This document shows positions 1-64,000 of a DNA stretch of 64,000 nt, one piece after another. The number at the start of each line of letters is the position of its first letter. Position 1 is the first letter of the stretch. The notes below the pieces were generated by a model. It searched no databases. It saw only the letters and a program-made list of their open reading frames with translations, and was not told the DNA's origin. Both the position numbers and the translations under genes were made by a program. Source of the stretch: an uncultured Rhodospirillales bacterium (GTDB lineage Bacteria > Pseudomonadota > Alphaproteobacteria > Rhodospirillales > UBA2165); the NCBI GenBank assembly GCA_913055735.1, contig CAJXKD010000001.1, positions 1,520,281-1,584,280 on the forward strand. Reading direction: 5' to 3'.

Positions 1-114
1 ACTCTCCGTCATCGAGAACTCCGGTTTATTGAGAGTGGCAGGCGACGGCGGCGGTATAGCAAACCGTCCGGGAGTGGGCCAGCCGGAATCTTTACGAAAC
101 TCTTTGGGAGCGCA

Positions 115-2019
115 CTACTCGGCAGCCGAGGCTTTTGCCGAAACGGATCGGGCGCCCTGGTATTCGGGGACCAGGGTCTTGGTTGCAGCCATCACGCGGT
201 CGATGTTTTCTTCCTTGCAGGCGACATCGATGCTTTGGAGTTCCGCCTCGACCGCCGGCAGCGGCATGGTGCGCGGCAACGCAAGGAGCAGCCCTTCGCA
301 CCGCGTGGGCACCAGAGGTTCGCCGCCGTGGAAAATCTCCTCGAAAAGTTTCTCCCCGGGGCGTAATCCGATGAAGTCGATCTTCACATCTTCGTCGACG
401 CGCAGACCGGCAAGCCGGATCATCTGTTTGGCAAGATCGACGATCTTTACCGGCTCACCCATATCCAACACGAAAATCTCGCCGTTTCCGGCTTCCGTTT
501 GGCTGCCGAGGGCCGAGGCCTGGAGCACGAGTTCCACCGCTTCACGAATGGTCATGAAGTACCGCTTCATATCGGGATGGGTAACGGTCAAGGGGCCGCC
601 CTTGGCAAGCTGTTCGCGGAACAACTCCACGACCGATCCCGTCGATCCGAGAACATTGCCGAACCTAACCGTGATGAACTCCGGATCGGTTTCCTTGCGC
701 GCGGCGTTGAGCGCCTGGCAATAGATTTCCGCGATCCGCTTCGATGCACCCATCATGCTGGTGGGGTTGACGGCTTTGTCGGTCGAAATCTGAACAACGG
801 CGCGTACACCCGCATCGCGGCTGGCATCGGCAACATTCTTAGTGCCGATCACGTTGGTCGCCATACCCTCGAATACGTTCGTCTCGACCAGGGGAACGTG
901 TTTAAGCGCCGCCGCATGGAAGACGAGCTCCGGGCGTTCATCGGCAAATATTTTCGTGATGCGGGTGCGGTCCCGGACGTCTGCAATCAAGGACGTTCGG
1001 GCCAAGTGGGGCCATTTTTCGTCGACTTCCCGGTCGATGTTGAACAAGTTGTATTCGGACGCGTCTATCAGGATCAGGTGCGCCGGACCGAGATCGGATA
1101 TTTGGCGTACGAGCTCGCTGCCGATACTGCCGCCGGCGCCGGTTACCAGAACGCGTCTGTCCTTAATCAAGGCACGGACGGGCTCGCGGTTAAGCGCCTT
1201 TTGGGGGCGTCCGAGCAAGTCTTCGACGTCGACCGGTCTAACTTCGATCGCGCCGTCAACGCTTTTGCGGAAGTCCGTCAGTGCGGGCATGCGTGCGAGG
1301 GTCATGCCCAGCGAGTCGCAGTCCTGCAGCAGTTTTTGGAGTTGGATGCCGTCGAACGTATCCGCGGTGACGATAACCCGGCTTGGTTTTTGCGCGCGCC
1401 TTTCCAATTGTTTGACGATCGTGGCAATGTCGTCGACGGTACCCATCACTTGAACATCGTGAATACCCCTGCCAACCCGGCCCCCGGTGCGCGCGACGAT
1501 ACCGACGACGTGGTAGTTGGCGCCCGGGCGATTCATCGCCCGGATGAACATCTCCGCGCCATCGCCGGCACCGGCCAACAAGACGGGGACACGCGTGTCC
1601 CCTTCGCGGTAAAGAGACCAATCGAGCCCCCGGTCCTTGAACAGCCGATAAATAAACCGCGGCCCGCCGAGAAGCGCGATCAGAATGAACCAATTGATAA
1701 CCGGGAGGGATCGCGGCAAATCTTCGAGCCGCGTGGTTGCGAACATGATCACGACGAAAATCAAAACGGCGAGACTGGCGGACTTGGTGATGGTGATCAG
1801 GTCCGGCAGAGAGGCATAGCGCCAGACGCCGCGGTACATGCGCATCGACCAGAAAACGGATGCCGATACCAGGGTGAACACGATGGTCCCCAGAACCAGC
1901 ATTTGCATGTCGTAATAGATGATCGCGTCGCCGACCCTGAGATACATGGACAGGACAAACGCGACCGCGGCCATGATGACATCATGGGCAAAAGCAACAT
2001 AAGCGCGGTTGACGTTCAT
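115..2019 (-). CDS. Membrane-anchored nucleotide-sugar 4,6-dehydratase, CapD/WbpM/PglF family
   Basis: 634-aa ORF with ATG start. Hydrophobic N-terminal helices are followed by the Rossmann motif VLVTGAGGSIGSEL and the MGASKRIAE catalytic region typical of CapD/WbpM/PglF proteins. Confidence 0.9.
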   Translation of the reverse strand: MNVNRAYVAFAHDVIMAAVAFVLSMYLRVGDAIIYYDMQMLVLGTIVFTLVSASVFWSMRMYRGVWRYASLPDLITITKSASLAVLIFVVIMFATTRLEDLPRSLPVINWFILIALLGGPRFIYRLFKDRGLDWSLYREGDTRVPVLLAGAGDGAEMFIRAMNRPGANYHVVGIVARTGGRVGRGIHDVQVMGTVDDIATIVKQLERRAQKPSRVIVTADTFDGIQLQKLLQDCDSLGMTLARMPALTDFRKSVDGAIEVRPVDVEDLLGRPQKALNREPVRALIKDRRVLVTGAGGSIGSELVRQISDLGPAHLILIDASEYNLFNIDREVDEKWPHLARTSLIADVRDRTRITKIFADERPELVFHAAALKHVPLVETNVFEGMATNVIGTKNVADASRDAGVRAVVQISTDKAVNPTSMMGASKRIAEIYCQALNAARKETDPEFITVRFGNVLGSTGSVVELFREQLAKGGPLTVTHPDMKRYFMTIREAVELVLQASALGSQTEAGNGEIFVLDMGEPVKIVDLAKQMIRLAGLRVDEDVKIDFIGLRPGEKLFEEIFHGGEPLVPTRCEGLLLALPRTMPLPAVEAELQSIDVACKEENIDRVMAATKTLVPEYQGARSVSAKASAAE

Positions 2020-2127
2020 TTGCCGGTCAATCTTCCTGCTTGGTTTTCGGTCCCGTCGGCGTAACGGAAGTTAGCACACCCGGACAGGGACGCCATACTA
2101 TTGGTTTTCCTCAGGGAATCCCGTGTC

Positions 2128-3096
2128 TTAAGGCTGGGAACGGAACCAAGCCACCGTTTTGGAGAGCCCGCTATCAAATGTTTCGGGCGGCGCCCACCCC
2201 AGGAAAGAGCGGATTTTCCGGTCATTCAGGACCAGCGTTCCGGTAAGTCGCTGGATTTGATCCCTTTTGCCGGTCACGGTACCGAGGAGCCCAAGCAGGC
2301 TTCGGGGGGCGTTCATCAAGCGGGGCGGGCGTCCCAATTTCCCGCGAATGCGGCGGATCAGCTCCGCTGTGGAGACCGGCTCGCCGTCGCTGACGAAAAA
2401 GGCCTCGCCCGCTGCCTTCGGGTGCTCGGCGGCGACGGCGATGGCATCGCCAAGGTTATCCGCCGAGATCAGGCTGCGTTTATTGGCGACAGCGCCAAAG
2501 GGCAACGGAAACGGCGTATCGCAGAGGCGAAGCAAGGCAAGGAAATTTCCTTTGACGTGCGGTCCGTAAACCAATGGGGGGCGCAGGATTACGGTTTCCA
2601 GCCGCGACGACCGGGTGATGTCCGCCAACACCTGCTCCGCTTCCAGCTTGCTGATCCCATAAGCGTCTTCGGGAGCCGGTGGGGTGGTTTCATCGAGGCC
2701 GTCGGTGCTGCTGGTTTCTCCGATCGCTTTGACCGAGCTCAGAAATACCAGGCGTTTTACGCCCGCTGCGACGGCCGCTTCCGCCAACCGGCGGGTGCCG
2801 TCGACATTGACGCGCAGGTAGTCGGCCAAGAGGGTTCCTTGTGGGTCGCGTGCCTTGTCGGTCATGACATGGGTGCGCGCGGCGAGATGGACGATGATAT
2901 CGGCGCCGGCGACGGCCCGCGACCAATCCATGTCCGGACCGAATTCCGGCACCACGTAGAGAGGCGTTCCTTCCGGCCCGGCCCGGTGGGCGGTGTTACG
3001 TGTTGTGCCTGAAAGAAGATGGCCGCGCTTCCGCAACGCCATACAGACGGCATGGCCGACGAACCCATTGGCGCCCGTAATGAGTACCCTGCTCAT
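2128..3096 (-). CDS. NAD-dependent sugar epimerase/dehydratase (extended SDR, GalE/WbpK-like)
   Basis: 322 aa. N-terminal ITGANGFVGHAV glycine-rich motif and YGISK (YxxxK). ATGA start/stop overlap with the upstream gene at 3093-3096. Confidence 0.75.
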   Translation of the reverse strand: MSRVLITGANGFVGHAVCMALRKRGHLLSGTTRNTAHRAGPEGTPLYVVPEFGPDMDWSRAVAGADIIVHLAARTHVMTDKARDPQGTLLADYLRVNVDGTRRLAEAAVAAGVKRLVFLSSVKAIGETSSTDGLDETTPPAPEDAYGISKLEAEQVLADITRSSRLETVILRPPLVYGPHVKGNFLALLRLCDTPFPLPFGAVANKRSLISADNLGDAIAVAAEHPKAAGEAFFVSDGEPVSTAELIRRIRGKLGRPPRLMNAPRSLLGLLGTVTGKRDQIQRLTGTLVLNDRKIRSFLGWAPPETFDSGLSKTVAWFRSQP

Positions 3097-4364
3097 TGAG
3101 CCGCCGACAAGGTATCGACGGCGCGGGCGGCATGGTTTCCCTCACCTCCGGCCGCCTGTTCGTAGACAGTGAGCACCTTCCGCGCCTGGGCCTCGCGGCT
3201 ATGGCGGGGCGCCGCCGCCAGCGCCGCTGCGGCAAGGCGCGCGCGTAACTCGCTATCGGTGGCGAACTTTAGGGCCGCCTCCGCGAGCGCGTCGGCATCT
3301 TCGGCGGCGACAACCAGGCCGGCATTCTCACCGGCAACGATCGCGCTTGCTTCACCGGCGGGGGCGGCGAGGAGGATGGGGAGACCCATGGCCATCGCTT
3401 CGAAGATCTTCGACGGAATGACCCCGGCGAAGACGGAAGAATTCTTGAGATGGACCAGGGCAACGTCGCATAGGCTCCATACCGCGGGCATGGCGCTTTT
3501 GGGTTGCGATGGCATGAAGACGATATTCGTCAGGTTTCGGCGCTTTGCTTCGGCAATAAGGTGATCGCGCTCGGCTCCGGCACCGGCAAGAAGGAAGCGG
3601 ATATTGTCCCGATCGCGAAGCTTCTCGGCGGCATCGAGGACATTGCCGAGGGCGTGTGCCATGCCGTGGGTGCCGACATATCCGATGACGAATTTGCCGG
3701 TGAGTCCCCATTTTTCGGCTAGTTCCGGATCGCGCGTTTGCGGGCTATAGCGGGACGTGTCGACCCCGTTGATGACGACCGCGATCTTGCCGGGATCGAT
3801 CCCGCGTGAGACGAGGTTTGTCTTGAAGGATTTAGTAAGGGCGATGATCGACGCGGATTGCCGGTAAAGAAACAACTCGAGCTTTTCCAGCGACCGGATC
3901 GCGATACCCCGCTTCATAGCGCCGACCGCTTCGATGGAGACCGGCCATAAATCACCAAGTTCGAAGACGAAGGGAACGCGGCGCAAGGCGCCCACCAACC
4001 ATCCCGCAACGGCGGAGAAAAATTGCGGCGATGTTGCCGTGACGATGTCGGGACGTTGCTGGGCCAGTGCCCCTATGGTGCCGGTGACGAGGAAACTGAG
4101 AAAGTCGAATGTTCGACGCGTCACGCCGCGGTTTGCGGCGATGTAGGTTTTGACCCGCACGACACGAATGCCGTCCATCTCTTCCGTTTGATACCACCGG
4201 TTCCGGTAGCCATCGAACAACTTGCCATGGGGAAAGTTCGGCGCACAGGTAACGACGGTAACCTCATGTCCCCATTTCGCCCAATAGACGGCCCGTTCAT
4301 AGACGCGGGTGGCGGCGGCATTGGTTTCCGGCGGAAAATTCTCGGTCAGGAAAAGGATTTTCAT
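3093..4364 (-). CDS. Glycosyltransferase family 4 (GT-B), WbuB-like
   Basis: 423 aa. The N-terminus MKILFLTENFPPETNAAATR and the C-terminal SKIFEAMAMGLPIL (E-x7-E region) are typical of WbuB-type GT4 enzymes. ATGA overlaps on both sides. Confidence 0.75.
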   Translation of the reverse strand: MKILFLTENFPPETNAAATRVYERAVYWAKWGHEVTVVTCAPNFPHGKLFDGYRNRWYQTEEMDGIRVVRVKTYIAANRGVTRRTFDFLSFLVTGTIGALAQQRPDIVTATSPQFFSAVAGWLVGALRRVPFVFELGDLWPVSIEAVGAMKRGIAIRSLEKLELFLYRQSASIIALTKSFKTNLVSRGIDPGKIAVVINGVDTSRYSPQTRDPELAEKWGLTGKFVIGYVGTHGMAHALGNVLDAAEKLRDRDNIRFLLAGAGAERDHLIAEAKRRNLTNIVFMPSQPKSAMPAVWSLCDVALVHLKNSSVFAGVIPSKIFEAMAMGLPILLAAPAGEASAIVAGENAGLVVAAEDADALAEAALKFATDSELRARLAAAALAAAPRHSREAQARKVLTVYEQAAGGEGNHAARAVDTLSAAQ

Positions 4365-5371
4365 GCCGTGGCTCCCTTGCGCCAGGGGCCGACGAGATAA
4401 ATCAACAGCAGGACAACCATGATGCCGGCCCCGACGAGGGCCGGCAGAGGGTCACTGATCGAAAGGGAGGCAAGGCCGATCAGCACCAGATTGCAGATGG
4501 CAATTGCCGAGGAAACCGCCGCATGGCTTTTGCCTGCCTGTACCGCGCGTTGATAGAAATGATTGCGGTGGGCTTGCCATACACGCTCACCGCGTACGGC
4601 ACGCCGGATCAGCGTAATTGTCGCATCGACTAAATAATAGAGGGGCAGGATAAGTGCCGCGGCCCATTGCCCCTCCGCGGCCAACCGCAACAAGAGCCAG
4701 CCGAGCAAGAATCCGAGGGGGATGCTGCCGATATCCCCGAGGAAGATACGCGCCGGATGCCAATTCCACTTGAGAAAACCGATGGCCGCGCCCGCCATCA
4801 CCGCGCCGGCAAGGCCGAGTTCTTGTGTCGTTGCGGTCACGCCGAAAATCAGTGCTGACCCAAGACCGATGGAAACCGTTTCGACTCCCGCGATCCCATC
4901 GATGCCGTCCATGAAATTGAATAGGTTTATGAACCAAATCCACAGCAAAAGGGCGGCGATCCGATCCAGGATGCCGGGCAACAAACCTTGAAATATGGGG
5001 GAGGATGGCGGGACGGCCGCGAGGACAAGGCCGGCGGCGGCGATATGCGCCAAAAGCCGCCATTTCGGGGCGATACCGCCGGTGTCGTCTTTCCAGGAAA
5101 TCCAGGCGAGGCCGATGGCGGCGCCGATCAAACAGACGAGTTCTGTTTGAAAGGAGTCGGGACTATTGAGCGCATAAGCAGCGATCCAGCCCAGAAATAT
5201 GATGGGAATGATCGCCCAGCCGCCGCCACGAACCGTGGGTTCTTCGTGGCTGGAGCGTTCATTCGGAACGTCCAGTATGGCCCGGTCGGCGAGCCGTTGC
5301 CGAACGAACCCGGTGGCGATGAGCGCAAGGACGGCGGAGAGCCCAAACGCGATGACGAAGCCGACGATCAT
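4361..5371 (-). CDS. Polyprenol-phosphate:HexNAc-1-phosphate transferase (WecA/WbpL/MraY superfamily), initiating enzyme
   Basis: 336 aa, hydrophobic throughout (about 10 helices). Carries the signature NLFNFMDGIDGIAG. Confidence 0.85.
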   Translation of the reverse strand: MIVGFVIAFGLSAVLALIATGFVRQRLADRAILDVPNERSSHEEPTVRGGGWAIIPIIFLGWIAAYALNSPDSFQTELVCLIGAAIGLAWISWKDDTGGIAPKWRLLAHIAAAGLVLAAVPPSSPIFQGLLPGILDRIAALLLWIWFINLFNFMDGIDGIAGVETVSIGLGSALIFGVTATTQELGLAGAVMAGAAIGFLKWNWHPARIFLGDIGSIPLGFLLGWLLLRLAAEGQWAAALILPLYYLVDATITLIRRAVRGERVWQAHRNHFYQRAVQAGKSHAAVSSAIAICNLVLIGLASLSISDPLPALVGAGIMVVLLLIYLVGPWRKGATA

Positions 5372-5439
5372 GGAGCCTGTATACCCCAGATGAGTCGCGC
5401 GTCAATCAGTGCGATGGGGCCGCGCGGAAGGGGATGGCG

Positions 5440-6405
5440 TTATGTCGGTTCGGATTGCCCATCCAACTGCACTTGGCAGTCAGCGAGGATACGGACAACG
5501 TCGACGCCGAGCGCGAGGCTCCTACCCGCTTTGTGACCGTTGGTCGCCCCATTGATCGCGCGGCAGAATTCTTCGACGGCGACGGTTAGGGGCAACGCAT
5601 CGTCGAGGGCAATGGGCTTGGGGCCCTCCCCTTTGTCTTCGACCAATTTGTTGTTACCGACATCGTCATATATCCAGACGCCGTCATCCGTCCGGACCTC
5701 GAAACGCCGCATTTTTCGGGGCAACATGTTGGATACCCGGATATCTGCTGCAATATCGCGTTCGAATGTCAGTTCGATCGCAACGCTTTCTCCGATGCCG
5801 TCGACCAGAGACTGCAGTTCCGTACGCCGGGCGGTGATGGTGGTCGGGTAAAGGCCGAGAAGTGCGAGAATCATCGCCACATCGTGGCTCGCCCAGTCCC
5901 AAAGGACGGGAACGTTGGTTCTAAACGGCCCCCGATTTCCGGCAGCGCTTGAAATGCTGACGGAGCTTGTTGTGCTCGACATGGATCGCCGTTTCAGTTC
6001 TCGGAACGCCGGGCTGAAAAGGTGGGTGTGGTCGACGACGACCAACCCGTCTTGGCTCCGTTGAAGATCCAATAGGCGCTCCGCCTGCCCGATATCCATC
6101 GTCAGGGGTTTTTCCACCAAAACCGGCTTGCGGCTCAAAATGGCCGCTTCGGCCATCTCGGCATGCAACGCGGGCGGCGTGGCGATGATGACACCGTCGA
6201 GGTCGGATCGGGCAATGAGCGTATGCCAATCTTGCGTCATGACGCAGGAAGGTTCGACCAAGGACGCGGTCACCGGATTGCGGCTGGCAATGGCGCGCAG
6301 TTCGATGCCGGGTAGGTCTTGTATCGTTTGGATATAAGCCCTGCCCCAACGGCCGGCCCCGATCAGGCCCAGTTTCACGGGAGGGCTGATCGCAGAAGCG
6401 TTCAT
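5440..6405 (-). CDS. Gfo/Idh/MocA family sugar oxidoreductase
   Basis: 321 aa. N-terminal dinucleotide fold KLGLIGAGRWG and the conserved VLVEKP segment. Confidence 0.7.
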   Translation of the reverse strand: MNASAISPPVKLGLIGAGRWGRAYIQTIQDLPGIELRAIASRNPVTASLVEPSCVMTQDWHTLIARSDLDGVIIATPPALHAEMAEAAILSRKPVLVEKPLTMDIGQAERLLDLQRSQDGLVVVDHTHLFSPAFRELKRRSMSSTTSSVSISSAAGNRGPFRTNVPVLWDWASHDVAMILALLGLYPTTITARRTELQSLVDGIGESVAIELTFERDIAADIRVSNMLPRKMRRFEVRTDDGVWIYDDVGNNKLVEDKGEGPKPIALDDALPLTVAVEEFCRAINGATNGHKAGRSLALGVDVVRILADCQVQLDGQSEPT

Positions 6406-6415
6406 CGTCTGCGGG

Positions 6416-7477
6416 CTATAACTGTCCCGTATACGCTTGATCGCTCCAGTTCAAAAACCGGGAAAGTCCTTCATCCAGCTCAATACGTGGGTGGAAGCCG
6501 AGTTGAAGACGGGCTTTGCGGATGTCGGGGCTCCGGCGCATGGGTTCATCGGCCGGATAACTGTCGGGGTATTCGATCAGATTGAATTCTACGTCGCGGT
6601 GACTCACCGCCTTCATCCTGTGGGCGAGGTCGATCATCGAGATTTCCGGTTGAGGGTTGCCGATGTTGTAGGCCTCTCCCGCCACACCGTTCAGAAAAAC
6701 AAGAATGAACCCGAAGATCGCATCCGTGACGTAGCAAAACGTTCGCGTCTGACTTCCGGAGCCATAGACATTAAGTGGCTGGCCCGCCTTGATTCGATTG
6801 GCGAAATTGGGCAGGACCCGATAGTCGGTTTCCTGCATGCCGGGCCCATAAATGTTGAATGGCCGGATAACGTTGGTGTGGGTGCCGTTCTTATTGTGGA
6901 AGATGTAGCACAAGGTCTCACCGACGCGCTTACTCTCGTCGTAGCAGGCGCGCGGACCCTGGCAGGAAACGTTGCCACGATAGCTCTCGGCCATGGGAAC
7001 GTGTTTGGGGTCCGGATCTCCATAGATTTCGCTCGAAGAGAAAAACGTAAAACGAGCATCGTGCTGGTCTGCGAGTTCCAACATGTTGCGGGTGCCGGTG
7101 ATGGCAACTTCCAGCGTCTCCAGCGGGTAGGCTCGGTAATAGAATGGGCTCGCGATGCCGGCGGCGTGGATGACATAGTCGATGGAACGGTCCGTCGAAT
7201 ACGGATTGATCACATCGTGCTCCACGAACGTGAGATTTTCGGACTGCGGTATTTCCGCGCCTGCATCGCCCGCGGTGATGAGATTGTCGAGCGCAACAAT
7301 GTGGACTGGTTTTTCGAGCAGCTTTTCATTCAACCGGAGAAATACATCGGTGAAATAACGGCCGAGAAATCCCCGGGCACCGGTGAGCAAAACCGTTTTC
7401 CCGGCAAACGCTTGTGCCACGGCGCCCAGGCGGGCGCAAATTTCGTCGATGTCGCTTGAAAGGAGAGGGGCTGTCAC
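6416..7477 (-). CDS. UDP-glucuronate decarboxylase-like extended SDR (UXS / ArnA C-terminal type)
   Basis: 353 aa with GTG start. Motifs VLLTGARGFLGRY, YDESKRVGE (YxxxK) and VIRPFNIYGPG. Confidence 0.75.
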   Translation of the reverse strand: MTAPLLSSDIDEICARLGAVAQAFAGKTVLLTGARGFLGRYFTDVFLRLNEKLLEKPVHIVALDNLITAGDAGAEIPQSENLTFVEHDVINPYSTDRSIDYVIHAAGIASPFYYRAYPLETLEVAITGTRNMLELADQHDARFTFFSSSEIYGDPDPKHVPMAESYRGNVSCQGPRACYDESKRVGETLCYIFHNKNGTHTNVIRPFNIYGPGMQETDYRVLPNFANRIKAGQPLNVYGSGSQTRTFCYVTDAIFGFILVFLNGVAGEAYNIGNPQPEISMIDLAHRMKAVSHRDVEFNLIEYPDSYPADEPMRRSPDIRKARLQLGFHPRIELDEGLSRFLNWSDQAYTGQL

Positions 7478-7479
7478 GG

Positions 7480-8724
7480 CTAGAACATCCTCACGTTGGG
7501 GAGCGGGACAATAAATCGGCCGCCGTCTTCGCTAAAGGCACGATGGTTGGCCATGATGGGCTCGGCAAAATTCCACGCAAGTACAATCAGATAGTCCGGC
7601 CGCCGATCATAGATCGCCTCACTAGGCAGAACCGGCACATGAAGACCGGGCGAATATAGTCCCTGTTTCCACGGGCTGTCGTCGGCGATGAAATCGATCA
7701 CGGTTCCATCCAGGCCGAAATGATACATCAAGGTGGTTGCCTTGGCGGGGGCGCCGTATCCGGCGATCGTCGCGCCGCCCGATTTAAGCTTGGCGAGCAA
7801 GCCCGTAAGCTCGGCTTTTACGAAATCAATACGAGTTGAAAATCGCGAAAGCGTTTCTGCCTTGTCGAGACCCATCGCGCGTTCTTCGTCGAGGCGCTCG
7901 GCGACGGTTCCGTCGCCGGTATCGTTCGCGCCGGCCAACCGAACGTGACAACGAAGACTGCCGCCATGTGTGTCGATCCGTTCGGCCCGGGTCAGCTTCA
8001 GTCCGTGGGCGGCAAAGAAGCGCTCAAGCGGGAGCACCGAATGATAGGAAAGATGTTCATGATAAATCGTGTCGAAGAGGGTTTTTTCGTAGACATCGGC
8101 GAGATAGGAAACCTCGAACACGAACACCCCGTCATCCGCCAACAAAGTCCGGATGCCGTCGGCGATCTCTCCCAGATCGTCGGCATGGGCGAAGACATTG
8201 TTCGCCGTGATCACATGCGCCGGCCCCCGTTCCCGCCGCAGTTTGCCGGCCAACGCGCTATCGAAGAAGACGGGCAAGGTCTCGATGCCGCCCTCGGTAG
8301 CCTGCCGGGCGATTTTGCGGGCGGGATCAACTCCTAAAACCGACATCCCCGCCTTCTTGAAAAAACCGAGAAGGGTGCCGTCGTTCGAGCCGATGTCGAG
8401 AACCAGGCTTCCCGACGGTGGCGCGTATGTTCGTAGGATGTCTCCTGCGTAGCTCTCAAAATGGCCGACGAACGCGGGGGATGTGCCCGACACATAGACG
8501 TAATTTTCGAACAACAACTTCGGATCGACGACGTTTGACAGCTGCACATGGCAGCATGCGTTGCAGAACATAACGTCGAGAGGATAGACCTCTTGCGGTT
8601 GATCCAGTGCGTCGGCGGTGACGAATGCATTGGCGGGCGGCGTCGGTGTTAGAGACAGCACCGGGACAAGATCGCGGCCGCCACAGAGGCGGCAATCTTT
8701 GCGGATATGATGAAGGGGCGCCAC
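7480..8724 (-). CDS. NDP-hexose C-methyltransferase (TylCIII-like, class I SAM MTase with Zn-ribbon)
   Basis: 414 aa with GTG start. N-terminal Cys pairs CRLCGG...CNACCHVQL, SAM motif LVLDIGSNDGTL, and a C-terminal domain as in sugar C-methyltransferases. Confidence 0.75.
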   Translation of the reverse strand: MAPLHHIRKDCRLCGGRDLVPVLSLTPTPPANAFVTADALDQPQEVYPLDVMFCNACCHVQLSNVVDPKLLFENYVYVSGTSPAFVGHFESYAGDILRTYAPPSGSLVLDIGSNDGTLLGFFKKAGMSVLGVDPARKIARQATEGGIETLPVFFDSALAGKLRRERGPAHVITANNVFAHADDLGEIADGIRTLLADDGVFVFEVSYLADVYEKTLFDTIYHEHLSYHSVLPLERFFAAHGLKLTRAERIDTHGGSLRCHVRLAGANDTGDGTVAERLDEERAMGLDKAETLSRFSTRIDFVKAELTGLLAKLKSGGATIAGYGAPAKATTLMYHFGLDGTVIDFIADDSPWKQGLYSPGLHVPVLPSEAIYDRRPDYLIVLAWNFAEPIMANHRAFSEDGGRFIVPLPNVRMF

Positions 8725-8736
8725 CGGTGATCAGGA

Positions 8737-9195
8737 TCAATGATCGTGCTTGTGTTCCGGTGTCGGATTGATCGGGTCTATGCGCACGACGTCCGCTTCG
8801 TAGACTTCCTGCTCGCGGGAATTGCGGCCGAGCGTCAGAAAAACCGTATCTTCCAGGAACACCATCGCGTGATCTTCCATAGGGGGCGTGAAGAAAAGCT
8901 GGCCGGGGCCAACGGTCACCTTGCCGGCATCCGCGGAGCTACCATGGGGCCGATGGTAGTAGTCGATGGAACCGGAGATCACGTAGCAATAATGCCAATC
9001 CGTCTTGTGATAATGATTGGCGCGGACGGAGCCCTTCTTGGACGTGATCATGACGGCACTTTTCATAACCATATCAACCAAGGGGATGATTTCTCCGCGG
9101 TCATCCTTGAATGATTTATCCAACGGCACGATAACGCCTTTGGGCCAGCTGGCGCGTTCCTCATCGGTCGGCGGTTCGAGGATGATTTCCGTCAT
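8737..9195 (-). CDS. RmlC-like cupin (NDP-sugar epimerase/isomerase-like)
   Basis: 152 aa. FKDDRGEI plus a His-rich strand RANHYHKTDWHY. Sits directly downstream of the C-methyltransferase. Confidence 0.55.
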   Translation of the reverse strand: MTEIILEPPTDEERASWPKGVIVPLDKSFKDDRGEIIPLVDMVMKSAVMITSKKGSVRANHYHKTDWHYCYVISGSIDYYHRPHGSSADAGKVTVGPGQLFFTPPMEDHAMVFLEDTVFLTLGRNSREQEVYEADVVRIDPINPTPEHKHDH

Positions 9196-9260
9196 TCAGT
9201 TTCTCCACGTGTTCTTGTCGATTTCTGCACCGCTGAGAGTCAACAAATTCTTTACGCGGC

Positions 9261-9959
9261 CTATCGCAGCCTTGTTCGAAAGATCGTCGCGATTACGCCG
9301 ATGGCGTGATGACCGCGAATTTTCTTCCCTTCAGCATAAGAGCGACTGAAATAATTGACTGGAACCTCATATATCAAATCCGCCTTGCGCACGACCAATC
9401 CTAAAATCTCCGCATGTTGGGCCCATCCTTTCACCCGGAGATCGTTTGGATCGAGTAGATCGCGCCGGTACATGAGGTAGCAGGTGTAGATGTCGGTGAA
9501 GGTGGTGTTGTTGAGCATATTGAACAACAACGTGACTATCTTGTTACCCACCCAATGCCAGAACATCGTCACCCGCGCCATTCCCAACGACCGAAACCGG
9601 CTTCCCATCACGACATCCGCGTCGAACTCGACAACGGGCTGCATCAAAAATCCATAGTCGGCTGGGTCGTATTCGAGGTCGGCATCTTGAAATAGGACAT
9701 AGTCGCCGGTCGCTTCCTGCAGCCCCGCGATAACGGCAGCTCCTTTCCCTTGGTTCTGCTTCCGATTGATGAATTTCGAATACAGATCCGGACGCGTTTC
9801 CAGCAATTCGACGGTGCGGTCAGTCGAGCCGTCGTTGATGACAATTATTTCTAGGTTAAGCCCTGCATCCTGCTGCTTTTTGACGCGGCTCAGCAGCTCA
9901 AGGACGGTGCGGTCCTCGTTATAGACGGGAACGATGACGCTAACGCTGGGAGGCGCCAT
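9261..9959 (-). CDS. Glycosyltransferase family 2, DPM1/ArnC-like polyprenol-phosphate glycosyltransferase type (no TM tail)
   Basis: 232 aa. Motifs VSVIVPVYNE, IVINDGSTDRT and FQDADLEYDP (DxD region). Confidence 0.75.
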   Translation of the reverse strand: MAPPSVSVIVPVYNEDRTVLELLSRVKKQQDAGLNLEIIVINDGSTDRTVELLETRPDLYSKFINRKQNQGKGAAVIAGLQEATGDYVLFQDADLEYDPADYGFLMQPVVEFDADVVMGSRFRSLGMARVTMFWHWVGNKIVTLLFNMLNNTTFTDIYTCYLMYRRDLLDPNDLRVKGWAQHAEILGLVVRKADLIYEVPVNYFSRSYAEGKKIRGHHAIGVIATIFRTRLR

Positions 9960-9995
9960 GGAAACTCGGGAGATGCTGAAGATTGCTGGAAGGGA

Positions 9996-10829
9996 TCATG
10001 CCGGGCGTTCGAACTCTGCGACAAGATACCATCCGAACCGGCGTTTCAATGGTGCATCGAGCCATTTCGGTATAAACGGCAGGATCGGCTCATCCTGTTG
10101 GGTCGCCGTTGTTTGTATGTTGGTCAGTCCGGCGTCGCGTAGGCAGCGTGCCATTTCGGGGCCGGTGAAATGGCGGTGATAGTAGCCGTCGACGAATAGA
10201 TCCTGGATCGTTTCGAGATTGTAGCCCTGAAACAATTTTCCGCGAACGATCAGCCACCACAATCCCCGCAAGTAATAGACGACGCTGGTCTTATGATAGA
10301 CCATGATCAGGCCCTTGCCGCCTGGTTTCAGCACCCGTGCGATTTCCGCCAGGGCATTCTCGGTCTTGGGGGAATGATGCACCACGCCCCAGGAAAGGAC
10401 GTAGTCGAAGGAACTGTCCGCGCATCCGAGCGCTTCGGCATTGGTACGCAGAGTCTTGACGTCGAGTCCTTGAAGCCGCGCGTTCTGAGCGGTCAGGGTG
10501 GTGCCTTGTTCGGTGATGTCGACCGCGGTAACTGCGGCGCCTTTGCGGGCCAACAAACAAGACAGGACGCCAACCCCACAGCCGAGGTCGAGGACATTCA
10601 TGCCGGTAAAGGTGCGGTTTGCAAAGAACGCCGTTAGGAATGGGCTGCGCGCTAAAAGATATTTTTCGATAGCCTCAAAGCGTTCGGCGTCGGTCGGGAT
10701 GCGGTCGTCCGAATGCCAATCGGCATAGGACATGGGCATCTTTTCCCACCACAGGCGGTTCTTTTCCTCCGGCGCGGCCGTTTCGTGGTCGACCGCTACA
10801 CGGGTGCCGTAAATACCGTCAGCGGGCAT
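9996..10829 (-). CDS. Class I SAM-dependent methyltransferase
   Basis: 277 aa. Motif I MNVLDLGCGVGVL. 11-nt overlap with the upstream gene. Confidence 0.75.
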   Translation of the reverse strand: MPADGIYGTRVAVDHETAAPEEKNRLWWEKMPMSYADWHSDDRIPTDAERFEAIEKYLLARSPFLTAFFANRTFTGMNVLDLGCGVGVLSCLLARKGAAVTAVDITEQGTTLTAQNARLQGLDVKTLRTNAEALGCADSSFDYVLSWGVVHHSPKTENALAEIARVLKPGGKGLIMVYHKTSVVYYLRGLWWLIVRGKLFQGYNLETIQDLFVDGYYHRHFTGPEMARCLRDAGLTNIQTTATQQDEPILPFIPKWLDAPLKRRFGWYLVAEFERPA

Positions 10830-12015
10830 AATTCAATATCTCGTTTGGTTGATTGGAGGGGTTGCCGGCGACATCTTCGAGCAAGCGGACAATTTCACGG
10901 TCCCAATCGAAACCGAACTGGTCCTTGCGTTCCCGCGCGAGTACGCGGTTTTGATCGTGCGCCGCCGGATCGTCGGCGAGTTCGCGAATGCGCTTGGCGA
11001 GGGCATCGACATTGCCGGTTGGGAACAACAGTGTGTCGTGATGCAATTGTGCGCGGTGGGCGTCGATGTCGGAGGCAAGGACGCAGGTGCCCGCTGCCAA
11101 GGCTTCCAGAACGACATTAGGACAAGCATCCTGGAATTGTGTTGGAACCACCGTCAGGTCAAACTTTTCCATCAGCCGGTGTGCGCCATTGGCACGCCCG
11201 ACAAAAGTGACTGTGTTTTCCAGGCCGAGTGTTTGAATCATCCGCGGTACCGCATTCTCTTCCGGTCCATAGCCTAGGACTACGGCGGCAATGTCCGGTC
11301 GGTCTCTCAGTTGATGCATCGCCTGGAGGAAAATATCAAACCCCTTGGCACGAAAAAATATCTGCCCGACGATTCCCACGAGAAATCGGCCGTCGGACTT
11401 CAAGCGGTCTATTTTCCGAACGATCTCCGGATCGGGAAGTTCGCGGCGTGCTTGGGAATCGGCGTCGTTGGCAAGTGTGGTAATGCTTGGCATTGGGATC
11501 TTGATGCGGGACCGAAGGTGGTTTTCCATAAACGCGGCCACCACGGCAATGCGGCTGACCCGCGGCAAAACGAAACGTTGTATGGCAGGATACAGAAACG
11601 CAGTGATACGGCTTCTGAGCCGTGTCCGCCAATGCAGCGCCTGGGTCGCCTGAAAGGTTTCGCAGGCATAGGTGTCGCCCCGCATAAAGAAAAGATGGGG
11701 AACTTGTTTAAGGTTGGGATCGGTCAGGCACCCCAGGGTGTCGTACTCCCGCACAGTGAAAATTGTATCGACATCGGCCAGCGCGCCGCGATGCAATTTG
11801 AAGGCGCGGCGTAAGCGCAGGACCCAGCCGATTATGCCTGGAAGCCACCCGTAGGCGGCGGGCACGGTCAACAGCGTGCTCCCCCCGGGCGCCTCTCCGC
11901 CGGGCGCCATCCAGAGGACGGTGTGGCCGGCAGCTGTCAGGGCGCGGGCCATGCGTCTCTGGCGGTCCAGCGCGCCATGCCCGCCGGTATGAATTGTGGT
12001 GGTGAGGAATTTCAC
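10819..12015 (-). CDS. Glycosyltransferase, GT-B fold (GT1/GT4 family)
   Basis: 398 aa with GTG start. C-terminal VPTQFQDACPNVVLEALAAGTCVLASD is typical of retaining GT4 enzymes. First gene of the leftmost minus-strand operon. Confidence 0.65.
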   Translation of the reverse strand: MKFLTTTIHTGGHGALDRQRRMARALTAAGHTVLWMAPGGEAPGGSTLLTVPAAYGWLPGIIGWVLRLRRAFKLHRGALADVDTIFTVREYDTLGCLTDPNLKQVPHLFFMRGDTYACETFQATQALHWRTRLRSRITAFLYPAIQRFVLPRVSRIAVVAAFMENHLRSRIKIPMPSITTLANDADSQARRELPDPEIVRKIDRLKSDGRFLVGIVGQIFFRAKGFDIFLQAMHQLRDRPDIAAVVLGYGPEENAVPRMIQTLGLENTVTFVGRANGAHRLMEKFDLTVVPTQFQDACPNVVLEALAAGTCVLASDIDAHRAQLHHDTLLFPTGNVDALAKRIRELADDPAAHDQNRVLARERKDQFGFDWDREIVRLLEDVAGNPSNQPNEILNYAR

Positions 12016-12083
12016 CTGTGTGCCGAGCTCCGTTTACTTAAATCCATGGATAAATCCCGACACTGTCGTGTATAACCGCGAGA
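12016..12083. promoter_or_regulatory. Divergent intergenic region that must hold promoters for the 12015-leftward operon and the 12084 plus-strand gene
   Basis: Positional inference only. A 68-nt AT-richer spacer lies between two divergent start codons. No consensus element was confidently read. Confidence 0.3.
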
Positions 12084-13115
12084 ATGCTCAGGCGCGGACT
12101 AATCAATCTTACAATCCTTGTTATAGCGGTCGTCGTCGGATCAGGACTCATTGAAGCCGGTGTTCGCGTCCTGTATCCACAATTTGACCCTTCCGGCCAT
12201 TTGAAATTGCGTACAAACGATCAAGGCGTGCCATTGATCGTCGGGCCGGGTATCTATCGTCAGGTCAAAAACACGGGCGATTTCGATGTGGAGGTCGCGG
12301 TCAATGACCTTGGTTTTCGTGAGGAAAAACCATTGTCGGCGTCGACGCCTAAAGATTTATTTGTCGTAGGCGACTCGTTCGCATTGGGCTGGGGGGTTGC
12401 AGTCGAAGATCGGTTCTCAAATGTGCTTGAGAGGGCGCTCAAGGGCCCGCAGGTGTTCAACATTAGCGTACCTACCGGTTTCGACGGCTATGCCAGCCTT
12501 ATCGACTATGCCAAGCATCACGGCGCCAAAGTGAGTCGCCTTATAGTGGGCGTGACCATGGAAAACGATCTCATGGACTATCGCGCCAGGGGCCTGACTA
12601 AATTGCCGGAGGGGCATCGATCATCGCCGGGCGGTTCGCGATTGGTGGCGGTGAAGAACCTTTTGACGCAGCACTCTGCGGCCTATTTCATGCTGACCAC
12701 GGTTTTTCATGCCACGCCGGTTTTGAAAAAAGCGGCAGTCGAAATCGGATTGATTGTCCCGAACCTTGAAGCGCCCCACTTGTTCAACCTGGTTCCCCGT
12801 GTAGTCGATCCGTCGGTGCAGCGCCTGTACGAAATCACGCGTGGCTACGGCGACGTCACGATCCTGATTGTGCCGTCGCGCGCCCTTTGGGTGGGAACCG
12901 CTGAGCAACGAGAACGTGCCGCGCAGATACATACGGATTTTGTTTCTCACCTTCGAAAATTGGGTATGCGAGTTGTTGATCCTCGTTCCCGTATGGAGGT
13001 GTCCGGAAATCCGTTGCAGTTCCATTTTGCCAATGACGGCCACTGGAATAAGAAAGGCCACGCGCTTGCGGCAAAGATGTTGGTTAACGAACTGGAAAAG
13101 CGCCAAACTCGGTAG
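12084..13115 (+). CDS. Membrane-anchored SGNH/GDSL-type hydrolase or acyl(O-acetyl)transferase-like protein
   Basis: 343 aa with ATG start. N-terminal TM helix LINLTILVIAVVVGSGLI, block I FVVGDSFALGWG, and block V-like NDGHWNKKGH. Confidence 0.55.
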   Translation: MLRRGLINLTILVIAVVVGSGLIEAGVRVLYPQFDPSGHLKLRTNDQGVPLIVGPGIYRQVKNTGDFDVEVAVNDLGFREEKPLSASTPKDLFVVGDSFALGWGVAVEDRFSNVLERALKGPQVFNISVPTGFDGYASLIDYAKHHGAKVSRLIVGVTMENDLMDYRARGLTKLPEGHRSSPGGSRLVAVKNLLTQHSAAYFMLTTVFHATPVLKKAAVEIGLIVPNLEAPHLFNLVPRVVDPSVQRLYEITRGYGDVTILIVPSRALWVGTAEQRERAAQIHTDFVSHLRKLGMRVVDPRSRMEVSGNPLQFHFANDGHWNKKGHALAAKMLVNELEKRQTR

Positions 13116-13116
13116 A

Positions 13117-13794
13117 TTATTGTGCATCGTGCTCGGCTGCGGGGATTGGCACTAGCCATTTCTGCAACTCCCCCAATCCGTGGATACATTTTACGTCAGG
13201 GGGAAAAGATTGGGGCTCTGAAGCAGAAGCAATACCGATGAAATCCGTACTGGCGGCTTGGGCGGCATAGAAATCAAGTGTGGAGTCGCCGACAAACAGC
13301 AGTTCTTCCGGGCTAAACCCGTGGGCGCGGCAAATTTTTCGAAGAGCGTCACCTTTGGTCGTCGGGCTTCCGAATACGCCCTTGAAATAGCTCAATAAAC
13401 TCTGGTGCCGGAGAATTTCGAGCAGCTCCTCTTCGGGAGTTGCGGATACGATATAGATCGGAATCCGTCCTGAAAACCGTTTCAGAACATCTTTGGCGCC
13501 CGGCATCAACTCGCACTCGGCAACGCGGTTCTTGACAAGGTTGCCGAATTCATCGGCAAGCCGTTTCGCCTCCTTTTCCGGCAACGGTTGTCCGATAATA
13601 TCGCGGAAGATCAGCTCGAACTTTCGGAGCCGGTTGAGGCCCAAATGCTTTTTGTGAAATGCGACCGCTGCGTCGACGTGTCGCGGCGCTTCCACGGAAA
13701 AGAGGGTAGAAATGGCTTGCGTCTTAATGTCGTTTGAATCGACGATCACGCCGTCGAAATCAAGCGCCAGGACCTGGTATCTCAGAGAACTCAT
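13117..13794 (-). CDS. HAD-superfamily hydrolase (phosphatase-like)
   Basis: HAD motif I VLALDFDGVIVDS lies near the N-terminus when the ATG at 13794 is used. The longer track ORF to 13857 begins with TTG. The C-terminal FVGDS motif is present. Confidence 0.7.
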   Translation of the reverse strand: MSSLRYQVLALDFDGVIVDSNDIKTQAISTLFSVEAPRHVDAAVAFHKKHLGLNRLRKFELIFRDIIGQPLPEKEAKRLADEFGNLVKNRVAECELMPGAKDVLKRFSGRIPIYIVSATPEEELLEILRHQSLLSYFKGVFGSPTTKGDALRKICRAHGFSPEELLFVGDSTLDFYAAQAASTDFIGIASASEPQSFPPDVKCIHGLGELQKWLVPIPAAEHDAQ

Positions 13795-13900
13795 TGCGGT
13801 GCTATCTGGTTGAATTTTTGTGGCGGTCTTAAGTTGCTCGCCGCTCAGCTGAGGCAAGATAGGAAGCTGTAGATGGCGTAACCCCTAAAGGCAGATAGGT

Positions 13901-14824
13901 CTACTTCCAATACCCGGCGACGGGACCTGTGGTGCCGCGGATGAGCAGTCGAAACGCAGAGATATTGCCAAGTACGCGGTCCCAGCGCGGTTTGTCCAGG
14001 TGGCGCATCAGCGCTCCAAGATTGATGGCGAACGTGCCAAAAATTGCCCACGCGACGTGCGGTAAGGAGAATTGTTTCATCTTTCGCGCAAAATATACGC
14101 GATTGTATATCTGCTGCCGGCCGAAATCCCGTTGGCGAGCGTCCGAAATCGGCCGTGAATAGTGCATACAACGTGCCTCTCCGACAACGAACAGCCGGTA
14201 TTTACGTGAGACGCGATAACTATAATCGATGTCCTCCATGTAACCGTGACCTTCATACCATTCGTCGTAGAGGAACTCTTCGACGACCTTGCGTCGCCAG
14301 ATCGTTGCTCCGCCATATAACCATTCGGTTTCCGTCGTATTCTCGACATAGGGAATAGCTACGGGATGGGCGGACGGCAGCATGCGGCCGATCTGTTTTC
14401 CCGTGATGCCAAAAAACTGCAATAGGCGTGAGTGCTGAAGTTGCGGTTGATTGCGGATGCTCAGAGCCGCGCCGCCGGTATCCTCCGAAGCATTCCTCCA
14501 AAATTGCAGCATCCGCTCTGTTGCGTCCGCATCGAGTTCCAAATCGTCGTCGAGATATCCGGCCAAGTCGATTCCGTCGGCCAAAGCGGCCATACCCGCG
14601 TTACGTTGCTTCGACAAGGAGGGCGGAAAGCAGCGCACGTATGTAATCGGCAGTTTCGGAAACTCCTTGCATACGCTGGAGATGTCCGGGTTGCTGCCGT
14701 CAACGATGACGATTTGGTGCGGCATTTCGGTCTGTGCGGCGAGGCTTGCGAGAAGTACGCGTAAATCATCGGGCCGGTCTTTGGTGGGAACGACGTATGC
14801 AAGCCGATGCGGGGAATTGTTCAT
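13901..14824 (-). CDS. Glycosyltransferase family 2
   Basis: About 307 aa from the ATG at 14824 (the track ORF begins one codon earlier at a TTG). Motifs YVVPTKDRPDDL, IVIVDGS and YLDDDLEL (DxD). Confidence 0.7.
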   Translation of the reverse strand: MNNSPHRLAYVVPTKDRPDDLRVLLASLAAQTEMPHQIVIVDGSNPDISSVCKEFPKLPITYVRCFPPSLSKQRNAGMAALADGIDLAGYLDDDLELDADATERMLQFWRNASEDTGGAALSIRNQPQLQHSRLLQFFGITGKQIGRMLPSAHPVAIPYVENTTETEWLYGGATIWRRKVVEEFLYDEWYEGHGYMEDIDYSYRVSRKYRLFVVGEARCMHYSRPISDARQRDFGRQQIYNRVYFARKMKQFSLPHVAWAIFGTFAINLGALMRHLDKPRWDRVLGNISAFRLLIRGTTGPVAGYWK

Positions 14825-14890
14825 CAACGCTCGTGAATGATTGAGAATGGTGCGGTGGGGGGGGCGAAAGAGGTTCCCTACGTTGGCGCG

Positions 14891-15877
14891 TCAGGGAGCT
14901 TCAGATTTCCTACCAAGCGCTTTTAGCTTTCTTTTCAACAAAATGACTCCCGGTGGCGTAAGCAGGACGGCGAGATCATAAAACCGGCCTTTCAGATGCC
15001 GCCTGTTTTGTGGCTTCAGCAGTTGATACCAGTTCATTTTGAAATATGTACCGTGGCGGATATTCGCGTCCGTGTCGGAAGCGCGCATACCGGGATGGAC
15101 TTCAATCTCGTTCACCGAGTTCGGTTCCACCCAATAATAGGCAAAATAAAGAGAATGACGGGCTCGCTTCGCCATGTCGCTGATCGGTTCGACGCCGTGA
15201 AAAGCCGTGGGGTTGCACGCAAAAACGACGGCTCGGTTGAACAGGCAGGGAACGCGTTTGACGCTTTTCTTGCCGGTCCTATCAAACAGATGCAGCGCAC
15301 CGCCATCTTCATCTTTCCAATCCGGCGAAAGATAAAGAACGACATTCAAGACATGGGGAATTCCTAACGATTGGTGGTGGCTATGGTCGACGTGAGAGCC
15401 CAGGATGCCGCCCGGCGCTGTCATGTGGTAATAGCCATATTCGGTGTTGTAGTAAGGGTCGGGTATCAGTGACTTGAAGCCGGTAAGGGCCTCGAAATAC
15501 TTTAGTACATAAGGGGCAGCATATTTTGACGCCAACACCTGGAGGTACTCGGGAACCGAATCGCCAGTGCTAATGGTTTTCTTGTTCTGCGCGTCGTCCG
15601 TGAAGTGAACGTTGAAGGTGTGGACGTCGTGCACCAATGATCGAATGGCGGCATCCGCAATATCGGGCGCAAGGAAATCATCGATAATAAGATGAGGGAA
15701 CGGGTCCGCGTGTCGATAGGCCGTTCTCGTTTGTTCCAGAGGGGGGAAGTTGAACACGGTTTCCGGATCACGGAATACGAGCTCGTGGATTTCTCCCCGT
15801 GTAACGTCAGCGGGCTTGTCGGTGTTACTCAATTTACGTGCTTCCTGGCCGGATAGGATTTTCCATTGTTCCGGCAA
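14891..15877 (-). CDS. 2-oxoglutarate/Fe(II)-dependent oxygenase-like protein
   Basis: 328 aa with an apparent TTG start. HxD in GSHVDHSHH, a distal His in AFHGVEPI, and the GGALHLF strand. Confidence 0.55.
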   Translation of the reverse strand: MPEQWKILSGQEARKLSNTDKPADVTRGEIHELVFRDPETVFNFPPLEQTRTAYRHADPFPHLIIDDFLAPDIADAAIRSLVHDVHTFNVHFTDDAQNKKTISTGDSVPEYLQVLASKYAAPYVLKYFEALTGFKSLIPDPYYNTEYGYYHMTAPGGILGSHVDHSHHQSLGIPHVLNVVLYLSPDWKDEDGGALHLFDRTGKKSVKRVPCLFNRAVVFACNPTAFHGVEPISDMAKRARHSLYFAYYWVEPNSVNEIEVHPGMRASDTDANIRHGTYFKMNWYQLLKPQNRRHLKGRFYDLAVLLTPPGVILLKRKLKALGRKSEAP

Positions 15878-15924
15878 CGATAGGGTTTTCCGAAAGTTTC
15901 TTCCATCATTCTTATCCGAAGCTC

Positions 15925-17754
15925 CTATACGGCCATCGTTGCAAGGATCTGGGTTCGGTCAATGGGAGACATATAATCTTGGAGCCGCTGAACGCGCCGC
16001 TTGATATCTACGCTGTTTAACGGTTGTTCAGCGAACCTGGCGACGGCATCGGCTATTTCGGATGGCGTACGGCAACGGACACGCAGGTCTTCCGGAACTT
16101 TGTCGAAATCGGCAGCGGTGTCCTGGGCAACGAAGAAAACCGGAAGGCCCGCACAGATGGCTTCGAAAGCGACACCCGTCGTGTTGTAGGCGACGGCGTC
16201 GGCACTCTCTAGCAAGCTCCAAGTATCGAGCTCGCTAAAGGAAACGTTGCCTGGATCGCTTGGGATGGCGCGCGTAATTTTCTCGCGGTCGTCATGCGAC
16301 ATGGACGGATGGAAATTGACCACGACGCGAAGCTCTATGGCGGGGAGAAGTTTAGTGCTCAGCCACACCTTACGCAGAAGCTCTCTCGACTCTTCAACTC
16401 CCACGCTCATCGGACAAAACAACGTAAACGTTTCCCGTTGGTTTGGTGCAGTTTCGCTTAGGTTTCGGTCCCCTATTTTGTCAAAGATGTTTTGGTACCT
16501 TACGGTTCCGCCAACCTGAACACGCGAAGCCGGATAGCCGTTTTCCAAAAACCATTGTCGATAGGCGCCACCCATAACCAGAAGCTGATCGGGTATACGT
16601 TCTTTCCTTATGTTCCGGTCGCTTACGAAATAGCGGATCGAATCCATCGATATGGCTGGGTGCAACACACCGACGCAATTAACATCTCGAAACTGGTTTG
16701 ACCTCAGCCCTTCGAGCAAAACGTTTTCCCAAGGCTGATTTTCATATGTGTAAACGATGTTGTGCGGCTTAAGGCCAAGAGGGACCAGGCGATGCATCAG
16801 ATACCGAAACTGGATCGCTTGGATAGGTCGCCAGGTAGACATCTCTCTGAACGCAGCGAGAGCGATGACGCCACTGACATCGATTCCTTGGAGCGAAACC
16901 TTTTTAATGAGGTTCCTGCAGAATCCGAAATATGTAAAACAGGATGTGAGAACTTCCGAGAAACGCCATGTTTCCTCAACGAAGATAACAGGCGCACCGG
17001 TTTCAAGGATCTTCTCCGCCGTCGTCGCAAATTCTTCAACCCAGCTACGCAGTTGGACCAGATATGCAACGCGGTGTCCGGCTTCGGCAAGGACATGTGG
17101 TAAAACGCCGAGCGCGGAATGAACCTCAGCCGGGGCGCTGCCACGAAACGTCTTAGAATCGGCCCAGACTATAAGCAGTGTATCCACCTGTTCGAGTTGC
17201 TGAGGCAGCGGATAACGTCGGCGAAGTTTCTTTAAAATACGCCGCCTCTTCAAAAAAGTTCTCAGTCCTGCGAGCCGTGCCCGTACTGCGCCCAGCAAGC
17301 AAGAAAACACAGTCGATAATGCCGGCGGAGAGCCTTGCAAAACCCTGGCGGTGTCGCTGTCATCGGTTACGACGATATCTGTTCGATCCTGAGTGTCGCT
17401 TTGGGCGATCGCGAGCCGGTATAGGAGATTGCGCTGCAGATCGTGAAGATATGGGTTCAACTCGCTCATGTCGCTCGCGGCCCAAGGGAAATAGGGCGCG
17501 TCCGCCGGCCAGATATACGAATCCAGGTTTCTCAGTAGGTGTCGGTGCTTCCGGAGGGCGGCGTTCATGACTTCATTCATGTCGCGGACAGCCAAGTTTT
17601 GACCGTTAAGCTCTTTGAACTTTAGCCAATCATCATAGGATGTTGCGCAGTACCAGAGAGAAGTAGGCTCGCCGCCGGCAATGTCCCGGACATCCTCTGG
17701 CATGATCGCGCTTAGCGGTTTAGCGATAGTTTGCACCGCAGCCCGTCTTTCCAC
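15925..17754 (-). CDS. Large hypothetical protein with GT-B-like C-terminal half (possible glycosyl- or glycerophospho-transferase)
   Basis: 609 aa (GTG at 17754; an alternative ATG lies at 17703). The C-terminal VVNFHPSM...SADAVAYNTTGVAFEAICAGLPVFFV resembles nucleotide-sugar-binding Rossmann halves. I do not recognise a specific family. Confidence 0.35.
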   Translation of the reverse strand: MERRAAVQTIAKPLSAIMPEDVRDIAGGEPTSLWYCATSYDDWLKFKELNGQNLAVRDMNEVMNAALRKHRHLLRNLDSYIWPADAPYFPWAASDMSELNPYLHDLQRNLLYRLAIAQSDTQDRTDIVVTDDSDTARVLQGSPPALSTVFSCLLGAVRARLAGLRTFLKRRRILKKLRRRYPLPQQLEQVDTLLIVWADSKTFRGSAPAEVHSALGVLPHVLAEAGHRVAYLVQLRSWVEEFATTAEKILETGAPVIFVEETWRFSEVLTSCFTYFGFCRNLIKKVSLQGIDVSGVIALAAFREMSTWRPIQAIQFRYLMHRLVPLGLKPHNIVYTYENQPWENVLLEGLRSNQFRDVNCVGVLHPAISMDSIRYFVSDRNIRKERIPDQLLVMGGAYRQWFLENGYPASRVQVGGTVRYQNIFDKIGDRNLSETAPNQRETFTLFCPMSVGVEESRELLRKVWLSTKLLPAIELRVVVNFHPSMSHDDREKITRAIPSDPGNVSFSELDTWSLLESADAVAYNTTGVAFEAICAGLPVFFVAQDTAADFDKVPEDLRVRCRTPSEIADAVARFAEQPLNSVDIKRRVQRLQDYMSPIDRTQILATMAV

Positions 17755-17769
17755 GATGAACAGATGATT

Positions 17770-18900
17770 CTATATCAGAGTGCACGATTTGCACGGAGAC
17801 ACGGATTGGCGCCTGCCGTTTAGATGCTGTTCGCGCAATGCTTGATACTTCGGCCCGGTCCAAATCTCGCTGATGGATTCAAGCTCGGCGTTACCTACCG
17901 ACAAGTGCGAGCGATAGTCCACATCGCATGGATTAACGCGTCCGTCCCACCAGACAAATGTCCTACGCCATAGATCGGAGCACGGTGTTTCGATACCGTT
18001 CTTCGGATCGTCATAGGGGTTTTCCCAAGGGTTGTACTTGACGAACGCGACCTGGTCGACGAGGTCGTGCCAAAACGCCTCAATATCGGAAAAAACCTGC
18101 TCGTCAGCATATTTTACGCCGGAAACGCGCGTCACCGTTCGAGAGCTCGGATAGTCACGTTGTTTGATCTTGTTGAACATGCGGATATTGGCGAGCACCA
18201 CATCGAGTTTTCCGTTCACGCGTAGCGTGGCATAGAGATCCGGGTCTGCGGCATCGGCCGAAAACACCACCGTGTTGGGTTCAGCGGCGAGGATTGCATG
18301 TATTTTTTCCTCATTCATGAAGGATGCATTGGTATTGATTTTCAAACCGAGAAACTTGCCCGCGAGATATTCCAGCATTCCCACGATTTCTCTCGCCATC
18401 AAGGGTTCGCCGCGCGATGCAAGCGTCACCGCTTCGACCTCGTCCTCAATTTGATCGACAATATGCTTAAAGGTATCAAGCGTCATCATTCCCATGTGAC
18501 CATGTCGGCCCTGGGTGAGCATTTTGTCGGTCTGATAGCAGAAAACGCATCGGTAGTTGCAGATCGACGTCGGCTCAATCTGAACACACGGCGGGAATCC
18601 ATCCAGTTTCTGTTTGTTTGGATAAACGTCGTACCGATAGCGATAGTAGAGATACCTGAAAACCTCGTCATCCGTCCGCAAGCGCCGGATTTCCTCCGCG
18701 ACGAAGGGCGTAAGGTGAAACTCCGATTCCGGCCGTGGATTCAATATCTCATCAATTGCCGCTTTGATGATCGTGCCGCGGGTTCCGGGCACGGCGTCCG
18801 CCTTGTCGGAGATACGACGGATCCGTTCGTTGGCGGCATCCCCCGACTTGGCGCCCGCCAGTTCCGCGAAACTGTTTGCTTTTACGTATGTATCGCTCAT
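17770..18900 (-). CDS. Radical SAM enzyme with SPASM/twitch-type C-terminal Cys-rich domain
   Basis: 376 aa. IEPTSICNYRCVFCYQ (CxxxCxxC) plus the C-terminal CSDLW...DGRVNPCDVDY...SPCKSCT. Confidence 0.85.
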   Translation of the reverse strand: MSDTYVKANSFAELAGAKSGDAANERIRRISDKADAVPGTRGTIIKAAIDEILNPRPESEFHLTPFVAEEIRRLRTDDEVFRYLYYRYRYDVYPNKQKLDGFPPCVQIEPTSICNYRCVFCYQTDKMLTQGRHGHMGMMTLDTFKHIVDQIEDEVEAVTLASRGEPLMAREIVGMLEYLAGKFLGLKINTNASFMNEEKIHAILAAEPNTVVFSADAADPDLYATLRVNGKLDVVLANIRMFNKIKQRDYPSSRTVTRVSGVKYADEQVFSDIEAFWHDLVDQVAFVKYNPWENPYDDPKNGIETPCSDLWRRTFVWWDGRVNPCDVDYRSHLSVGNAELESISEIWTGPKYQALREQHLNGRRQSVSPCKSCTLI

Positions 18901-18974
18901 CTCTGGTTACTTTTTCGAGGCCAAGGCCGACACAGTTGAAATCGACCGCTTGACGGGTGGCGCTGTGGATTTTC

Positions 18975-19682
18975 TCATTCGCCGCCAGCTACGGCGATGA
19001 CTTGATTGGTGGTAAAGGCGTTCTTCTCCGAGCCGTACCAAAAGAGTGCTTCCGCGATTTCCTCGGGACGAGCGGCACGTTGCACGGGTATTTTCTCAAC
19101 TCGCTCAGCAAGGCTCCGTTCTGGAAGATGGGCATGAATCCTGGTATCCGTTACGCCGATCCGCAAGACGTTCACATACACACCACTTGCCGCCCAAGCC
19201 CTGCAACTGCCGGGGATGAATTCCTGCATATGCTTAGACAGCGAATAGCAATAGCTTTGGCTGCCACCGCCATATTTCACGCCGATACTCGACGCATGGA
19301 CGAAACGGCCAAAGCCTCTGCGCAGCATGGCAGGCGCCAGGGCCTGCATCAATATGATGCCCGGAAGGGCATTGACCGAAATGGCTCTCAAAATATCTGC
19401 CGCTTTGGCATCTTCGAATTTTAATGGCTTGAGTTCCGCGGCGAGATTGACGAATGAGTCGATATTTTGAAGTTGCTCGGGTTGCCGTTCGATCACCTTC
19501 TCCAATTCGGAGATATCGGAGAAGTCACACTTCCAGTCCATAAACGACCGAGACACGAACGCATCAAATTCGGGACGTCTCGTTCGATAGTGGCCGACGA
19601 CTTCCCAGCCTTCATCGAGATAGCGGCGGCAAAGCGCGAGACCGATATCCGAGCTTGCCCCGGCAATCAGAACTCGTGGCAT
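18975..19682 (-). CDS. Short-chain dehydrogenase/reductase (classical SDR)
   Basis: 235 aa. Motifs IAGASSDIGLAL and YSLSK (YxxxK). Confidence 0.7.
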   Translation of the reverse strand: MPRVLIAGASSDIGLALCRRYLDEGWEVVGHYRTRRPEFDAFVSRSFMDWKCDFSDISELEKVIERQPEQLQNIDSFVNLAAELKPLKFEDAKAADILRAISVNALPGIILMQALAPAMLRRGFGRFVHASSIGVKYGGGSQSYCYSLSKHMQEFIPGSCRAWAASGVYVNVLRIGVTDTRIHAHLPERSLAERVEKIPVQRAARPEEIAEALFWYGSEKNAFTTNQVIAVAGGE

Positions 19683-19709
19683 TGTTCAATCAAGACCGGT
19701 TTCACGAAT

Positions 19710-20477
19710 TCACCCATCATTCGTCTCGCCAAAGGTCCGCACCCAGTACTCCGCCTGAGGCATCTGCCATTCGTAGTCAACGTCCAGCCCGCCGGTTTGG
19801 CGCAGGGGATAGATTTTTTGGCCCATCCATTTTTGAGGCAACATGCCGTCTTCCAGGTGCTCGAGGTTATTCGGCCGTACGATGGATACGCCCATATCGG
19901 CGAACCATGCATCGCCTTGTGAATCGCGATCGCAATTCAACGTTTTTGGGTCACCAAAAGTTTCGAAGGGGACAAATGGTTCGAGAAGTCCCTCGGTATT
20001 TATTCGCCGTGCCCGCAACGGACTCCACATATTGTAACAGGAAACGGTAACGGCCGAATCGTATTCGGGATTCTCGTCCAGGACGCTTACCCCTTCTTCG
20101 ATACTGGCGATCGAGACCGTCGGCGAATTGGCCATCAGGAGAATCAGTAGATTTACGGTTTCTCCCGATTTTTCTGCTTTCTCACGGATAACCGACCATG
20201 CATGAACATAGGCATCTTCGCCGAGAGCTTCTTTCGTACACAAATAGTCCGGCCGATCGATAATCTCGGCGCCGAAATCACGGCCGATCGATTTGATCCG
20301 CTCGGAATCCGTCGAGACGAATATGCGGTCGACACTCGGTGCCTTTCTTGCCACTTCGAGCGGGTATTCAAGCATTGGTCGCCCATTTATAGGGGCGATA
20401 TTTTTCCCCGGATATCCAGTTGATCCCTCCCGTCCGATCAGGATGGCGACTACCAGACCGTTGTTTTCTTTAGGCAT
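19710..20477 (-). CDS. Cytidylyltransferase of the CMP-NeuAc synthetase (acylneuraminate cytidylyltransferase) family
   Basis: 255 aa. The N-terminal VAILIGREGSTGYPGKNIAPINGRPMLEY is the P-loop-like motif of this family. It is the second such gene in the window. Confidence 0.6.
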   Translation of the reverse strand: MPKENNGLVVAILIGREGSTGYPGKNIAPINGRPMLEYPLEVARKAPSVDRIFVSTDSERIKSIGRDFGAEIIDRPDYLCTKEALGEDAYVHAWSVIREKAEKSGETVNLLILLMANSPTVSIASIEEGVSVLDENPEYDSAVTVSCYNMWSPLRARRINTEGLLEPFVPFETFGDPKTLNCDRDSQGDAWFADMGVSIVRPNNLEHLEDGMLPQKWMGQKIYPLRQTGGLDVDYEWQMPQAEYWVRTFGETNDG

Positions 20478-20486
20478 CTGTTCCTC

Positions 20487-21356
20487 TCATCTGCGGCAAT
20501 GCCAGTTGAAATATCGATTGTGCGCTGGTCGCACGTTCATTTCCGCTGGAACTCTTTTCTCAACAGCGAAACCCACGGACTGGATCAGGTCTTGCACACG
20601 GGCAATTCCCTCGGGATCGCATTCATCGAGTTCGACAACGATTGAACGCAAACGAGAATCCATGAGAGTTTGTCGCGCCCCGTTAAAAATTTTTTCTTCG
20701 ATTCCGTCGACATCGATTTTGAGGTGAGTGGGGAATGGTAAGTCTTTCCGTCCTGCCAACCCGTCCAAGGTCATGCCGATTATACCTTGCCGATATTTTG
20801 AAGTGTTTCGGTCTGCTGCCTGCGCCATGACAAACTGCGCATGTGCCCCGCCTGGTTCTGCCGACGTCTGTTCGAGCACACCTAAGCCGTCCTCATCGGA
20901 GAGGGCAAGGCAATAAGCGTCGATCAGCGATGAAAATTCGTTGAGGGCTATATGCGACGTAAGTAGGCTAAAATTCGCTGCTCCCGGTTCGAATGCGACG
21001 ACCCTTATCCCGTGCCGCGCGGCGTAAAGGCTGTACAGCCCGATATTCGCCCCGATATCCCACATTACGTCATCCGAGCCGAATTCATCGATCCATGCCA
21101 GGGTCTCTGGCTCCTTCTCGTGAAAACTATCGATGCGATAGCGGACAATTGGCGACAGCCCATAGAACTTTAAAACCCCGGCGCTGGTGGCGACTTCGAC
21201 GATTTCGTGGATACGGGCGCCGAAGGCCTCCTCGATCACGGGTATCAATTTCCGCCGAACGGTTTTGGGAAGAACGGAAAAAGGCGCGCGAAATACCTGC
21301 ACCATCATCCTGCGGGCTAGGGCTCTGAGGCCTGTTCGAAACTGCATCGTCGTCAT
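20487..21356 (-). CDS. FkbM-family methyltransferase
   Basis: 289 aa. Motif MWDIGANIGLYSLYAARHG. Confidence 0.75.
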   Translation of the reverse strand: MTTMQFRTGLRALARRMMVQVFRAPFSVLPKTVRRKLIPVIEEAFGARIHEIVEVATSAGVLKFYGLSPIVRYRIDSFHEKEPETLAWIDEFGSDDVMWDIGANIGLYSLYAARHGIRVVAFEPGAANFSLLTSHIALNEFSSLIDAYCLALSDEDGLGVLEQTSAEPGGAHAQFVMAQAADRNTSKYRQGIIGMTLDGLAGRKDLPFPTHLKIDVDGIEEKIFNGARQTLMDSRLRSIVVELDECDPEGIARVQDLIQSVGFAVEKRVPAEMNVRPAHNRYFNWHCRR

Positions 21357-21399
21357 CTCGTTTGAGCGTGCCCTCAGACTCTATGTTTTTCGGATACCA

Positions 21400-22746
21400 T
21401 TAGGCGGCCGTTGCGAGTTGGTCAGTTAGATTGAATACGTCGATCAAGACGCCGCCTGCCGTGAAGTTTTCCCCCGCGGCTCTTCCTAAAAATGTCACGT
21501 TCGAAAATCTGTTGGCTTCCGTAGTGACAAGATCACGGGTGTTCCGTGTCAACCGCGTGGTTGGCAAGGGAAACCCATTCGCGAGATTCTCACCACGCTG
21601 ATACAAAAAGCGTGCATCGGGATCGACGACGCCGATCCTGACCATCTCCGACTTAACCAGTTCCAAGTCTTTCCCCACGTCACGCATCGACGGGGAGATG
21701 ACTTCCGCTGTGAGGTGGAAGACATCTTTTTCGTTTCGTTGCACGTTTGAATACAAGGTAATTCGGAATGTCAAAAAGCTAGGATCATGACACTGGATCA
21801 AATAGGCCGTCGTCAGAGGCGGACGATCAAACGCGAAATGGAAAAGACTTGTATATAGACGTTCGTGAGGGGCGGGCGATGCGCTTCTTTTGGTTCCTCG
21901 ACAGGCTTTGACAAAGAAGGGGATGGGAACCGTCCACAAAAGATGCGTCGTTTGAAGGGTTTTCCCGTTAGAAAGCGTGACGGCATTCACTCTGTTATTC
22001 GTAAATACAATCTCATCGATACTCGCCCCGGTAACTACTTTAACGTTTAACTTCTCTAAGCGGTCCTTCAACAAGTCGATCCATCGGCTGATTCCGCCGT
22101 GGGCCGGATAGAAGTTCCTTAAATCCGACGCCCCCTCCTTGGAGGAGTGAAACGCGAGCTTTCTGTCGTAGATCTCGAGCTTCTTTAGTTCTCGCGAAGC
22201 CTCTGGAGTTAATCCCCGGAGGCGCCCCAAGCCGAGAAGGCCGTGCGAACCGGGGGCAAGTTCATCGAGAGCACATCCATAATATTTGCCGCAAACGATC
22301 GGCTGGAATAGACGCTCGGTGAGCGTGTCACCAAAGTTCGCGCGCAACTCCTGTTCCAGGTTTTCCGGCTCTGCGTAGGGCGATGTACAGTTGAGCAGTT
22401 CGACCATGCCCTTTTCGTAAATGTCGTCGTCCAACTGTCGCATGTCGAGGAAGGGACTTTCTGCATCGAGCACACCCCCGTAAAAAGATCCCGCCTCCAG
22501 ATTCTCCAGTACGCGCCATTCAGGTTCCTGTATTCCATCGAAAAGTATTTCATCGAGGCGCTGAACGCCGGTGGATCGAAGAAAATGTGATCCGCAATCG
22601 AACGAAACGCCCAGCTCGCACGTTGTCGATTTGTAAAGCCCGCCGATTTCCGCCTCACGTTCGACGAGGCACACCTCGACTTTGTTTTCCGCAAGCAGGA
22701 TCGCGGCGACGATCCCAGCTATGCCGCCTCCAGCAACAACAATCAA
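21400..22746 (-). CDS. FAD/NAD(P)-binding oxidoreductase (amine-oxidase / UDP-galactopyranose-mutase-like fold)
   Basis: 448 aa with an apparent TTG start. The N-terminal IVVAGGGIAGIVAAILLAE...VEREAEIGG is a dinucleotide-binding beta-alpha-beta motif. Confidence 0.6.
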   Translation of the reverse strand: MIVVAGGGIAGIVAAILLAENKVEVCLVEREAEIGGLYKSTTCELGVSFDCGSHFLRSTGVQRLDEILFDGIQEPEWRVLENLEAGSFYGGVLDAESPFLDMRQLDDDIYEKGMVELLNCTSPYAEPENLEQELRANFGDTLTERLFQPIVCGKYYGCALDELAPGSHGLLGLGRLRGLTPEASRELKKLEIYDRKLAFHSSKEGASDLRNFYPAHGGISRWIDLLKDRLEKLNVKVVTGASIDEIVFTNNRVNAVTLSNGKTLQTTHLLWTVPIPFFVKACRGTKRSASPAPHERLYTSLFHFAFDRPPLTTAYLIQCHDPSFLTFRITLYSNVQRNEKDVFHLTAEVISPSMRDVGKDLELVKSEMVRIGVVDPDARFLYQRGENLANGFPLPTTRLTRNTRDLVTTEANRFSNVTFLGRAAGENFTAGGVLIDVFNLTDQLATAA

Positions 22747-22832
22747 AGGTCTTTAATCCTTCCGGAAATTGGGGTTTGAGTGACGACCAATGGGTCCATC
22801 TTGGCTAAGCGACCGTTGGTAATTGACTTCGT

Positions 22833-23540
22833 TCATGGCTTTTCGGCGACGATATGCCACTCACCGACAATCTCGGGGACGCTGAGTTTGAGGTTCTCGA
22901 TCGTATGATGCTTGAGTTCCAAAATCGTCCAATCTCGGAAGAGCACGGATCCGATCTCGGCCCGCGAATAGAACTTGATCTGGCCGACGCCGGCAAGGGG
23001 CCCCGTTATATCAATCGTCACTCCATCGGGGCCGTTCCGTCCTCCGCGCGTGGTGGTGTCGCTATAGATCTCGTTGTAGAATTTTCCGGTTGGTTTCAAG
23101 ACGCGGAAAACTTCATCGACAGCCCGTTTGGCAGCAGTTCCTCCCGTCTGCGAGATCGCGGCCCGGTTGATCGCGAAATCGAAGAAATTATCGGTAAACG
23201 GGAGATCCGTGAAATCACCGGTAATAAAGGTTCCTTCCAGATTTTCGGCATCAAAACGATTCTTGGCGAACTCGATGGCGCTGCTGCTTGCATCGATACC
23301 GAAGACTTCATGGCCCTCGCGTGCCGCAAACCAAAGATTGTTTGCGGCGCCGCATCCGATTTCCAGGATGCGTAATCTATCGGCGTGCCCTACTTGCGTT
23401 CGGTATCTGAATACGAAGGAAACCACGCCGGAATAAGGGTATAGATTTAGCTGCTTGCCATCGGCGTAGATATTCTCCCATATTGGGTCAAATGTTGTGG
23501 CAAGTGGCATGCCATCGTTGCCAGGCTCATTGTTGGGCAA
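22833..23540 (-). CDS. Class I SAM-dependent methyltransferase
   Basis: 235 aa (TTG at 23540; an alternative ATG lies at 23510). Motif I LRILEIGCGAANN. Confidence 0.75.
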   Translation of the reverse strand: MPNNEPGNDGMPLATTFDPIWENIYADGKQLNLYPYSGVVSFVFRYRTQVGHADRLRILEIGCGAANNLWFAAREGHEVFGIDASSSAIEFAKNRFDAENLEGTFITGDFTDLPFTDNFFDFAINRAAISQTGGTAAKRAVDEVFRVLKPTGKFYNEIYSDTTTRGGRNGPDGVTIDITGPLAGVGQIKFYSRAEIGSVLFRDWTILELKHHTIENLKLSVPEIVGEWHIVAEKP

Positions 23541-23606
23541 TTTCAGTTCTCCAGATAGAAATATTAGAAGTGACCGCCGGTTTTGGCGCCGTCGGAAAAT
23601 CAGACA
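23541..23606. promoter_or_regulatory. Divergent intergenic spacer between the 23540-leftward operon and the plus-strand FemAB-like gene
   Basis: Positional inference only. An AT-rich stretch (agatagaaatattagaag) lies between divergent starts. Confidence 0.3.
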
Positions 23607-24629
23607 ATGAATGATGACCCGTCAAAGTTTTACGCCCCGGGAATAATGGATTTATCGAGTTACAGCCTTGAGCGTGGATCGCCTGGGTCGGATTGGGACA
23701 GTTTTGTTGAGGTCTCGCCACAAGGAACGATCTTTGCTCTTGGTGCATCCCTGCAATCTGCCCGTGGGACCCAGAGCATTTGGTATTGCAAAAAAAACGA
23801 AGAGATAAAAGCAGGCATTGCTCTCTTGGAAAGCGAGGATGGGCATTCCTGTTTGCACGACGGGTTGATCGTCTACACCGGCATCTTGTTTGCGCCCCAC
23901 GAGAGCAATCAATCGCCCGCACAGATCAATTCTGAAAATTTTCGGATTACCTCGTCGATCATAAACAAATTAACAGACATGTACCGGACGGTAGAATTCT
24001 CACTTCATCCGTCGTTCGAAGATATGAGACCATTCCTGTGGCACAATTTCTCGAATTCCGGTCCGAAGTTTTCGTATACGCTTCGCTATACCAGCCTTCT
24101 CACTCTGGATAGCGCATTTGGGAAAGAAGAAATCGACGGTAATCCCGTTTATCTCCGCTGTAACAAGTCAAGACGACAGGAGATAAGGAAGTTTCTGGCG
24201 TCCGATATCGAGGTGGTCGAGGGGTTTTCGGAACCCGACTTTCTCTCTCTCTATCGGAAAACCTTCGACAGTCAGAACCTACAAGTCTCCGACCGGCAAC
24301 TGGACTCGATTTCTTGCTTGGTCCGAAATCTGGCGGCGGCGGACCGGTTGAAAATGTTTACGGCCTATGTCGGCGACGGCGCGCCGGCGAGTGTCGCGCT
24401 TATCGGACTGGATAGTAAAAGGGCATACTATTTGTTCGGTGCAAACGATCCCGAACACAAAACCAGTCCCGCTGGAACGGGAGTGTTATGGGAAGCATTT
24501 GCGCGCCTTTCCATGGCCGGTATCAGAGAAGTGGATTTGGAAGGAATCAACAGCCCGGCTAGAGGATATTTCAAGCTTAGTTTCGGTGGTTCGATCACGC
24601 CGTACTATATCGTGAAAATAGATCAATGA
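23607..24629 (+). CDS. FemAB/BioF2-like GNAT-fold acyl- or aminoacyl-transferase
   Basis: 340 aa from the ATG at 23607 (the track ORF starts at a TTG at 23583). The C-terminal ...KRAYYLFGANDPEHKTSPAGTGVLWEAF...FKLSFGG resembles the FemAB/Acetyltransf_6 type. Confidence 0.55.
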   Translation: MNDDPSKFYAPGIMDLSSYSLERGSPGSDWDSFVEVSPQGTIFALGASLQSARGTQSIWYCKKNEEIKAGIALLESEDGHSCLHDGLIVYTGILFAPHESNQSPAQINSENFRITSSIINKLTDMYRTVEFSLHPSFEDMRPFLWHNFSNSGPKFSYTLRYTSLLTLDSAFGKEEIDGNPVYLRCNKSRRQEIRKFLASDIEVVEGFSEPDFLSLYRKTFDSQNLQVSDRQLDSISCLVRNLAAADRLKMFTAYVGDGAPASVALIGLDSKRAYYLFGANDPEHKTSPAGTGVLWEAFARLSMAGIREVDLEGINSPARGYFKLSFGGSITPYYIVKIDQ

Positions 24630-24658
24630 ATGCTCGAGGCATTCGGTTCCGCGAACCG
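24628..24658. terminator. Two adjacent short hairpins between convergent genes (candidate bidirectional terminator)
   Basis: GAATGC-tcgag-GCATTC at 24628-24644 and CGGTTC-cgc-GAACCG at 24644-24658, followed by TTT. They lie in the 33-nt gap between the two stop codons. The stems are only 6 bp. Confidence 0.4.
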
Positions 24659-24662
24659 TTTC

Positions 24663-25586
24663 CTACCTGATTCCTTTCACGGGTTTTGCCGACGCCGTAT
24701 CTGCATTTTCCACGCACTCCCCGGCTTGATCTAATTCTTCCGTACATTGAAGCAACCCAAGCCCGAGGTCCATGTAGCTATCGCGGATTAACCGTCGGCC
24801 GGTTCGCGGCGCATAGCTGTATGGAGTTTGTTGATAGTGCCCAACCTTCTTCCCCTCATTGAAACGCAGTTCGATGTCGGGGCCGAGCATCTCCTTGATC
24901 ATGCTTAGCATATCCCGCGTTCGCATCCGTTCGTGTCCCATCAGGTGATAAATCCCGTTTTCATATGCGGGACTAAGTATATCGCAAGAGGTCTCGGCGG
25001 CATCGTGAACATGGATATACTCGCGCACCTCGTTGCCGGTCCCCTGATAGGAAATCACGCCGTCCCTGAGGGCTTCCTGCAGCATACGCCTCACCGCGTT
25101 ATCCGATCCGGCACGCGGCCCATAAAGCGAGCCAAACCGCAAGATCGTATATGGAAGGTCGAAGACCTCCTGATAATCCTGGGTCAACTGCTCGCAAGCC
25201 TGTTTGGTGCTGCGATAGAACATGCCTTGATTGCTATAGACGTATACCGAACTGGCGAGAACAAATCTGCGGACGGCGTTAGCACGTGCCGCTTCCAGAA
25301 CTTGCGTTGTTCCCACTATATTGACTTTGACGGTCTCTAGCGGGTTGTCGCTGGCCATCGCGATGTCGGCGATCCCGGCAAAATGGAAGACGCTTTCGCA
25401 TCCTTGAATTGCCTTCTCGACGATTTCGGTGTCGAGTATATCGCCGACGATCATGGTCTGTTCGGGACGCAGGTACGGCGAATGTTCCCGATCCAAAATC
25501 ACGACATCGTACCCGCGCGCGCTCAGTGCGTCCGAAACGTGGCTGCCGAGGAATCCGGATCCACCTGTAACCAATACCTTATGCAT
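24663..25586 (-). CDS. NAD-dependent sugar epimerase/dehydratase (extended SDR)
   Basis: MHKVLVTGGSGFLGSHV from the ATG at 25586 (the track ORF begins at a TTG at 25610), plus YRSTK (YxxxK). Confidence 0.75.
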   Translation of the reverse strand: MHKVLVTGGSGFLGSHVSDALSARGYDVVILDREHSPYLRPEQTMIVGDILDTEIVEKAIQGCESVFHFAGIADIAMASDNPLETVKVNIVGTTQVLEAARANAVRRFVLASSVYVYSNQGMFYRSTKQACEQLTQDYQEVFDLPYTILRFGSLYGPRAGSDNAVRRMLQEALRDGVISYQGTGNEVREYIHVHDAAETSCDILSPAYENGIYHLMGHERMRTRDMLSMIKEMLGPDIELRFNEGKKVGHYQQTPYSYAPRTGRRLIRDSYMDLGLGLLQCTEELDQAGECVENADTASAKPVKGIR

Positions 25587-25606
25587 TTTCTCTGATCGTT
25601 TCGTAT

Positions 25607-25738
25607 TCAATATGTGTATGCCCTGTAAGAAGTTTTCCGATCGGAAAGCAGGCCTCTGATCGTTTTGATTGCCGTCGAATCGACGACAACACCATCAAAA
25701 TCGAGAGCGAGCGCGTTTATTCCGGTATTGCCTTGCAA
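25607..25738 (-). pseudogene. Relic of a HAD-hydrolase gene (N-terminal about 20 codons only)
   Basis: The translation INALALDFDGVVVDSTAIKT (about 25664-25720) parallels the start of the intact HAD gene at 13117-13794 (VLALDFDGVIVDSNDIKT). Similarity then stops and the frame ends at 25607. It lies in the only sizeable non-coding gap inside the long operon. Confidence 0.45.
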
Positions 25739-25797
25739 TAGATCGGTCCTGTTTATATCTGAGGTTCGCGCCCGTGCGCCAATATTCACGTTTACGG

Positions 25798-27540
25798 TTA
25801 GACGACCGACGTCGGACCGGCCGCTTTCCCCGTCGCCAGCATCTTTGCGTCGCTGTCCATTGGGAATGTCTTCCTCAGCCACTCTTCCAACGAGGCCCTT
25901 CCGCGAATGACTTCCACACCGTGGTTCTGATTGCCCGACACCTTAAGCTGCCCGGATGGATCGTAATATATCGAAGGTTTGCCGAGATTGGCAGCACTAG
26001 GAGCCGTGCTAGAGAAGGGGATCGAGATACTGGCCGCCGTTTTCTGCATCAGCCGTTGCGCGGCGATTTCGTGATCGATGTTCGTACAATGACCGGATTC
26101 AATGATTTTGTTTGCAAGGCGCAGTTGCTGTTTACTGCTAAATTTACTGATTTGCCCGGTTCTGGTTCTTTTCGCCTTTAAAGCCATATGGATGCCCAAA
26201 TTTTCCAGGGACTCGGATATATCCGTAAGAAACTGGCAAACATATTTTTCCGAGTAGATGCTTTTGCGCTCACCGTGCAATACGAAATAGCTGTCCCTCA
26301 GGACCGGTATATCGAAAACGGAAACGGTTCTTGCAGGTAGGTCCGGGAGGTCTCTGCCGTTGTCCTGCAAAGGAATATTGCCCAGGGGAATGATTTCCGG
26401 ATCACCTTGGGCGACGCTTTTTATCCAGTCTTTCTGAAACTCATCGCTTACGAGATAGCGCTTCCAGTTCAGCAGCAAATGTTCCGGATTTACCGGCGGC
26501 GGTGTTTGATCCATTGCAAACTGAATGGGTTGGTTGTTGATCGAATAATAAACGATGGCGGTCTTTACGCCGCGTGCTTCGGTTTCCGCCACCCAAAGGG
26601 GGCGTCCGCCGACGCCGGTGTGCGTGGAAATATACCAGTTGGGGAGCCGGTCGTCCGATAGGCGACGCAGATATCTGATTTCCAGCGCATCCTGAATAAG
26701 CGCTGGGGCATAAACCCTTCCTTGAATCCAGCGCAATGCCGAAATCGCGATCACCTTGAAACAATCCACCCCAAATCCCAATACATTCAAGGTGCCGGTC
26801 AGCGGAGGAAAAGCCAAAGGACTGAAAACCACCTCCGCGCTTGCTCGGTGAAATGTGCTGTTCGGCTGACCGACCAGCACCCAGCCCTTCGGTCCATTTT
26901 TGCCCAAATGTTCGACGATGTAGTTCGGTAGCTGGTACGACGGATGATCGTGCGCGTCGGCCGAAAAATTCTGTGTGGGAAAACGCTCGGCGATCCAGTA
27001 CGGCGGCCGCAGATCGAAACGCCGGTTTTTCCATGCATGTTCGAAGTATTGCTTGGCCACACGGAAACCGTAAGCGATGAAACGAAGTTGACGCATTTTC
27101 CATGCAATGTTGCTTTTGGGCATATCGACCTTAATGCCCTGCGCCGCGAACTTCTCGCGCCAGACGTCGGGGGCGGCAAGCGAGATCGCCCTGCCACCGC
27201 TGATCGCCAACGGAAGCTTCCAGAATATCGCACTCCCCAGAGCATATTTGAGCACGGCGGTGCAGGCCCGCGCGTCGATCTCGGCAGTGGTGCAGTGAGA
27301 GCCGTAAAGAATCTCGTCCGTTTTTGCGACAAGTGGCACTTTGCTAACTTCGGTCAGTATCCGCAGGCCCTTCCACGGATCACCGTCAGGGCGCTGCGTT
27401 TGCCGTAGCGCCTGCAAACGCAGCCGTAACTCGCGTCTCGCAATTCGGCCGGCAAAGTCGCGACAGATTGGAATTTTTCCTATGAGACTCCGCAATTTCT
27501 CCGGCACCGGATCAGTCGATCTCTTCCAATAGGCCGTCAT
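25798..27540 (-). CDS. Large conserved-hypothetical, possible transferase (C-terminal IPFSSTA block reminiscent of 'PFTS-motif' polysaccharide biosynthesis proteins)
   Basis: 580 aa from the ATG at 27540. The longer track ORF would overlap the upstream gene by 179 nt. The function call rests only on a weak motif recollection and context. Confidence 0.3.
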   Translation of the reverse strand: MTAYWKRSTDPVPEKLRSLIGKIPICRDFAGRIARRELRLRLQALRQTQRPDGDPWKGLRILTEVSKVPLVAKTDEILYGSHCTTAEIDARACTAVLKYALGSAIFWKLPLAISGGRAISLAAPDVWREKFAAQGIKVDMPKSNIAWKMRQLRFIAYGFRVAKQYFEHAWKNRRFDLRPPYWIAERFPTQNFSADAHDHPSYQLPNYIVEHLGKNGPKGWVLVGQPNSTFHRASAEVVFSPLAFPPLTGTLNVLGFGVDCFKVIAISALRWIQGRVYAPALIQDALEIRYLRRLSDDRLPNWYISTHTGVGGRPLWVAETEARGVKTAIVYYSINNQPIQFAMDQTPPPVNPEHLLLNWKRYLVSDEFQKDWIKSVAQGDPEIIPLGNIPLQDNGRDLPDLPARTVSVFDIPVLRDSYFVLHGERKSIYSEKYVCQFLTDISESLENLGIHMALKAKRTRTGQISKFSSKQQLRLANKIIESGHCTNIDHEIAAQRLMQKTAASISIPFSSTAPSAANLGKPSIYYDPSGQLKVSGNQNHGVEVIRGRASLEEWLRKTFPMDSDAKMLATGKAAGPTSVV

Positions 27541-28858
27541 CGACAAGAATTTCACACAATCGCAAGATTTCTTGCACCGGTTGGCCGGTGCGTTCGGCGA
27601 GGAGGGCCGCGTCCGTGTCGCCGTCGGCCAAGGCCAAGATATCCATGATGAGTTTCGTGTCGCTTGCGAGCGGCTTACGTTGACCGCCAAGTGAATCCCT
27701 AAGGTTGCGTTTACTTAGATGCGGTTCGCCAACAAGTCGCGCCTTCCAAAGGCGCATGGCCTCAAGTGTTTCGAAAACCTTCCGATACAAATAGAACGAT
27801 TTGGCGAACCCCTCGGGCGAAATGACGGACATATCATCCAGGGATGTATGGTATTCTGGATACCGCCCATAAGCGGTCCGCATGATGGAAGCGACGGGAA
27901 GGTCCGCACCGGGGCTGCAATATTGGCGCTCGTCGCTCGCTCTGTCCTTAAGGAAATCGTAGGCAACGAAGTCCGGAGCAATCTTCTCGAGCACCCTGCG
28001 CGCAGCCCGGTCCGCTCTCGTGTTCCCTGTCCGCGACGGCATAAACGAAACGTTCCGGTCGTCGCCGACACAGGTCAATACGAACCCTGCCACCATTTTG
28101 GATTTCATATGGTTGAGATTACGCGAGAGATAGACGATCGGCCCGATTGTTTCCGGCACGAAAACAATCCGGTATGTGTATCTGTTTTCTCTATTGGAAA
28201 GCATGCACGCCAGAAATGTCGCCAGAGTCGGCCCCGACACCTCATTGTTCGCGAGCGAAGGATGACAGGTGTAGGTGGAAATCAGGATCTCTTTGTCGCT
28301 GTGGCCGGGAATGATGAGATCGGCATAGCTAAGGCTGCCCGGTTTTAAATCGCTGTCTACAACGACCTTGTATTTGGCTTCCGAAAGCTCGAGCCGCTGA
28401 TTGTGCGATATGCAAAACCCCCAACGTCGCCGGTAGTAGGACGTTGCGTAGGGTATCGCATCGGGAAGGTCAGGGAGGGAATGCAGATGCTTGTCCAACT
28501 CCTCGCGCGTCAGGACGCCTTCGAATGGTTCGCTGTATCCCATGAGATGGAGATTGTTGTCCGTAAAGCTGACAACCCGCTCTCCGGACATGGTTGCGAT
28601 ATAGGCATCTTTGACATTCCATTCATCGGGTACGGTCCAGTCGAAGCACTCGGTTCCGGACGGCACTTCATGAATATTCAGCGCCGGCAATTTTTCCTTA
28701 ATCATGGCCAGCGTCTGCCGCACGCCGTCGCCGGTAATGCTGCGGTTAAACGGAAATATCCGTTGAGCGAAGACATACATCTCTTGTCCGAGATGTTGTA
28801 TCTCGGGACCGAAGTCTTCGTTCGGCTTCCAGCGCGATTGATGAGGTTGGGTTTGCAT
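27512..28858 (-). CDS. Aminopeptidase-like DUF4910/DUF2172 protein with C-terminal winged-helix tail
   Basis: 448 aa. Motifs FPFNRSITGDGVRQTL, HEVPSGTECFDWTVPDEWN, IPYATSYYRRRWGFC and CHPSLANNEVSGP match my memory of this family, which recurs in polysaccharide loci. Confidence 0.7.
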   Translation of the reverse strand: MQTQPHQSRWKPNEDFGPEIQHLGQEMYVFAQRIFPFNRSITGDGVRQTLAMIKEKLPALNIHEVPSGTECFDWTVPDEWNVKDAYIATMSGERVVSFTDNNLHLMGYSEPFEGVLTREELDKHLHSLPDLPDAIPYATSYYRRRWGFCISHNQRLELSEAKYKVVVDSDLKPGSLSYADLIIPGHSDKEILISTYTCHPSLANNEVSGPTLATFLACMLSNRENRYTYRIVFVPETIGPIVYLSRNLNHMKSKMVAGFVLTCVGDDRNVSFMPSRTGNTRADRAARRVLEKIAPDFVAYDFLKDRASDERQYCSPGADLPVASIMRTAYGRYPEYHTSLDDMSVISPEGFAKSFYLYRKVFETLEAMRLWKARLVGEPHLSKRNLRDSLGGQRKPLASDTKLIMDILALADGDTDAALLAERTGQPVQEILRLCEILVDDGLLEEID

Positions 28859-28886
28859 TACGGTGGGAAGTGGTCGGACCCGGCTC

Positions 28887-29135
28887 TTAGGATAGCTTGT
28901 CCAGCAACAGGTCGGCGATCAGCCCGGCACTCAGCATTTCGATTTGTTCCTCGGGCGTCAGCACGATGGAGAATTCTTCCTCAATAGCCATGACAACGTT
29001 CAGGTGGCGGATACTGTCCCAAGAGTCTGTTGTATCCGGTGACGTTTCGCGCGTGATCGCTTCGGTTGGGATGTCCAGCACATCCGACAATATCGCGGCC
29101 ACCTGATCGAATACCTCTTTTTCGGTCGGTTTCAT
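28887..29135 (-). CDS. Acyl carrier protein
   Basis: 82 aa, acidic, with a four-helix-type length. DSWDSIRHL is a phosphopantetheine-attachment-type serine motif. ATGA overlap with the FkbH-like gene. Confidence 0.75.
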   Translation of the reverse strand: MKPTEKEVFDQVAAILSDVLDIPTEAITRETSPDTTDSWDSIRHLNVVMAIEEEFSIVLTPEEQIEMLSAGLIADLLLDKLS

Positions 29136-31003
29136 TTTCTTCCTATCTTGTGAACCTGCATGAAACGTGGGTACGCTTCCAGATTGGCGGCGTCTAAGTC
29201 GGCCTCGAAAATTTCATCGTAATCCGTGCGCCTAAATCCGGCATCGAGGTAGAAATTCTTCACCACTTCATTCTTTTTTGTCGGCAAGTAGACACCGCGA
29301 AGCCGACTCGCACCGCACTCCAGGGCCGACTTCTTAAGATAGGTCAGAATACCGGATTCGATCTTCCGGCCGAGGACCCGGCAACTCATCAGAAAGGTGT
29401 CGATCTCGTATGATGAAAAATCGATTTTCTTGAGGATCTGGACACCGATTAGACCGTAGTCGCCGAACTTGTCACGAGCTTTGGCAACGCTCAGTTCGAT
29501 ATTGTCCGATTCCAGGAACTCGAGGATATCCGCCATCGTGTAGCGACGCGTTGTCAGGTTGAACTGATTTGTCTTATTGATCAGTTGCACGACACGTTCG
29601 TATTCACCTGGTGTCGGAGCCCCAATGTGAAGTTCGAGATCAAGCGAACTTAGAAACTCATCCTCACTGGTCGCCGATCCGAGCAACTTCTTCCGGCCTT
29701 GTTCGGCATCGTAGGATTTGACCCGAATAGCGTCCTCGTGGGTAAGGCGTAATGCCAGCAAATGACTTTCAGACAACAGGCGTTCGCAATATCTGGAAGG
29801 TTCTGTCCCAAGGTGTACCACGGTCACTTCAGGCAGTGCGGTTCTGACTTCCTCGCACTCGACGGGATTGTCATCGGCGAAAACAAGTGACTCGAGGCCG
29901 ACACCGATTTCGTCGGCGATCTCAATAAGGTTCTGGGATTTTCGCGACCAGTTGACCTTTTTGATAGTGAAATCGTCCCATTTGAGAGGCATGTCCGTAT
30001 GGGTCTGGAAGGCCTCCAATACATCGTCGAGATTGTTCTTGCTAGCGATGGCGAGAACGATCCCGGTCTCGCGGACGGCTTTAATCAACTTCTGAAAATT
30101 TCGGTAGGCATTGCCTGGGTGATCACCGGATACTTTTAGTGCCAATGGCCCGTCTTCACCGACAATGCCGCCCCACAGTGTATTGTCGAGGTCAACCACA
30201 AGCACCTTTGCGCGCGGCCGTATCATGGCGTGGTAAAGTCGGCCGAGGTCATGCGCCAATACGTTCACCGCTTGCGCCGAAATAGGCGAAAGAGTGTGGT
30301 CCGCATTTACAGGATCAAACCATTGATCCCGTCCGGTGTCGGCAACGGTGTTCGCGTAGTCGTATACGTAAGTGTTCTCGAATTCTCCGCTCATTTCCGT
30401 GATAAGCGCGTTGAGCCTGTTTACCGCGGAAATCCGACTTTCCCTCTGATTGGCATCCATAAAATGCCCTAGCCCCCTATTCATCGGGATCATCGAATTG
30501 AGAACCAAGGGGAGCCGGCTCGCGCGCCGGAATGCCTCAATTCCGTTTCGCAGCCGGGCCGCGAAGTCGTCTACCTGTTGGGCGATTTCCGTTGCCGCCG
30601 CGAGATCTTGCGTGACCAGCGGTAGTTCTTGTTCGAGATGCAGGAGGAGCTGCACCAGCTGCGTTTCGGCCCGGAGACTTGCGTCGGGCTTGTGCAATAC
30701 CGCTTCCCATTGTTGGTAGGGAACAAATTCGGCTTTGAGGCGCATTCCCCGGAGCGCCATACAAATACCGAGGGGCGCCTCAAGCGGGTTCAGCGTAAAG
30801 CTCGATAGGAACGCGACATGAAAATCCTGTCGCGTCTCCGTGCCCTGATATTTCCCGATCTGGTTCCAAAGCCAATCGATATCGCGCCGGGGTGGTTTAT
30901 CGATGGAGCTGGATGGGATGATTGTGGCAAGGGCGCCAAAATTGCCACTTTCAAGCACCTTTGCCGTCGCTGAACGGTCAATGCGCATGGCAGACGACGT
31001 CAT
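29132..31003 (-). CDS. FkbH-like HAD-IIIC phosphatase/acyl-loading enzyme
   Basis: 623 aa. HAD motif I VLVVDLDNTLWGG and the C-terminal FLMSCRVLGRKIE...GVYLPTKKNEVVKNFY block characteristic of FkbH-domain proteins. Confidence 0.8.
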   Translation of the reverse strand: MTSSAMRIDRSATAKVLESGNFGALATIIPSSSIDKPPRRDIDWLWNQIGKYQGTETRQDFHVAFLSSFTLNPLEAPLGICMALRGMRLKAEFVPYQQWEAVLHKPDASLRAETQLVQLLLHLEQELPLVTQDLAAATEIAQQVDDFAARLRNGIEAFRRASRLPLVLNSMIPMNRGLGHFMDANQRESRISAVNRLNALITEMSGEFENTYVYDYANTVADTGRDQWFDPVNADHTLSPISAQAVNVLAHDLGRLYHAMIRPRAKVLVVDLDNTLWGGIVGEDGPLALKVSGDHPGNAYRNFQKLIKAVRETGIVLAIASKNNLDDVLEAFQTHTDMPLKWDDFTIKKVNWSRKSQNLIEIADEIGVGLESLVFADDNPVECEEVRTALPEVTVVHLGTEPSRYCERLLSESHLLALRLTHEDAIRVKSYDAEQGRKKLLGSATSEDEFLSSLDLELHIGAPTPGEYERVVQLINKTNQFNLTTRRYTMADILEFLESDNIELSVAKARDKFGDYGLIGVQILKKIDFSSYEIDTFLMSCRVLGRKIESGILTYLKKSALECGASRLRGVYLPTKKNEVVKNFYLDAGFRRTDYDEIFEADLDAANLEAYPRFMQVHKIGRK

Positions 31004-32181
31004 CGGATGAGTTCGCCTCCCGATATTACAAGCGTTTCGCCGTTGACGTAGTCGGCATCGAGCGACGCCAGGAACGAAACAGCGCCTGCGATATCCTCGG
31101 GTTTTCCCAACCTCCGGCTAGGGTTCTTCGCAGCCGCCACCTTGACTTGACGCTCAGGCACCTTGGCCAGCATCGCCGTTTCAGTCATCGACGGCGCGAT
31201 CAAGTTCGCTCGGATTCCAAATCGTGCGTACTCGATCGCCACACATTTCATCAATGCATTTAACGCACTTTTCGCAACAATGTAGGGCGCCATTTTCTCC
31301 GGGGGATTCGCCAACGTGTAACTTGAGGAAATGGCGATTAGCCGACCGAATCCCAAAGATTTCATATGCGGAAGGAAACGGTTGAGGACGGCATGCGTGC
31401 CGCGAAGCGAAATGGCCAATTGGCGGTCATATTGGCTGTAATCGGTTTCCAATGCATCAACGTAGGTAATCGGTGCGCTCGCGCAGAAGACGATTGTGTC
31501 GGGGGGGCGGCCGAACTTGCCGACGATGGCGTCGAATGTCTTCGCGGCACATTCATCGTCGGCGATATCCGCTTGGATGCCTAGAAGCGCCTCGTTATTC
31601 AAACCGACCAACGCCTCTGCGTCGTCGCGTGATTGTCTGTAGGTGAAAGCAACGCCGAAACCGTCATCGACCAGGCGTTTGGCGGTACTTGCGCCTATTC
31701 CGCGCGAGCCTCCGATAACGAGGGCGGTCCGGTCATTCGGCGGTGTGTTGTCTTCGGTTTCGTCGGCGTCAGCGACGTCCAGAACCTGGACACGGGCGTT
31801 GCCTTCGAGAACGGTCTCGCCGTTTTGGTTTGTCGCGGAAACAAAAAGGTCCATTGTGTTCGTCGACTGAGAAAGTTGCGCCACCGTGGCAACGATTTCG
31901 ATCTCATCGCCGAGAAAAACCGGAAGCCGGAATTCGAAGTTCTGTGAAAGCCAGAGCGCGCCGGGTCCGGGGAGTTCCATGCCGATTATGCGGGAAACAA
32001 TGGCCGCATAGGATGAGCCGTGCGCAACGACCCGGCGAAACTTGGTGCGTTTGGCGAACTCGGGATCCATATGCAGCGGGTTGCGATCGCCGCTTAGTTC
32101 CGCGAAGGATTCTATGAACTTCTGGTCGAGTCTTATTCTCGATCGAGCTTGTTGTCCGATATGAAACTTGGTGACAGACAT
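31000..32181 (-). CDS. Fusion protein: MaoC-type (R)-hydratase hot-dog domain + FabG-like SDR reductase
   Basis: 393 aa from the ATG at 32181, one nt after the GNAT stop. Hydratase-2 motif ELSGDRNPLHMDPEFA, followed by ALVIGGSRGIGAS and YIVAK. Confidence 0.75.
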   Translation of the reverse strand: MSVTKFHIGQQARSRIRLDQKFIESFAELSGDRNPLHMDPEFAKRTKFRRVVAHGSSYAAIVSRIIGMELPGPGALWLSQNFEFRLPVFLGDEIEIVATVAQLSQSTNTMDLFVSATNQNGETVLEGNARVQVLDVADADETEDNTPPNDRTALVIGGSRGIGASTAKRLVDDGFGVAFTYRQSRDDAEALVGLNNEALLGIQADIADDECAAKTFDAIVGKFGRPPDTIVFCASAPITYVDALETDYSQYDRQLAISLRGTHAVLNRFLPHMKSLGFGRLIAISSSYTLANPPEKMAPYIVAKSALNALMKCVAIEYARFGIRANLIAPSMTETAMLAKVPERQVKVAAAKNPSRRLGKPEDIAGAVSFLASLDADYVNGETLVISGGELIR

Positions 32182-32182
32182 G

Positions 32183-32755
32183 CTACTCACTTTCGAAAAA
32201 ACGCGTGCGGCGATGATCCCATTCATCGGCAAGAAGGCCGTATTCGATTGCGTCGACGGCCTCTCCGTTTCCATCGACAGCGGCCTGGCGCCTTACTCCT
32301 TCTCGAGTAAACCCCAGCCGGTGAAAATTAAACAGGGAAGGAACATTGGTCGATAACGCATCCGCCCAAATTCGCCGAAGCCCCAAGGTTCTGAATCCAA
32401 AATCAAAAAGAGCTGCTTGGGCCTCGATGGCGTAGGGACCGCCCCAATGGCTACGCGATCCAATGAGATAGCCGTAACTGGCAACATCGTCGAATGGATC
32501 TTTGTTCAAGGAAATTGTGCCGATCTTTTTTTCCGCATCCACGACGATGCAGAAAAAATAGCTGTTGGGGGCGTCGATCTTGCCGCGCGCGGACACCTTG
32601 ATGCGTTCCACGTCCTGGGCGATGTGTCTGACATATAGATGTTTGATGACTTCCTCATCTGCGAACCAAGACAGATAAGATTCGTCGATGTCACTTTCGA
32701 TGAAAGGTCGAAGTGTCACGTTGGGCATGGGGAGCGTCGGAATTTGCCGAGTCAT
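32183..32755 (-). CDS. pseH: GNAT N-acyltransferase, RimL/PseH-like
   Basis: 190 aa. Acetyltransf_3-type layout (VTLRPFIESD...GYLIGSRSHWGGPYA...FHRLGFTREG). It sits between pseF and the ACP module. The symbol is tentative. Confidence 0.4.
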   Translation of the reverse strand: MTRQIPTLPMPNVTLRPFIESDIDESYLSWFADEEVIKHLYVRHIAQDVERIKVSARGKIDAPNSYFFCIVVDAEKKIGTISLNKDPFDDVASYGYLIGSRSHWGGPYAIEAQAALFDFGFRTLGLRRIWADALSTNVPSLFNFHRLGFTREGVRRQAAVDGNGEAVDAIEYGLLADEWDHRRTRFFESE

Positions 32756-33474
32756 TTTCGCGAGGTTTCGGGTTCCGATTGTGTTTTCGCTCTGAAAAGA
32801 GCTTCGGCAACCGCCCAGTCCTCCATTGTATCAATATCTAAACCATGGGCACGGGAAAGCGGATAGCCAAGGAAACCCTTGTCCGCGCCAGCACCCTCCG
32901 AACTTAAGACCGTTCCCGGCGAAAATACGGCAAACGTTCCGCTGTCGTGGTACTTGGGCGCGAGGTCGTTTGATCGGACGGCAAACATTCCGGGCTGACA
33001 GGGGTGAAGTATCCCATCCGGCGACATCTCGAACGCCCACTCGATTGGCACGGCGTAATCGCAGACCGCGAGCATCGAATGCCGGCCCTCGTGTTTTGCA
33101 AAGAGACGTGCCGCTCCTTCAAGATCGGCGACGTCGATCAAAGGAGCACACGCCATCAGCAACCAGATCTCGTCGAACGAGTGGCCGTTTTCCGAGAATT
33201 TTTCGCAGACAAACTTCAAAACCGGCATGATCGGTACGTCGTCCCCCGCTAGATTATCGGGACGGAGGAACTCCGGCTCGAACCCGAGCGTGGTCACGAT
33301 GTCGGCGACCTCTTGGTCTTCGGTCGATACATGCACGGTTTCAAACAAATTACTTTTATCGACGGTGTCCAGTATATGCCCGATCATCGGTTTGCCACAG
33401 AAATCGCGAATATTCTTGCGCGGTATTCTCTTGCTTCCGCCGCGGGCGGGCACGATCGCAAGGCGCCGGGTCAT
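32752..33474 (-). CDS. pseF: Pseudaminic acid cytidylyltransferase-type CMP-sugar synthetase
   Basis: MTRRLAIVPARGGSKRIPRKNIRDFCGKPMIGH from the ATG at 33474, which gives an ATGA overlap with the WbqC-like stop. The track ORF starts at a GTG at 33483. Confidence 0.7.
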   Translation of the reverse strand: MTRRLAIVPARGGSKRIPRKNIRDFCGKPMIGHILDTVDKSNLFETVHVSTEDQEVADIVTTLGFEPEFLRPDNLAGDDVPIMPVLKFVCEKFSENGHSFDEIWLLMACAPLIDVADLEGAARLFAKHEGRHSMLAVCDYAVPIEWAFEMSPDGILHPCQPGMFAVRSNDLAPKYHDSGTFAVFSPGTVLSSEGAGADKGFLGYPLSRAHGLDIDTMEDWAVAEALFRAKTQSEPETSRK

Positions 33475-34169
33475 TGGGCGCACCCCGATCGAATGATGTT
33501 TTGACTTGCGGGACCGGCGTTGAACAGCAAGTCGATAGCGGACAGATAGGGAATGAAGTCTCCATATAACTGTTCGTAGACGGGATGGTCATATTGAAAA
33601 TAGCGCAAGTCGATGCTTTGGCGTTCGAGGGCGTTGGATTCGTCCAAATAGACCTTCGAACCCGGCGGTGAAATATACGTGTCACCGCCGACGCGCGTAC
33701 AGATCGAAGCCAGGAGCTCGGCCTTGGCTCCGGTATGTTCAATATCGCTCGCCAACAGTATTGGGGTTTTTAATTCAAACATCGACGAGAGCAAGCGGAT
33801 GAGGTCGATCGTTAGAGCGGCGAGCTGGGCGTATCCCCTGCCCAATATCTCAAGCAGGCTGGGTCCGTACTCCGCAAAGTAGGCTGCGTTGGAGTAGTTG
33901 TGAGTTAATGACTTGATATGATTGGCCGGAAAATCACGCGTGGCATCAACCTGGACGTCACAAATTCGTTGATCACGTTTGCCTTTTGAAATGACGGGAA
34001 CGGTCAGCCAACTGGGCCCGTTGGCCGTCTTAATCCGATTGCGTTGTTGCCATGATCGCCGTGTGAATTGCACGGTATCCAGAAGTACGAACACATCGAC
34101 GGTGTCAATCAGCGCGAAATAGCCACACCAAGGCAAATAGGTCGGTTGCATTATGGCGACCTTGGTCAT
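33471..34169 (-). CDS. WbqC-family protein
   Basis: 232 aa. The N-terminal IMQPTYLPWCGYFALIDTVDVFVLLDTVQF is characteristic of WbqC-like proteins. Confidence 0.75.
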   Translation of the reverse strand: MTKVAIMQPTYLPWCGYFALIDTVDVFVLLDTVQFTRRSWQQRNRIKTANGPSWLTVPVISKGKRDQRICDVQVDATRDFPANHIKSLTHNYSNAAYFAEYGPSLLEILGRGYAQLAALTIDLIRLLSSMFELKTPILLASDIEHTGAKAELLASICTRVGGDTYISPPGSKVYLDESNALERQSIDLRYFQYDHPVYEQLYGDFIPYLSAIDLLFNAGPASQNIIRSGCAQ

Positions 34170-35074
34170 TCTTCTATCGCCAGTCCAATGCCGTCGGCGC
34201 CAAAGTTGTTCCCGTTATAGAACATGAAATGTTGGCCGTTGTGTTGAACAACAGCCGCGTACTCGATCATTTCGCTGTCAAAACCGGAATTGGAGATATC
34301 GATTCCCGAGGCGTCGTCCATTCGTTCCCATGACACGCCATCTTCCGACTCGGCGTATCCGATCCGATACGTTTTACCCCGGAACGAGTACCACATCCGG
34401 TAAAGGCCATCTTCTTTCAGAACCCATGGACGCGAAATGGCGTACTCGTCGTTAGACAGAAAATCGATCGAAACCCGGCCTTCGCGTATCCACTGTTCGC
34501 CATCGGATGAGTGGGCAAACTTGATATGATATTTTGGGAGCGTTTCGCCGCTGGTTTCACGCCACGCCGTGTTTGTCGTGTACCACATTTTGTAGTCGCT
34601 GGAATCCTTGAGAACGTAAGAGGCGGCCATGAAATAAGGATCGATGTCGCTCCGTGAAAAGTAGGGGGCCGGCGAGGTTTTTTGGAAAGTCTTACCGTTG
34701 TCTCGGCTCGTTGCGGTTCCGATCATGGCGTAAAAGGGGACGCGTTTTCCCTGCATCCAGCCAATATAGAAGAGCCGCTTGCAGCCTCCGTCCGTGACGA
34801 TACAGGACGGAATTACGGCGCTGTCGTCGAAGAGGCCGAGGTCTCCCAGTTGGACGATAGGTTCTACACTAAAATCAAGGATCTCGTTTGGTTTCTCGAC
34901 GTTGATCGTAAATGCGCCCACCTGGCTTAGGTTGTTACTGTTACGGCCGGCAAAATAGACTCGAAAATACCCATCTCCCAGGTCATCCGGCGTCGGAACC
35001 CAAGCATGACTTTTCAGCCAGTCCGCGCGTCCGGCAGGCTCGAAAATAAGGCCAAGTTTTTTCCAGTGAAACAA
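34166..35074 (-). CDS. Beta-propeller, glycoside-hydrolase-like (GH32/43/68-clan-like) protein of unknown role
   Basis: 302 aa with an apparent TTG start. Repeated aromatic-rich strands (YFRVYFAG, KMWYTTNTAW, YRMWYSFRG, HFMFYNGNN). The family assignment is tentative. Confidence 0.4.
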   Translation of the reverse strand: MFHWKKLGLIFEPAGRADWLKSHAWVPTPDDLGDGYFRVYFAGRNSNNLSQVGAFTINVEKPNEILDFSVEPIVQLGDLGLFDDSAVIPSCIVTDGGCKRLFYIGWMQGKRVPFYAMIGTATSRDNGKTFQKTSPAPYFSRSDIDPYFMAASYVLKDSSDYKMWYTTNTAWRETSGETLPKYHIKFAHSSDGEQWIREGRVSIDFLSNDEYAISRPWVLKEDGLYRMWYSFRGKTYRIGYAESEDGVSWERMDDASGIDISNSGFDSEMIEYAAVVQHNGQHFMFYNGNNFGADGIGLAIEE

Positions 35075-35120
35075 CGATTAGAGCGTTCTAGAAGGCCGCG
35101 TCAGTGACCGATCGATCGAA

Positions 35121-35783
35121 TTAGCGTAATGCTTCCGTCTTATAGACATAGACGGTGAATTCCCAAAGGGGATAGTCGTGCCGAATCACAACGTGGCGGC
35201 TTAAGTTTTTGACGCAGAAAGAAAATACACTCGCGGGATCTGCGTAGAATAGGTGGTCGTCTCGGTAATCGACATAAGAGGTCATGAGATTGAAGGCGAT
35301 TCCCCGGCGGCAGAGTTGGAACATACGTTCAATCATCGTCTGTACATAGGACCACCATTCTTCGTCAGTTGCATTCCCTTTGACGGTAAACAGGCCTGAA
35401 TTAATGACGTAGTCCCCAATCATCCAATCTTGTTGGTGTGCTCTTATATTGGCAACGTGAAGGTCGGCGGTTTCTCCGAGACGCGTTTTTGCAGCTGCAA
35501 TCATGTCCTCCGAAATATCTGATCCGACGTAGTCGCAAGCAACACCATTCGTCTTTAAGTAGTCCCGCATATGCGCCAAGCCGCATCCAACATCATGAAG
35601 CCGTTGGCCAGACAGATTTCCAACGTCGCATAGGATCTCGAAGCGCATTTCTTGGGACTCGGTGTTCGACCAATTAACGCCTTTCGGACTATCGCCAAAC
35701 TGCTTCAGCGCAGTCTCATAATATGACCTTGATGCCGATTCCAATCCGGCGAAACTCTGATTTTTTGGAGTGTCGACAGTCAA
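35121..35783 (-). CDS. Class I SAM-dependent methyltransferase
   Basis: 220 aa with a TTG start overlapping the upstream stop. Motif I RLHDVGCGLAHM. Confidence 0.7.
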   Translation of the reverse strand: MTVDTPKNQSFAGLESASRSYYETALKQFGDSPKGVNWSNTESQEMRFEILCDVGNLSGQRLHDVGCGLAHMRDYLKTNGVACDYVGSDISEDMIAAAKTRLGETADLHVANIRAHQQDWMIGDYVINSGLFTVKGNATDEEWWSYVQTMIERMFQLCRRGIAFNLMTSYVDYRDDHLFYADPASVFSFCVKNLSRHVVIRHDYPLWEFTVYVYKTEALR

Positions 35784-36796
35784 AATTGATCTTCCTCCAG
35801 AGTCTCGTCTTGCGCTATTTCCCGCCGCGTCGATTTTCCAACAACGTGGGCAATGTCTCTAGGCAGAATGCCCGATCGCGCGCGTTTGACGGCGAGCATG
35901 TCGGCGTTCACCACCGTGCCCGGAGGGATGATCTGTTTGGCAACGAGCACCTTCCGGTTGATCAGGCGTTTCTCGGCTTCGTATTTGACGGGATAGGACG
36001 TTGTCTTGCCGAGCGCGGCTTCGACGTTCCGGATGGCACTTACCATTTCATTGAGGGGCTGGGGTTCGAGCGCAAAGTGATGGTCCGGTCCATCTAGGGA
36101 ATTGTCTAAGGTGATATGTTTTTCGATGACCCGTGCGCCCAACGCAACAGCCGCCACAGGGATGGAAGTATGTTGTGAGTGATCGGAGAAACCGATGGGA
36201 ACGCCAAAGGTTTTGGAAAGCCAGTCGATCATTCCCAAGTTGCAGTCGGCCGGCGCGGTCGGATAGTCGGAGACACAGTGTAGTATACACAATGGGACAT
36301 CGCGTGTTTTGCGGATACACGACACGGCGATCTCAATGTCCTGCGCGGTCATCAGCCCCGTCGATAAGAATATCGGGCTACCCGTTCTTGCAGAAGCTCG
36401 GATCAGTGGAAGGTCGTGGACTTCCGGTGACGCGATCTTGATGAAGGGCGCGGCGTCGTTTTCCACGAGCAGCGAGACGGCCTCTTCGTCAAACGGCGAT
36501 GCACAAAACCCGATACCCGCGTTTTCGCATTCGGCGATAAGATCAGGAATCCACTCACGAGGTAGTTCCAATGGCGCGAGGACCTCATGGGCCGGAGAGT
36601 TTTCCTGAACCAGCCAATCGGCACGAAAGATCTGGAATTTCGCGAAATCACATCCGGCTTGTGCCGCGACCTGTATGAGCCGTTTTGCCTGGTCCAATGA
36701 TCCGTCGAAATTAGACCCGATTTCCGCGACAATAATGGCGGAGCCGGTGGGGTCGGCAAGCCTTTTGGCGACGTCTGCATTTGTCCTATTGGTCAT
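35780..36796 (-). CDS. pseI: Nonulosonic acid synthase (NeuB/PseI/LegI family) with C-terminal SAF domain
   Basis: 338 aa. Motifs IVAEIGSNFDGSLDQAKRLIQVAAQAGCDFAKFQ, GFSDHS, and a C-terminal SAF-like VAKQIIPPGTVV. Pse specificity is inferred from the neighbours. Confidence 0.7.
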   Translation of the reverse strand: MTNRTNADVAKRLADPTGSAIIVAEIGSNFDGSLDQAKRLIQVAAQAGCDFAKFQIFRADWLVQENSPAHEVLAPLELPREWIPDLIAECENAGIGFCASPFDEEAVSLLVENDAAPFIKIASPEVHDLPLIRASARTGSPIFLSTGLMTAQDIEIAVSCIRKTRDVPLCILHCVSDYPTAPADCNLGMIDWLSKTFGVPIGFSDHSQHTSIPVAAVALGARVIEKHITLDNSLDGPDHHFALEPQPLNEMVSAIRNVEAALGKTTSYPVKYEAEKRLINRKVLVAKQIIPPGTVVNADMLAVKRARSGILPRDIAHVVGKSTRREIAQDETLEEDQF

Positions 36797-37833
36797 TCGT
36801 CAAACAACTGTGCGATACGTTTCTCGATCCTCGAATAGGCTAATCCGTCGATAAGCGTACTGCCTCGCTCGGCGTACCGGGATCTTAGGTGAGGGTTGCT
36901 GAGGAACTCGCTTAAGTCGTCGGCAAGTTTGTTCCTTTCCATTTTGTCAGCGCGGCCCGCGTAGAATACGAAATCCCCGTCGATAAAATTCCTGATTACG
37001 GCACTATCGTGATCGAATTGCGTGATCATAAGTGTGGGAACGCCGGCTGCGGCTGTTTCATACTTAATCAAGCCTTCTCCGGTGATGGCGATATCGGCCC
37101 AGGCCAAGTGGTCGCTGAGATGAGGGGAAAAGGGGACTACCTCGCAAACGCTTAATTTCCTTGCCGCCTCTTCAATTCCGTCGCGACAACCGGCTGTCAT
37201 GGCAGGGCTCGTAGCAACACGGACTTTGATCGTAGAATAAGTCAGCTGGGCAATCGCATCGAGCACAAGGGGAGTAACGCACATTGGATCGCTTCCACTA
37301 ATGCAAACGAAGATATTCTCCGCCTGCCGAACGATTTCCTTGTTTGCGCGCAGCTTATGAAGAGAAGGATCGCACAGGAAAAAGCTTAGCCCTAATAAAG
37401 TACGGTCAGACACCGCCGATCTCGCAGGTGCATCCGACGGACATTCATATGGAACGATGGTAAGTGCTGTTCCCAGCTTTGGAACGCGGCAGTCCGAAAT
37501 CCCGACCGTTTTCTTGGCGCCGAGAGCGGAGAGCTTCTGGTGATACTTTTCAAGCCGAGATGGTGTTTTCAGGTTTTCCTGCTGACATAGATCTGTAACC
37601 AGCAAATCTGCCTTAGTGTCCTGGACAACTGTAAAAGTTTGATTCGCATCCTCCTCGATGGTCAGCACCGGGGGGAGGAAGCGGACGTCCCATTGTTCCA
37701 GCGGCACTAATCTCATCGCGTCTTCCGTACCGGGTAGCCTGCGCGTAACAAATACAAACGGTTTCTCAAAAGGCAGTTCTTCGGCAAGCCGCCAGCACCT
37801 AACAAGATGCCCCAACCCGACGGAAGTCCCCAC
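36793..37833 (-). CDS. pseG: PseG-like UDP-sugar hydrolase (GT28-type GT-B fold)
   Basis: 346 aa with GTG start. Motifs GLGHLVRCWRLAEEL, VCISGSDP and ADIAITGEGLIKYETAAAGVPTL follow the PseG pattern. Confidence 0.6.
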   Translation of the reverse strand: MGTSVGLGHLVRCWRLAEELPFEKPFVFVTRRLPGTEDAMRLVPLEQWDVRFLPPVLTIEEDANQTFTVVQDTKADLLVTDLCQQENLKTPSRLEKYHQKLSALGAKKTVGISDCRVPKLGTALTIVPYECPSDAPARSAVSDRTLLGLSFFLCDPSLHKLRANKEIVRQAENIFVCISGSDPMCVTPLVLDAIAQLTYSTIKVRVATSPAMTAGCRDGIEEAARKLSVCEVVPFSPHLSDHLAWADIAITGEGLIKYETAAAGVPTLMITQFDHDSAVIRNFIDGDFVFYAGRADKMERNKLADDLSEFLSNPHLRSRYAERGSTLIDGLAYSRIEKRIAQLFDE

Positions 37834-37858
37834 GTCAGCTCTGAAAACCGCTTTCAGT

Positions 37859-39142
37859 TCAGGGTTTCCTAAAAATGGGTTCCGTAACCTTGCCGTCCAT
37901 GCGGGCTTCGAAATCCATTTTCTCGTGCGCCTCTCGGAACAGTTTGAACACGTCTTTATAGACGTCCAACGTGAAGTTCAATTCCTGCTCCCCGTGCGAG
38001 GCCGTGGGAAGATGCACGCCAAAGAAAAGGAGCCCCCGCTTATGGCATTCCTGCATGAAATAGCTGCGTCTCAACCGGCTTTGATATTCATCATCGTGCG
38101 GAAAAGTCAGAATTGAGCGTGCGTCGAGTCCGATCAAACGGATCGAATTCTCGAGCTTATTTGATGCGATCATTTCAGAGATTGCGTCTGAAAGCTGCCG
38201 ACCGTAATCCCAAATGTGGTCGATGACGGAAAGGCGGTCAAACTCTTCGATTGTCGCCTTGCATGCAGCAAGTGCAGTCGCATCGCCGCCGAACGTGCCG
38301 GAAAAGAATATGTCGTCGAATATTTCCATGACGTCCCTTCGGCCAACAACGGCCGATAGCGGGGCGCCGTTCGCCATCGATTTTCCGAAGCATGCCAAGT
38401 CCGGATAGACGCCATAATACTCCGCGGCACCGCCATAACGGATACGGAATCCGTTGATGATCTCGTCAAACACAAGAAGCGTGCCATGTTCCTGAGTTAT
38501 TTGGCGAACAGCCTCGAGAAATCCAGGCTCGGGTATTTCGACGCCAACTGCCTCCATGATTACAGCGGCGACCTGATTCGGGCGGGCCGTCAACTCGCGT
38601 CGAAGCGACTCCAAATCGTTGTAGGTGAAAGAGTGGGTCAGTTCTTTTACCGCGCCGGGAACGCCGCCGCTCCGAGTTGTCGTGCCAATATACCAATCGT
38701 GCCAGCCGTGATAGCCGCAATAGACGATGTGCTCCCGTCCGGTAAAGGCGCGCGCCGCTCTAATTGCCGCTGTCGTAACGTCGGAGCCGTTCTTTCCAAA
38801 CCGCACCATGTCGGCGAACGGGACTCGGCGAACGATCTCCTCCGCGACTTCCACTTCCAGTGGGTGCATTTGACTCATAACCGGTCCACGCCGAAATTGG
38901 TCGGCGACGGCTTTTGATACGGCGTCGTTTCCATATCCGAGAACGATAGGGCCGAGTGCCATTAGATAGTCGAGGTACTTGTTTCCGTCGACATCCCACA
39001 CCCATGCGCCGTCACCTCGTTCTAGATAAGCGGGTGAGACCCCTCTAATCCATTGGTTGGGGCCTTTCGAGAAGGTTTGGGTGGCTGACGGAATAACTTT
39101 ATAGGCGCGCGCAAGGAGGCTTTCCGACCGAGGCATCGACAT
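37859..39142 (-). CDS. Class III PLP aminotransferase (glutamate-1-semialdehyde aminomutase-like)
   Basis: 427 aa. Motifs LVFDEIINGFR and ACFGKSMANGAPLSAV (PLP lysine). Confidence 0.8.
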   Translation of the reverse strand: MSMPRSESLLARAYKVIPSATQTFSKGPNQWIRGVSPAYLERGDGAWVWDVDGNKYLDYLMALGPIVLGYGNDAVSKAVADQFRRGPVMSQMHPLEVEVAEEIVRRVPFADMVRFGKNGSDVTTAAIRAARAFTGREHIVYCGYHGWHDWYIGTTTRSGGVPGAVKELTHSFTYNDLESLRRELTARPNQVAAVIMEAVGVEIPEPGFLEAVRQITQEHGTLLVFDEIINGFRIRYGGAAEYYGVYPDLACFGKSMANGAPLSAVVGRRDVMEIFDDIFFSGTFGGDATALAACKATIEEFDRLSVIDHIWDYGRQLSDAISEMIASNKLENSIRLIGLDARSILTFPHDDEYQSRLRRSYFMQECHKRGLLFFGVHLPTASHGEQELNFTLDVYKDVFKLFREAHEKMDFEARMDGKVTEPIFRKP

Positions 39143-39184
39143 TTTTGTTCAGACCATTTGCTGTGGTTGGTTTATCCGATTTCG

Positions 39185-40084
39185 CTATGCAGGCCAATTG
39201 GACGGATTCAGTACTTTCTCGTCGTCGATCGCCCAAATGCTGAAGTCGAGGTGACGGCAATGTTCTTGACGCGCGGCAGCGATGACTTCGCTAAGCTGTT
39301 CCGGCGTTTCTCCGCCGACAATTACCGCCGAAACGTTTGCTTGGTTCAATACGAAGGTCAGGCAGGCTTCGAGCATGCTGGCCCCTTTGTCTTGCAACCA
39401 GATTTGAAGTTCTCGCACGTGGCTGCGAATAGAATCGAAATGTCGAGGCAGACATTGCGGTTCCATAAGCAACAATCCCTGTAGAAAAGCGGAACGCACG
39501 TGAATTTCCGTGCCCTGCGCGTCAAGAGTATCCAAGGTTCCACATTGTAGAGCGCGTTGGTCCAAGATGTTCAAGGGAAGCTGAACGATGTCAGCGGGCA
39601 GCAGACCGTTGATGGCGGCAATCTCGTCGGGTGTGTATGCTGAGTAGCCGATCTTTTCGGCGCGCCCAGATTTTTTCGCATTTTGGAGTGCGTCGATAAG
39701 ATATTGCCCGCCTGGCTTCAATAAATCCGCGCCATGATGAATCAAAAGGCCATAGACCGAGGGGGTTCCGAGCCGCTGTAGTGACCGATCCAGGCATTCC
39801 GACAGTTGTTCTCCATGCGCCGGGGTGAGTTCCGCGTCCGGGAATGCGGGTGTCTTCGTAACGATGCGCGGCTGCCAGCCATGGGGCCGCAGGTCGCCTA
39901 CTATCGCTTCGCTCCGTCCGTATCCGAAAGCCGTATCAAGATACGCAACGCCAGCGTCGGCGGCTGTGTTAAGAATCTCTCTGGCCATTGATTCAGATGG
40001 GCACCCGGTCACATTGGCGATCCCATAATCCATGCCGAGCTGGACGGTGCCCAATCCAATTCGGGCAACGCGGTCCTTAGCCAT
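39185..40084 (-). CDS. Aldo/keto reductase
   Basis: 299 aa. The N-terminal RIGLGTVQLGMDYG and overall TIM-barrel AKR pattern (YLDTAFGYG). Confidence 0.8.
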   Translation of the reverse strand: MAKDRVARIGLGTVQLGMDYGIANVTGCPSESMAREILNTAADAGVAYLDTAFGYGRSEAIVGDLRPHGWQPRIVTKTPAFPDAELTPAHGEQLSECLDRSLQRLGTPSVYGLLIHHGADLLKPGGQYLIDALQNAKKSGRAEKIGYSAYTPDEIAAINGLLPADIVQLPLNILDQRALQCGTLDTLDAQGTEIHVRSAFLQGLLLMEPQCLPRHFDSIRSHVRELQIWLQDKGASMLEACLTFVLNQANVSAVIVGGETPEQLSEVIAAARQEHCRHLDFSIWAIDDEKVLNPSNWPA

Positions 40085-41267
40085 CGCAGGTTTCTTTTAC
40101 CGCGAGGATCACGTGTTCGACCTCGTCGTCGGTCATATCTTGAAAGAGCGGCAAGCTAAGACAGGAGGCATAGTATGATTCGGCATTCTCGAATTCGGCG
40201 GCAACATCCCCGAGGCGTTCACGATAGAACGGGTGCCGATAGATCGGCAGATAGTGAACTTGACTACCAACGCCCCGCTCGAGGAGTCGCCTCATCAAGT
40301 CGGTTCTGTTTTTGTGCAGTGCGGCAAAATCAAAAGTGACGATATATAGGTGCAGGGCGGAGTTGGCGCGCGCCTGCGGCGACATCTGGAGCGGCTGTAT
40401 TCCTGCCGGTTTGCTGAAGGCCTCATCGTATCGTGCAACGATCTCCCGGCGCCGCGCGATGAATCGATCTAGCTTGTGGAGTTGCGACAGACCGAGCGCC
40501 GCGTGGATGTCGGACATCCGATAGTTAAAGCCGAGAAGCTGCTGTTCCTGATACCAACCCGCCACGGAATCCGTATCCGGGTACGCCTGCTCCTCATCGA
40601 TGAACCGGTTTGCGTTCTTTTCGATGCCGTGGTTGCGCAACAACCTCAACTTGGCGGCAACGTCTTCATCATTGGTCACGATCATTCCTCCCTCGCCACT
40701 GGTAATCGGCTTAACGGGGTGAAATGAGAAAACCGCCATGTCGCTGTCGGCGCAGCACCCTACGGGTTCGCCTGAACTATATATCGCTCCAAGCGCATGG
40801 GACGCGTCCTCGATGATTTTTCTTCCTCCTGCCAGCTCGCGTAGTTTCTTCACGTCGCCCGCCAGCCCGGCAATATGGACGGGAAGAATGATATCGGTTT
40901 CGGGATGTTTTGCGAGTGCACGCTCCAGGCTTGCCGCCTCCATACCGAGGGTCTTGGAGTCAATGTCCACAAGGCCAGCATCTGAACCGCAATACAGGAG
41001 AGCGTTTGCCGTTGCGGAGAACGTGATCGCGGATGTCAGGCCGTGATGTCCGGTTGCTGCTCCCGCAGCCAGGCATGCGATATGAAGAGCCGCCGTGCCG
41101 CTGCTGACGGCGACGGCGTGTTGCGCTCCGACGCGGTCGGCGACCGCGGCCTCGAAGCGCTCGACGACCGGCCCCTGCGTTATGAGGTCGCTTTCCAGAA
41201 CGCGAACAACGGCTTCGATGTCGTCGCGTTCGACGAGATGGCGACCGTAATTTAGAGGGCGACCCAT
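40077..41267 (-). CDS. pseC: DegT/DnrJ/EryC1-family PLP aminotransferase, PseC-type
   Basis: 396 aa from the ATG at 41267, preceded by GAGGAA. The longer track ORF overlaps the pseB stop. Motifs LITQGPVVERFE, SSGTAALHIA and SFHPVKPITSGEGG. Confidence 0.75.
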   Translation of the reverse strand: MGRPLNYGRHLVERDDIEAVVRVLESDLITQGPVVERFEAAVADRVGAQHAVAVSSGTAALHIACLAAGAATGHHGLTSAITFSATANALLYCGSDAGLVDIDSKTLGMEAASLERALAKHPETDIILPVHIAGLAGDVKKLRELAGGRKIIEDASHALGAIYSSGEPVGCCADSDMAVFSFHPVKPITSGEGGMIVTNDEDVAAKLRLLRNHGIEKNANRFIDEEQAYPDTDSVAGWYQEQQLLGFNYRMSDIHAALGLSQLHKLDRFIARRREIVARYDEAFSKPAGIQPLQMSPQARANSALHLYIVTFDFAALHKNRTDLMRRLLERGVGSQVHYLPIYRHPFYRERLGDVAAEFENAESYYASCLSLPLFQDMTDDEVEHVILAVKETCDG

Positions 41268-41281
41268 TTCCTCGGTTCTTC

Positions 41282-42277
41282 TCAGTCTTGTGTCTTGTCG
41301 ATTATTCGGGCGAGTCCGTCGGGACCGATCCAATCGGTATTGCCGTCACTCGTATAGGCGAAGTTTTCGTCGACGGGCTTGCCCGTCTCTCCCCCATAGG
41401 GGGCTGTGTGGTCATACCCCCAAAACGCATTATCGGGATAGATTAGATAGTAGTTGTCGAACTCCAAGGTATGGCGTGCCTCGTCGCTGGGGATCATGAT
41501 CTCGTGTAGCTTCTCGCCGGGTCTAATTCCGATAATTTCCTGCTCGCATTCGGGGCCGATTGCCGTCGCGAGGTCTGTGATTTTCATCGATGGAATTTTT
41601 GGAATGAAAATCTCGCCCCCACGCATAAGACCTAGGCAACGTTCGACAAATGCCGCGCCTTCGGCAAGGGTGATCCAAAATCTCGTCATTCGGGCATTCG
41701 TGATCGGAAGCTTTCCCGTTTTTCTGCGTTCAAGAAAAAACGGTATAACGCTGCCGCGCGATCCAACCACGTTTCCGTACCGTACCACCGAAAAGGTCGT
41801 ATCACTTCCGTGTGTCAAATGATTTGCGGCTATGAAGAGCTTGTCTGAACAGAGCTTCGTTGCGCCGTAAAGATTGATCGGATTGACCGCTTTGTCAGTA
41901 GACAAAGCGATAACGCGACCGACGCGTTGTGCGACCGACGCGTTAATTATGTTTTCGGCGCCGATCACGTTTGTTTTGATACATTCGATCGGATTGTATT
42001 CCGATGCGGGCACCTGTTTCATAGCCGCGGCATGTACGACGATATCTACGCCTTCGAGGGCCGTCGTAAGGCGGGTCTCGTCGCGCACGTCCCCCAAGAA
42101 ATAGCGTAGATTTGGATGGCTTACCTCCTGTGCCATCTCGTATTGCTTGAGTTCGTCGCGAGAGTAGACGATCACCCGCGCTGGCGTGCTGTTCGAGAGA
42201 ATTCGTTTTACAAACTCTTTTCCAAACGAGCCGGTGCCGCCCGTGATGAGTATCGCTTTGTCATCTAACTTGGACAT
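41282..42277 (-). CDS. pseB: UDP-GlcNAc 4,6-dehydratase (inverting), PseB/FlaA1 type
   Basis: 331 aa. ILITGGTGSFGKEF, VYSRDELKQ and STDKAVNPINLYGATKLCSDKLF closely track Helicobacter FlaA1 as I remember it. Confidence 0.85.
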   Translation of the reverse strand: MSKLDDKAILITGGTGSFGKEFVKRILSNSTPARVIVYSRDELKQYEMAQEVSHPNLRYFLGDVRDETRLTTALEGVDIVVHAAAMKQVPASEYNPIECIKTNVIGAENIINASVAQRVGRVIALSTDKAVNPINLYGATKLCSDKLFIAANHLTHGSDTTFSVVRYGNVVGSRGSVIPFFLERRKTGKLPITNARMTRFWITLAEGAAFVERCLGLMRGGEIFIPKIPSMKITDLATAIGPECEQEIIGIRPGEKLHEIMIPSDEARHTLEFDNYYLIYPDNAFWGYDHTAPYGGETGKPVDENFAYTSDGNTDWIGPDGLARIIDKTQD

Positions 42278-42292
42278 TCTGCTTTCTTTGCT

Positions 42293-43180
42293 TCAATTGT
42301 CTTGAGGGGTGAGGTTCAATATATCGATTCCGTCGGTAACCGTCGGCATGGGGCGAGTGAGGAACTCCGCCGCCTTCTTCGTACACAAGGACATGTCGTG
42401 CGGCCGCGGAGCTTGCAGCCCGGCGTTTTCAATCTCTGCGGGCCTTACTAGGCCGTTGGGCAGTGCCAATTTCCTGCACAAACCGAGTGCGAATTCATAC
42501 TTCGATATGCGCTCGCTCGCGGCGACGTGATACACGCCGCTTCCTTCATGTTCCGCAATCTCAACGATCATGGGGACGAGATGATTGAGATGAATGGGTG
42601 AAAAGAAGGAATCGACGAATGCGTCAATTCCGCGGCCGGAACACAGCCCCTCGACCATCCAGTCTGACAAAGATTTGCGCCAAGGAAGCGCGTTACCGAA
42701 AAAGTTCGTGCGCACAACGAGGGCCGTCGGTGCGGCATCAAGCGCGCGCCGTTCACCTTCGAGTTTGCTGCGCGCATACGCGTTAATCGGATGGGGTGGC
42801 GTCGTCTCGCTGACGAACGGTTTGGTGCCGTCCCAAAGATGGTCAGTGGAGATAAAGATAAACTTGACGTTTCGGGCCGCGCAGGCACGTGCAAGTTGCT
42901 GTGTAACGTCCGCATGTATTCTGAATGCGGTATGCTCGTCGTTCTCACAGGCGTCGACGCTGGTGAGTCCTGCCGCATGCACAATGACATCCGGGCTAAA
43001 CTTCGAGACCAGCTCATCGGCGTCGACCAACTGGGTTAAATCTTGAGCGAAGACGTCGATTCGTTCGAATTCCATCTTGTGAGAATTTACGATCCCGACG
43101 ACGCTGTCGCCGGCATTCGCGAGATACCGACACATCGTTGCTCCAAGGAGCCCTGAAGCACCTGTGATAAGCCAACGCAC
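42293..43180 (-). CDS. RmlD-like NAD(P)H-dependent sugar reductase (dTDP-4-dehydrorhamnose reductase family)
   Basis: 295 aa with a GTG start abutting the ABC gene stop. Motifs WLITGASGLLG and YARSK. Confidence 0.6.
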   Translation of the reverse strand: MRWLITGASGLLGATMCRYLANAGDSVVGIVNSHKMEFERIDVFAQDLTQLVDADELVSKFSPDVIVHAAGLTSVDACENDEHTAFRIHADVTQQLARACAARNVKFIFISTDHLWDGTKPFVSETTPPHPINAYARSKLEGERRALDAAPTALVVRTNFFGNALPWRKSLSDWMVEGLCSGRGIDAFVDSFFSPIHLNHLVPMIVEIAEHEGSGVYHVAASERISKYEFALGLCRKLALPNGLVRPAEIENAGLQAPRPHDMSLCTKKAAEFLTRPMPTVTDGIDILNLTPQDN

Positions 43181-45055
43181 CTAGCTGTCCGCTACTTCCC
43201 CGGCGTGTTCGGCGCCGGTACCGCCCAAGTTTGCGCGTTCCGCCCAGGAATTGAATTCGGGCAAGTCCGTTTTAAGCTGATCAAACGAACCTTCGCCGAC
43301 CAATCTGCCATCCTTCAGAAAAACCAGTTTGTCACAGCTTCTTAAAGTGCTCAGGCGATGTGCGACGATAACCAGGGTTTTGTCGCCGGCCAGATTCCGG
43401 AGCGTCTTAGTGATGCGGGATTCGGTTTCGACATCAAGGGAGGATGTTGCTTCGTCAAGCACCAGTATCTCGGAGTTGAAATACAAAGCCCTGGCAATCG
43501 CGACACGTTGACGTTGTCCGCCCGACAGTTGCACGCCGGCCTCCCCAACCACCGTTTCGACCCCATTCGGCAATGAAGCGACAAAATCCGAAAGCTCCGC
43601 ACGCTGAATTGCGGCTGCCTGGGCCTGATCACTAATTTCTTCATCCGAAAGGCCGAACGCGATGTTACGCCGTAACGTGTCGTCCAACAGAGTGACGTTC
43701 TGTGGAACGTATCCCATGGACCGGCGTATGGCCGCTTCTTCTCCCGGCCGCGGTTGGCCATCAAACAAAATTTCGCCGGATTGCGGTTTAATGAGACCCA
43801 GCAGAAGTTGGATTAAGGTGCTCTTGCCGGCGCCTGAGGGGCCGACGATGCCGACGCTTGCACCTGCAGGAATGTCGAAGGAGATATCGGTAATGCCCGA
43901 ATTTCTGCTTTCGTAATGATAGCTTACGTTGGCGATGACGATGTTCTCTTGGAGTGTCGACGGTCGAACGACTTGTTGCGGATCTCGATCGGTTCGTATG
44001 GTGGTCTCAGGCTCGAACCAATCTCCAAAAAGCTCCATATCCTTTTGTATTTGGGCAAACGCGGGTATGGCGATTCGGGCGTCATTCAAGGTTGCCACGG
44101 TGCGTTGTACGGTCGGCATGAGCCTCAGCATCGAGGCGGCAAAGAGCGCTATAAACGGTACAATATTGTCACCAGTCCAACCCAGATACGCGATCAGTAC
44201 GAAACCGCAGACGGAGATAACACCCACGACCTCCAGTATTTGCTGCGGAACCTGGCGATAGGTTTGATTGAGGTACGTGAGCCGAGCGATATCGTTCGCC
44301 GCCGCTCGAAACCGTCGGATGAAATACCGGTATTGATCCAAAACCTTGATGTCGATAATCGCCGACAACGCCTCCAACTGTGAGAAATTGTAGGCGCGAT
44401 TAGCCTCCTGGTTTATGGCGCCCAGTTCGCGCATTGGTGCCGCCGAAAACCACCAGAAACCGAGAGCGCCCACCCCGATTACGACGATCGCGATTGCCGC
44501 CGCCAGCGGATTTGCGAACACCAGCATGCCGGCGATTGCGAGTGCCAGAAAAAGGTCCGATACGAGCCCGCCAATCGGTTGAATGATCTTGTTGTACCAG
44601 TTGGGCACTGACGTGTTCAGATTACGCAGCAATGTTGCGGCATTCTGCTCGAAGTGGAAGCTTGCGGGTGCTTCGAGATAGGTGCGGAATAGCTGTTCGG
44701 TGATTCGTGTTCGATCGAGATTGAAAACTTTTCCGACCCAATACGTTACGCCGACACTTACAACGCTCTTGAAGATGATAAGACCCGCCAACACGATGCT
44801 GAGGGCCGCGGCGAGCTGTGCATTTGTATAGCCTTCTACCTGATCGACCGGTATCCATTGGGAGAAGTTGTCGACCCGCGTTCCACCGGCTAGCAGACCG
44901 ACGATCGGAAAAATGAGTCCTAGGCTGACGAGGTCCAGCACCCGAAGCGATGACAATGCAACAATGGAGGCAAGCACCAGCCTTCGCGTGCGTTTTCCGG
45001 CTAGGCGAAAGCTCTGAAAAAATATTCGGCTAAGAGCCATTCTTTGGGTGATCAT
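43181..45055 (-). CDS. Fused TMD-NBD ABC exporter (MsbA/PglK/ExsA-like half transporter)
   Basis: 624 aa. An N-terminal six-helix-type hydrophobic half, Walker A GPSGAGKSTL, signature LSGGQRQRVAIARAL, and Walker B ILVLDEATSSLD. Confidence 0.85.
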   Translation of the reverse strand: MITQRMALSRIFFQSFRLAGKRTRRLVLASIVALSSLRVLDLVSLGLIFPIVGLLAGGTRVDNFSQWIPVDQVEGYTNAQLAAALSIVLAGLIIFKSVVSVGVTYWVGKVFNLDRTRITEQLFRTYLEAPASFHFEQNAATLLRNLNTSVPNWYNKIIQPIGGLVSDLFLALAIAGMLVFANPLAAAIAIVVIGVGALGFWWFSAAPMRELGAINQEANRAYNFSQLEALSAIIDIKVLDQYRYFIRRFRAAANDIARLTYLNQTYRQVPQQILEVVGVISVCGFVLIAYLGWTGDNIVPFIALFAASMLRLMPTVQRTVATLNDARIAIPAFAQIQKDMELFGDWFEPETTIRTDRDPQQVVRPSTLQENIVIANVSYHYESRNSGITDISFDIPAGASVGIVGPSGAGKSTLIQLLLGLIKPQSGEILFDGQPRPGEEAAIRRSMGYVPQNVTLLDDTLRRNIAFGLSDEEISDQAQAAAIQRAELSDFVASLPNGVETVVGEAGVQLSGGQRQRVAIARALYFNSEILVLDEATSSLDVETESRITKTLRNLAGDKTLVIVAHRLSTLRSCDKLVFLKDGRLVGEGSFDQLKTDLPEFNSWAERANLGGTGAEHAGEVADS

Positions 45056-45088
45056 CGTTGCGGGGAGCGTTGGTTTTCCGTCCGGAAC

Positions 45089-46252
45089 CTACGCTGGGAC
45101 GTATTTCGCCCGGACGTCATCATTTGGAAAGTATTCGTCCAGCTTCTGATTTTGTTGAGCGTACCAATCCGTCAAGAATCTCTTTTGTGTGGGTGAGTAC
45201 AATTCCCAGTCAAGATAGAGATAGGATTCAAGAAGCTCGATCTTGCGACGCGAGGAAAGCAAAAGCCTGCCAAGATTTCGCCACAGGTACAAATCCATAA
45301 GGAATTTGGAAACGCTTTTCAGCCGACCCGACTTCTGGGATTTTTCGTAGAGAGAAAACAGGCTGTTTTCGATTTGAAGGCTAAGGGGGACGGACGTCGC
45401 CATTTCAAAGGAGTGTTTCCAGAAAAATAGACGGCGGAACCAAATCAATATCTCGATCGTGAATGCGGAGTAGGCCTTGTTGTAAACTGTCGTCGAGGTA
45501 ATTTGCGGAACGGAATCGTCTCCGCGCCCCAATACGGCCAAAATTCTTTTCAGAAAAGCGTCTCTGTCGCTGATGAATTCCTCGAAAAAAAGTGTATGTA
45601 CGTTATCTCTGCCAAATTTGGCGTTGCAGAACTCGATCAAATTCCCGTAGTCGAGCGCCAGCGCATTGACCGTCCGTTTTTTGAAGAAATTATCTTTGCC
45701 GCGGGCAAAAAATCTACCGCTTCGAAAATTCAGATACTCATCGAACGAAATCTTCTGCCCAGCCTTTATTTCTTGTTTGTACATCGACTTGAGCATGCCG
45801 AGTTGGTTCCTGATGACGATGATGATTTTGGCATTCGGTGCGATCGCTGAAACGAGCTCCATGTTCCGCTTGAAGGTTTCCGGCGGGTCGGCGCTTAGGG
45901 CTTTCTCCGCGGGCTGCGTAAACGACTGCTCGCCGGGGACATCCGAGAATATCGGGAATCCGAGTCCTTCGTCGCTCACAATGACTGTGTCGGCGTTCTC
46001 ATTCTCTAAGATCGCTCGCGCATCATTGGGGCGAAATGAATCGCCGATCCGGTAGCATTCGTGATCGAACCGGCCGGTCCGATAGAATTCATCAAGGACG
46101 GTTGTATTAAACGCCACGGAAATTCCATCTAGGGCTGGAAAGAACAGGCCCTGCAAGTAAGAACTTGCCGTCTTGTTCAGTCCAACGTGGAAAATGTAGT
46201 TTTTGCCGTTGCCACCTGAATCTGGTGCCATCGGCAAACCGGTCCCACCCAT
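45089..46252 (-). CDS. Sulfotransferase-like P-loop protein
   Basis: 387 aa. FHVGLNKTASSYLQ resembles a 5'-PSB loop and IVIRNQLGMLKSMY resembles a 3'-PB motif. The start abuts the upstream stop. Confidence 0.45.
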   Translation of the reverse strand: MGGTGLPMAPDSGGNGKNYIFHVGLNKTASSYLQGLFFPALDGISVAFNTTVLDEFYRTGRFDHECYRIGDSFRPNDARAILENENADTVIVSDEGLGFPIFSDVPGEQSFTQPAEKALSADPPETFKRNMELVSAIAPNAKIIIVIRNQLGMLKSMYKQEIKAGQKISFDEYLNFRSGRFFARGKDNFFKKRTVNALALDYGNLIEFCNAKFGRDNVHTLFFEEFISDRDAFLKRILAVLGRGDDSVPQITSTTVYNKAYSAFTIEILIWFRRLFFWKHSFEMATSVPLSLQIENSLFSLYEKSQKSGRLKSVSKFLMDLYLWRNLGRLLLSSRRKIELLESYLYLDWELYSPTQKRFLTDWYAQQNQKLDEYFPNDDVRAKYVPA

Positions 46253-47728
46253 TCAGTTCTGTCCCTTACCGATCTCATTCAATTTGTTGAAGATGGTGTC
46301 GGCGAACAGCGCGTAGCCGCGTGGGTTAAAATGGCCCATTACGATACCAAGTTCCTTGGGTCCCCCGAGCGGAAACAGAGCGCTTTTGTCGTCGACCGCT
46401 TTTAGAACCGGCTCGAAATTCAAGACATTTATGCCCTTACCGCGGAGTGCGGACAATAGAAGTGGCTTGTAATCGTGAATGGTACAAATCCGGCCGTCGG
46501 TTGATCGTTTTGCAGACCCGAAAAGTATCCCGCGATCAGGGTTCGACACGAAAAGGAATTTCCCCCCGTCCTTGGTTGCAATCCCGCTCATTCGCGTGAT
46601 GACGCTCTCTAGAATAGAAAAATTCCGGCTCAATGCTTCCGTGTCTGGCCGTCGCCAGTTTCCATTGCAGGGGAGAGATTTCTGAATTGCGGGCTTTAGC
46701 AGCATGCGGATGTGATATAGCGTGGTTATCCGATGCGTCGGATTCTGATTCTTGTAACGGACATTGTCCGCCTCTCGCGCGCTGAGCACCTCGCTGGCTA
46801 GGTCACGGATGTCGTCATCGGGCATGTTCTTCACCTCGCCCATTGCGCCCGCATCAGTACCCGCCGACGCGCTGAATTCCTCCAGTTTACGTTTCTCGTA
46901 ACGTGATACGACCTCCCACAGCGCCAAAATGTCTTTGTCGATTTCGTGCTGGTCTCTTTTTCTCAGACCTTGCTCGAAGTCCGCGTCAGTGACGTATCGC
47001 ATCAACAGGTCGGATTGCCGTTCCCAGGAAATATCTCTCAGATCGTTGGCGTCGAAATGTAGATATACGACAAAACGGGCTTTTACATTTTTCCCATATT
47101 CGATGTAGGCCGCCAAACTCGATAGCGGTCCGTTTCCGCCGCGTCCAAGATTCAGAACGCTGAGGTTTTTGGACCGGAGGACGCCGGCAATATTCTGGTG
47201 GGGTTCGACGGAATAGCCCTGTGCGTAACTGTCGCCGACGAGCACCACGTCGATGGTTTCTCCCTTTTCTATTTTCTCCCAAACGTCGTCGGGATTGTTG
47301 AAACCGTGCCGATCCGAAAAGAAGTCGGCGAAATATCCGTTTTCGTTGCTCAGAACGACACGAATTCCCGATGCATCACCGGGCGGGAAATAAGGCTCCC
47401 GCCATTGATCAAATACCTTCTTGTTGGCGTAGTACTGCGGGCCGATCGACTTGGTGATTCGTTCTCCCCGTTTTCTTTCATCCTCTATGTATTGCGTGTG
47501 GTGCCGGCGATCATATTTGATACCGCGTTTGGCGGCAGCTTTCTCGAGCCGCTCGACTTCCGTCGACTCTCTTTTGCCGTACTTTACGGCTAGGAGGTCC
47601 CGATAGATTTCTTCTTTCTTCTCTGCTCTGAACGCAATCTCTAAAGCGACGTTAATCAAGAAGATCGTCGTCAATGAGGAGATCAATACCAGAAGAGAGG
47701 AGAAGAAAATCTTCTTTAAATTTTTCAT
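46253..47728 (-). CDS. Membrane-anchored SGNH/GDSL-like hydrolase/acyltransferase-like protein
   Basis: 491 aa. N-terminal TM helix IFFSSLLVLISSLTTIFLINVAL, block I VVLVGDSYAQGYS, and a C-terminal GHFNPRGY. Confidence 0.5.
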   Translation of the reverse strand: MKNLKKIFFSSLLVLISSLTTIFLINVALEIAFRAEKKEEIYRDLLAVKYGKRESTEVERLEKAAAKRGIKYDRRHHTQYIEDERKRGERITKSIGPQYYANKKVFDQWREPYFPPGDASGIRVVLSNENGYFADFFSDRHGFNNPDDVWEKIEKGETIDVVLVGDSYAQGYSVEPHQNIAGVLRSKNLSVLNLGRGGNGPLSSLAAYIEYGKNVKARFVVYLHFDANDLRDISWERQSDLLMRYVTDADFEQGLRKRDQHEIDKDILALWEVVSRYEKRKLEEFSASAGTDAGAMGEVKNMPDDDIRDLASEVLSAREADNVRYKNQNPTHRITTLYHIRMLLKPAIQKSLPCNGNWRRPDTEALSRNFSILESVITRMSGIATKDGGKFLFVSNPDRGILFGSAKRSTDGRICTIHDYKPLLLSALRGKGINVLNFEPVLKAVDDKSALFPLGGPKELGIVMGHFNPRGYALFADTIFNKLNEIGKGQN

Positions 47729-47762
47729 ACTGGGATGCGTTATCGCCCGTGACCGCGTCTGA

Positions 47763-49397
47763 TTATAGGCCGGATGCGCTTCGGTCTTTTTCGATCAGGA
47801 CGTCGCCAACGATAAGCGCGTCGAGGCCGCACCCAAAAAATGTCATCAACGCATCCCGAGGCGTTTCGACGATCGGCTGGCCATTTAGATTGAAGCTTGT
47901 ATTCAGAATCACGGGTGTGCCGGTCAGTTTTCCGTAGGATTCGATAAGTCGATGATAGGTCTCGTTTTGCGCAGGTTTAACGGTTTGCAAGCGTGATGTG
48001 CCGTCGAAGTGGACGACGGCGCGAATTTGATCCGCAGTCGCCGGTAGAGCGTCGACGGCAATAGACATGCTCGGGAATTCAAGGCCTTTTGTGTCGAAGA
48101 ATCGGTCTGCGGATTCAAACAATGCCGATGGTGCGAAAGGACGAAATTCCTCCCGGTACTTGATGCGTGCATTGACTTTGTCTCGCATGTTGGCGTCGCC
48201 CGCCGTTGCGAGGATGGACCGGTTGCCCAATGCGCGCGCTCCCGCTTCCGATCTTCCTTGGTGCCAGCCAATGATTTTACCGTCCGCTAAAAGCTCGGCG
48301 CCGGTTTGGGCTGGATCACCAAGCGTTTTGTAAGCGACGCCATTGGATTGGAGTTCGTCAAGAATATCGTCATTCGAGTACGCCGAGCCAAGATACGGTG
48401 TCGTCATGGGGGCGGGCGTGTCGCCGCTCCGTGCGGCACCGAGATACGCGCACCCCGCGCCCAGTCCGCGGTCCGCTGCGACCGGAGAGACGTAAACGTT
48501 TTCAAACATTCCAGAAAAAAGTATCAGACGGTTTGCGACGCAATTCAGCGCCGCTCCACCAGCAAAACAAAAATTTGGTATTTCAGGAAATCGCTCGTGC
48601 AGGCTTTTTACCAGCTCAAACAGGCATGATTCAAAATGCGCCTGTGTGCTTCTCGCAAGATTACGATGAAAATCGGTAATTTCTTCGCCAGGCTTTCTGC
48701 TCGGTTGTCCGAAGAATTCCGCCAGCTTTTCCGAATAGAGGGGTTCAAACGGTGACCGGACGACCGGTTCGTTGCGCATGAACGAGTTTTCGAACGTCCA
48801 TCCCTGTCCGTTCAATTTGAGAACTGGATTGAGATCGAAAGTATTCTCGCCGTAGGTCGCCAGGCCCATAAGTTTGTATTCATCAAGATCGGCGAAGCCC
48901 AGGTAACGCGTCATCAGCGTATAAAACATTCCGAGCGAGTTCCGGGCCGGGATGTCATCAAGAATTTGAAAGCCGTTCTCCCTTGAGGCGATTGCCGTCA
49001 TGCCGGAGGAGCCGTCTCCGGTTGCATCAAGCGACAGGCAAATTGCTTTGTCGAACGGCGAACCATAGAAAGCCGTCGCGAGATGGGCCTCCTGATGATG
49101 AACCCGTTCTATTTTCGGCCGGGTTCCGAATTGGTGGCGAAGATAATCAGCCCATCGTTCATCCGCCTCGTCGTATGTGACGCCGGTGGTGACAAAAACA
49201 TCGATGTCTTCGAAGCGTATGCCAGCTTCCGCGAGGCATGCTTTGATCGAATAATTGGGTAGGTAGCCATACGATGATTTGATGCGCAGGTACCGTTCTT
49301 CCTCGCATATCGCAATTAACTCGCCGTCTATGGCCAGCGCCGCGGAGGGGTCGTGCTGATTGATGGTCACGCCGCCGTGTAGACCCAAAACGATCAT
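47763..49397 (-). CDS. Carbamoyltransferase (NodU/CmcH family)
   Basis: 544 aa. The N-terminal MIVLGLHGGVTINQHDPSAALAIDGELIAICEEERYLRIK is the family hallmark. Confidence 0.85.
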   Translation of the reverse strand: MIVLGLHGGVTINQHDPSAALAIDGELIAICEEERYLRIKSSYGYLPNYSIKACLAEAGIRFEDIDVFVTTGVTYDEADERWADYLRHQFGTRPKIERVHHQEAHLATAFYGSPFDKAICLSLDATGDGSSGMTAIASRENGFQILDDIPARNSLGMFYTLMTRYLGFADLDEYKLMGLATYGENTFDLNPVLKLNGQGWTFENSFMRNEPVVRSPFEPLYSEKLAEFFGQPSRKPGEEITDFHRNLARSTQAHFESCLFELVKSLHERFPEIPNFCFAGGAALNCVANRLILFSGMFENVYVSPVAADRGLGAGCAYLGAARSGDTPAPMTTPYLGSAYSNDDILDELQSNGVAYKTLGDPAQTGAELLADGKIIGWHQGRSEAGARALGNRSILATAGDANMRDKVNARIKYREEFRPFAPSALFESADRFFDTKGLEFPSMSIAVDALPATADQIRAVVHFDGTSRLQTVKPAQNETYHRLIESYGKLTGTPVILNTSFNLNGQPIVETPRDALMTFFGCGLDALIVGDVLIEKDRSASGL

Positions 49398-49463
49398 TTT
49401 ATTCTGGCCTTATTTGGAGATTGGAAGGTTGAGAGTATTAGAGTTGCTCACCGGAAGGCGCAA

Positions 49464-51353
49464 CTATCTCGGAAAAAGATCGAACATGGCAGGCGCATCT
49501 TTCATTGGAAATTCGCCAGTCTTCAAATCTTCGATCCGGAGGCCGAAAGCCGCCAGCCGTTCGCGCCAATACTCGGATTCGGCCAGCCGGCGCTCAAAAC
49601 GGTCAATCAGCGTCTGATCGACCTCGCCGTTCTCCAAGCATTGCAGAAATCCTTGAAAATAGAGCGCGAAACCGTTTTCCGGCGAAATGACCTCTGAAAG
49701 AGTCTGTAGATGTGCTCGCAACTGCGCCAGTTTGACGGGGCGGCGTTCAAAGAATATCCGGTGAAAATTGAGGGTATAATTCATATAGAACCACATGTCG
49801 GTAATTTGGCCGGGGGTCAGAACATCATCCGGTGCGACGCCAGCGAAGGCCGAGGCGAACAGCGCTTCCGCAGGCCTTTGCCCTTTTTCGATCTCCGCCT
49901 GTTTGCCGTAGGAACCACCCATGAAGCGGACCTCGCCGGCTTTCTCGTCCTTGATAATCCCCTGCTCCACCATCGCATCGTGGATCGGCGTATTGGGCAG
50001 CGGCTGAAGAGGCGATATCCGATACCAGTCGCAGTCCATTTCCCGGGCGACATCGATGGTGTCCTGCACCATACGGAACGTCTCTCGGGGAAACCCGACC
50101 ATCAAGAGAACGGATGTGTGGATTTCCTCGTATTTCCGCAGGACACGAGCAGCTTCGAGGAAAACATCGACCGTCCCCGGTTTGCGGATTTCACGAAGGA
50201 TACCCGCATTTCCCGATTCCATTCCGATATTGACGGCAATGCATCCTGATTTAGCCATCGCGTCCACAACCTCGTCGGTGCAGGAGCTGGCGATCAGGCC
50301 GTTGGTGGCATCCCACGTAATGCCAAGATTGCGCCGCGCGATCTCGTCGAACATGGTAATCGCCCGGCGATGATCCTTCAGGAGGTCGTCGTCAAGCCAC
50401 ATGATATGATCGACGCCGTACGTGTTGACCAACTCTTCGATTTCATCAACGACCTGTATCGGATCGCGGCCTCGTACGCCCTTGCCGTTGAAGTTCCTAA
50501 CAGAACAAAATGTGCATTGCGCACGACATCCGCGATTCGAGAGAACCGTGGCAAACACGGCATCCTTGGGTTTAAAGCAATAGAAAGCGCCGATGGTGCC
50601 GTATCTGGAATATTCCGGGATTTCCATGAGATCGTAGGCCGGCGTAACGTCCACGTCGTCGGCTTCGGGGCGGCAATCTTTCATAAAATAATGACGTTCG
50701 GTCGAATTAGGTGCGCCGACACTCGGCAATACCGCAATCATCTGTCCCAGGCTTTCGGGCTCGGACGTGCCGTTAATGCAGCGGACGAAATTCGCGATTG
50801 CTCCTTCTGCCTCGCGCAAAAAGGCAAAACTCACGGCCGGAACATCGTCGAGCACGTGTTCTACATCGTTCGATACATGAACGCCTCCGATCGATACGAC
50901 ATAGTTCTTTTCCGCGATGTAATTGCAGACCCGTTTAAGAGATTCATGGGTCATGGTGAACATGCAGGTGACGCCTACGAAATCGGGCTCAAAGTCCTCC
51001 AGGACGTCGTCCAGCTTGGCCTGCCATGTGGCATCATGATCGAAATCCTGCTCGCGGGCGGCAGTATTCGCCGTGCGCAGGATTTCTTGGTTCAAGTTGC
51101 ACAGCTTTACGTCGACCCCGATCCTGCGGAGCTTTTCCGCCACGATGCCGAGGCCGTAAGGCGGGTAGTTGGTGTACCGGCCGCGTTTGGCCGTTTCGAA
51201 GCGGAACAACCCGCTGTCGGCGTCTGGCGGGGTAACTAGGAGTACCTTTTTGATTTGTCCGTTCGGGAACAAATCTGCCATTTGCTTTACCAGGGCATGC
51301 AAGTCGGACTTGTCCCCGATGGGCTGGTGGTTAAATTTCCTGATCTCATTCAT
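49464..51353 (-). CDS. B12-binding (class B) radical SAM enzyme
   Basis: 629 aa. An N-terminal Rossmann-like KKVLLVTPP...CMFT region is followed by SNRGCRAQCTFCSV (CxxxCxxC). Confidence 0.8.
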   Translation of the reverse strand: MNEIRKFNHQPIGDKSDLHALVKQMADLFPNGQIKKVLLVTPPDADSGLFRFETAKRGRYTNYPPYGLGIVAEKLRRIGVDVKLCNLNQEILRTANTAAREQDFDHDATWQAKLDDVLEDFEPDFVGVTCMFTMTHESLKRVCNYIAEKNYVVSIGGVHVSNDVEHVLDDVPAVSFAFLREAEGAIANFVRCINGTSEPESLGQMIAVLPSVGAPNSTERHYFMKDCRPEADDVDVTPAYDLMEIPEYSRYGTIGAFYCFKPKDAVFATVLSNRGCRAQCTFCSVRNFNGKGVRGRDPIQVVDEIEELVNTYGVDHIMWLDDDLLKDHRRAITMFDEIARRNLGITWDATNGLIASSCTDEVVDAMAKSGCIAVNIGMESGNAGILREIRKPGTVDVFLEAARVLRKYEEIHTSVLLMVGFPRETFRMVQDTIDVAREMDCDWYRISPLQPLPNTPIHDAMVEQGIIKDEKAGEVRFMGGSYGKQAEIEKGQRPAEALFASAFAGVAPDDVLTPGQITDMWFYMNYTLNFHRIFFERRPVKLAQLRAHLQTLSEVISPENGFALYFQGFLQCLENGEVDQTLIDRFERRLAESEYWRERLAAFGLRIEDLKTGEFPMKDAPAMFDLFPR

Positions 51354-51356
51354 GGG

Positions 51357-52256
51357 TCAATTGACTCGCTGAAGTGCATCAAGAAGCCGGACTTTGGCAC
51401 GGACCGTTTTTTCCGGCGGTGTAAAGGTCAATCCAAGACTCCCGACAGCAAGCCCATTATCCAGCCAGGCATTCGTTGGCCGCGGTTCCGAATAGGTCAG
51501 CTCGCTGAACCGGATAGGTTCAAAGCTCATCTTATCGCCAAACGTGCTTTCCGCGATGATCCACTCACATAGTTGGGTTCTGGAGACGGCCGGGCAAGCC
51601 GCAAGATGGACGATCTTGGGGCGGTCCGGCAATTTTGCCAATTCTACCACGCCCCGCGCGGTGTCGTTAATGTCCGAAATATTGATCAAATTGTCATACG
51701 CCATTCGTGCGTTTCCGGAAAGTAGGTGGTGATAAGCATCCTTAACCGCGCAGTGGGAGTCAGGGTCGCCCGGCACGTTCCATCCTGTCCGCATAACGCA
51801 ATGATTACCTTCTAGAGAAAGCAGGAAGTCCTCCACCTCCACTTTCATGCGACCATAAAGGTTGAGGGGATTCGGAGAAACCTCTTCGGTATAGCCGCCG
51901 TCTCGTCCGTCGAAAACCTGGTCCGTGGACATGAAGAAAACGGATGCCCCCCGGTCTTGGCAGGTCTTTACGAGACGAACCGTTGCATCAACGTTCAGTT
52001 CTCTAGCCTTCGCCTGATTCTCGAAAATCCATCCAGGGGAACCGTAGGCCGCAAGGATCAAAACCGTGTCTTGGTTGCCGATATCCGGAATGCTGCATGT
52101 CAAATCGCCGCTTATCATCTCGAATTTTATCGCATCCGGGGTGGTGCGCCGATGGGCGGTTGCAACAACGGGTATTGCTGATTGGCGGGCGGTATTTACG
52201 ACCGACGTGCCGATAACACCCGAACCGCCAACGACGATGAGACGTCCTTGGTCCAT
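51357..52256 (-). CDS. RmlD-substrate-binding-type sugar-nucleotide reductase/epimerase (SDR)
   Basis: MDQGRLIVVGGSGVIGTSV from the ATG at 52256 (the track ORF uses a TTG at 52265 overlapping the upstream stop), plus YGRMK. Confidence 0.55.
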   Translation of the reverse strand: MDQGRLIVVGGSGVIGTSVVNTARQSAIPVVATAHRRTTPDAIKFEMISGDLTCSIPDIGNQDTVLILAAYGSPGWIFENQAKARELNVDATVRLVKTCQDRGASVFFMSTDQVFDGRDGGYTEEVSPNPLNLYGRMKVEVEDFLLSLEGNHCVMRTGWNVPGDPDSHCAVKDAYHHLLSGNARMAYDNLINISDINDTARGVVELAKLPDRPKIVHLAACPAVSRTQLCEWIIAESTFGDKMSFEPIRFSELTYSEPRPTNAWLDNGLAVGSLGLTFTPPEKTVRAKVRLLDALQRVN

Positions 52257-52261
52257 TCCGA

Positions 52262-52795
52262 TCAAAGGCGTTCCATCGAACGCAAGACGTTCGATAGGTA
52301 TTCCTGCTGGGATTTCTTATCGTCTTCTTCGGACGGTGCCCATTCCGCATAGATGGTTTCTTGACGGCGGAACGGGCCATTTGTCACTTCGTGGAAGATG
52401 ACGAACTCCGTTTCTGGAATAATCATGTGATATAGGGGCTTGGATAGCCGATAGAAAAGGTTCTTTCCCGTTCCGGCGGCGCCCAGATCGAGCGTTTGAA
52501 GTATTTGTCCGTTGTCGTCGAACAGGATCAAAAGCAGCTCGCCTTCAATCATATGAAAGGATTCGCTCTTGTTCATATGTTTGTGCGGCTGACAGTACAT
52601 TCCCTTTTTATGGACGATGACCATCTCATGAAGCGGATCGTCCGTTGTCTTATGGGCGTTTATTCTCACCCGGTTGCGCGCGTTCGTGCTCGCGAGTTTT
52701 TTTAGAGCCTCTATCTGGGCCGGCGAAATATAGGTGACCGGGTTTTCGGAGACGAAAACCTCTTCATTCAGACGTTTAAAGGCGTCGAGACTCAT
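52262..52795 (-). CDS. WbuC-like cupin-fold protein
   Basis: 177 aa. RINAHKTTDDPLHEMVIVHKKGMYCQPHKH is a His-rich cupin core, as in WbuC-family proteins of O-antigen loci. Confidence 0.55.
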   Translation of the reverse strand: MSLDAFKRLNEEVFVSENPVTYISPAQIEALKKLASTNARNRVRINAHKTTDDPLHEMVIVHKKGMYCQPHKHMNKSESFHMIEGELLLILFDDNGQILQTLDLGAAGTGKNLFYRLSKPLYHMIIPETEFVIFHEVTNGPFRRQETIYAEWAPSEEDDKKSQQEYLSNVLRSMERL

Positions 52796-52802
52796 AATCC
52801 GA

Positions 52803-54059
52803 TTACCGTACCAAATCGGGATGGCGCTTTAGGAACGATAGCGCGATTTGCGTTTCGCCATTCCAGGCGCGCCCTTCCAGGGCAATATTCCAGAAAGTGT
52901 CGATCATCTTACGTTCCTCGCCGTCGAGAACGCGCCGATCTTCCAAAATCTCTTCCATCTCGACGGCCAGATCGAGGATTTCCTCCGGCGTATTCTCAAT
53001 AAGCTCGATACCCGCGTCGGAGAACTGTTTCGTGAACACGAACTGCCCAGCCCCGGACCCAACTATCTCCGAGAATGTCATGAACCGTTTTTGCTCCTTG
53101 GACCAGTACCGTTTGGGAATCCACAAATCCGTGGCCCGTGCCTTGAAGACATTTAATGCTTGTAATGGCGCTACATTACAGTTCGCGACTGGCGTGTGAA
53201 ACAGCCGGGGGAGATCAAGTACGCCGGACGCAGTTGCCACGCAAAATTTTGAACGAAAAGCGAGATAAATATCGCGTTCTTCGGTTCGGTGACGACTAGG
53301 ATAATCGACAATTGCCGGATCGGCCGTCTCCAGACTTTCGGAAACATGGGCTCCCGCTCGAACGACACCCATCCCTTTGGACGCAAATCGCTGCGCCATG
53401 GGAAGCATGTTTTGGATGCTGGAATCCCGATAGTCGTGATAGGACCAATCTTTACTTGGGCTAATATGATCCAAATGCGCCGCATCGCGGTTGGCAAACA
53501 GAATGACCTGCTTTTCCGGCTCGATTCCTAGGCTTGTGAGCCATTTGTCGCCGCGTTCGATGGTTTCCTTGTCGAGAACAATTGGTGGCGGGGCCTCGAG
53601 AGTAACACCCTCCCGGTCCAAGGAACTTACGGCCAAAGAATGGCGCTCCCAGTTGGGCAGTTGTCGGCTGGCCGCGTCGACATACTCGCTCAGTTGAAAG
53701 AACCGCATTTTCTTGCGGACGAGGTGGTACAGACAATTATTGACCGGCTGCGTGGTTCGGAAAAAAACGTCGATGTATCCTGCGTGTTTTCCGGACGCCC
53801 GTTCACAAAGGTAGGTATGGCATGCTCCTGCGAAATGGCCGATACGGCCCGTATCAATCCGGCAAATCCTGATGGAGATCCACGGCCACGTGATCCGCAT
53901 CAGAACGGCGGCCGGAAATCCAATCAATCCGACGAGAATCGACGAAAGGAGCCGCCGGAGCGCCAGCCGCGGATTGGTCTGCGCGGTTCGAAGCTTGCGC
54001 ACGAACACGGCAGGTAAGTTGCGAAGAGCCACGGGTTCCTTGTTGACGGCTGCAGTCAT
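52803..54059 (-). CDS. Putative glycosyltransferase resembling the 'TIGR04372 family' type
   Basis: 418 aa from the ATG at 54059; the longer track ORF overlaps the transketolase gene. The blocks TGRIGHFAG, FANRDAAHL, HDYRDSSI and VDYPS...DIYL match my recollection of that family. This needs HMM confirmation. Confidence 0.4.
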   Translation of the reverse strand: MTAAVNKEPVALRNLPAVFVRKLRTAQTNPRLALRRLLSSILVGLIGFPAAVLMRITWPWISIRICRIDTGRIGHFAGACHTYLCERASGKHAGYIDVFFRTTQPVNNCLYHLVRKKMRFFQLSEYVDAASRQLPNWERHSLAVSSLDREGVTLEAPPPIVLDKETIERGDKWLTSLGIEPEKQVILFANRDAAHLDHISPSKDWSYHDYRDSSIQNMLPMAQRFASKGMGVVRAGAHVSESLETADPAIVDYPSRHRTEERDIYLAFRSKFCVATASGVLDLPRLFHTPVANCNVAPLQALNVFKARATDLWIPKRYWSKEQKRFMTFSEIVGSGAGQFVFTKQFSDAGIELIENTPEEILDLAVEMEEILEDRRVLDGEERKMIDTFWNIALEGRAWNGETQIALSFLKRHPDLVR

Positions 54060-54097
54060 TCCAAAGGTTGATCGGGTGTACGCGCCGATGACCACAT

Positions 54098-55015
54098 CTA
54101 TGAATTGATGGACGTCAGAATGGCCGAGGGTGACAAGCCGTGTTCGGCGAGTAGTTCTTGATGGCTGCCGTAACAATGGATGAACTCATCCTTCAAGGAA
54201 TAGCAATCAAGGCGCGCAGACGTTCTGGTATCGAACGCGATCTCTTTTACACGTGAGCCAAGGCCACCGTGCGGAACGTGTTCTTCAATCACGACGACAT
54301 GCTTGTGCTCGGCCAGAACGCTCGCGATTCCGTCTCGATCCAAGGGCTTGATTGTATGACAGGAATAGAGCGAAACGGATTGCCCCTGTTTTTCTAACGT
54401 CTCGGAGATCTCGGCTGCCATCGCGACTGTAATCCCGTAGGACAAAATCGCGATATCCGATCCCTTTTTGAGGCAACGAATCTTTCCAATGGCAAATGGG
54501 TCGAGAGCGGCACTTGTCAAATCCGGTTCACCCGCTTTTCCCAGGCGCATATAGACAGGTCCGTGGCTTTGTGTCGCACACCATTCCGTCGCCGTCCACA
54601 TCTCGTTGGGATCGCAGGGTGCAAGAACGGTCATATTGGGGATAGCGCTAGCGACCGCCACATCTTCCATCGTGTGATGAGTTCCTCCCAGCGTTGAATA
54701 AATGACGCCTGCGCCCATACCGATCACGGTGACGGGTAGGTTTTGGTAGCAAAGGTCGTCTCTCACCATTTCGAACGGCCGGAATAGGGAGAAGGTCGCA
54801 ATCGTATAACAAAACGGCCGCATGCCATTTAGTGCCATGCCCGCGGCGATTCCGATCATGGCTTGTTCGGCGACGCCGCAGTTCACGAACCTCTCGGGAA
54901 AATCCTCGCGGAAATTGACCATGGAACCGGCCGGCGAAATATCCGCCACGATGGCGCAAATACGGTCGTCGGTCTTGGCAATTTCGTAAATTGCATCGGC
55001 AAACTTGTTCCTCAC
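54098..55015 (-). CDS. Transketolase, C-terminal (pyrimidine-binding + C-terminal domain) subunit
   Basis: 305 aa with a GTG start overlapping the upstream stop. Motif FVNCGVAEQAMIGIAAGMALNGMRPF. Confidence 0.85.
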   Translation of the reverse strand: MRNKFADAIYEIAKTDDRICAIVADISPAGSMVNFREDFPERFVNCGVAEQAMIGIAAGMALNGMRPFCYTIATFSLFRPFEMVRDDLCYQNLPVTVIGMGAGVIYSTLGGTHHTMEDVAVASAIPNMTVLAPCDPNEMWTATEWCATQSHGPVYMRLGKAGEPDLTSAALDPFAIGKIRCLKKGSDIAILSYGITVAMAAEISETLEKQGQSVSLYSCHTIKPLDRDGIASVLAEHKHVVVIEEHVPHGGLGSRVKEIAFDTRTSARLDCYSLKDEFIHCYGSHQELLAEHGLSPSAILTSINS

Positions 55016-55836
55016 GATGAAACCTCCGCGAGTTCGTCAATAGCTTGCCGGTATTCCTCCGGTGTAGGCGATCGATAATGCCATACCGGAACGTTTTCCA
55101 TGTAGGAGACCCCTCGTCCTTTGATCGTATTGCCGATAAGCATGAAGGGTTTGCCGCCTTTCCGTTCCGTAATCGCCTTGAACACCGCCTCGGCATCGTG
55201 ACCATTCACTTCAACCGCTTCCCACCCAAACGCTTCAACCTTTTCGCGGATCGGGTAAAAGGCGGGATGCGTCTCGGAAGTGCGGCCAAAGGACTGGAAA
55301 CCATTGTGGTCAAGGAGCGCAATCAGATTGTCGGTTTTCAGGTTGGCCGCCATCATCATGGCTTCCCAGGTCGACCCCTCCTGGAATTCGCCGTCGCTTA
55401 GTACTGCGAAAACCTTTCCTGTCTTGCGATGAATATACTTTTCCGCATAGGCCATTCCCGTTGCCAATGCCATCCCATGACCCAGCGATCCCGTCGACGC
55501 TTCTATGCCGGGAACGCCATAATCGGGATGGCAACCGAGCCGCCCCTCCGGCTTGCAGTAAAGTGCGATATCTTCCTCGGTGAGTATCCCGAGATCTTCG
55601 AGGATCACATATTGAACGAGGCAGCCGTGGCCCTTGGACATGATAAATCGATCTTTGTCTTCCGCTGCGCCATCTTGCCGCATAAGCGCGTGATAGACAC
55701 AATCGACCATTTCCATCGCCGAGAAGGCGGCCGCAGCATGCAACGCTGTAACCTTCTGGGATATATCAAGAATGCGCTTGCGATACATTTTGCACCGCTT
55801 CTGCGCAGCGTTTACGTCAAAACTATTCTGAAGCAA
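55012..55836 (-). CDS. Transketolase, N-terminal (ThDP pyrophosphate-binding) subunit
   Basis: 274 aa (TTG at 55836; an alternative ATG lies at 55788). Motifs SKGHGCLVQY, GSLGHGMALATGMA and VLSDGEFQEGSTWEA...LLDHNG. Confidence 0.85.
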   Translation of the reverse strand: MLQNSFDVNAAQKRCKMYRKRILDISQKVTALHAAAAFSAMEMVDCVYHALMRQDGAAEDKDRFIMSKGHGCLVQYVILEDLGILTEEDIALYCKPEGRLGCHPDYGVPGIEASTGSLGHGMALATGMAYAEKYIHRKTGKVFAVLSDGEFQEGSTWEAMMMAANLKTDNLIALLDHNGFQSFGRTSETHPAFYPIREKVEAFGWEAVEVNGHDAEAVFKAITERKGGKPFMLIGNTIKGRGVSYMENVPVWHYRSPTPEEYRQAIDELAEVSS

Positions 55837-55859
55837 TGTTTTCAGCCGTCTTTGAGTGG

Positions 55860-56510
55860 TCAGTCAATTATCGTCCAGTACCAGTCACCGGTATAACCGG
55901 CTTCGTCAAATAGTTTTATCCATCCGTCCGGGTAATCGTGGAACATTGCCGTAAGCACCCAACTCTCGAAAATTTCCTTTTGCTCCGGCGTTCGGTAGCT
56001 GTCTACTTGAACGAATCCGCGCCCAGGACTTAGGCGCTCGAATTCGCGTAGCGCCTGCGCGCACCGGTCGCGAGGCAAGTTATGGATGGTATTGATTGAT
56101 AGAACTGCGTCGAATGTTCCATCGGGGAAGGGGAGTTCATCGGCGCTGCCCAGGTGCAGACGTCCCACCGTTTCCCGCTCGCAGTTCATCAAGGCGTATT
56201 TTGAAATATCGACGCCGTACGCATCGATTCCGATTGCCAATAAGTCTTTGACGAGGAAACCTTTGCCGCACCCGACATCCAATACCTTGGCACCTGGCTC
56301 GAGCCCAAAATGTTCGACGATATCGGTAGCTACAGGCTGCCAGCGGCCGTCATAATAGTACCCGCCATATCCGTATTCGCGTGGTCCGTCGAAATAGACC
56401 TCGCCATATTCCCTTGAAATACGCACATGTTCGTCGGATTTAGCCGTTTCGCGTGCTTTGACATTGCGTTTGCCCTTGGGCAATGAGCGCAGGAGATTAA
56501 CCTCAACCAT
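55860..56510 (-). CDS. Class I SAM-dependent methyltransferase
   Basis: 216 aa. Motif I AKVLDVGCGKGFL. Confidence 0.75.
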   Translation of the reverse strand: MVEVNLLRSLPKGKRNVKARETAKSDEHVRISREYGEVYFDGPREYGYGGYYYDGRWQPVATDIVEHFGLEPGAKVLDVGCGKGFLVKDLLAIGIDAYGVDISKYALMNCERETVGRLHLGSADELPFPDGTFDAVLSINTIHNLPRDRCAQALREFERLSPGRGFVQVDSYRTPEQKEIFESWVLTAMFHDYPDGWIKLFDEAGYTGDWYWTIID

Positions 56511-56516
56511 TGTTAC

Positions 56517-57398
56517 CTAACCTAGTGCCTCATTCTGAATTTTGGCTAAGCCCTCGGCCAACTCCAAATAGCGAAAATCGGGAAAGGCCTCTTGTGTTGC
56601 TTGATTATTGAATGCCCTAAAGCCGTTGTGGGGCATCGGTCCGGTGCGAGGTGTGCCTTTTACCGTCACTGAAGGTTCCGATAAATCCGCGATCATCTCG
56701 GCGATCTTCCTAAAGGATATGACGTGGCCCGTAACCGCATTCAGCACGCCTTGGCTTCTATGCCAGGCAATAAGCCTGATCAACTCTGCCACATCGTTAA
56801 CATGTACGTGGTCGCGACGTTCCTCGCCTTCGCCAAACAAAACAATATCCTCGCCTTGTTCCGCAAGTCGTCGGAATTTGTTGGGACCGTAACCATTGTG
56901 CGGATCTTCGGCTCCATAAATCAAAGTAGGGCGCAAGATCGCGAGCGGGCAGTCCACGGCGTCCTTTAGCATGACCTCGCGCGTAAGGTGCATAATGCCA
57001 TGTAAGGAACTTGGCTCGGCACAAGAAGACTCGTCCAAAAGTTCCATGCTGTCTCTATAGACAGCATCTGAGCTGACATACATCACGTGCGCTGGGGATG
57101 AGCGTTCAAGCGCGCCGGAGACCGCCTCCATCATCTTGATGTTGCTAACTAGCATTGACGTATTCTTGCAAGGTGCTTCGGCAGCGATGATCAACACGGT
57201 ATCATCTGGCTCAATAGACTCCGAAAGGCGATCGCCGGCCCCTTGCGCAAGAAGGTCGATTTCTTGGCGACCAAGCGCAAGGACCGGCGTTCCTTCGCCA
57301 TCGAACGCTGTTCGTGCAGCTTTTCCGACAAAGCCGGCCGCGCCCAGTATGACAACTCTCGTGGGTCGGCGAAGGGGCCTGTTTAAGTGCTCAAGCAT
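56517..57398 (-). CDS. NAD-dependent sugar epimerase/dehydratase/reductase (SDR)
   Basis: 293 aa. Motif RVVILGAAGFVGKAA. 8-nt overlap with the upstream gene. Confidence 0.65.
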   Translation of the reverse strand: MLEHLNRPLRRPTRVVILGAAGFVGKAARTAFDGEGTPVLALGRQEIDLLAQGAGDRLSESIEPDDTVLIIAAEAPCKNTSMLVSNIKMMEAVSGALERSSPAHVMYVSSDAVYRDSMELLDESSCAEPSSLHGIMHLTREVMLKDAVDCPLAILRPTLIYGAEDPHNGYGPNKFRRLAEQGEDIVLFGEGEERRDHVHVNDVAELIRLIAWHRSQGVLNAVTGHVISFRKIAEMIADLSEPSVTVKGTPRTGPMPHNGFRAFNNQATQEAFPDFRYLELAEGLAKIQNEALG

Positions 57399-58695
57399 GT
57401 TGTTTTCGTGCAGTCGCGTCGATTTTTGATGGTGGTTTGCCGAGCGTAAAATGATCCAGTCCGGCGTCGATTAATTTTCCGGACTGCCATATACCGTATG
57501 GATCTATGACTGTCCGACCCCGCATGCGTTGGGCCAAATCGTGGGGGTCGATTTCTCGGTAAGCTGGCCACGGCGTCATCACCGCAACGGCATCCGTATT
57601 TTCGCAAGCTTCCAAGGGGTCGTTCGTGACATCGCAGGAAATATCAGCTTCTTCTGCGGTCACGATGGGATCGTGCGCTTTGACGTTGCATTTCTCTAGA
57701 TTCTTTAACAGGCTCAAAGCGGGGGAGTTCTTTGTGCTGTGTGTGTTCTCTTTGTAGGCGAGGCCCAGAATGCCGACGTCGGGATTGCAGTTCTCGTTCA
57801 GAACCTCGCGCTTCAGCGTTTCCCAAACCCAATCGCGCCGTCGCTGGCTATTGACGAGCCAGGCCTCAATGAGACTGCCGTCGGTGTCGTGCCTTTTCGC
57901 TAAGGTAGCTACCGTCGCGAGGTCGCGCTCCAGATTGCCCCCGGCCAGTCCTAATCCCGGTTTGAGATAACTGAATTGCCCGATCCGGCGGTCGAGTTTC
58001 AAGGCCGGAACGATCTCTGACCAATCGGCTTCAATCTGTTCGCAAATTTCCGCCATCATGTTGGCGACGCTGACCGAAGCAACCAGGCACATATTGATCG
58101 AGATTTTCGCCAGTTCGGCACTCTCATAACGCATTGGTAAAATGGGGCATTCGAACGCCGATAGAAAAGCTTCTAACCTTGGATCGATCGGTTCGTGGGG
58201 ATTGCCGCAACCGACGATAATCCGTTCGGGTTTGAGTGCCCTAGTTATGGCTTGGCCGAATACCAGGGTCTCGACTTGATAGTATAAACGTGTAGGCGAA
58301 CAGCCGATGCCACGCGTGAAACCCGGCGGCACTTGGCAGAGAATGACCAGCAAAGCATCCTCACTGGCGTTGTCTTCGATCAAACGGAACATTCGTTCAA
58401 TCGTGCGTAAATCTCCTTTGCCGGAATCATCTGTCGGCACGTCTATCGACAGATACACGACGTCGCAGCGGCTTAAGTCGGTCGCATCGTTGGTAAAAGT
58501 GATGCGGGTGCGATTTGCCATTATGGTTTCGCTGAGGTCGGGTTCGCTGATGTGAAACCGGCCCGCCTTGAGGTCTTCGACGAGTTTCGGATCGTCATGA
58601 AAGCCGATCACGTCGAAGCCGCGTGCTGCAGCAGCGGCGGCAGAGCATAGACCCAAATGCGTCATTCCTGCGAAAGCAACAACGGGTCTGTTCAT
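57391..58695 (-). CDS. Nucleotide-sugar 6-dehydrogenase (UDP-glucose/GDP-mannose dehydrogenase family)
   Basis: MNRPVVAFAGMTHLGL from the ATG at 58695, which gives an ATGA overlap with the upstream stop, plus GLAYKENTHSTKNSPA. Confidence 0.8.
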   Translation of the reverse strand: MNRPVVAFAGMTHLGLCSAAAAAARGFDVIGFHDDPKLVEDLKAGRFHISEPDLSETIMANRTRITFTNDATDLSRCDVVYLSIDVPTDDSGKGDLRTIERMFRLIEDNASEDALLVILCQVPPGFTRGIGCSPTRLYYQVETLVFGQAITRALKPERIIVGCGNPHEPIDPRLEAFLSAFECPILPMRYESAELAKISINMCLVASVSVANMMAEICEQIEADWSEIVPALKLDRRIGQFSYLKPGLGLAGGNLERDLATVATLAKRHDTDGSLIEAWLVNSQRRRDWVWETLKREVLNENCNPDVGILGLAYKENTHSTKNSPALSLLKNLEKCNVKAHDPIVTAEEADISCDVTNDPLEACENTDAVAVMTPWPAYREIDPHDLAQRMRGRTVIDPYGIWQSGKLIDAGLDHFTLGKPPSKIDATARKQHA

Positions 58696-59657
58696 TGACA
58701 ACCCTTTTTCTCAGTCGTGCCGGTTAGTCCGGTTTGTCTTGCCAATGCGTTCAGCTTCCGACTGAGCCACAAGTCGTTGTCAAGTGTCGTTCCCGTCCCC
58801 TTTCTGCAAAGCTCAACGAAATGTACATATTCGGTCTCCCAAGTGGGATCCGTTTGTACGAGGCATACGGATTCTTCGGGCGGACGTCCGCTCGGAAGAA
58901 TTCTCGTCCGTCGTGTGAAAGTGCTCGGTCCCCATTTGCACAGACTGTCAATATGCGCGCTGCCATTCTCTGCGTAAATGTCGCAGGTGAAGTGATTGCG
59001 CCAACTGAGCATCGACATCTCGAGTTGGATTGCGGGATAACCTTCACCGGTAACGACGATATGATCGAATGCCCGGTTTTCGTGTCGATGGGCGCCTTGG
59101 ATACGGAAATCGACATTGAAACCGTCGCCGAACCAAAATCGCAGTGTATCCAGCAGGTGACTGCCAAGATCCGTAAGGACGCCGGCGCCTGTGTCGCGCC
59201 AGGCACTTTCACGTACCAAGCGGGCGGTACCATTCCCATAGAACATTCGCAGCGAGTAGATCTTTCCCAAGTCGCCGCTCGCAATGAGATCGCGCATTCT
59301 CACGAAATGAGGCTCAAACCTGTGATTGTACGCCGTGTAGCAAACGACATTGTTACGTTGGGCAAGCCTCGATAAGTCGCTAATTTCTTGCTCGTCGGAA
59401 CTAATGATCGGCTTTTCGACAAGCACATGCTTCCCGTTGCCAATAAGAAAGGAGAGCATGGCCAGTTTTTCGCCATCCGGCACACACAGCAATGCCGCGT
59501 CGTAGTCCGTCGATGGCACGTCGTAGAGGCTTTTGTAGGTGGCGCTATCAATTGCCGGGTCTACGGTCGCGACGATGTCGCTGCCGGCGACGCTCATCCT
59601 TTTCATCCCCTGCACACCCAATCCCACGATGACGATTCGTAACGATTTGGAATTCAT
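58692..59657 (-). CDS. Gfo/Idh/MocA family sugar oxidoreductase
   Basis: 321 aa. Motifs LRIVIVGLGVQG and HVLVEKP. Confidence 0.65.
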   Translation of the reverse strand: MNSKSLRIVIVGLGVQGMKRMSVAGSDIVATVDPAIDSATYKSLYDVPSTDYDAALLCVPDGEKLAMLSFLIGNGKHVLVEKPIISSDEQEISDLSRLAQRNNVVCYTAYNHRFEPHFVRMRDLIASGDLGKIYSLRMFYGNGTARLVRESAWRDTGAGVLTDLGSHLLDTLRFWFGDGFNVDFRIQGAHRHENRAFDHIVVTGEGYPAIQLEMSMLSWRNHFTCDIYAENGSAHIDSLCKWGPSTFTRRTRILPSGRPPEESVCLVQTDPTWETEYVHFVELCRKGTGTTLDNDLWLSRKLNALARQTGLTGTTEKKGCQ

Positions 59658-59664
59658 GACAGAG

Positions 59665-61218
59665 TTAGGCTCCGTAACCCGCCGTTTTTTCGATCTGATT
59701 GATACGACTCAGCACGTCTGCGGGTTTAACCGGAATATTGCCGTCATATTCGCATTCGCACGCGGCTGCGAACGACCCCAATATTGCCGCGATAACCGCG
59801 TTCTTGGTCGCCAACATGGATAGCGTGGCGTAGGCTAAAAGTGCGTCGCCTGCCCCAACCGCATCGACGACGGTTCGCGCGAAACTATCTATCGAAAAAT
59901 ACGTGACACCGTCTTCTTCGCTCGACGGAAAGGTCGCGAATACGCCGCGGTCCCCCAGTTTTAGGATGAGCAATCGGCATCCTGTCTCTCCCATTAGTGA
60001 ACCGGCAAGGCTGCCGACCGTCGAGTCCTGATCTGCGAGCGCAAACCGCGCTTCACGTTCGTTCGGTGTAATCAGATCGAAATCCTTGAACTCAGTGATA
60101 TTGCCCCATCTGCTCGCGACCTGACTATCGGCGACCTTATAGACGTCTGCCGGAATTGCGTCGGTTAAGACGGGTACGGTAAGCTGATTGAAAATTCCAT
60201 GGCGGAAATCGCTGAATACCACCGCGTCCGATTTTGTATTTTTCAAAGTCTCGCTCAGTTCCTCCAAAATCGTATCCGAGATGGACCGATTGTCGAGCGT
60301 ATCTACTTTGAGCAGCCGATATCCGCTAGCGATTATCGCGTTCTTGTTTGTTGTCGGCCGAGTTTGATCAATGATCGCTTTGCAGTCTATCCCCGCTTCC
60401 GTCAGGCCTTTTACGACGAAGTCTGCGTAGCGGTCCTTACCGAGTACAGTCGAGAACACGACCTCCGCACCTGCGGCGCGCATATGCTGGCAGACAATTC
60501 CGGCGCCGCCAATATAGTCGTCCTGCCCTAGGTATCGAACGCTAAACGTGGGTGTTTTGGTCTGGCCACCGATTAGAGACGTACGAGTGTAGCTGTCTAC
60601 GATGGTGTCGCCGAGAACATGGACCTTGAATCCCTTCATCTGATCGACGGCCTTTCTGAGGTCGTCAAAAGAAAGGCCATTTGAATGCATTAGGGACAAG
60701 AGCTTCTCGATTTGAAGAGCCGGCGGTGCAAGGTCGATCAGCTTTGAAGAGGAGTATACGACGTCCCCTGGCGTGAAAATCATCTCGCCGCCGTATCCCT
60801 CGACTAAATCCGCCTCTTCTTGCGTGGCAGGTGGAAGTCCGCCCCCCATATATTCGAAGCCTTTTGCGAAATAGTCCGGCTGCAAATAGTTTATGTTTTC
60901 TAGGGGTTTGGCATTGTGATCGATGATCACGTAGTCGACCATTTCGAACGCAGCAATGTTCAAGGCACGCAATCGTTCCGGCACATGTGGCCGATAGGTC
61001 CCTTTCTTAATATGCTTGTCGGCCGTGATGCTGGCAATCAGGATATCGGCTTTCGTCTTGGCGTAGGCTAAGTGGCGCACATGGCCGGGGTGCACGACGT
61101 CGAATACGCCATGACACATGATGACCTTTTTTTCACGCGGAAAGCCGCCAATGACTTTTTTCAGATCCTCACGATCGCGGAGTTTGAAGCTGTATTTTTC
61201 GAAGAATTCCGTGGTCAC
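59665..61218 (-). CDS. Bifunctional sugar-phosphate nucleotidyltransferase + PfkB sugar kinase (HldE/RfaE-like with inverted domain order)
   Basis: 517 aa with GTG start. The N-terminal CHGVFDVVHPGHVRHL...ITADKHIKKG..RP resembles RfaE domain II. The C-terminal VHVLGDTIVDSY...GGAGIV...DAVGAGDALLA resembles the PfkB/RfaE domain I kinase. First gene of the long operon. Confidence 0.7.
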   Translation of the reverse strand: MTTEFFEKYSFKLRDREDLKKVIGGFPREKKVIMCHGVFDVVHPGHVRHLAYAKTKADILIASITADKHIKKGTYRPHVPERLRALNIAAFEMVDYVIIDHNAKPLENINYLQPDYFAKGFEYMGGGLPPATQEEADLVEGYGGEMIFTPGDVVYSSSKLIDLAPPALQIEKLLSLMHSNGLSFDDLRKAVDQMKGFKVHVLGDTIVDSYTRTSLIGGQTKTPTFSVRYLGQDDYIGGAGIVCQHMRAAGAEVVFSTVLGKDRYADFVVKGLTEAGIDCKAIIDQTRPTTNKNAIIASGYRLLKVDTLDNRSISDTILEELSETLKNTKSDAVVFSDFRHGIFNQLTVPVLTDAIPADVYKVADSQVASRWGNITEFKDFDLITPNEREARFALADQDSTVGSLAGSLMGETGCRLLILKLGDRGVFATFPSSEEDGVTYFSIDSFARTVVDAVGAGDALLAYATLSMLATKNAVIAAILGSFAAACECEYDGNIPVKPADVLSRINQIEKTAGYGA

Positions 61219-61605
61219 GCGGCAAACCTATTCGACGATGTGGCAGACGATTTCATTGAGGGCGTGTCGTCACAATAGATGTGACGCAGAATAGCCAGTA
61301 GAGAAAAAGTGAACAATGGAACAAGAACCTCAGATCGATTCGATGGCGCTGGACAGCGAGGCGTGCTGTATGCGCGGTTCGGAAGAAAAGACAATATGGA
61401 TTTTTGGTTGGATAAAATCGTGATGCGAAGGGGCAAGTAGTCTTCAAGATTCGATTTGGCCACGCGATCCCACGTGACTGATTTTCAAAACGAAAGTTCC
61501 CCCCATAGGCCAATGCTGTGACATTGCTAGTGATTCGATCAATGGATATACCTGAGTAGAGTTCCCCGAACCATCGTGTGATTAAGGTTAACTTTAGGTC
61601 ATCGA
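61219..61605. promoter_or_regulatory. 387-nt divergent control region (largest non-coding stretch in the window)
   Basis: Lies between the start of the 37-gene minus-strand train (61218) and the plus-strand membrane-protein gene (61606). Locally AT-richer, and contains the repeated octamer listed separately. Confidence 0.45.
61338..61539 (+). repeat. Three direct copies of GATTCGAT (61338-61345, 61448-61455, 61532-61539) plus an inverted 7/8 copy ATCGAAT at 61601-61607 overlapping the ATG at 61606
   Basis: Read directly from the sequence. The spacings are 110 and 84 nt. This is a candidate operator/regulator-binding motif. Confidence 0.5.
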
Positions 61606-63507
61606 ATGACGAATCCGATTCCGGCCAGAACGTATTTTATCTACGCAGCAATGGTGCTTGTTACGGCGACTATATTTCTCCTGAGACACCATGAAATTCA
61701 CGGCGAAAATTACTACTACTGGTTCTTTTCAAAGGCCTTTCTGGAAACGGGGCGTTTTCCTGTTTTTGACCGAAGCCCGATAACGGCCCTTTACTTGGCG
61801 CCGTTTGCGGCATTCGGCTTTCCCGTTGGCGTTACGGCAGAGTTTGTTTTTCGTTCTTTTGTGGTCGGTGCCGGCCTGTTCGTATTTCTTCGGTTACTGG
61901 TCGGTCCCACAATTGCCGTGTTCGGCGCTCTTCTTTGGCTACCGTATTTGGAGGATGCGGCACCCATGGGCCAAGGACTCGGTTTGGTATGCGTTTTGTT
62001 TGCCGTCTGGATCAGGGTTTGTCATCCCAATGTCCGGCTCTCGACCTTTTATGCCTTGCTCGTTTTGGCATACATGTTCCGCCTTGATTTCGCCGCGCTA
62101 ATCCTCCTGTTTGCGATATTTGATGCCGTCAATTTGTTCCTCCGGCGTGGACACCTGAACAATATCCTTGAGAGTTGTCGTCCCCGTCTATCGGACTGGC
62201 CTGTTGTTCTTGTTGTTGGATTGGTAGTTTGGTTCCTTGTCGCACAGTGGGATTCCCCATGGAACAATGCTTATGGACAGCCCGTTCCGTGGCTGCCTGT
62301 CGACAACCCAAAAAGTCTCGGCCAAGCGAATTTCATCCTGCTTCTGAACAACTGGGCGATCGCGCAGGCTGATATCCTGCCACCCGACTACGATATCTAT
62401 TTCACTCATGAAACATTGCTCGGTGGCTACAAGAACGTGTGGGGCATCGTCGTCCACAATGGCCCTCTTGTCGCTGCCCTCATCGATAAGAGCATCATTG
62501 AGTTGATCAAGGGGTGGGTTTGGATGACGTCCTTGCCGCGCGCGTACCTTTTCCCAAACCTGAGCATACTGAGTCACTTTACGGTTCTTCTCGTTATTTT
62601 CGGCGCCGCTTTCAGTAAGTGTGCCGACAGTCGTTCGCTCAAAAGCCTCTTGGCGATCTTCGTTCTTGGCCTGATTGCATTGAAGGTGCCGCAAATCTTC
62701 GGCGGTGGCGGATCCCTTCGACACTTCGGTGGAACGGTTCCGGTATTTTTGATGGCGGCTCTCGGCGTTGCGGCGGCTATAAGCCGAGTCCTGGACAGGG
62801 ATGAAAAAATCGATGCGTGGCTGCTTGTCGGCCTGCTTCTGATTAGCGGTTTCTATTTGATGGATCGCGTTCTCGCTTTCTTCGATGGGGCGGTGTCTTT
62901 TCCGGCGGTCCAAATGGGGCTTCTGTTGACGGTCCTTATCGCGATGTTGGTTGTTCGCTGGGGGCCCGATGTTTTGAGGCGCCTAAGCAGGCGTTGTGGC
63001 GCCCTGATTTCGGTCGTCTCCATTCTTGTTTTCGCGACGCCACACCTCACTTGGGGCCCCATATTTCGGGACTTGGCTCACGATATATACAATGGAAGTT
63101 TTTCGATAAATGAGTTGCGCGAAGGGGAAAGATCACCGCGGAGAATTGCAAAAACTGCGCTTCCGTTGATAAAAAATTGTGAAGGCATCCTTACGACAGA
63201 TGCGTTGTTCTTCGCTGCCTTTACGCCGCTTCCGATCGACAAGTTCCATTCCAGCTTTGAAATACCACCCTTCGGAAGCTTCGCAACGGGCGAACTCGGA
63301 AAACTAGACCCTGCTACCATCGACTGTCTTTTAATTCCGTCCTACCTCGAGAAAACCAAGGCAAATGCCATCAATCTGCAACGACGGTACCGCGAGTATA
63401 TATTGCCTTATGCGCGCCATCTGAAATCACTGGGAGCCCGAAGCTACAAGTTGCCCGATTACGGCGAAGTGATTGTCTTGAACGGACAGGCCCCGTCACC
63501 GGACTAA
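61606..63507 (+). CDS. Polytopic membrane protein, GT-C-fold-like glycosyltransferase (ArnT/PMT-like) candidate
   Basis: 633 aa with ATG start. About 13-14 hydrophobic helices plus a roughly 145-aa soluble C-terminal domain. The first loop GENYYYWFFSKAFLETGRFPV aligns by eye with the ArnT loop [21 protein letters not shown]. Confidence 0.4.
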   Translation: MTNPIPARTYFIYAAMVLVTATIFLLRHHEIHGENYYYWFFSKAFLETGRFPVFDRSPITALYLAPFAAFGFPVGVTAEFVFRSFVVGAGLFVFLRLLVGPTIAVFGALLWLPYLEDAAPMGQGLGLVCVLFAVWIRVCHPNVRLSTFYALLVLAYMFRLDFAALILLFAIFDAVNLFLRRGHLNNILESCRPRLSDWPVVLVVGLVVWFLVAQWDSPWNNAYGQPVPWLPVDNPKSLGQANFILLLNNWAIAQADILPPDYDIYFTHETLLGGYKNVWGIVVHNGPLVAALIDKSIIELIKGWVWMTSLPRAYLFPNLSILSHFTVLLVIFGAAFSKCADSRSLKSLLAIFVLGLIALKVPQIFGGGGSLRHFGGTVPVFLMAALGVAAAISRVLDRDEKIDAWLLVGLLLISGFYLMDRVLAFFDGAVSFPAVQMGLLLTVLIAMLVVRWGPDVLRRLSRRCGALISVVSILVFATPHLTWGPIFRDLAHDIYNGSFSINELREGERSPRRIAKTALPLIKNCEGILTTDALFFAAFTPLPIDKFHSSFEIPPFGSFATGELGKLDPATIDCLLIPSYLEKTKANAINLQRRYREYILPYARHLKSLGARSYKLPDYGEVIVLNGQAPSPD

Positions 63508-63906
63508 ATCGTCGAACGTTCTTTTCTCACGGATGTAGTCCGCTTCCGAATAGTGGTCCGAGGCCAGAACCAAGCAGATGCTATCCGCAATCATCGGGGT
63601 AATGACAAGCCATGACATGGGCGGAACGTAAAGTCCACGGTCCCTGGTATCGAGCAGAAACGAATCGATGCGCCCGCTAAACTCCAAATCGACGCGAAAC
63701 GAACCCGCCAGACAAATTAGGAACTGCTCCAGCTCCTTGTGTGCATGGCCGCCGCGTTCGATATCTGGAAGGCAGTCATATATATAGAAGACCCGCTTGA
63801 TTTCGAATGGAACGTGATCTCCGCATTCGGCCACACCCAGGGTGCCGCGCACCGGATCCCGGATTTCTGAAAGGGACACGAGCCGTGGTTCGAGAGTCGA
63901 CATCAT
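63496..63906 (-). CDS. FdtA/WxcM-like cupin (NDP-4-keto-6-deoxyhexose 3,4-ketoisomerase family)
   Basis: 136 aa from the ATG at 63906. Motifs RGTLGVAE, PFEIKRVFYIYD, ERGGHAHKELEQFLICLAGS and ASDHYSEADYIRE. 12-nt convergent overlap with the plus-strand gene. Confidence 0.8.
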   Translation of the reverse strand: MMSTLEPRLVSLSEIRDPVRGTLGVAECGDHVPFEIKRVFYIYDCLPDIERGGHAHKELEQFLICLAGSFRVDLEFSGRIDSFLLDTRDRGLYVPPMSWLVITPMIADSICLVLASDHYSEADYIREKRTFDDLVR

Positions 63907-64000
63907 TTGAATTCGTTCTCGGCTTCCAGGTCGTTCAACAGACGTCCCGTCAGGACGAGCCGCGCGCATAGGAAGTTGAACGGAACGACGAAAAACAATA
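63903..64000 (-). CDS. 3' end of an upstream minus-strand gene running off the right edge (product unknown, hydrophobic C-terminus)
   Basis: My hand translation gives an open frame from the window edge, ...LFFVVPFNFLCARLVLTGRLLNDLEAENEFK*. It ends in a TGA that forms an ATGA overlap with the FdtA-like start. It is too short for the ORF track. Confidence 0.35.
   Translation of the reverse strand, partial: LFFVVPFNFLCARLVLTGRLLNDLEAENEFK

What the first reader, a model, noticed from the sequence alone, without database searches (positions are those of the whole stretch)
1..64000. One continuous, nearly unidirectional ~59-gene glycan factory with pervasive translational coupling and no conventional Wzx/Wzy/Wzz or Wzm/Wzt
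Seen: coding density is close to total. Fifty-six of 59 genes are on the minus strand, arranged as three trains:
- 61218 down to 24663 (37 genes).
- 23540 down to 13117 (10 genes).
- 12015 down to 115 (11 genes).

At least ten junctions are ATGA start/stop overlaps (for example 3093, 4361, 29132, 31000, 32752, 33471, 34166, 36793, 58692 and 63903). Several more are GTGA/TTGA overlaps or direct abutments. The largest internal gaps in the 37-gene train are 211, 66 and 45 nt.

Recognisable contents:
- 1 initiating phosphoglycosyltransferase.
- About 7-8 glycosyltransferase-like proteins.
- 3 nucleotide-activation enzymes.
- 6 SAM methyltransferases.
- 2 radical SAM enzymes.
- A carbamoyltransferase, a sulfotransferase-like protein, 2 SGNH proteins and an ACP system.

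I could not find a multi-pass Wzx flippase, a Wzy polymerase, a Wzz/PCP, a Wza or a two-component Wzm/Wzt ABC transporter in the window.

Inference: this is an unusually large and chemically dense locus for a single glycan, or two glycans. Its assembly and export logic is not obvious from the standard paradigms.
Basis: partly seen in the sequence, partly recalled or inferred. Interest (0 to 1): 0.6.

Follow-up and report, generated by a model that had tools for sequence, protein, structure and literature searches.

The report
Giant antiterminator-led surface-sugar gene cluster
The window is the middle 64 kb of an ~88 kb, ~80-gene bacterial cluster for a heavily decorated surface polysaccharide; it is led by an RfaH-type anti-termination switch and does carry export and assembly genes, so it is a large example of a known kind of locus, not a new assembly logic.

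Summary
The raw observation holds. The window has 58 complete genes plus a partial GtrA gene, 56 of 59 on the minus strand, 97% coding, and ten ATGA overlaps. The first train has 33 genes, not 37.

The window is part of a metagenome contig, and the cluster runs about 24 kb beyond the right edge. The left edge meets housekeeping genes (purH).

The long train is headed, outside the window, by:
- a promoter-like site with two palindromes;
- a MarR-like regulator;
- an RfaH-like NusG paralog;
- a leader with a hairpin followed by TGCGGTAGCGTG, which matches 11 of 12 bases of the E. coli ops element.

The block TTCACCCGRA(G/C)TGCGGTAGC recurs after RfaH-like genes in three distant loci.

Assembly and export parts exist:
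- a WecA-family initiating enzyme (4361-5371);
- a fused ABC half-transporter matching PglK end to end (43181-45055);
- a Pfam-less GT-C fold glycosyltransferase (61606-63507) next to GtrA and an ArnC-like GT2;
- a Wzy-like membrane protein 18 kb outside the window.

No Wzx, Wzz, Wza, WaaL or Wzm/Wzt occurs in the 103 kb examined. The closest analogue is the MarR-led, 88-protein Leptospira rfb locus. Interest is moderate.

The parts
115..2019 (-). Last gene of the locus. Membrane-anchored (4 TM) PglF/WbpM-type UDP-sugar 4,6-dehydratase (Polysacc_synt_2).
   Evidence: Pfam E 1.7e-112. TM count. purH follows just beyond window position 1.
2128..4364 (-). SDR epimerase/dehydratase (2128-3096) and GT4 glycosyltransferase (3093-4364), joined by an ATGA overlap.
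4361..5371 (-). Initiating polyprenyl-phosphate N-acetylhexosamine-1-phosphate transferase (WecA/MraY family, about 9-11 TM).
   Evidence: Pfam Glycos_transf_4 E 2.9e-31. Weak match to the NCBIfam WecA model, far below its cutoff. TM count.
5440..12015 (-). Sugar-tailoring and transfer block: GFO oxidoreductase, SDR, sugar C-methyltransferase (7480-8724), cupin, GT2 (9261-9959), SAM methyltransferase, GT4 (10819-12015).
12084..13115 (+). Opposite-strand SGNH/AlgX-like putative O-acyl transferase/esterase with an N-terminal hydrophobic segment. It converges on the next train gene with a 1-nt gap.
13117..23540 (-). Ten-gene block: HAD, GT2-like, 2OG-Fe(II) oxygenase, 609-aa TIGR04326-like surface carbohydrate protein, radical SAM/SPASM, SDR, CMP-sugar cytidylyltransferase-like (19710-20477), FkbM methyltransferase, FAD oxidoreductase, SAM methyltransferase.
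23583..24629 (+). Opposite-strand FemAB-like Acetyltransf_6 protein.
24663..27507 (-). SDR epimerase (24663-25586), a 211-nt gap, then the PFTS-motif polysaccharide biosynthesis protein (25798-27507).
   Evidence: TIGR04417 scored 123 bits against a cutoff of 100.
27512..32181 (-). Acyl-donor module: DUF4910/DUF2172 aminopeptidase-like protein, 82-aa acyl carrier protein (28887-29135), FkbH-domain loader (29132-31003), MaoC dehydratase fused to SDR (31000-32181).
   Evidence: FkbH model TIGR01686 scored 298.7 bits against a cutoff of 146.65.
32183..43180 (-). Pseudaminic-acid-type nonulosonic acid module: GNAT, PseF-like CMP transferase, WbqC, GH130/BNR-like, methyltransferase, NeuB/PseI-family synthase (35780-36796), PseG-like, class-III aminotransferase, aldo-keto reductase, PseC (40077-41267), PseB (41282-42277), RmlD-like reductase.
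   Evidence: PseB scored 509.6 bits (cutoff 407.75) and PseC 463.8 (cutoff 423.5). PseF, PseI and PseG fall below their cutoffs.
43181..45055 (-). Fused ABC half-transporter (6 TM plus NBD). Candidate flippase or exporter for the lipid-linked glycan, of PglK/Wzk/MsbA type.
   Evidence: Pfam ABC_membrane + ABC_tran. Full-length match to PglK/WlaB, PDB 5c73, E 3e-61. The MsbA, PglK and HepA NCBIfam models all score below cutoff. A similar 610-aa ABC protein sits in the related P0181 locus.
45089..51353 (-). Decoration enzymes: sulfotransferase-like, SGNH-like with N-terminal TM, O-carbamoyltransferase (47763-49397), B12-binding radical SAM methyltransferase-like (49464-51353).
51357..61218 (-). 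Second sugar-nucleotide block: RmlD-like reductase, WbuC cupin, TIGR04372 glycosyltransferase, split transketolase pair, methyltransferase, epimerase, UDP-sugar dehydrogenase-like, GFO oxidoreductase, and an HldE-like kinase/nucleotidyltransferase with swapped domain order (59665-61218).
61606..63507 (+). Opposite-strand 633-aa GT-C fold glycosyltransferase from an uncharacterised family with no Pfam model. Predicted periplasmic transferase of the three-part module.
   Evidence: No Pfam or NCBIfam hit. 226 family representatives. AF2 model has pLDDT 91.2 and pTM 0.91. Foldseek ranks 1-19 are all GT-C enzymes, including AglB, ArnT (TM 0.46/0.52), EmbB, PglB, Pmt4 and PimE.
63496..63906 (-). FdtA-type 3,4-ketoisomerase, part of the dTDP-3-amino-3,6-dideoxyhexose pathway that continues outside the window.
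   Evidence: Pfam FdtA E 1.2e-40. Gene call.
63903..64000 (-). 3' end of the GtrA-family small membrane protein gene, cut by the window edge.
   Evidence: PF04138 on the 146-aa product in L002/L131.

Best explanation
The window is the central and 3' part of one surface-polysaccharide biosynthesis supercluster of about 88 kb and about 80 genes. The product is most likely an LPS O-antigen or a related envelope glycan. The host appears to be an alphaproteobacterium of the Rhodospirillales type; this rests only on named homologs.

Transcription (inferred):
- A sigma-70-like promoter flanked by two 15-bp palindromes drives a MarR-like regulator and an RfaH-like NusG paralog.
- The 131-nt leader after the RfaH-like gene carries a stable hairpin followed at once by an ops-like site, TGCGGTAGCGTG.
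- RNA polymerase pauses there, loads the RfaH-like factor, and becomes resistant to termination.
- It can then read about 80 kb of tightly packed, often overlapping genes, including through four embedded opposite-strand genes.

Assembly (inferred from family membership):
- A WecA-family PNPT starts the glycan on undecaprenyl phosphate.
- About 7 cytoplasmic glycosyltransferases extend it. The sugars come from a pseudaminic-acid-type pathway with an FkbH/ACP acyl donor, an NDP-heptose-like pathway and others.
- Methyl-, carbamoyl-, sulfo- and acyl-transferases decorate it.
- The fused PglK/Wzk-like ABC half-transporter moves the lipid-linked product across the inner membrane.
- In the periplasm a Wzy-like protein, encoded upstream of the regulator pair, may polymerise it.
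- A GtrA + ArnC-like GT2 + GT-C module adds a dTDP-derived 3-acetamido-3,6-dideoxyhexose.

Shown: gene content, family and fold assignments, the conserved cis-element, and the locus boundaries. Inferred: the transcript structure, the substrate of each enzyme, the role of the ABC protein, and the final acceptor.
For: Locus extent:
- purH, SIS, MFS and GDH genes lie beyond window position 1.
- On the right, FdtA, GtrA, GT2, RmlA/B, a heptose-type block, an AsnB-like enzyme and an O-methyltransferase follow. Then come RfaH-like, MarR-like, Wzy-like, heparinase-like, and carbamoyltransferase/DUF5989/SxtJ genes. RsmB and housekeeping genes come after that.
- Locus GC is 54%, against 58-63% in the flanks.

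RfaH-like factor:
- TIGR01955 E 9e-32. It scores better than the UpxY, NusG and LoaP models.
- The best PDB match is E. coli RfaH, and the H20/R23/Q24 equivalents are conserved.

ops-like site:
- It matches 11 of 12 ops bases and is the only CGGTAGC-type site in a leader.
- An invariant block TTCACCCG-A-TGCGGTAGC lies just downstream of the RfaH-like gene in L135, L136 (Rhodospira trueperi) and L138. The rest of those leaders is unalignable.
- The hairpins are stable, -21 to -26 kcal/mol, z -2.1 to -4.0.
- The hairpin stems differ between loci by changes that keep pairing. This was read by eye.

Assembly and export parts:
- ABC protein, with a similar ABC protein in the related P0181 locus.
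- GT-C fold.
- GtrA, and a GT2 with two C-terminal TM helices whose best matches are PgfS and ArnC.
- Wzy-like protein: weak hits to TIGR04370 and NF046084. 19 of 42 family members hit PF14296. It sits next to a Wzx in L138 and a Wzy_C protein in L137.
- PseB and PseC score above curated cutoffs.

Other:
- Terminator-like sites are not enriched: 18 found against 18.1 expected.
- The Leptospira rfb locus gives a precedent: MarR at the 5' end, 88 proteins, and ABC TM region proteins (PMC10958091).
Against: - There are no transcript data. The four embedded opposite-strand genes and gaps of 211 and 387 nt could hold internal promoters.
- A match to the ops pattern with at most 1 mismatch is expected about 3.6 times per strand in 103 kb by chance. 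The case therefore rests on position and cross-locus conservation, not on the match itself.
- The RfaH-like protein scores below NCBIfam's RfaH cutoff (110 against 144.5). It lacks the equivalents of E. coli K10 and R73.
- The ABC protein is below cutoff for PglK, MsbA and HepA, so its substrate is unknown.
- The Wzy-like protein itself has no Pfam hit and only E ~1e-6 NCBIfam matches.
- No ligase (WaaL), chain-length regulator or outer-membrane exporter was found. The acceptor and the glycan class are therefore unproven.
- Only 103 kb of a genome larger than 2.5 Mb was seen.
Confidence: 0.62

Rival explanations
1. The region is a mosaic of two or more independent glycan systems that merely sit side by side. 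One example would be an O-antigen plus a separate Pse-based protein (flagellin, pilin or S-layer) glycosylation island plus a serotype-converting Gtr-like module. Each would have its own promoters.
For: - There are two CMP-transferase-like genes and at least three separate sugar-nucleotide pathways.
- Pse pathways are classically linked to flagellin glycosylation (general knowledge).
- The Gtr-like module is the only strain-variable part: replaced or 93% identical, against 99.9% elsewhere.
- Gaps of 211 and 387 nt and the opposite-strand genes break the train.
Against: - No flagellin, Maf (DUF115) or OTase gene occurs in the 103 kb.
- There is a single initiating PNPT and a single ops-like leader.
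- The convergent junctions of 1, 33 and -12 nt leave no room for terminators.
- Related loci also put Pse-type genes directly behind the RfaH-like gene.
Confidence: 0.3
2. This is a conventional Wzx/Wzy pathway whose Wzx, Wzz and WaaL genes lie elsewhere in the genome. The fused ABC protein would then be unrelated to flipping the glycan; it might be an MsbA-like lipid exporter or an exporter of another product.
For: - A Wzy-like protein is present.
- The homologous locus L138 has a Polysacc_synt_3 Wzx beside the Wzy-like gene.
- The best NCBIfam score of the ABC protein is to MsbA, at 283 bits.
- Only 103 kb of the genome was inspected.
Against: - The ABC gene abuts its neighbours inside the biosynthetic train, with 0-nt and 33-nt junctions.
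- It scores far below the MsbA cutoff of 602 bits.
- A similar fused ABC protein sits inside the related P0181 glycan locus.
- PglK-type ABC flippases can replace Wzx (PMC2841628).
Confidence: 0.3
3. One reading: the locus uses an assembly and export logic that lies outside all standard paradigms.
For: - No Wzx, Wzz, Wza, WaaL, KpsMT or Wzm/Wzt occurs in 103 kb.
- The GT-C family has no Pfam model.
Against: Every step has a candidate from a known family: PNPT, PglK-like ABC, Wzy-like, and GtrA/GT2/GT-C.
Confidence: 0.08

Closest known systems
Leptospira rfb (O-antigen) locus
   Same: - It is a very large, densely packed LPS locus. The paper reports 88 proteins in L. interrogans serovar Lai.
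- A MarR-family regulator sits at the 5' end, followed by many methyltransferases and glycosyltransferases.
- ABC transporter transmembrane-region proteins are common in it (PMC10958091).
- Several proteins here hit NCBIfam surface-carbohydrate families: TIGR04326, TIGR04417, TIGR04372, TIGR04366, TIGR04371 and TIGR04370. TIGR04326 carries a Leptospira locus tag in its name (O_ant_LIC13510).
   Different: - The host here is a different phylum. Named RfaH-like homologs are from Rhodospirillales.
- This locus adds an RfaH-like factor and an ops-like leader.
- No Wzx was found in the 103 kb examined.
[quoted passage not shown]
RfaH/ops (JUMPStart) control of long LPS, capsule and conjugation operons in Enterobacteria
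   Same: - A NusG paralog whose best match is RfaH.
- An 11 of 12 match to GGCGGTAGnnTG on the coding strand of the leader of a long polysaccharide operon.
- The equivalents of H20, R23 and Q24 are conserved.
   Different: - The factor is encoded at the head of its own target operon, paired with a MarR-like gene.
- The first ops base is T.
- A conserved hairpin with the TTCACCCGRAG arm directly precedes the site.
- The equivalents of K10 and R73 differ.
- The putative target is about 80 kb.
- RfaH genes are already known in Alphaproteobacteria, at 18% of rfaH genes (PMC7593976).
Helicobacter pylori Wzk / Campylobacter jejuni PglK route (WecA or PglC + GTs + ABC flippase + ligase or OTase)
   Same: - A WecA-family initiating enzyme.
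- A fused ABC half-transporter homologous to PglK over its whole length.
- No Wzx (PMC2841628).
   Different: - No WaaL or PglB was found nearby.
- A Wzy-like protein is present.
- The ABC protein scores below NCBIfam's PglK cutoff, 246.6 against 1000.
Three-component periplasmic glycosylation systems (GtrA/GtrB/GtrC; ArnC/ArnE-F/ArnT)
   Same: - A GtrA-family protein.
- A GT2 with two C-terminal TM helices whose best matches are PgfS and ArnC.
- A GT-C fold enzyme, with ArnT the best TM-score match.
   Different: - The GT-C belongs to an undescribed family: no Pfam hit and 226 representatives.
- The neighbouring pathway predicts a dTDP-3-acetamido-3,6-dideoxyhexose donor, not glucose or Ara4N.

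Membership tests
Wzx/Wzy-dependent polysaccharide pathway | Initiating phosphoglycosyl or PNPT transferase on Und-P | tested here: met
   4361-5371 hits Glycos_transf_4 at E 2.9e-31 and has about 9 TM helices.
Wzx/Wzy-dependent polysaccharide pathway | MOP-family Wzx flippase (Polysacc_synt families) | tested here: not met
   None is present among the proteins of the 103 kb examined. The rest of the genome was not seen.
Wzx/Wzy-dependent polysaccharide pathway | Wzy repeat-unit polymerase | tested here: inconclusive
   The 510-aa membrane protein lies outside the window, at window-equivalent 82.1-83.6 kb. It gives E ~1e-6 to TIGR04370 and NF046084 and has no Pfam hit itself. However, 19 of 42 homologs hit PF14296.
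Wzx/Wzy-dependent polysaccharide pathway | Wzz/PCP chain-length regulator and Wza/OPX exporter | tested here: not met
   Neither was found in the 103 kb (same calls).
ABC-transporter-dependent (Wzm/Wzt or KpsMT) pathway | ABC2_membrane permease plus a separate ATPase | tested here: not met
   Absent here. They are present in the Rhodospira trueperi counterpart L136.
PglK/Wzk-type ABC flippase route | Fused ABC_membrane+ABC_tran half-transporter homologous to PglK, encoded within a glycan locus | tested here: met
   residues 31-586 align to PglK residues 21-561, E 3e-61.
PglK/Wzk-type ABC flippase route | Orthology to PglK (NCBIfam NF050066 cutoff) | tested here: not met
   246.6 bits against a cutoff of 1000. 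MsbA scores 283 against 602.
PglK/Wzk-type ABC flippase route | Flipping of Und-PP-linked glycan | not testable with these tools
   This needs genetics or biochemistry.
RfaH/ops antitermination | NusG paralog closest to RfaH | tested here: inconclusive
   TIGR01955 is the best model (E 9e-32), but the score of 110 is below the 144.5 cutoff. The best PDB match is RfaH.
RfaH/ops antitermination | ops element on the non-template strand of the operon leader | tested here: met
   TGCGGTAGCGTG lies in the 131-nt leader and is conserved in three distant loci.
RfaH/ops antitermination | ops-contacting residues (E. coli K10, H20, R23, Q24, R73; this list is from memory) | tested here: inconclusive
   The H, R and Q equivalents are conserved. 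The K10 equivalent is H and the R73 equivalent is V.
RfaH/ops antitermination | Fold-switching C-terminal domain and an anti-termination effect | not testable with these tools
   No test was possible.
GT-C glycosyltransferases | GT-C membrane fold with a periplasmic C-terminal domain | tested here: met
   The model has pLDDT 91. Foldseek ranks 1-19 are all GT-C enzymes, and ArnT gives prob 1.00 and TM 0.52.
GT-C glycosyltransferases | Conserved acidic residue in the first periplasmic loop | tested here: inconclusive
   E34 is nearly invariant. A conserved DRSP motif (D55-P58) falls between helix 1 and the short helices of the model. No catalytic test was done.
Pseudaminic acid pathway | PseB and PseC | tested here: met
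   509.6 bits (cutoff 407.75) and 463.8 bits (cutoff 423.5).
Pseudaminic acid pathway | PseH, PseG, PseI, PseF | tested here: inconclusive
   PseF scores 178 against 205.7, PseI 250 against 340, and PseG 68.8 against 153.55. The GNAT protein matches no model.
Flagellin glycosylation island | Maf/DUF115 transferase and flagellin genes nearby | tested here: not met
   Neither occurs in the 103 kb.

The most novel reading that the evidence does not exclude
The locus is a true hybrid assembly line. A PglK/Wzk-type ABC flippase replaces Wzx and feeds a Wzy-like polymerase. The whole ~80 kb train is one RfaH-dependent transcription unit, launched from an alphaproteobacterial hairpin-plus-ops element. 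That would be the longest RfaH-type operon described. An undescribed GT-C family performs the final periplasmic decoration.
Probability: 0.2. Interest if true: 0.6.

Novelty: new member of a known kind. Interest (0 to 1): 0.38.

Why it matters
If the model is right, the locus would matter in four ways:
- It would be a clean natural test case for how far an RfaH-type factor can carry RNA polymerase, here about 80 kb and through antisense genes.
- It defines a conserved alphaproteobacterial ops variant with an attached hairpin that could be searched genome-wide.
- It points to a Wzx-less route in which an ABC half-transporter may serve a Wzy-like polymerase.
- It adds an uncharacterised GT-C family to the set of periplasmic glycan-modifying enzymes.

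For genome annotation, the practical lesson is that the missing export genes were partly present in unfamiliar forms and partly just outside the window.

Tried and rejected
- **Scans for the window's own genome.** The metagenome contigs and genome-contig scans found only relatives at 62% identity or less. The organism could not be named directly. Paper searches for the sample and run ids found nothing.
- **ABC protein look-up.** The exact-sequence look-up failed, probably because the gene was called with a different start.
- **Structure of the 633-aa protein.** The single-sequence AF2 model was useless, at pLDDT 42. It was replaced by an alignment-based model.
- **Sequence searches against PDB.** Searches with the 633-aa protein and with the Wzy-like protein or its profile found nothing.
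- **Canonical ops.** The canonical E. coli ops (GGCGGTAG) is absent from the train strand. Relaxed matches are at chance frequency, so only position and conservation count as evidence.
- **Extra ops-like sites.** No second copy of the conserved 20-mer occurs in the window, and no other CGGTAGC-type site lies in a leader.
- **Rfam.** There were no hits in the window or the head region.
- **Promoter and terminator scans.** Counts were at or below shuffle expectation. They neither support nor exclude internal signals.
- **Flagellin-glycosylation island.** This was considered and rejected because no Maf or flagellin genes are present.

Full report
**1. Observation**

I curated 58 complete genes between 115 and 63906, plus the 3' end of a GtrA gene at the right edge.
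- Fifty-six of the 59 genes are on the minus strand. The three plus-strand genes are 12084-13115, 23583-24629 and 61606-63507.
- Coding density is 97%.
- Of 51 same-strand junctions, 15 overlap and 15 more are 0-15 nt apart.
- The largest gaps are 211, 108, 86, 74 and 71 nt.
- The first train has 33 genes, not 37.
- This degree of overlap is normal for operons (general knowledge).
- The inventory of enzyme classes is correct.
- Only four proteins are polytopic: the PglF-like dehydratase (115-2019), the PNPT (4361-5371), a fused ABC exporter (43181-45055) and a 633-aa protein (61606-63507).

**2. Where the window sits**

- Exact-protein look-ups place the window, reversed, on JGI contig Ga0207829_100072 (195 kb). 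They also place it on a 2.5 Mb NCBI contig.
- To the left, the cluster ends at 115. purH, a SIS protein, an MFS transporter and a 1608-aa GDH follow.
- To the right, the cluster continues for about 24 kb.
- I joined the pieces into a 103,491-bp sequence without conflicts. The locus has 54% GC, against 58-63% in the flanks.

In transcription order, the part outside the window reads as follows:
- SxtJ-like, DUF5989, carbamoyltransferase, heparinase II/III-like, and a 510-aa membrane protein.
- A 148-nt gap, then a MarR-like regulator and an RfaH-like NusG paralog.
- A 131-nt gap, then a NanM-like O-methyltransferase, an AsnB-like amidotransferase, SIS, HAD, a transaldolase-like protein and two SDRs.
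- An opposite-strand SGNH protein.
- RmlB, RmlA, a DegT aminotransferase, a hexapeptide acetyltransferase, a GH130-like protein, a GT2, a FemAB-like protein, a methyltransferase, GtrA and FdtA. The window follows.

**3. The head of the train**

The RfaH-like factor:
- The 175-aa NusG paralog matches NCBIfam RfaH best, at E 9e-32 and 110 bits (cutoff 144.5). It scores ahead of UpxY, NusG and LoaP.
- Its best PDB match is E. coli RfaH. The residues aligned to H20, R23 and Q24 are conserved; those aligned to K10 and R73 are not.

The leader:
- The 131-nt leader after the gene reads CACTTCGGG-N11-CCCGAAGTG followed by CGGTAGCGTG. That gives TGCGGTAGCGTG, an 11 of 12 match to the E. coli ops GGCGGTAGnnTG.
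- Such a match is not rare by itself: about 3.6 are expected per strand in 103 kb.
- It is, however, the only such site in a leader.
- The block TTCACCCG-A-TGCGGTAGC is invariant just downstream of RfaH-like genes in three other loci. These are L135 (a MAG; its RfaH-like protein is 49% identical), L136 (Rhodospira trueperi; 46% identical) and L138. The rest of those leaders does not align.
- All four leaders fold into a hairpin that ends at the ops-like site, at -21 to -26 kcal/mol and z -2.1 to -4.0.
- The stems differ by pair-preserving changes: T-A versus C-G, and C-G versus G-C. I read these from the sequences.

Upstream of the MarR-like gene:
- There is a promoter-like TTGACG-18-TATGTT.
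- It is flanked by the palindromes GTTCACAGTGTGAAC and GTTCACACTGTGAAC.

RfaH genes are already known in Alphaproteobacteria (PMC7593976).

**4. Assembly and export parts**

The ABC protein (43181-45055):
- It is a fused ABC_membrane+ABC_tran half-transporter.
- It aligns end to end with PglK/WlaB, at E 3e-61.
- It is below the ortholog cutoffs for MsbA, PglK and HepA.
- A similar 610-aa ABC gene lies in the related glycan locus that carries the 62%-identical RfaH-like gene.

The 633-aa protein (61606-63507):
- It has no Pfam or NCBIfam hit and only one close relative in the word-indexed search.
- A full HMMER search found 226 family representatives.
- None of 81 aligned members has a convincing Pfam match.
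- An alignment-based AF2 model reached pLDDT 91.2.
- Foldseek ranks 1-19 are all GT-C enzymes, including AglB, ArnT, EmbB, PglB, Pmt4, PimE and DPY19. ArnT has the best TM-score.
- Its neighbours are GtrA and a GT2 with two C-terminal TM helices and best matches to PgfS and ArnC. They sit beside a dTDP-3-amino-3,6-dideoxyhexose pathway made of RmlA/B, FdtA, an aminotransferase and an acetyltransferase.
- Together these form a three-part periplasmic glycosylation module.

The 510-aa protein upstream of the regulator pair:
- It has weak Wzy-type matches.
- Nineteen of 42 of its homologs hit PF14296 O-ag_pol_Wzy.
- Homologs sit next to a Wzx in L138 and next to a Wzy_C protein in L137.

No Wzx, Wzz, Wza, WaaL, KpsMT or Wzm/Wzt is encoded in the 103 kb.

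**5. Sugar chemistry**

- PseB (41282-42277) and PseC (40077-41267) pass curated cutoffs.
- PseF-, PseI/NeuB- and PseG-like genes are present below cutoff.
- An ACP, an FkbH loader and a MaoC-SDR protein (28887-32181) suggest an unusual N-acyl group. This is inference.
- 59665-61218 is an HldE-like kinase/nucleotidyltransferase with swapped domain order. Together with the SIS, HAD and transaldolase-like genes outside the window, it suggests an NDP-heptose-type sugar.
- Several proteins match the NCBIfam surface-carbohydrate families TIGR04326, TIGR04417, TIGR04372 and TIGR04366.

**6. Relatives**

- A sister strain (Ga0207716_100003) is 99-100% identical over window 1-12 kb, over 51.6-64.3 kb, and over the housekeeping flank.
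- It has the same 63,392-bp distance from the GT-C gene to the last gene of the locus.
- The segment just right of the window is replaced: part of GtrA, a methyltransferase present only here, the FemAB-like gene and part of the GT2. The next 7 kb is only 93% identical.
- R. trueperi places Wzm/Wzt(+Wzt_C) behind its HTH + RfaH-like pair. This supports an O-antigen-type role for such loci.

**7. Comparison with known systems**

- The closest analogue in scale and layout is the Leptospira rfb locus: 88 proteins, MarR at the 5' end, and ABC TM-region proteins (PMC10958091).
- The PNPT + ABC logic resembles H. pylori Wzk and C. jejuni PglK (PMC2841628).
- The transcriptional logic is RfaH/ops.
- Each module belongs to a known kind.
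- The unusual points are the scale, the conserved hairpin+ops variant, the Wzx-less combination of a fused ABC protein with a Wzy-like protein, and the undescribed GT-C family.

**8. Limits**

- There are no transcript, genetic or structural-chemistry data.
- The organism is inferred only from named homologs.
- The rest of the genome was not inspected, so missing genes may lie elsewhere.

Noticed in passing
Outside the window, window-equivalent about 64.3-73.5 kb (L002 12701-21902 against L128): The Gtr-like decoration module is the only part that differs from the sister strain. About 2.2 kb is replaced, including a 350-aa methyltransferase present only here. The next 7 kb is 93% identical, against 99.9% elsewhere. 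This looks like a recombination or serotype-variation hotspot.
   Followed up: partly
Window 12084-13115, 23583-24629, 61606-63507, and an SGNH gene at window-equivalent about 72.3-73.6 kb: All four opposite-strand genes converge on the upstream train gene with 1, 33 and -12 nt spacing (the fourth was not measured), which leaves no room for terminators. Three of the four are predicted to act at or beyond the membrane: two SGNH proteins with N-terminal TM segments and the GT-C enzyme. This hints at separate control of late decoration steps.
   Followed up: partly
L133 11546-11583 (window-equivalent about 82.0 kb): Two near-identical 15-bp palindromes, GTTCACAGTGTGAAC and GTTCACACTGTGAAC, flank the -35-like TTGACG upstream of the MarR-like gene. 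They are likely operator sites.
   Followed up: no
Window 59665-61218: An HldE-like bifunctional enzyme has reversed domain order: the nucleotidyltransferase is N-terminal and the PfkB kinase is C-terminal.
   Followed up: partly
L133 5803-8271; also L137 7328-9767 and the P0181 locus: A triad of an SxtJ-like membrane protein, DUF5989 and a carbamoyltransferase recurs in three loci. It lies close to the Wzy-like gene in this locus and in L137. It also sits on the P0181 contig, an 88,229-bp contig that probably also carries a Wzy-like homolog. The window holds a second carbamoyltransferase at 47763-49397.
   Followed up: no
Window 61606-63507 (alignment A3): The GT-C family has two nearly invariant cysteines (C525, C574) and a WEIPPFG-like motif in the C-terminal domain. 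This is consistent with a disulfide-bonded periplasmic domain. It lacks the WWDxG motif of oligosaccharyltransferases, judged by eye.
   Followed up: partly
Window 61218-61606: The 387-nt divergent intergenic region between the HldE-like gene and the GT-C gene is the largest non-coding stretch in the window. It has no Rfam hit and no ops-like site. It may hold promoters for both directions.
   Followed up: partly
Whole window: Few start codons are preceded by a recognisable Shine-Dalgarno motif (crude GGAG/GAGG/AGGA/AAGG scan). Start-codon choices for several genes (for example 25798-27507, 31000-32181 and 52803-54059) are therefore uncertain.
   Followed up: no

What the first reader, a model, noticed from the sequence alone, without database searches (positions are those of the whole stretch)
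17770..23540. Second activation module: radical SAM/SPASM + SDR + CMP-NeuAc-synthetase-like cytidylyltransferase + FkbM MTase + flavoprotein + MTase, with no cognate synthase
Seen: six consecutive minus-strand genes.
- A radical SAM enzyme with CNYRCVFCYQ and a C-terminal Cys-rich SPASM/twitch-like region.
- A classical SDR.
- A second acylneuraminate-cytidylyltransferase-family protein (GREGSTGYPGKNIAPINGRPMLEY).
- An FkbM methyltransferase.
- A GGGIAG flavoprotein.
- Another class I methyltransferase.

There is no second NeuB/KdsA-type condensing enzyme nearby.

Established: SPASM radical SAM enzymes usually act on peptides or cofactors, although sugar-modifying radical SAM enzymes exist (dehydratases, epimerases, C-C bond formers).

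Inference: this module may produce a separate CMP/CDP-activated, radically rearranged and methylated sugar or sugar acid. Alternatively it may further tailor the nonulosonic acid made at 32-42 kb. Either option is poorly precedented.
Basis: partly seen in the sequence, partly recalled or inferred. Interest (0 to 1): 0.65.

Follow-up and report, generated by a model that had tools for sequence, protein, structure and literature searches.

The report
Conserved radical-SAM CMP-sugar cassette
The six genes are real, but the functional unit is a cassette conserved across many bacterial phyla and never characterised: a BtrN-like radical SAM enzyme, a distinct cytidylyltransferase, an epimerase-like enzyme, a reductase, a methyltransferase and a glycosyltransferase that probably make and attach a second CMP-activated acidic sugar without a NeuB-type synthase.

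Summary
Observation confirmed. All six minus-strand ORFs exist with the stated domains, and no second NeuB/KdsA-type gene lies in the 64 kb.

Three corrections:
1. The rSAM C-terminus is a twitch (one auxiliary cluster), not a full SPASM. Exactly four Cys (CX12GX4C…CX2C) are 100% conserved in 66 orthologues. Three of them align residue-for-residue with BtrN, the best PDB sequence match (E=1e-14).
2. The module boundaries are wrong. Across 80 related loci from more than 10 phyla, the rSAM (R) travels with the cytidylyltransferase (C; 36/38 full loci, 58% identity) and with an NAD epimerase-like gene at 24663-25610, outside the finding (33/38). A GT-B-like ~600-aa protein is also common (15925-17754; 30/38). 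The flavoprotein and class I methyltransferase are never co-conserved (0/80).
3. R is followed by either an SDR or a HisC-like aminotransferase, almost never both (Fisher p=1e-6). Fusions of C, FkbM or a glycosyltransferase domain to an R-type rSAM exist.

Sister cassettes add a 2-hydroxyacid dehydrogenase, a HAD phosphatase and sometimes 6-phosphogluconolactonase.

Best reading (confidence about 0.5): a separate CMP-activated acidic sugar, in which R makes a ketone that the SDR reduces.

Main rival (about 0.25): ElaABC-style tailoring of the neighbouring pseudaminic acid.

No literature on the cassette was found.

The parts
17770..18900 (-). R: radical SAM enzyme with an N-terminal all-helical ~100-aa domain and a C-terminal twitch-type (single auxiliary cluster) domain
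   Evidence: Pfam Radical_SAM plus SPASM. No NCBIfam model reaches its cutoff. C114/C118/C121 and C307/G320/C325/C370/C373 are 100% conserved in 66 orthologues, and there are no other conserved Cys. The best PDB match by profile is BtrN at E=1.3e-14, with C325, C370 and C373 aligned to BtrN Cys. AF2 model pLDDT is 81. Foldseek finds SuiB, BtrN (TM 0.69 normalised to BtrN), DesII, MoaA, anSME and AprD4.
18975..19682 (-). S: classical SDR, proposed reductase of the ketone made by R
   Evidence: adh_short/adh_short_C2. An orthologue-level SDR is present in 22/38 full loci. It is nearly mutually exclusive with a HisC-like aminotransferase (Fisher p=9.6e-7). It lies directly next to R in 14 loci.
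19710..20477 (-). C: CTP_transf_3 cytidylyltransferase of a distinct, highly conserved orthologous group
   Evidence: PF02348 at 62 bits. PseF scores 66 bits (cutoff 205.7) and KdsB 28 bits (cutoff 155). It shares 24% identity with the window's PseF-like gene. It is present in 36/38 full loci at a median 58% identity and is adjacent to R in 41/80 loci. The GR-GS-P-KN and DxD motifs are conserved, together with a family-specific C-terminal half. A C-R fusion protein exists (P0219).
20487..21356 (-). K: FkbM-family methyltransferase, a frequent cassette member
   Evidence: TIGR01444 at 82 bits against a cutoff of 37.7. Found in 15/38 full loci. P0259 is an FkbM fusion to a full-length R.
21400..22746 (-). 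FAD/NAD(P)-binding oxidoreductase, a locus-specific accessory of unknown role
   Evidence: NAD_binding_8 and Amino_oxidase. The weak best PDB match is UDP-galactopyranose mutase at 1.8e-5. It has homologues in 0 of 80 related loci.
22833..23540 (-). Class I SAM methyltransferase, a locus-specific accessory
   Evidence: Methyltransf_25/11. It has homologues in 0 of 80 related loci.
24663..25610 (-). E: extended-SDR NAD epimerase/reductase-like enzyme, a conserved core partner lying outside the finding's coordinates
   Evidence: Epimerase PF01370 at 146 bits. The best PDB relatives are GalE-type 4-epimerases. It carries the 'ASS…YRSTK' motif and no dehydratase D/E pair (read from the sequence). 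An orthologue is present in 33/38 full loci at a median 49% identity.
15925..17754 (-). T: ~600-aa GT-B-like putative glycosyltransferase, a divergent relative of TIGR04326. Its start codon lies 15 bp downstream of R's stop codon
   Evidence: TIGR04326 at 66 bits, below the cutoff of 250. T-like proteins (T, TIGR04326 or TIGR04331) occur in 30/38 full loci. Profile against PDB gives CalG4 at 1.8e-4 and KpsC at about 0.01. A low-confidence AF2 model (pLDDT 59) matches GT-B folds.
13117..13857 (-). HAD-IA phosphatase, a possible cassette member
   Evidence: Weakly phosphoglycolate-phosphatase-like. It shares 36-40% identity with the HAD cluster found in 17/38 full loci.
13901..15877 (-). GT2 glycosyltransferase (13901-14827) and 2OG-Fe(II) oxygenase (14891-15877): co-directional, locus-specific
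   Evidence: Pfam. Homologues in 0 of 80 related loci.
23583..24629 (+). FemAB-like GNAT (Acetyltransf_6), divergently oriented between the module and E; locus-specific
   Evidence: PF13480 at 48 bits. Homologues in 0 of 80 related loci.

Best explanation
The finding contains the local copy of a widespread, uncharacterised glycan cassette. Its conserved core is E (24663-25610), C (19710-20477) and R (17770-18900). These are accompanied by either an SDR (here 18975-19682) or a HisC-like aminotransferase, often by FkbM (20487-21356), and by a GT-B-like transferase T (15925-17754).

I propose that the cassette makes and installs a second CMP-activated acidic sugar, distinct from the pseudaminic acid made at 32-42 kb. 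The proposed steps are:
- C couples the sugar acid to CMP.
- R, a BtrN-like twitch rSAM, abstracts a carbinol hydrogen through the 5'-deoxyadenosyl radical. It converts a CHOH to a ketone, either by oxidation or by diol dehydration. Its single auxiliary [4Fe-4S] cluster acts as electron acceptor.
- The SDR reduces that ketone, giving net epimerisation or deoxygenation. Sister cassettes transaminate it instead.
- FkbM methylates the product.
- T transfers it to the glycan.

In other genomes the cassette also carries a D-2-hydroxyacid dehydrogenase, a HAD phosphatase and sometimes 6-phosphogluconolactonase. This suggests that the 2-keto-acid backbone comes from oxidising a phosphorylated aldonic acid such as 6-phosphogluconate, rather than from a NeuB/KdsA aldol condensation.

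Shown: gene content, conservation, linkage, fusions, twitch architecture, catalytic motifs. Inferred: substrate identity, order of steps, type of radical chemistry. The flavoprotein and the class I methyltransferase are local additions of unknown role.
For: 1. Linkage. In 38 loci with at least 6 kb on both sides of R, the counts are: C 36, E 33, a T-like protein 30, 2-hydroxyacid DH 25, SDR 22, AT 18, HAD 17, FkbM 15, NeuB only 11. C is directly adjacent to R in 41/80 loci. Genes are co-directional.

2. Breadth. 144 species-genomes from Alphaproteobacteria, SAR11, Actinomycetota, Omnitrophota, Nitrospinota, Planctomycetota, Chlorobium, cyanobacteria, Leptospirales and others carry R at 48-68% identity. 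There are 881 50%-identity clusters at E<=1e-30.

3. Rosetta-stone fusions to R-type rSAM domains: CTP_transf_3 (P0219), FkbM (P0259), a hexapeptide acyltransferase (P0264) and a glycosyltransferase-like domain (P0137).

4. The SDR and the aminotransferase are mutually exclusive next to R (15 AT-only, 19 SDR-only, 3 both, 1 neither; p=9.6e-7). The two types interleave on the R tree. This implies one R chemistry that yields a ketone.

5. BtrN is the best PDB sequence relative, with aligned auxiliary-cluster Cys. BtrN performs a 2-electron alcohol-to-ketone oxidation and has a 4-Cys auxiliary cluster (PMC9012708). In butirosin biosynthesis its ketone product is then transaminated (my knowledge).

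6. C keeps the CTP-binding and DxD motifs. It fails the PseF and KdsB cutoffs and shares only 24% identity with the local PseF-like gene.

7. In sister cassettes a Pgl passes its equivalog cutoff (155 bits against 124) and sits directly upstream of the 2-hydroxyacid DH. An IolO-like keto-sugar-acid epimerase TIM barrel accompanies the SDR-type cassettes.

8. T has a GT-B fold.

9. A C6 2-ulosonic acid exists in a bacterial capsule: E. coli K3 (Dengler 1988, as cited in PMC10433991).
Against: - No biochemical datum exists for any member.
- The window itself lacks the 2-hydroxyacid DH and Pgl, so the backbone source here is unexplained.
- NeuB lies within 10 kb in 11/38 loci. PseG-PseH genes sit beside the cassette in several phyla. 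The window's own NeuB is 17 kb away and would have been missed by my flanks, so independence from nonulosonic acid pathways is not proven.
- The 2-hydroxyacid DH scores best against SerA-type PGDH. That fits a side-chain or acyl-donor role as well as a backbone role.
- By structure alone R is as close to the peptide maturase SuiB as to BtrN.
- The E. coli K3 link could not be tested.
Confidence: 0.5

Rival explanations
1. Nonulosonic-acid tailoring. The cassette modifies the pseudaminic acid made next door, or its CMP form, by ElaABC-like logic. C makes the CMP-linked or modified nonulosonic acid. R oxidises or dehydrates a side-chain carbinol to a ketone. The SDR reduces it to an epimer or deoxy form, or the aminotransferase aminates it. 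FkbM methylates.
For: - ElaABC is a CTP-transferase plus an oxidising and a reducing NAD(P) enzyme that epimerises CMP-Leg at C8 through an 8-keto intermediate (PMC13656337).
- NeuB lies within 10 kb in 11/38 loci. PseG-PseH fusions and NeuB sit beside the cassette in Phormidium, Leptospirales, Solibacteraceae and Magnetovibrio loci, and a Pse pathway lies 12-24 kb away in the window.
- The ±10 kb flanks undercount nonulosonic acid genes.
Against: - 20/38 full loci show neither NeuB nor a PseF-like gene nearby.
- The window already has a near-threshold PseF (178 bits), so a second transferase is unnecessary for Pse itself.
- C is far more conserved across phyla (58%) than PseF-type genes (about 27%). 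This suggests one fixed substrate.
- The reading gives no role to the recurrent 2-hydroxyacid DH, HAD and Pgl genes.
Confidence: 0.25
2. R is itself the missing 'synthase'. It forms a C-C bond by radical addition, joining a 2-keto-acid unit supplied by the 2-hydroxyacid DH to a sugar prepared by E. This would build a higher ulosonic acid without an aldolase. The product is then dephosphorylated (HAD), CMP-activated (C) and trimmed (SDR or aminotransferase).
For: - There is no NeuB/KdsA in most cassettes.
- E (an extended SDR) is tightly linked to R, as TunA and TunB are in tunicamycin biosynthesis (my knowledge).
- rSAM C-C-forming enzymes acting on sugars are known.
- R has a conserved, unexplained N-terminal domain.
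Against: - The closest sequence relative, BtrN, is a dehydrogenase.
- The SDR/aminotransferase alternation directly beside R is explained more simply by a ketone product.
- E lacks a dehydratase-type acid/base pair (read from the sequence).
- The reading rests entirely on analogy.
Confidence: 0.08
3. R is a peptide or cofactor maturase (RiPP-type SPASM enzyme) that merely sits among glycan genes.
For: - Pfam SPASM hit.
- The top Foldseek hits include SuiB, CteB, SkfB and anSME.
- The best NCBIfam partial hits are maturases, all far below their cutoffs.
Against: - There is only one auxiliary cluster.
- The N-terminal domain is all-helical in the model, not an RRE-type winged helix.
- The immediate neighbours in 80 loci are C, an aminotransferase, an SDR or T.
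- The fusions are to cytidylyltransferase, FkbM, acyltransferase and glycosyltransferase domains.
- The PDB profile search ranks BtrN eleven orders of magnitude above anSME.
Confidence: 0.02
4. A chance juxtaposition: C is a redundant PseF/NeuA paralogue, and the six genes are unrelated tailoring enzymes of a large O-antigen or capsule locus.
For: - The locus is very large and mosaic.
- Two of the six genes really are locus-specific.
Against: - The E-C-R(-SDR/AT) linkage is conserved across more than 10 phyla, with fusions.
- C shares 24% identity with the local PseF-like gene and fails the PseF cutoff.
Confidence: 0.03

Closest known systems
BtrN (2-deoxy-scyllo-inosamine dehydrogenase, butirosin pathway; twitch-domain radical SAM)
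   Same: - Best PDB sequence match (E=1.3e-14).
- Same CX3CX2C core plus a four-Cys single auxiliary cluster, with the pattern CX12GX4C…CX2C at the extreme C-terminus.
- Carbohydrate-type substrate context.
- Its ketone product is passed to an aminotransferase, as in the aminotransferase-type sister cassettes. The reaction is described in PMC9012708; the downstream aminotransferase step is my knowledge.
   Different: - Only about 17% identity in the structural alignment.
- R has a ~100-aa helical N-terminal domain and a longer core.
- R sits in surface-glycan loci with a cytidylyltransferase, not in aminoglycoside clusters.
- Its substrate is unknown.
AprD4/AprD3 (rSAM 1,2-diol dehydratase plus NADPH reductase; C3'-deoxygenation of paromamine)
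   Same: An rSAM followed by a dedicated reductase acting on the keto product of a sugar. This matches the R-SDR pairing seen here. AprD4 appears among the Foldseek hits (6fd2, E=2e-4).
   Different: - A much weaker relative than BtrN.
- AprD4 belongs to a different rSAM subgroup: the NF033070 model was not among R's hits.
- Its substrate is a pseudodisaccharide, not an activated sugar acid.
ElaABC cassette (CMP-Leg5,7Ac2 C8 epimerisation in Acinetobacter KL49 and Vibrio vulnificus)
   Same: A CTP_transf_3 enzyme together with an oxidising and a reducing enzyme that work through a keto intermediate on a CMP-linked ulosonic acid. It is a discrete, horizontally mobile module inside a glycan locus (PMC13656337).
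   Different: - The oxidant there is an NAD(P) enzyme, not an rSAM.
- ElaABC always accompanies a Leg pathway, whereas this cassette mostly lacks a nearby NeuB.
- This cassette carries 2-hydroxyacid DH, HAD and Pgl partners that ElaABC lacks.
Kdo pathway (KdsA-KdsC-KdsB)
   Same: The logic of phosphorylated 2-keto sugar acid, then HAD phosphatase, then CTP_transf_3 activation, then a GT-B-type transferase. KdsB is among C's PDB relatives. KpsC and WaaA are among T's weak profile hits.
   Different: - There is no KdsA-type aldolase.
- The 2-keto group would come from a 2-hydroxyacid dehydrogenase.
- An rSAM step is added.
- C fails the KdsB model cutoffs.
spiro-SPASM protein family (TIGR04321) and N_Twi_rSAM (NF033640)
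   Same: R matches the rSAM/SPASM half of TIGR04321 (65 bits) and NF033640 (62 bits). P0213, a spiro-SPASM-like relative, was found with the R profile.
   Different: Both scores are far below the cutoffs (250 and 170). R is not a member of either named family.

Membership tests
SPASM-domain radical SAM (two auxiliary clusters) | Seven-Cys motif CX9-15GX4C - gap - CX2CX5CX3C - gap - C, binding AuxI and AuxII | tested here: not met
   Only C307, C325, C370 and C373 are conserved after residue 250 in 66 orthologues. The protein ends 3 residues after C373. The Pfam SPASM model still hits (55 bits) because twitch is a truncated SPASM (PMC9012708).
Twitch-domain radical SAM (BtrN/MoaA type) | CX3CX2C SAM cluster plus a truncated SPASM with ligands for one auxiliary cluster | tested here: met
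   C114/C118/C121 and the CX12GX4C…CX2C pattern are 100% conserved. C325, C370 and C373 align to BtrN Cys in the HMMER alignment. C307 matches only by spacing, relying on my recollection of BtrN C169.
BtrN orthologue (DOIA dehydrogenase) | Close sequence identity and an aminoglycoside (2-deoxystreptamine) gene context | tested here: not met
   About 17% identity in the structural alignment. The extra N-terminal domain and the glycan-locus context differ.
RiPP-maturing rSAM/SPASM | RRE-type peptide-recognition domain and an adjacent precursor peptide gene | tested here: not met
   The N-terminal domain is modelled as five helices with no beta-sheet. The neighbours are sugar enzymes in 80 loci. 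A systematic search for small ORFs was not done.
PseF (TIGR03584) pseudaminic acid cytidylyltransferase | Score above the curated equivalog cutoff of 205.7 bits | tested here: not met
   C scores 66 bits over residues 10-170 only. The window's other gene, 32752-33483, scores 178 bits full-length. The two share 24% identity.
KdsB (CMP-Kdo synthetase) | Score above the TIGR00466 / PRK05450 cutoffs | tested here: not met
   Best scores are 53 bits against a cutoff of 234 and 28 bits against 155.
CTP_transf_3 superfamily (active cytidylyltransferase) | Pfam PF02348 above the gathering score; N-terminal Arg/Lys CTP-binding loop; C-terminal Mg-binding DxD | tested here: met
   62 bits against a cutoff of 22.6. 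The 'GR-GS…P-KN' motif and D231-x-D233 are conserved in at least 90% of 55 orthologues. The DxD role follows ElaB D211/D213 (PMC13656337). Activity itself is not testable here.
FkbM methyltransferase family | TIGR01444 above a cutoff of 37.7 | tested here: met
   82 bits.
TIGR04326 surface carbohydrate biosynthesis protein | Score above 250 bits | tested here: not met
   Window T scores 66 bits on its C-terminal half. True members (for example L059:13121-15022, 486 bits) occupy the same cassette position. T is a divergent relative.
ElaABC-type CMP-nonulosonate epimerisation module | CTP-transferase plus NAD(P) oxidase plus NAD(P) reductase, embedded in a Leg/Pse pathway and acting on CMP-nonulosonic acid | tested here: inconclusive
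   The CTP-transferase and the SDR are present, but the oxidant would be an rSAM. NeuB lies nearby in only 11/38 loci, and the flanks are short. The substrate is not testable here.

The most novel reading that the evidence does not exclude
The E-C-R cassette encodes a NeuB/KdsA-independent route to a new class of CMP-activated 2-ulosonic acid. A phosphorylated aldonic acid (most plausibly 6-phosphogluconate) is oxidised at C2 by the 2-hydroxyacid dehydrogenase. It is then dephosphorylated and CMP-activated. A BtrN-like radical SAM enzyme remodels it (deoxygenation, epimerisation or amination). The result is a six-carbon 'mini-Kdo', like the 4-deoxy-2-hexulosonic acid of E. coli K3. The sugar would be displayed on cell surfaces across more than 10 phyla, including SAR11, acI Actinobacteria, Nitrospinota and cyanobacteria.
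Probability: 0.3. Interest if true: 0.8.

Novelty: new variant of a known kind. Interest (0 to 1): 0.6.

Why it matters
If the reading is right, this is an unrecognised nucleotide-sugar pathway present in at least 144 species-level genomes. These include some of the most abundant aquatic bacteria: SAR11, Nanopelagicales and Nitrospinota. It would add a radical SAM step to CMP-sugar biosynthesis, and it would give 2-ulosonic acids a second biosynthetic origin besides PEP-aldolase condensation.

It also supplies a clean comparative handle, because the SDR and aminotransferase variants predict hydroxy and amino versions of the same sugar. It gives functions to test for two orphan 'Leptospira O-antigen' families, TIGR04326 and TIGR04331.

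For annotation practice, it shows that 'SPASM' hits in glycan loci should not be read as peptide maturases.

Tried and rejected
- **Literature.** Eight full-text searches combined radical SAM, SPASM or twitch with cytidylyltransferase, nonulosonic, polysaccharide, flagellin glycosylation, hexulosonic acid, and the TIGR04326/TIGR04331/LIC names. None described this cassette. A cyanophage paper that mentions both an rSAM and cytidylyltransferases was irrelevant.
- **E. coli K3 test.** A DNA-level search of 5,426 E. coli genomes with a low-GC E-C-R region found nothing.
- **Plasmids.** Only 23-27% identity paralogues were found, in Brachyspira, Lawsonia and Azospirillum.
- **Viral contigs.** None.
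- **T family.** Two word-indexed homologue searches returned only 2-3 proteins. The AF2 model of T is therefore poor (pLDDT 59) and supports only 'GT-B fold'.
- **Cys geometry.** Model coordinates are not exposed, so Cys-Cys distances could not be measured.
- **Regulatory signals.** Promoter and terminator scans showed nothing above shuffled expectation.
- **Source organism.** It could not be named.
- **C105.** Rejected as an extra cluster ligand. It is invariant in the 24-sequence alignment but is Cys in only 31/66 orthologues.
- **Cassette B12-rSAM.** Rejected as the orthologue of the window's 49464-51353 gene, since identity is only 21-25%.

Full report

Yes. ORF listing shows six consecutive minus-strand ORFs at 17770-18900, 18975-19682, 19710-20477, 20487-21356, 21400-22746 and 22833-23540, separated by 9-86 bp. 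Pfam and NCBIfam confirm every domain call:

| ORF | Call |
|---|---|
| 17770-18900 | Radical_SAM + SPASM |
| 18975-19682 | classical SDR |
| 19710-20477 | CTP_transf_3 |
| 20487-21356 | FkbM (TIGR01444, 82 bits; cutoff 37.7) |
| 21400-22746 | NAD_binding_8 / Amino_oxidase flavoprotein |
| 22833-23540 | class I methyltransferase |

The window is one very large surface-glycan locus. It contains an initiating WecA/WbpL-type transferase, several GT1/GT2 enzymes, an ABC exporter, a sulfotransferase, a carbamoyltransferase and many sugar-nucleotide enzymes. It also holds a pseudaminic-acid set: PseB 41282-42277, PseC 40077-41333, a PseG-like gene 36793-37833, NeuB/PseI 35780-36796 and a PseF-like gene 32752-33483. 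No second NeuB/KdsA-type gene was found in any scanned ORF.

**2. The radical SAM protein (R)**

No NCBIfam model reaches its cutoff. A 24-sequence alignment (A1) and a 66-orthologue alignment show that C114/C118/C121 are 100% conserved. After residue 250, exactly four Cys are 100% conserved: C307 and C325 (with G320, forming CX12GX4C), and C370 and C373 (CX2C). The protein ends three residues later.

This is the truncated, one-cluster 'twitch' version of SPASM, as defined in PMC9012708. It is not the seven-Cys, two-cluster domain.

- A profile search of all PDB sequences puts BtrN first (E=1.3e-14), far ahead of anSME (2e-3). It aligns R's G-x4-C325 and C370-x2-C373 onto BtrN's corresponding Cys.
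- The AF2 model (pLDDT 81) matches SuiB, BtrN (TM 0.69 normalised to BtrN), CteB, DesII, SkfB, MoaA, anSME, BlsE, viperin and AprD4. Fold alone does not separate sugar from peptide enzymes. Sequence does.
- The N-terminal ~100 residues are modelled as five helices, not an RRE.

The finder's own refutation criterion was that the cysteines would not model as an auxiliary Fe-S domain. That criterion is not triggered, although 'SPASM' should read 'twitch'.

**3. Gene neighbourhood**

R is a large, tightly conserved family. There are 2,809 homologues at E<=1e-10 and 881 50%-identity clusters at E<=1e-30. 144 species-genomes carry it at 48-68% identity. They span Alphaproteobacteria, SAR11, Nanopelagicales, Bacteroidota, Omnitrophota, Elusimicrobiota, Nitrospinota, Planctomycetota, Chlorobium, a cyanobacterium and Leptospirales.

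I ran tblastn of the window proteins against 80 fetched loci:

| Window gene | Loci with a homologue (of 80) | Median identity |
|---|---|---|
| C (19710-20477) | 69 | 58% |
| E (24663-25610, outside the finding) | 58 | 49% |
| SDR | 33 | 31% |
| FkbM | 20 | 36% |
| T (15925-17754) | 18 | 25% |
| Flavoprotein, class I MTase, FemAB-like GNAT, 2OG oxygenase, GT2 | 0 each | n/a |

Clustering all neighbouring ORFs and scanning representatives revealed recurrent partners that the window lacks:
- a D-2-hydroxyacid dehydrogenase;
- a HisC-like class I/II aminotransferase;
- a B12-rSAM;
- a 6-phosphogluconolactonase that passes its equivalog cutoff (155 bits against 124) and sits directly upstream of the dehydrogenase;
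- an IolO-like keto-sugar-acid epimerase TIM barrel;
- bona fide TIGR04326 and TIGR04331 ~600-aa proteins.

A HAD-IA phosphatase also recurs. The window has a 36-40% identical copy at 13117-13857.

In the 38 loci with at least 6 kb on both sides of R, the counts are: C 36, E 33, any T-like protein 30, 2-hydroxyacid DH 25, SDR 22, B12-rSAM 21, AT 18, HAD 17, FkbM 15, NeuB 11, Pgl 6. A typical order is Pgl-2HADH-E-HAD-C-R-(AT or SDR)-…-T.

**4. Evidence that these genes work together, and on sugars**

- C is immediately adjacent to R in 41/80 loci. The next most frequent immediate neighbours are the aminotransferase (19) and the SDR (14).
- Longer relatives found with the R profile are fusions: CTP_transf_3 + rSAM + SPASM (P0219), FkbM + full-length R (P0259), a hexapeptide acyltransferase + rSAM (P0264), and a glycosyltransferase-like domain + R (P0137).
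- The SDR and the aminotransferase are almost mutually exclusive: 19 SDR-only, 15 AT-only, 3 both, 1 neither (Fisher p=9.6e-7). The two types interleave throughout an NJ tree of R. R therefore does the same thing in both, and the downstream enzyme decides the outcome.

The simplest chemistry that fits is a ketone made by R. BtrN does exactly this: a two-electron alcohol-to-ketone oxidation with a four-Cys auxiliary cluster proposed as the electron acceptor (PMC9012708). In the butirosin pathway its product is then transaminated (my knowledge). AprD4/AprD3 is the dehydratase-plus-reductase variant of the same logic (my knowledge; AprD4 is among the Foldseek hits). In SDR-type cassettes the IolO-like epimerase often sits between R and the SDR. 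This recalls the keto, then alpha-epimerisation, then reduction sequence of deoxysugar pathways.

**5. The cytidylyltransferase (C)**

It is not a redundant PseF.
- It shares 24% identity with the window's PseF-like gene.
- It scores 66 bits on the PseF model (cutoff 205.7), against 178 bits full-length for 32752-33483.
- It fails the KdsB models.
- Its nearest solved relatives, NeuA and then KdsB, match only the N-terminal CTP-binding half.

Across 55 orthologues the 'GR-GS…P-KN' loop and a C-terminal D-x-D are conserved. The DxD corresponds to the Mg-binding D211/D213 described for ElaB (PMC13656337). A family-specific C-terminal half is also conserved. C therefore looks like an active enzyme with its own fixed substrate.

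**6. E and T**

E is a GalE-like extended SDR. It carries 'ASS…YRSTK' and no dehydratase acid/base pair, so it is an epimerase or reductase rather than a 4,6-dehydratase. This last step is an inference from the motif.

T starts 15 bp after R's stop codon. It is a weak TIGR04326 relative (66 bits). Profile-against-PDB hits are to GT-B glycosyltransferases: CalG4 at 1.8e-4 and KpsC beta-Kdo transferase at about 0.01. A low-confidence AF2 model (pLDDT 59) maps onto GT-B folds. The donor type is unresolved.

**7. What it most likely does**

Best-supported reading (about 0.5): a self-contained pathway for a second CMP-activated acidic sugar. C activates it. R makes a keto intermediate, and here the SDR reduces that intermediate. 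FkbM methylates and T transfers.

The absence of a cognate synthase is explained in sister cassettes by Pgl, the 2-hydroxyacid DH and HAD. These would supply a 2-keto sugar acid from a phosphorylated aldonic acid, followed by dephosphorylation. This parallels KdsC then KdsB in the Kdo pathway. A six-carbon 2-ulosonic acid does occur in a bacterial capsule: the 4-deoxy-2-hexulosonic acid of E. coli K3 (Dengler 1988, cited in PMC10433991). I could not test whether the K3 locus holds this cassette.

Weak point: this window lacks the dehydrogenase and Pgl. Here the precursor must come from elsewhere in the genome, or from the locus-specific flavoprotein (weakly UGM-like).

**8. Main rival**

Main rival (about 0.25): ElaABC-style tailoring of the neighbouring nonulosonic acid (PMC13656337).

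- For it: NeuB lies within 10 kb in 11/38 loci. PseG-PseH fusions plus NeuB sit beside the cassette in Phormidium, Leptospirales, Solibacteraceae and Magnetovibrio. My ±10 kb flanks would have missed the window's own NeuB, which is 17 kb away.
- Against it: 20/38 full loci show neither NeuB nor a PseF-like gene. C is far better conserved than PseF-type genes. The reading gives no role to the 2HADH, HAD and Pgl genes.

Lesser rivals:
- R as a C-C-forming 'synthase': 0.08, resting on analogy only.
- Peptide maturase: 0.02.
- Chance juxtaposition: 0.03.

**9. Novelty and verdict**

I found no description of this cassette in eight full-text searches. No curated NCBIfam model covers R or C. Only the associated ~600-aa proteins have (function-less) TIGRFAM families.

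The parts are all known kinds: a twitch rSAM, a CTP_transf_3 enzyme, SDRs and a GT-B protein. The keto-intermediate logic has precedents. I therefore rate it a new variant of a known kind, not categorically new.

It is of above-average interest because of its breadth, including the most abundant marine and freshwater clades. It is also immediately testable, since the SDR and aminotransferase variants predict hydroxy and amino versions of one sugar. Interest 0.6.

Its interpretation is partly supported. The module boundaries and the 'SPASM' and 'poorly precedented' statements need correction.

Noticed in passing
window 29132-31003, 31000-32274, 27512-28858, 25798-27690: Four genes lie between the cassette and the Pse genes: a bona fide FkbH-domain protein (TIGR01686, 299 bits against a cutoff of 147), a MaoC-dehydratase/SDR fusion, a DUF4910/DUF2172/HTH_47 aminopeptidase-like protein and a PFTS-motif polysaccharide protein. 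From memory, the aminopeptidase-like protein is the same family as Campylobacter Cj1295, which is linked to di-O-methylglyceroyl-Pse. Together they suggest an acyl (glyceroyl-type) decoration of the pseudaminic acid.
   Followed up: partly
L051:1256-2203, L056:7219-8181, L061:5237-6199, L029:2941-4077: A second, shorter rSAM/SPASM-type protein (R', about 320 aa, 22-26% identity to R) sits next to PseG-PseH, NeuB and a TIGR04331 'LIC12162 family transferase'. This occurs in a cyanobacterium, two spirochaete lineages and an acidobacterium. It is a separate association of an rSAM with a nonulosonic acid pathway. It is absent from the window.
   Followed up: partly
window 49464-51353: A B12-binding radical SAM protein (629 aa) lies in the same glycan locus. 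It shares only 21-25% identity with the B12-rSAM that accompanies the cassette in 21/38 other loci, so it is probably not the orthologue.
   Followed up: partly
window 54098-55836: A split transketolase (N-terminal TPP-binding half 55012-55836; pyrimidine-binding and C-terminal halves 54098-55015) sits inside the glycan locus, next to a methyltransferase, an epimerase and a UDP-glucose/GDP-mannose dehydrogenase-like gene. This hints at two-carbon branch or chain extension of a sugar.
   Followed up: no
window 43181-49397: A fused ABC exporter (43181-45055), a sulfotransferase-like protein (45089-46252), an unassigned 491-aa protein and a NodU/CmcH-type carbamoyltransferase (47763-49397). The glycan is probably exported by an ABC-transporter route and is sulfated and/or carbamoylated.
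   Followed up: no
window 7480-8724 and 59665-61218: A TylC3-type sugar C-methyltransferase (Methyltransf_13/14) and an HldE-like bifunctional kinase/nucleotidyltransferase (PfkB plus CTP_transf_like). These are further unusual-sugar pathways in the same locus.
   Followed up: no
window 25798-27690 / 27512-28858: The longest-ORF calls of these two genes overlap by 179 bp. The JGI gene calls for the same DNA give 580 aa and 422 aa, so the upstream TTG/ATG starts listed by the ORF tool are probably too early.
   Followed up: partly
window 1-12000 versus 12000-64000: GC content is 0.55-0.62 in the first 12 kb and 0.51-0.56 through the rest of the glycan locus.
   Followed up: no
plasmid records NC_012226.1, NZ_CP046929.1, NC_008013.1: The ~33-36 kb Brachyspira hyodysenteriae plasmids and the Lawsonia intracellularis plasmid carry distant (23-27% identity) rSAM/SPASM paralogues of R lacking the N-terminal domain. 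Brachyspira WA1 has three places in one record.
   Followed up: no
L064:13179-13745, L040, L072 (SAR11 loci): In SAR11 versions of the cassette, a GmhA-like sedoheptulose-7-phosphate isomerase-type SIS protein (83-88 bits, below cutoff) and unassigned ~400-440-aa proteins follow R-SDR or R-AT. The E gene there shares only 31-40% identity with the window's E. The SAR11 variant may use a different precursor.
   Followed up: no
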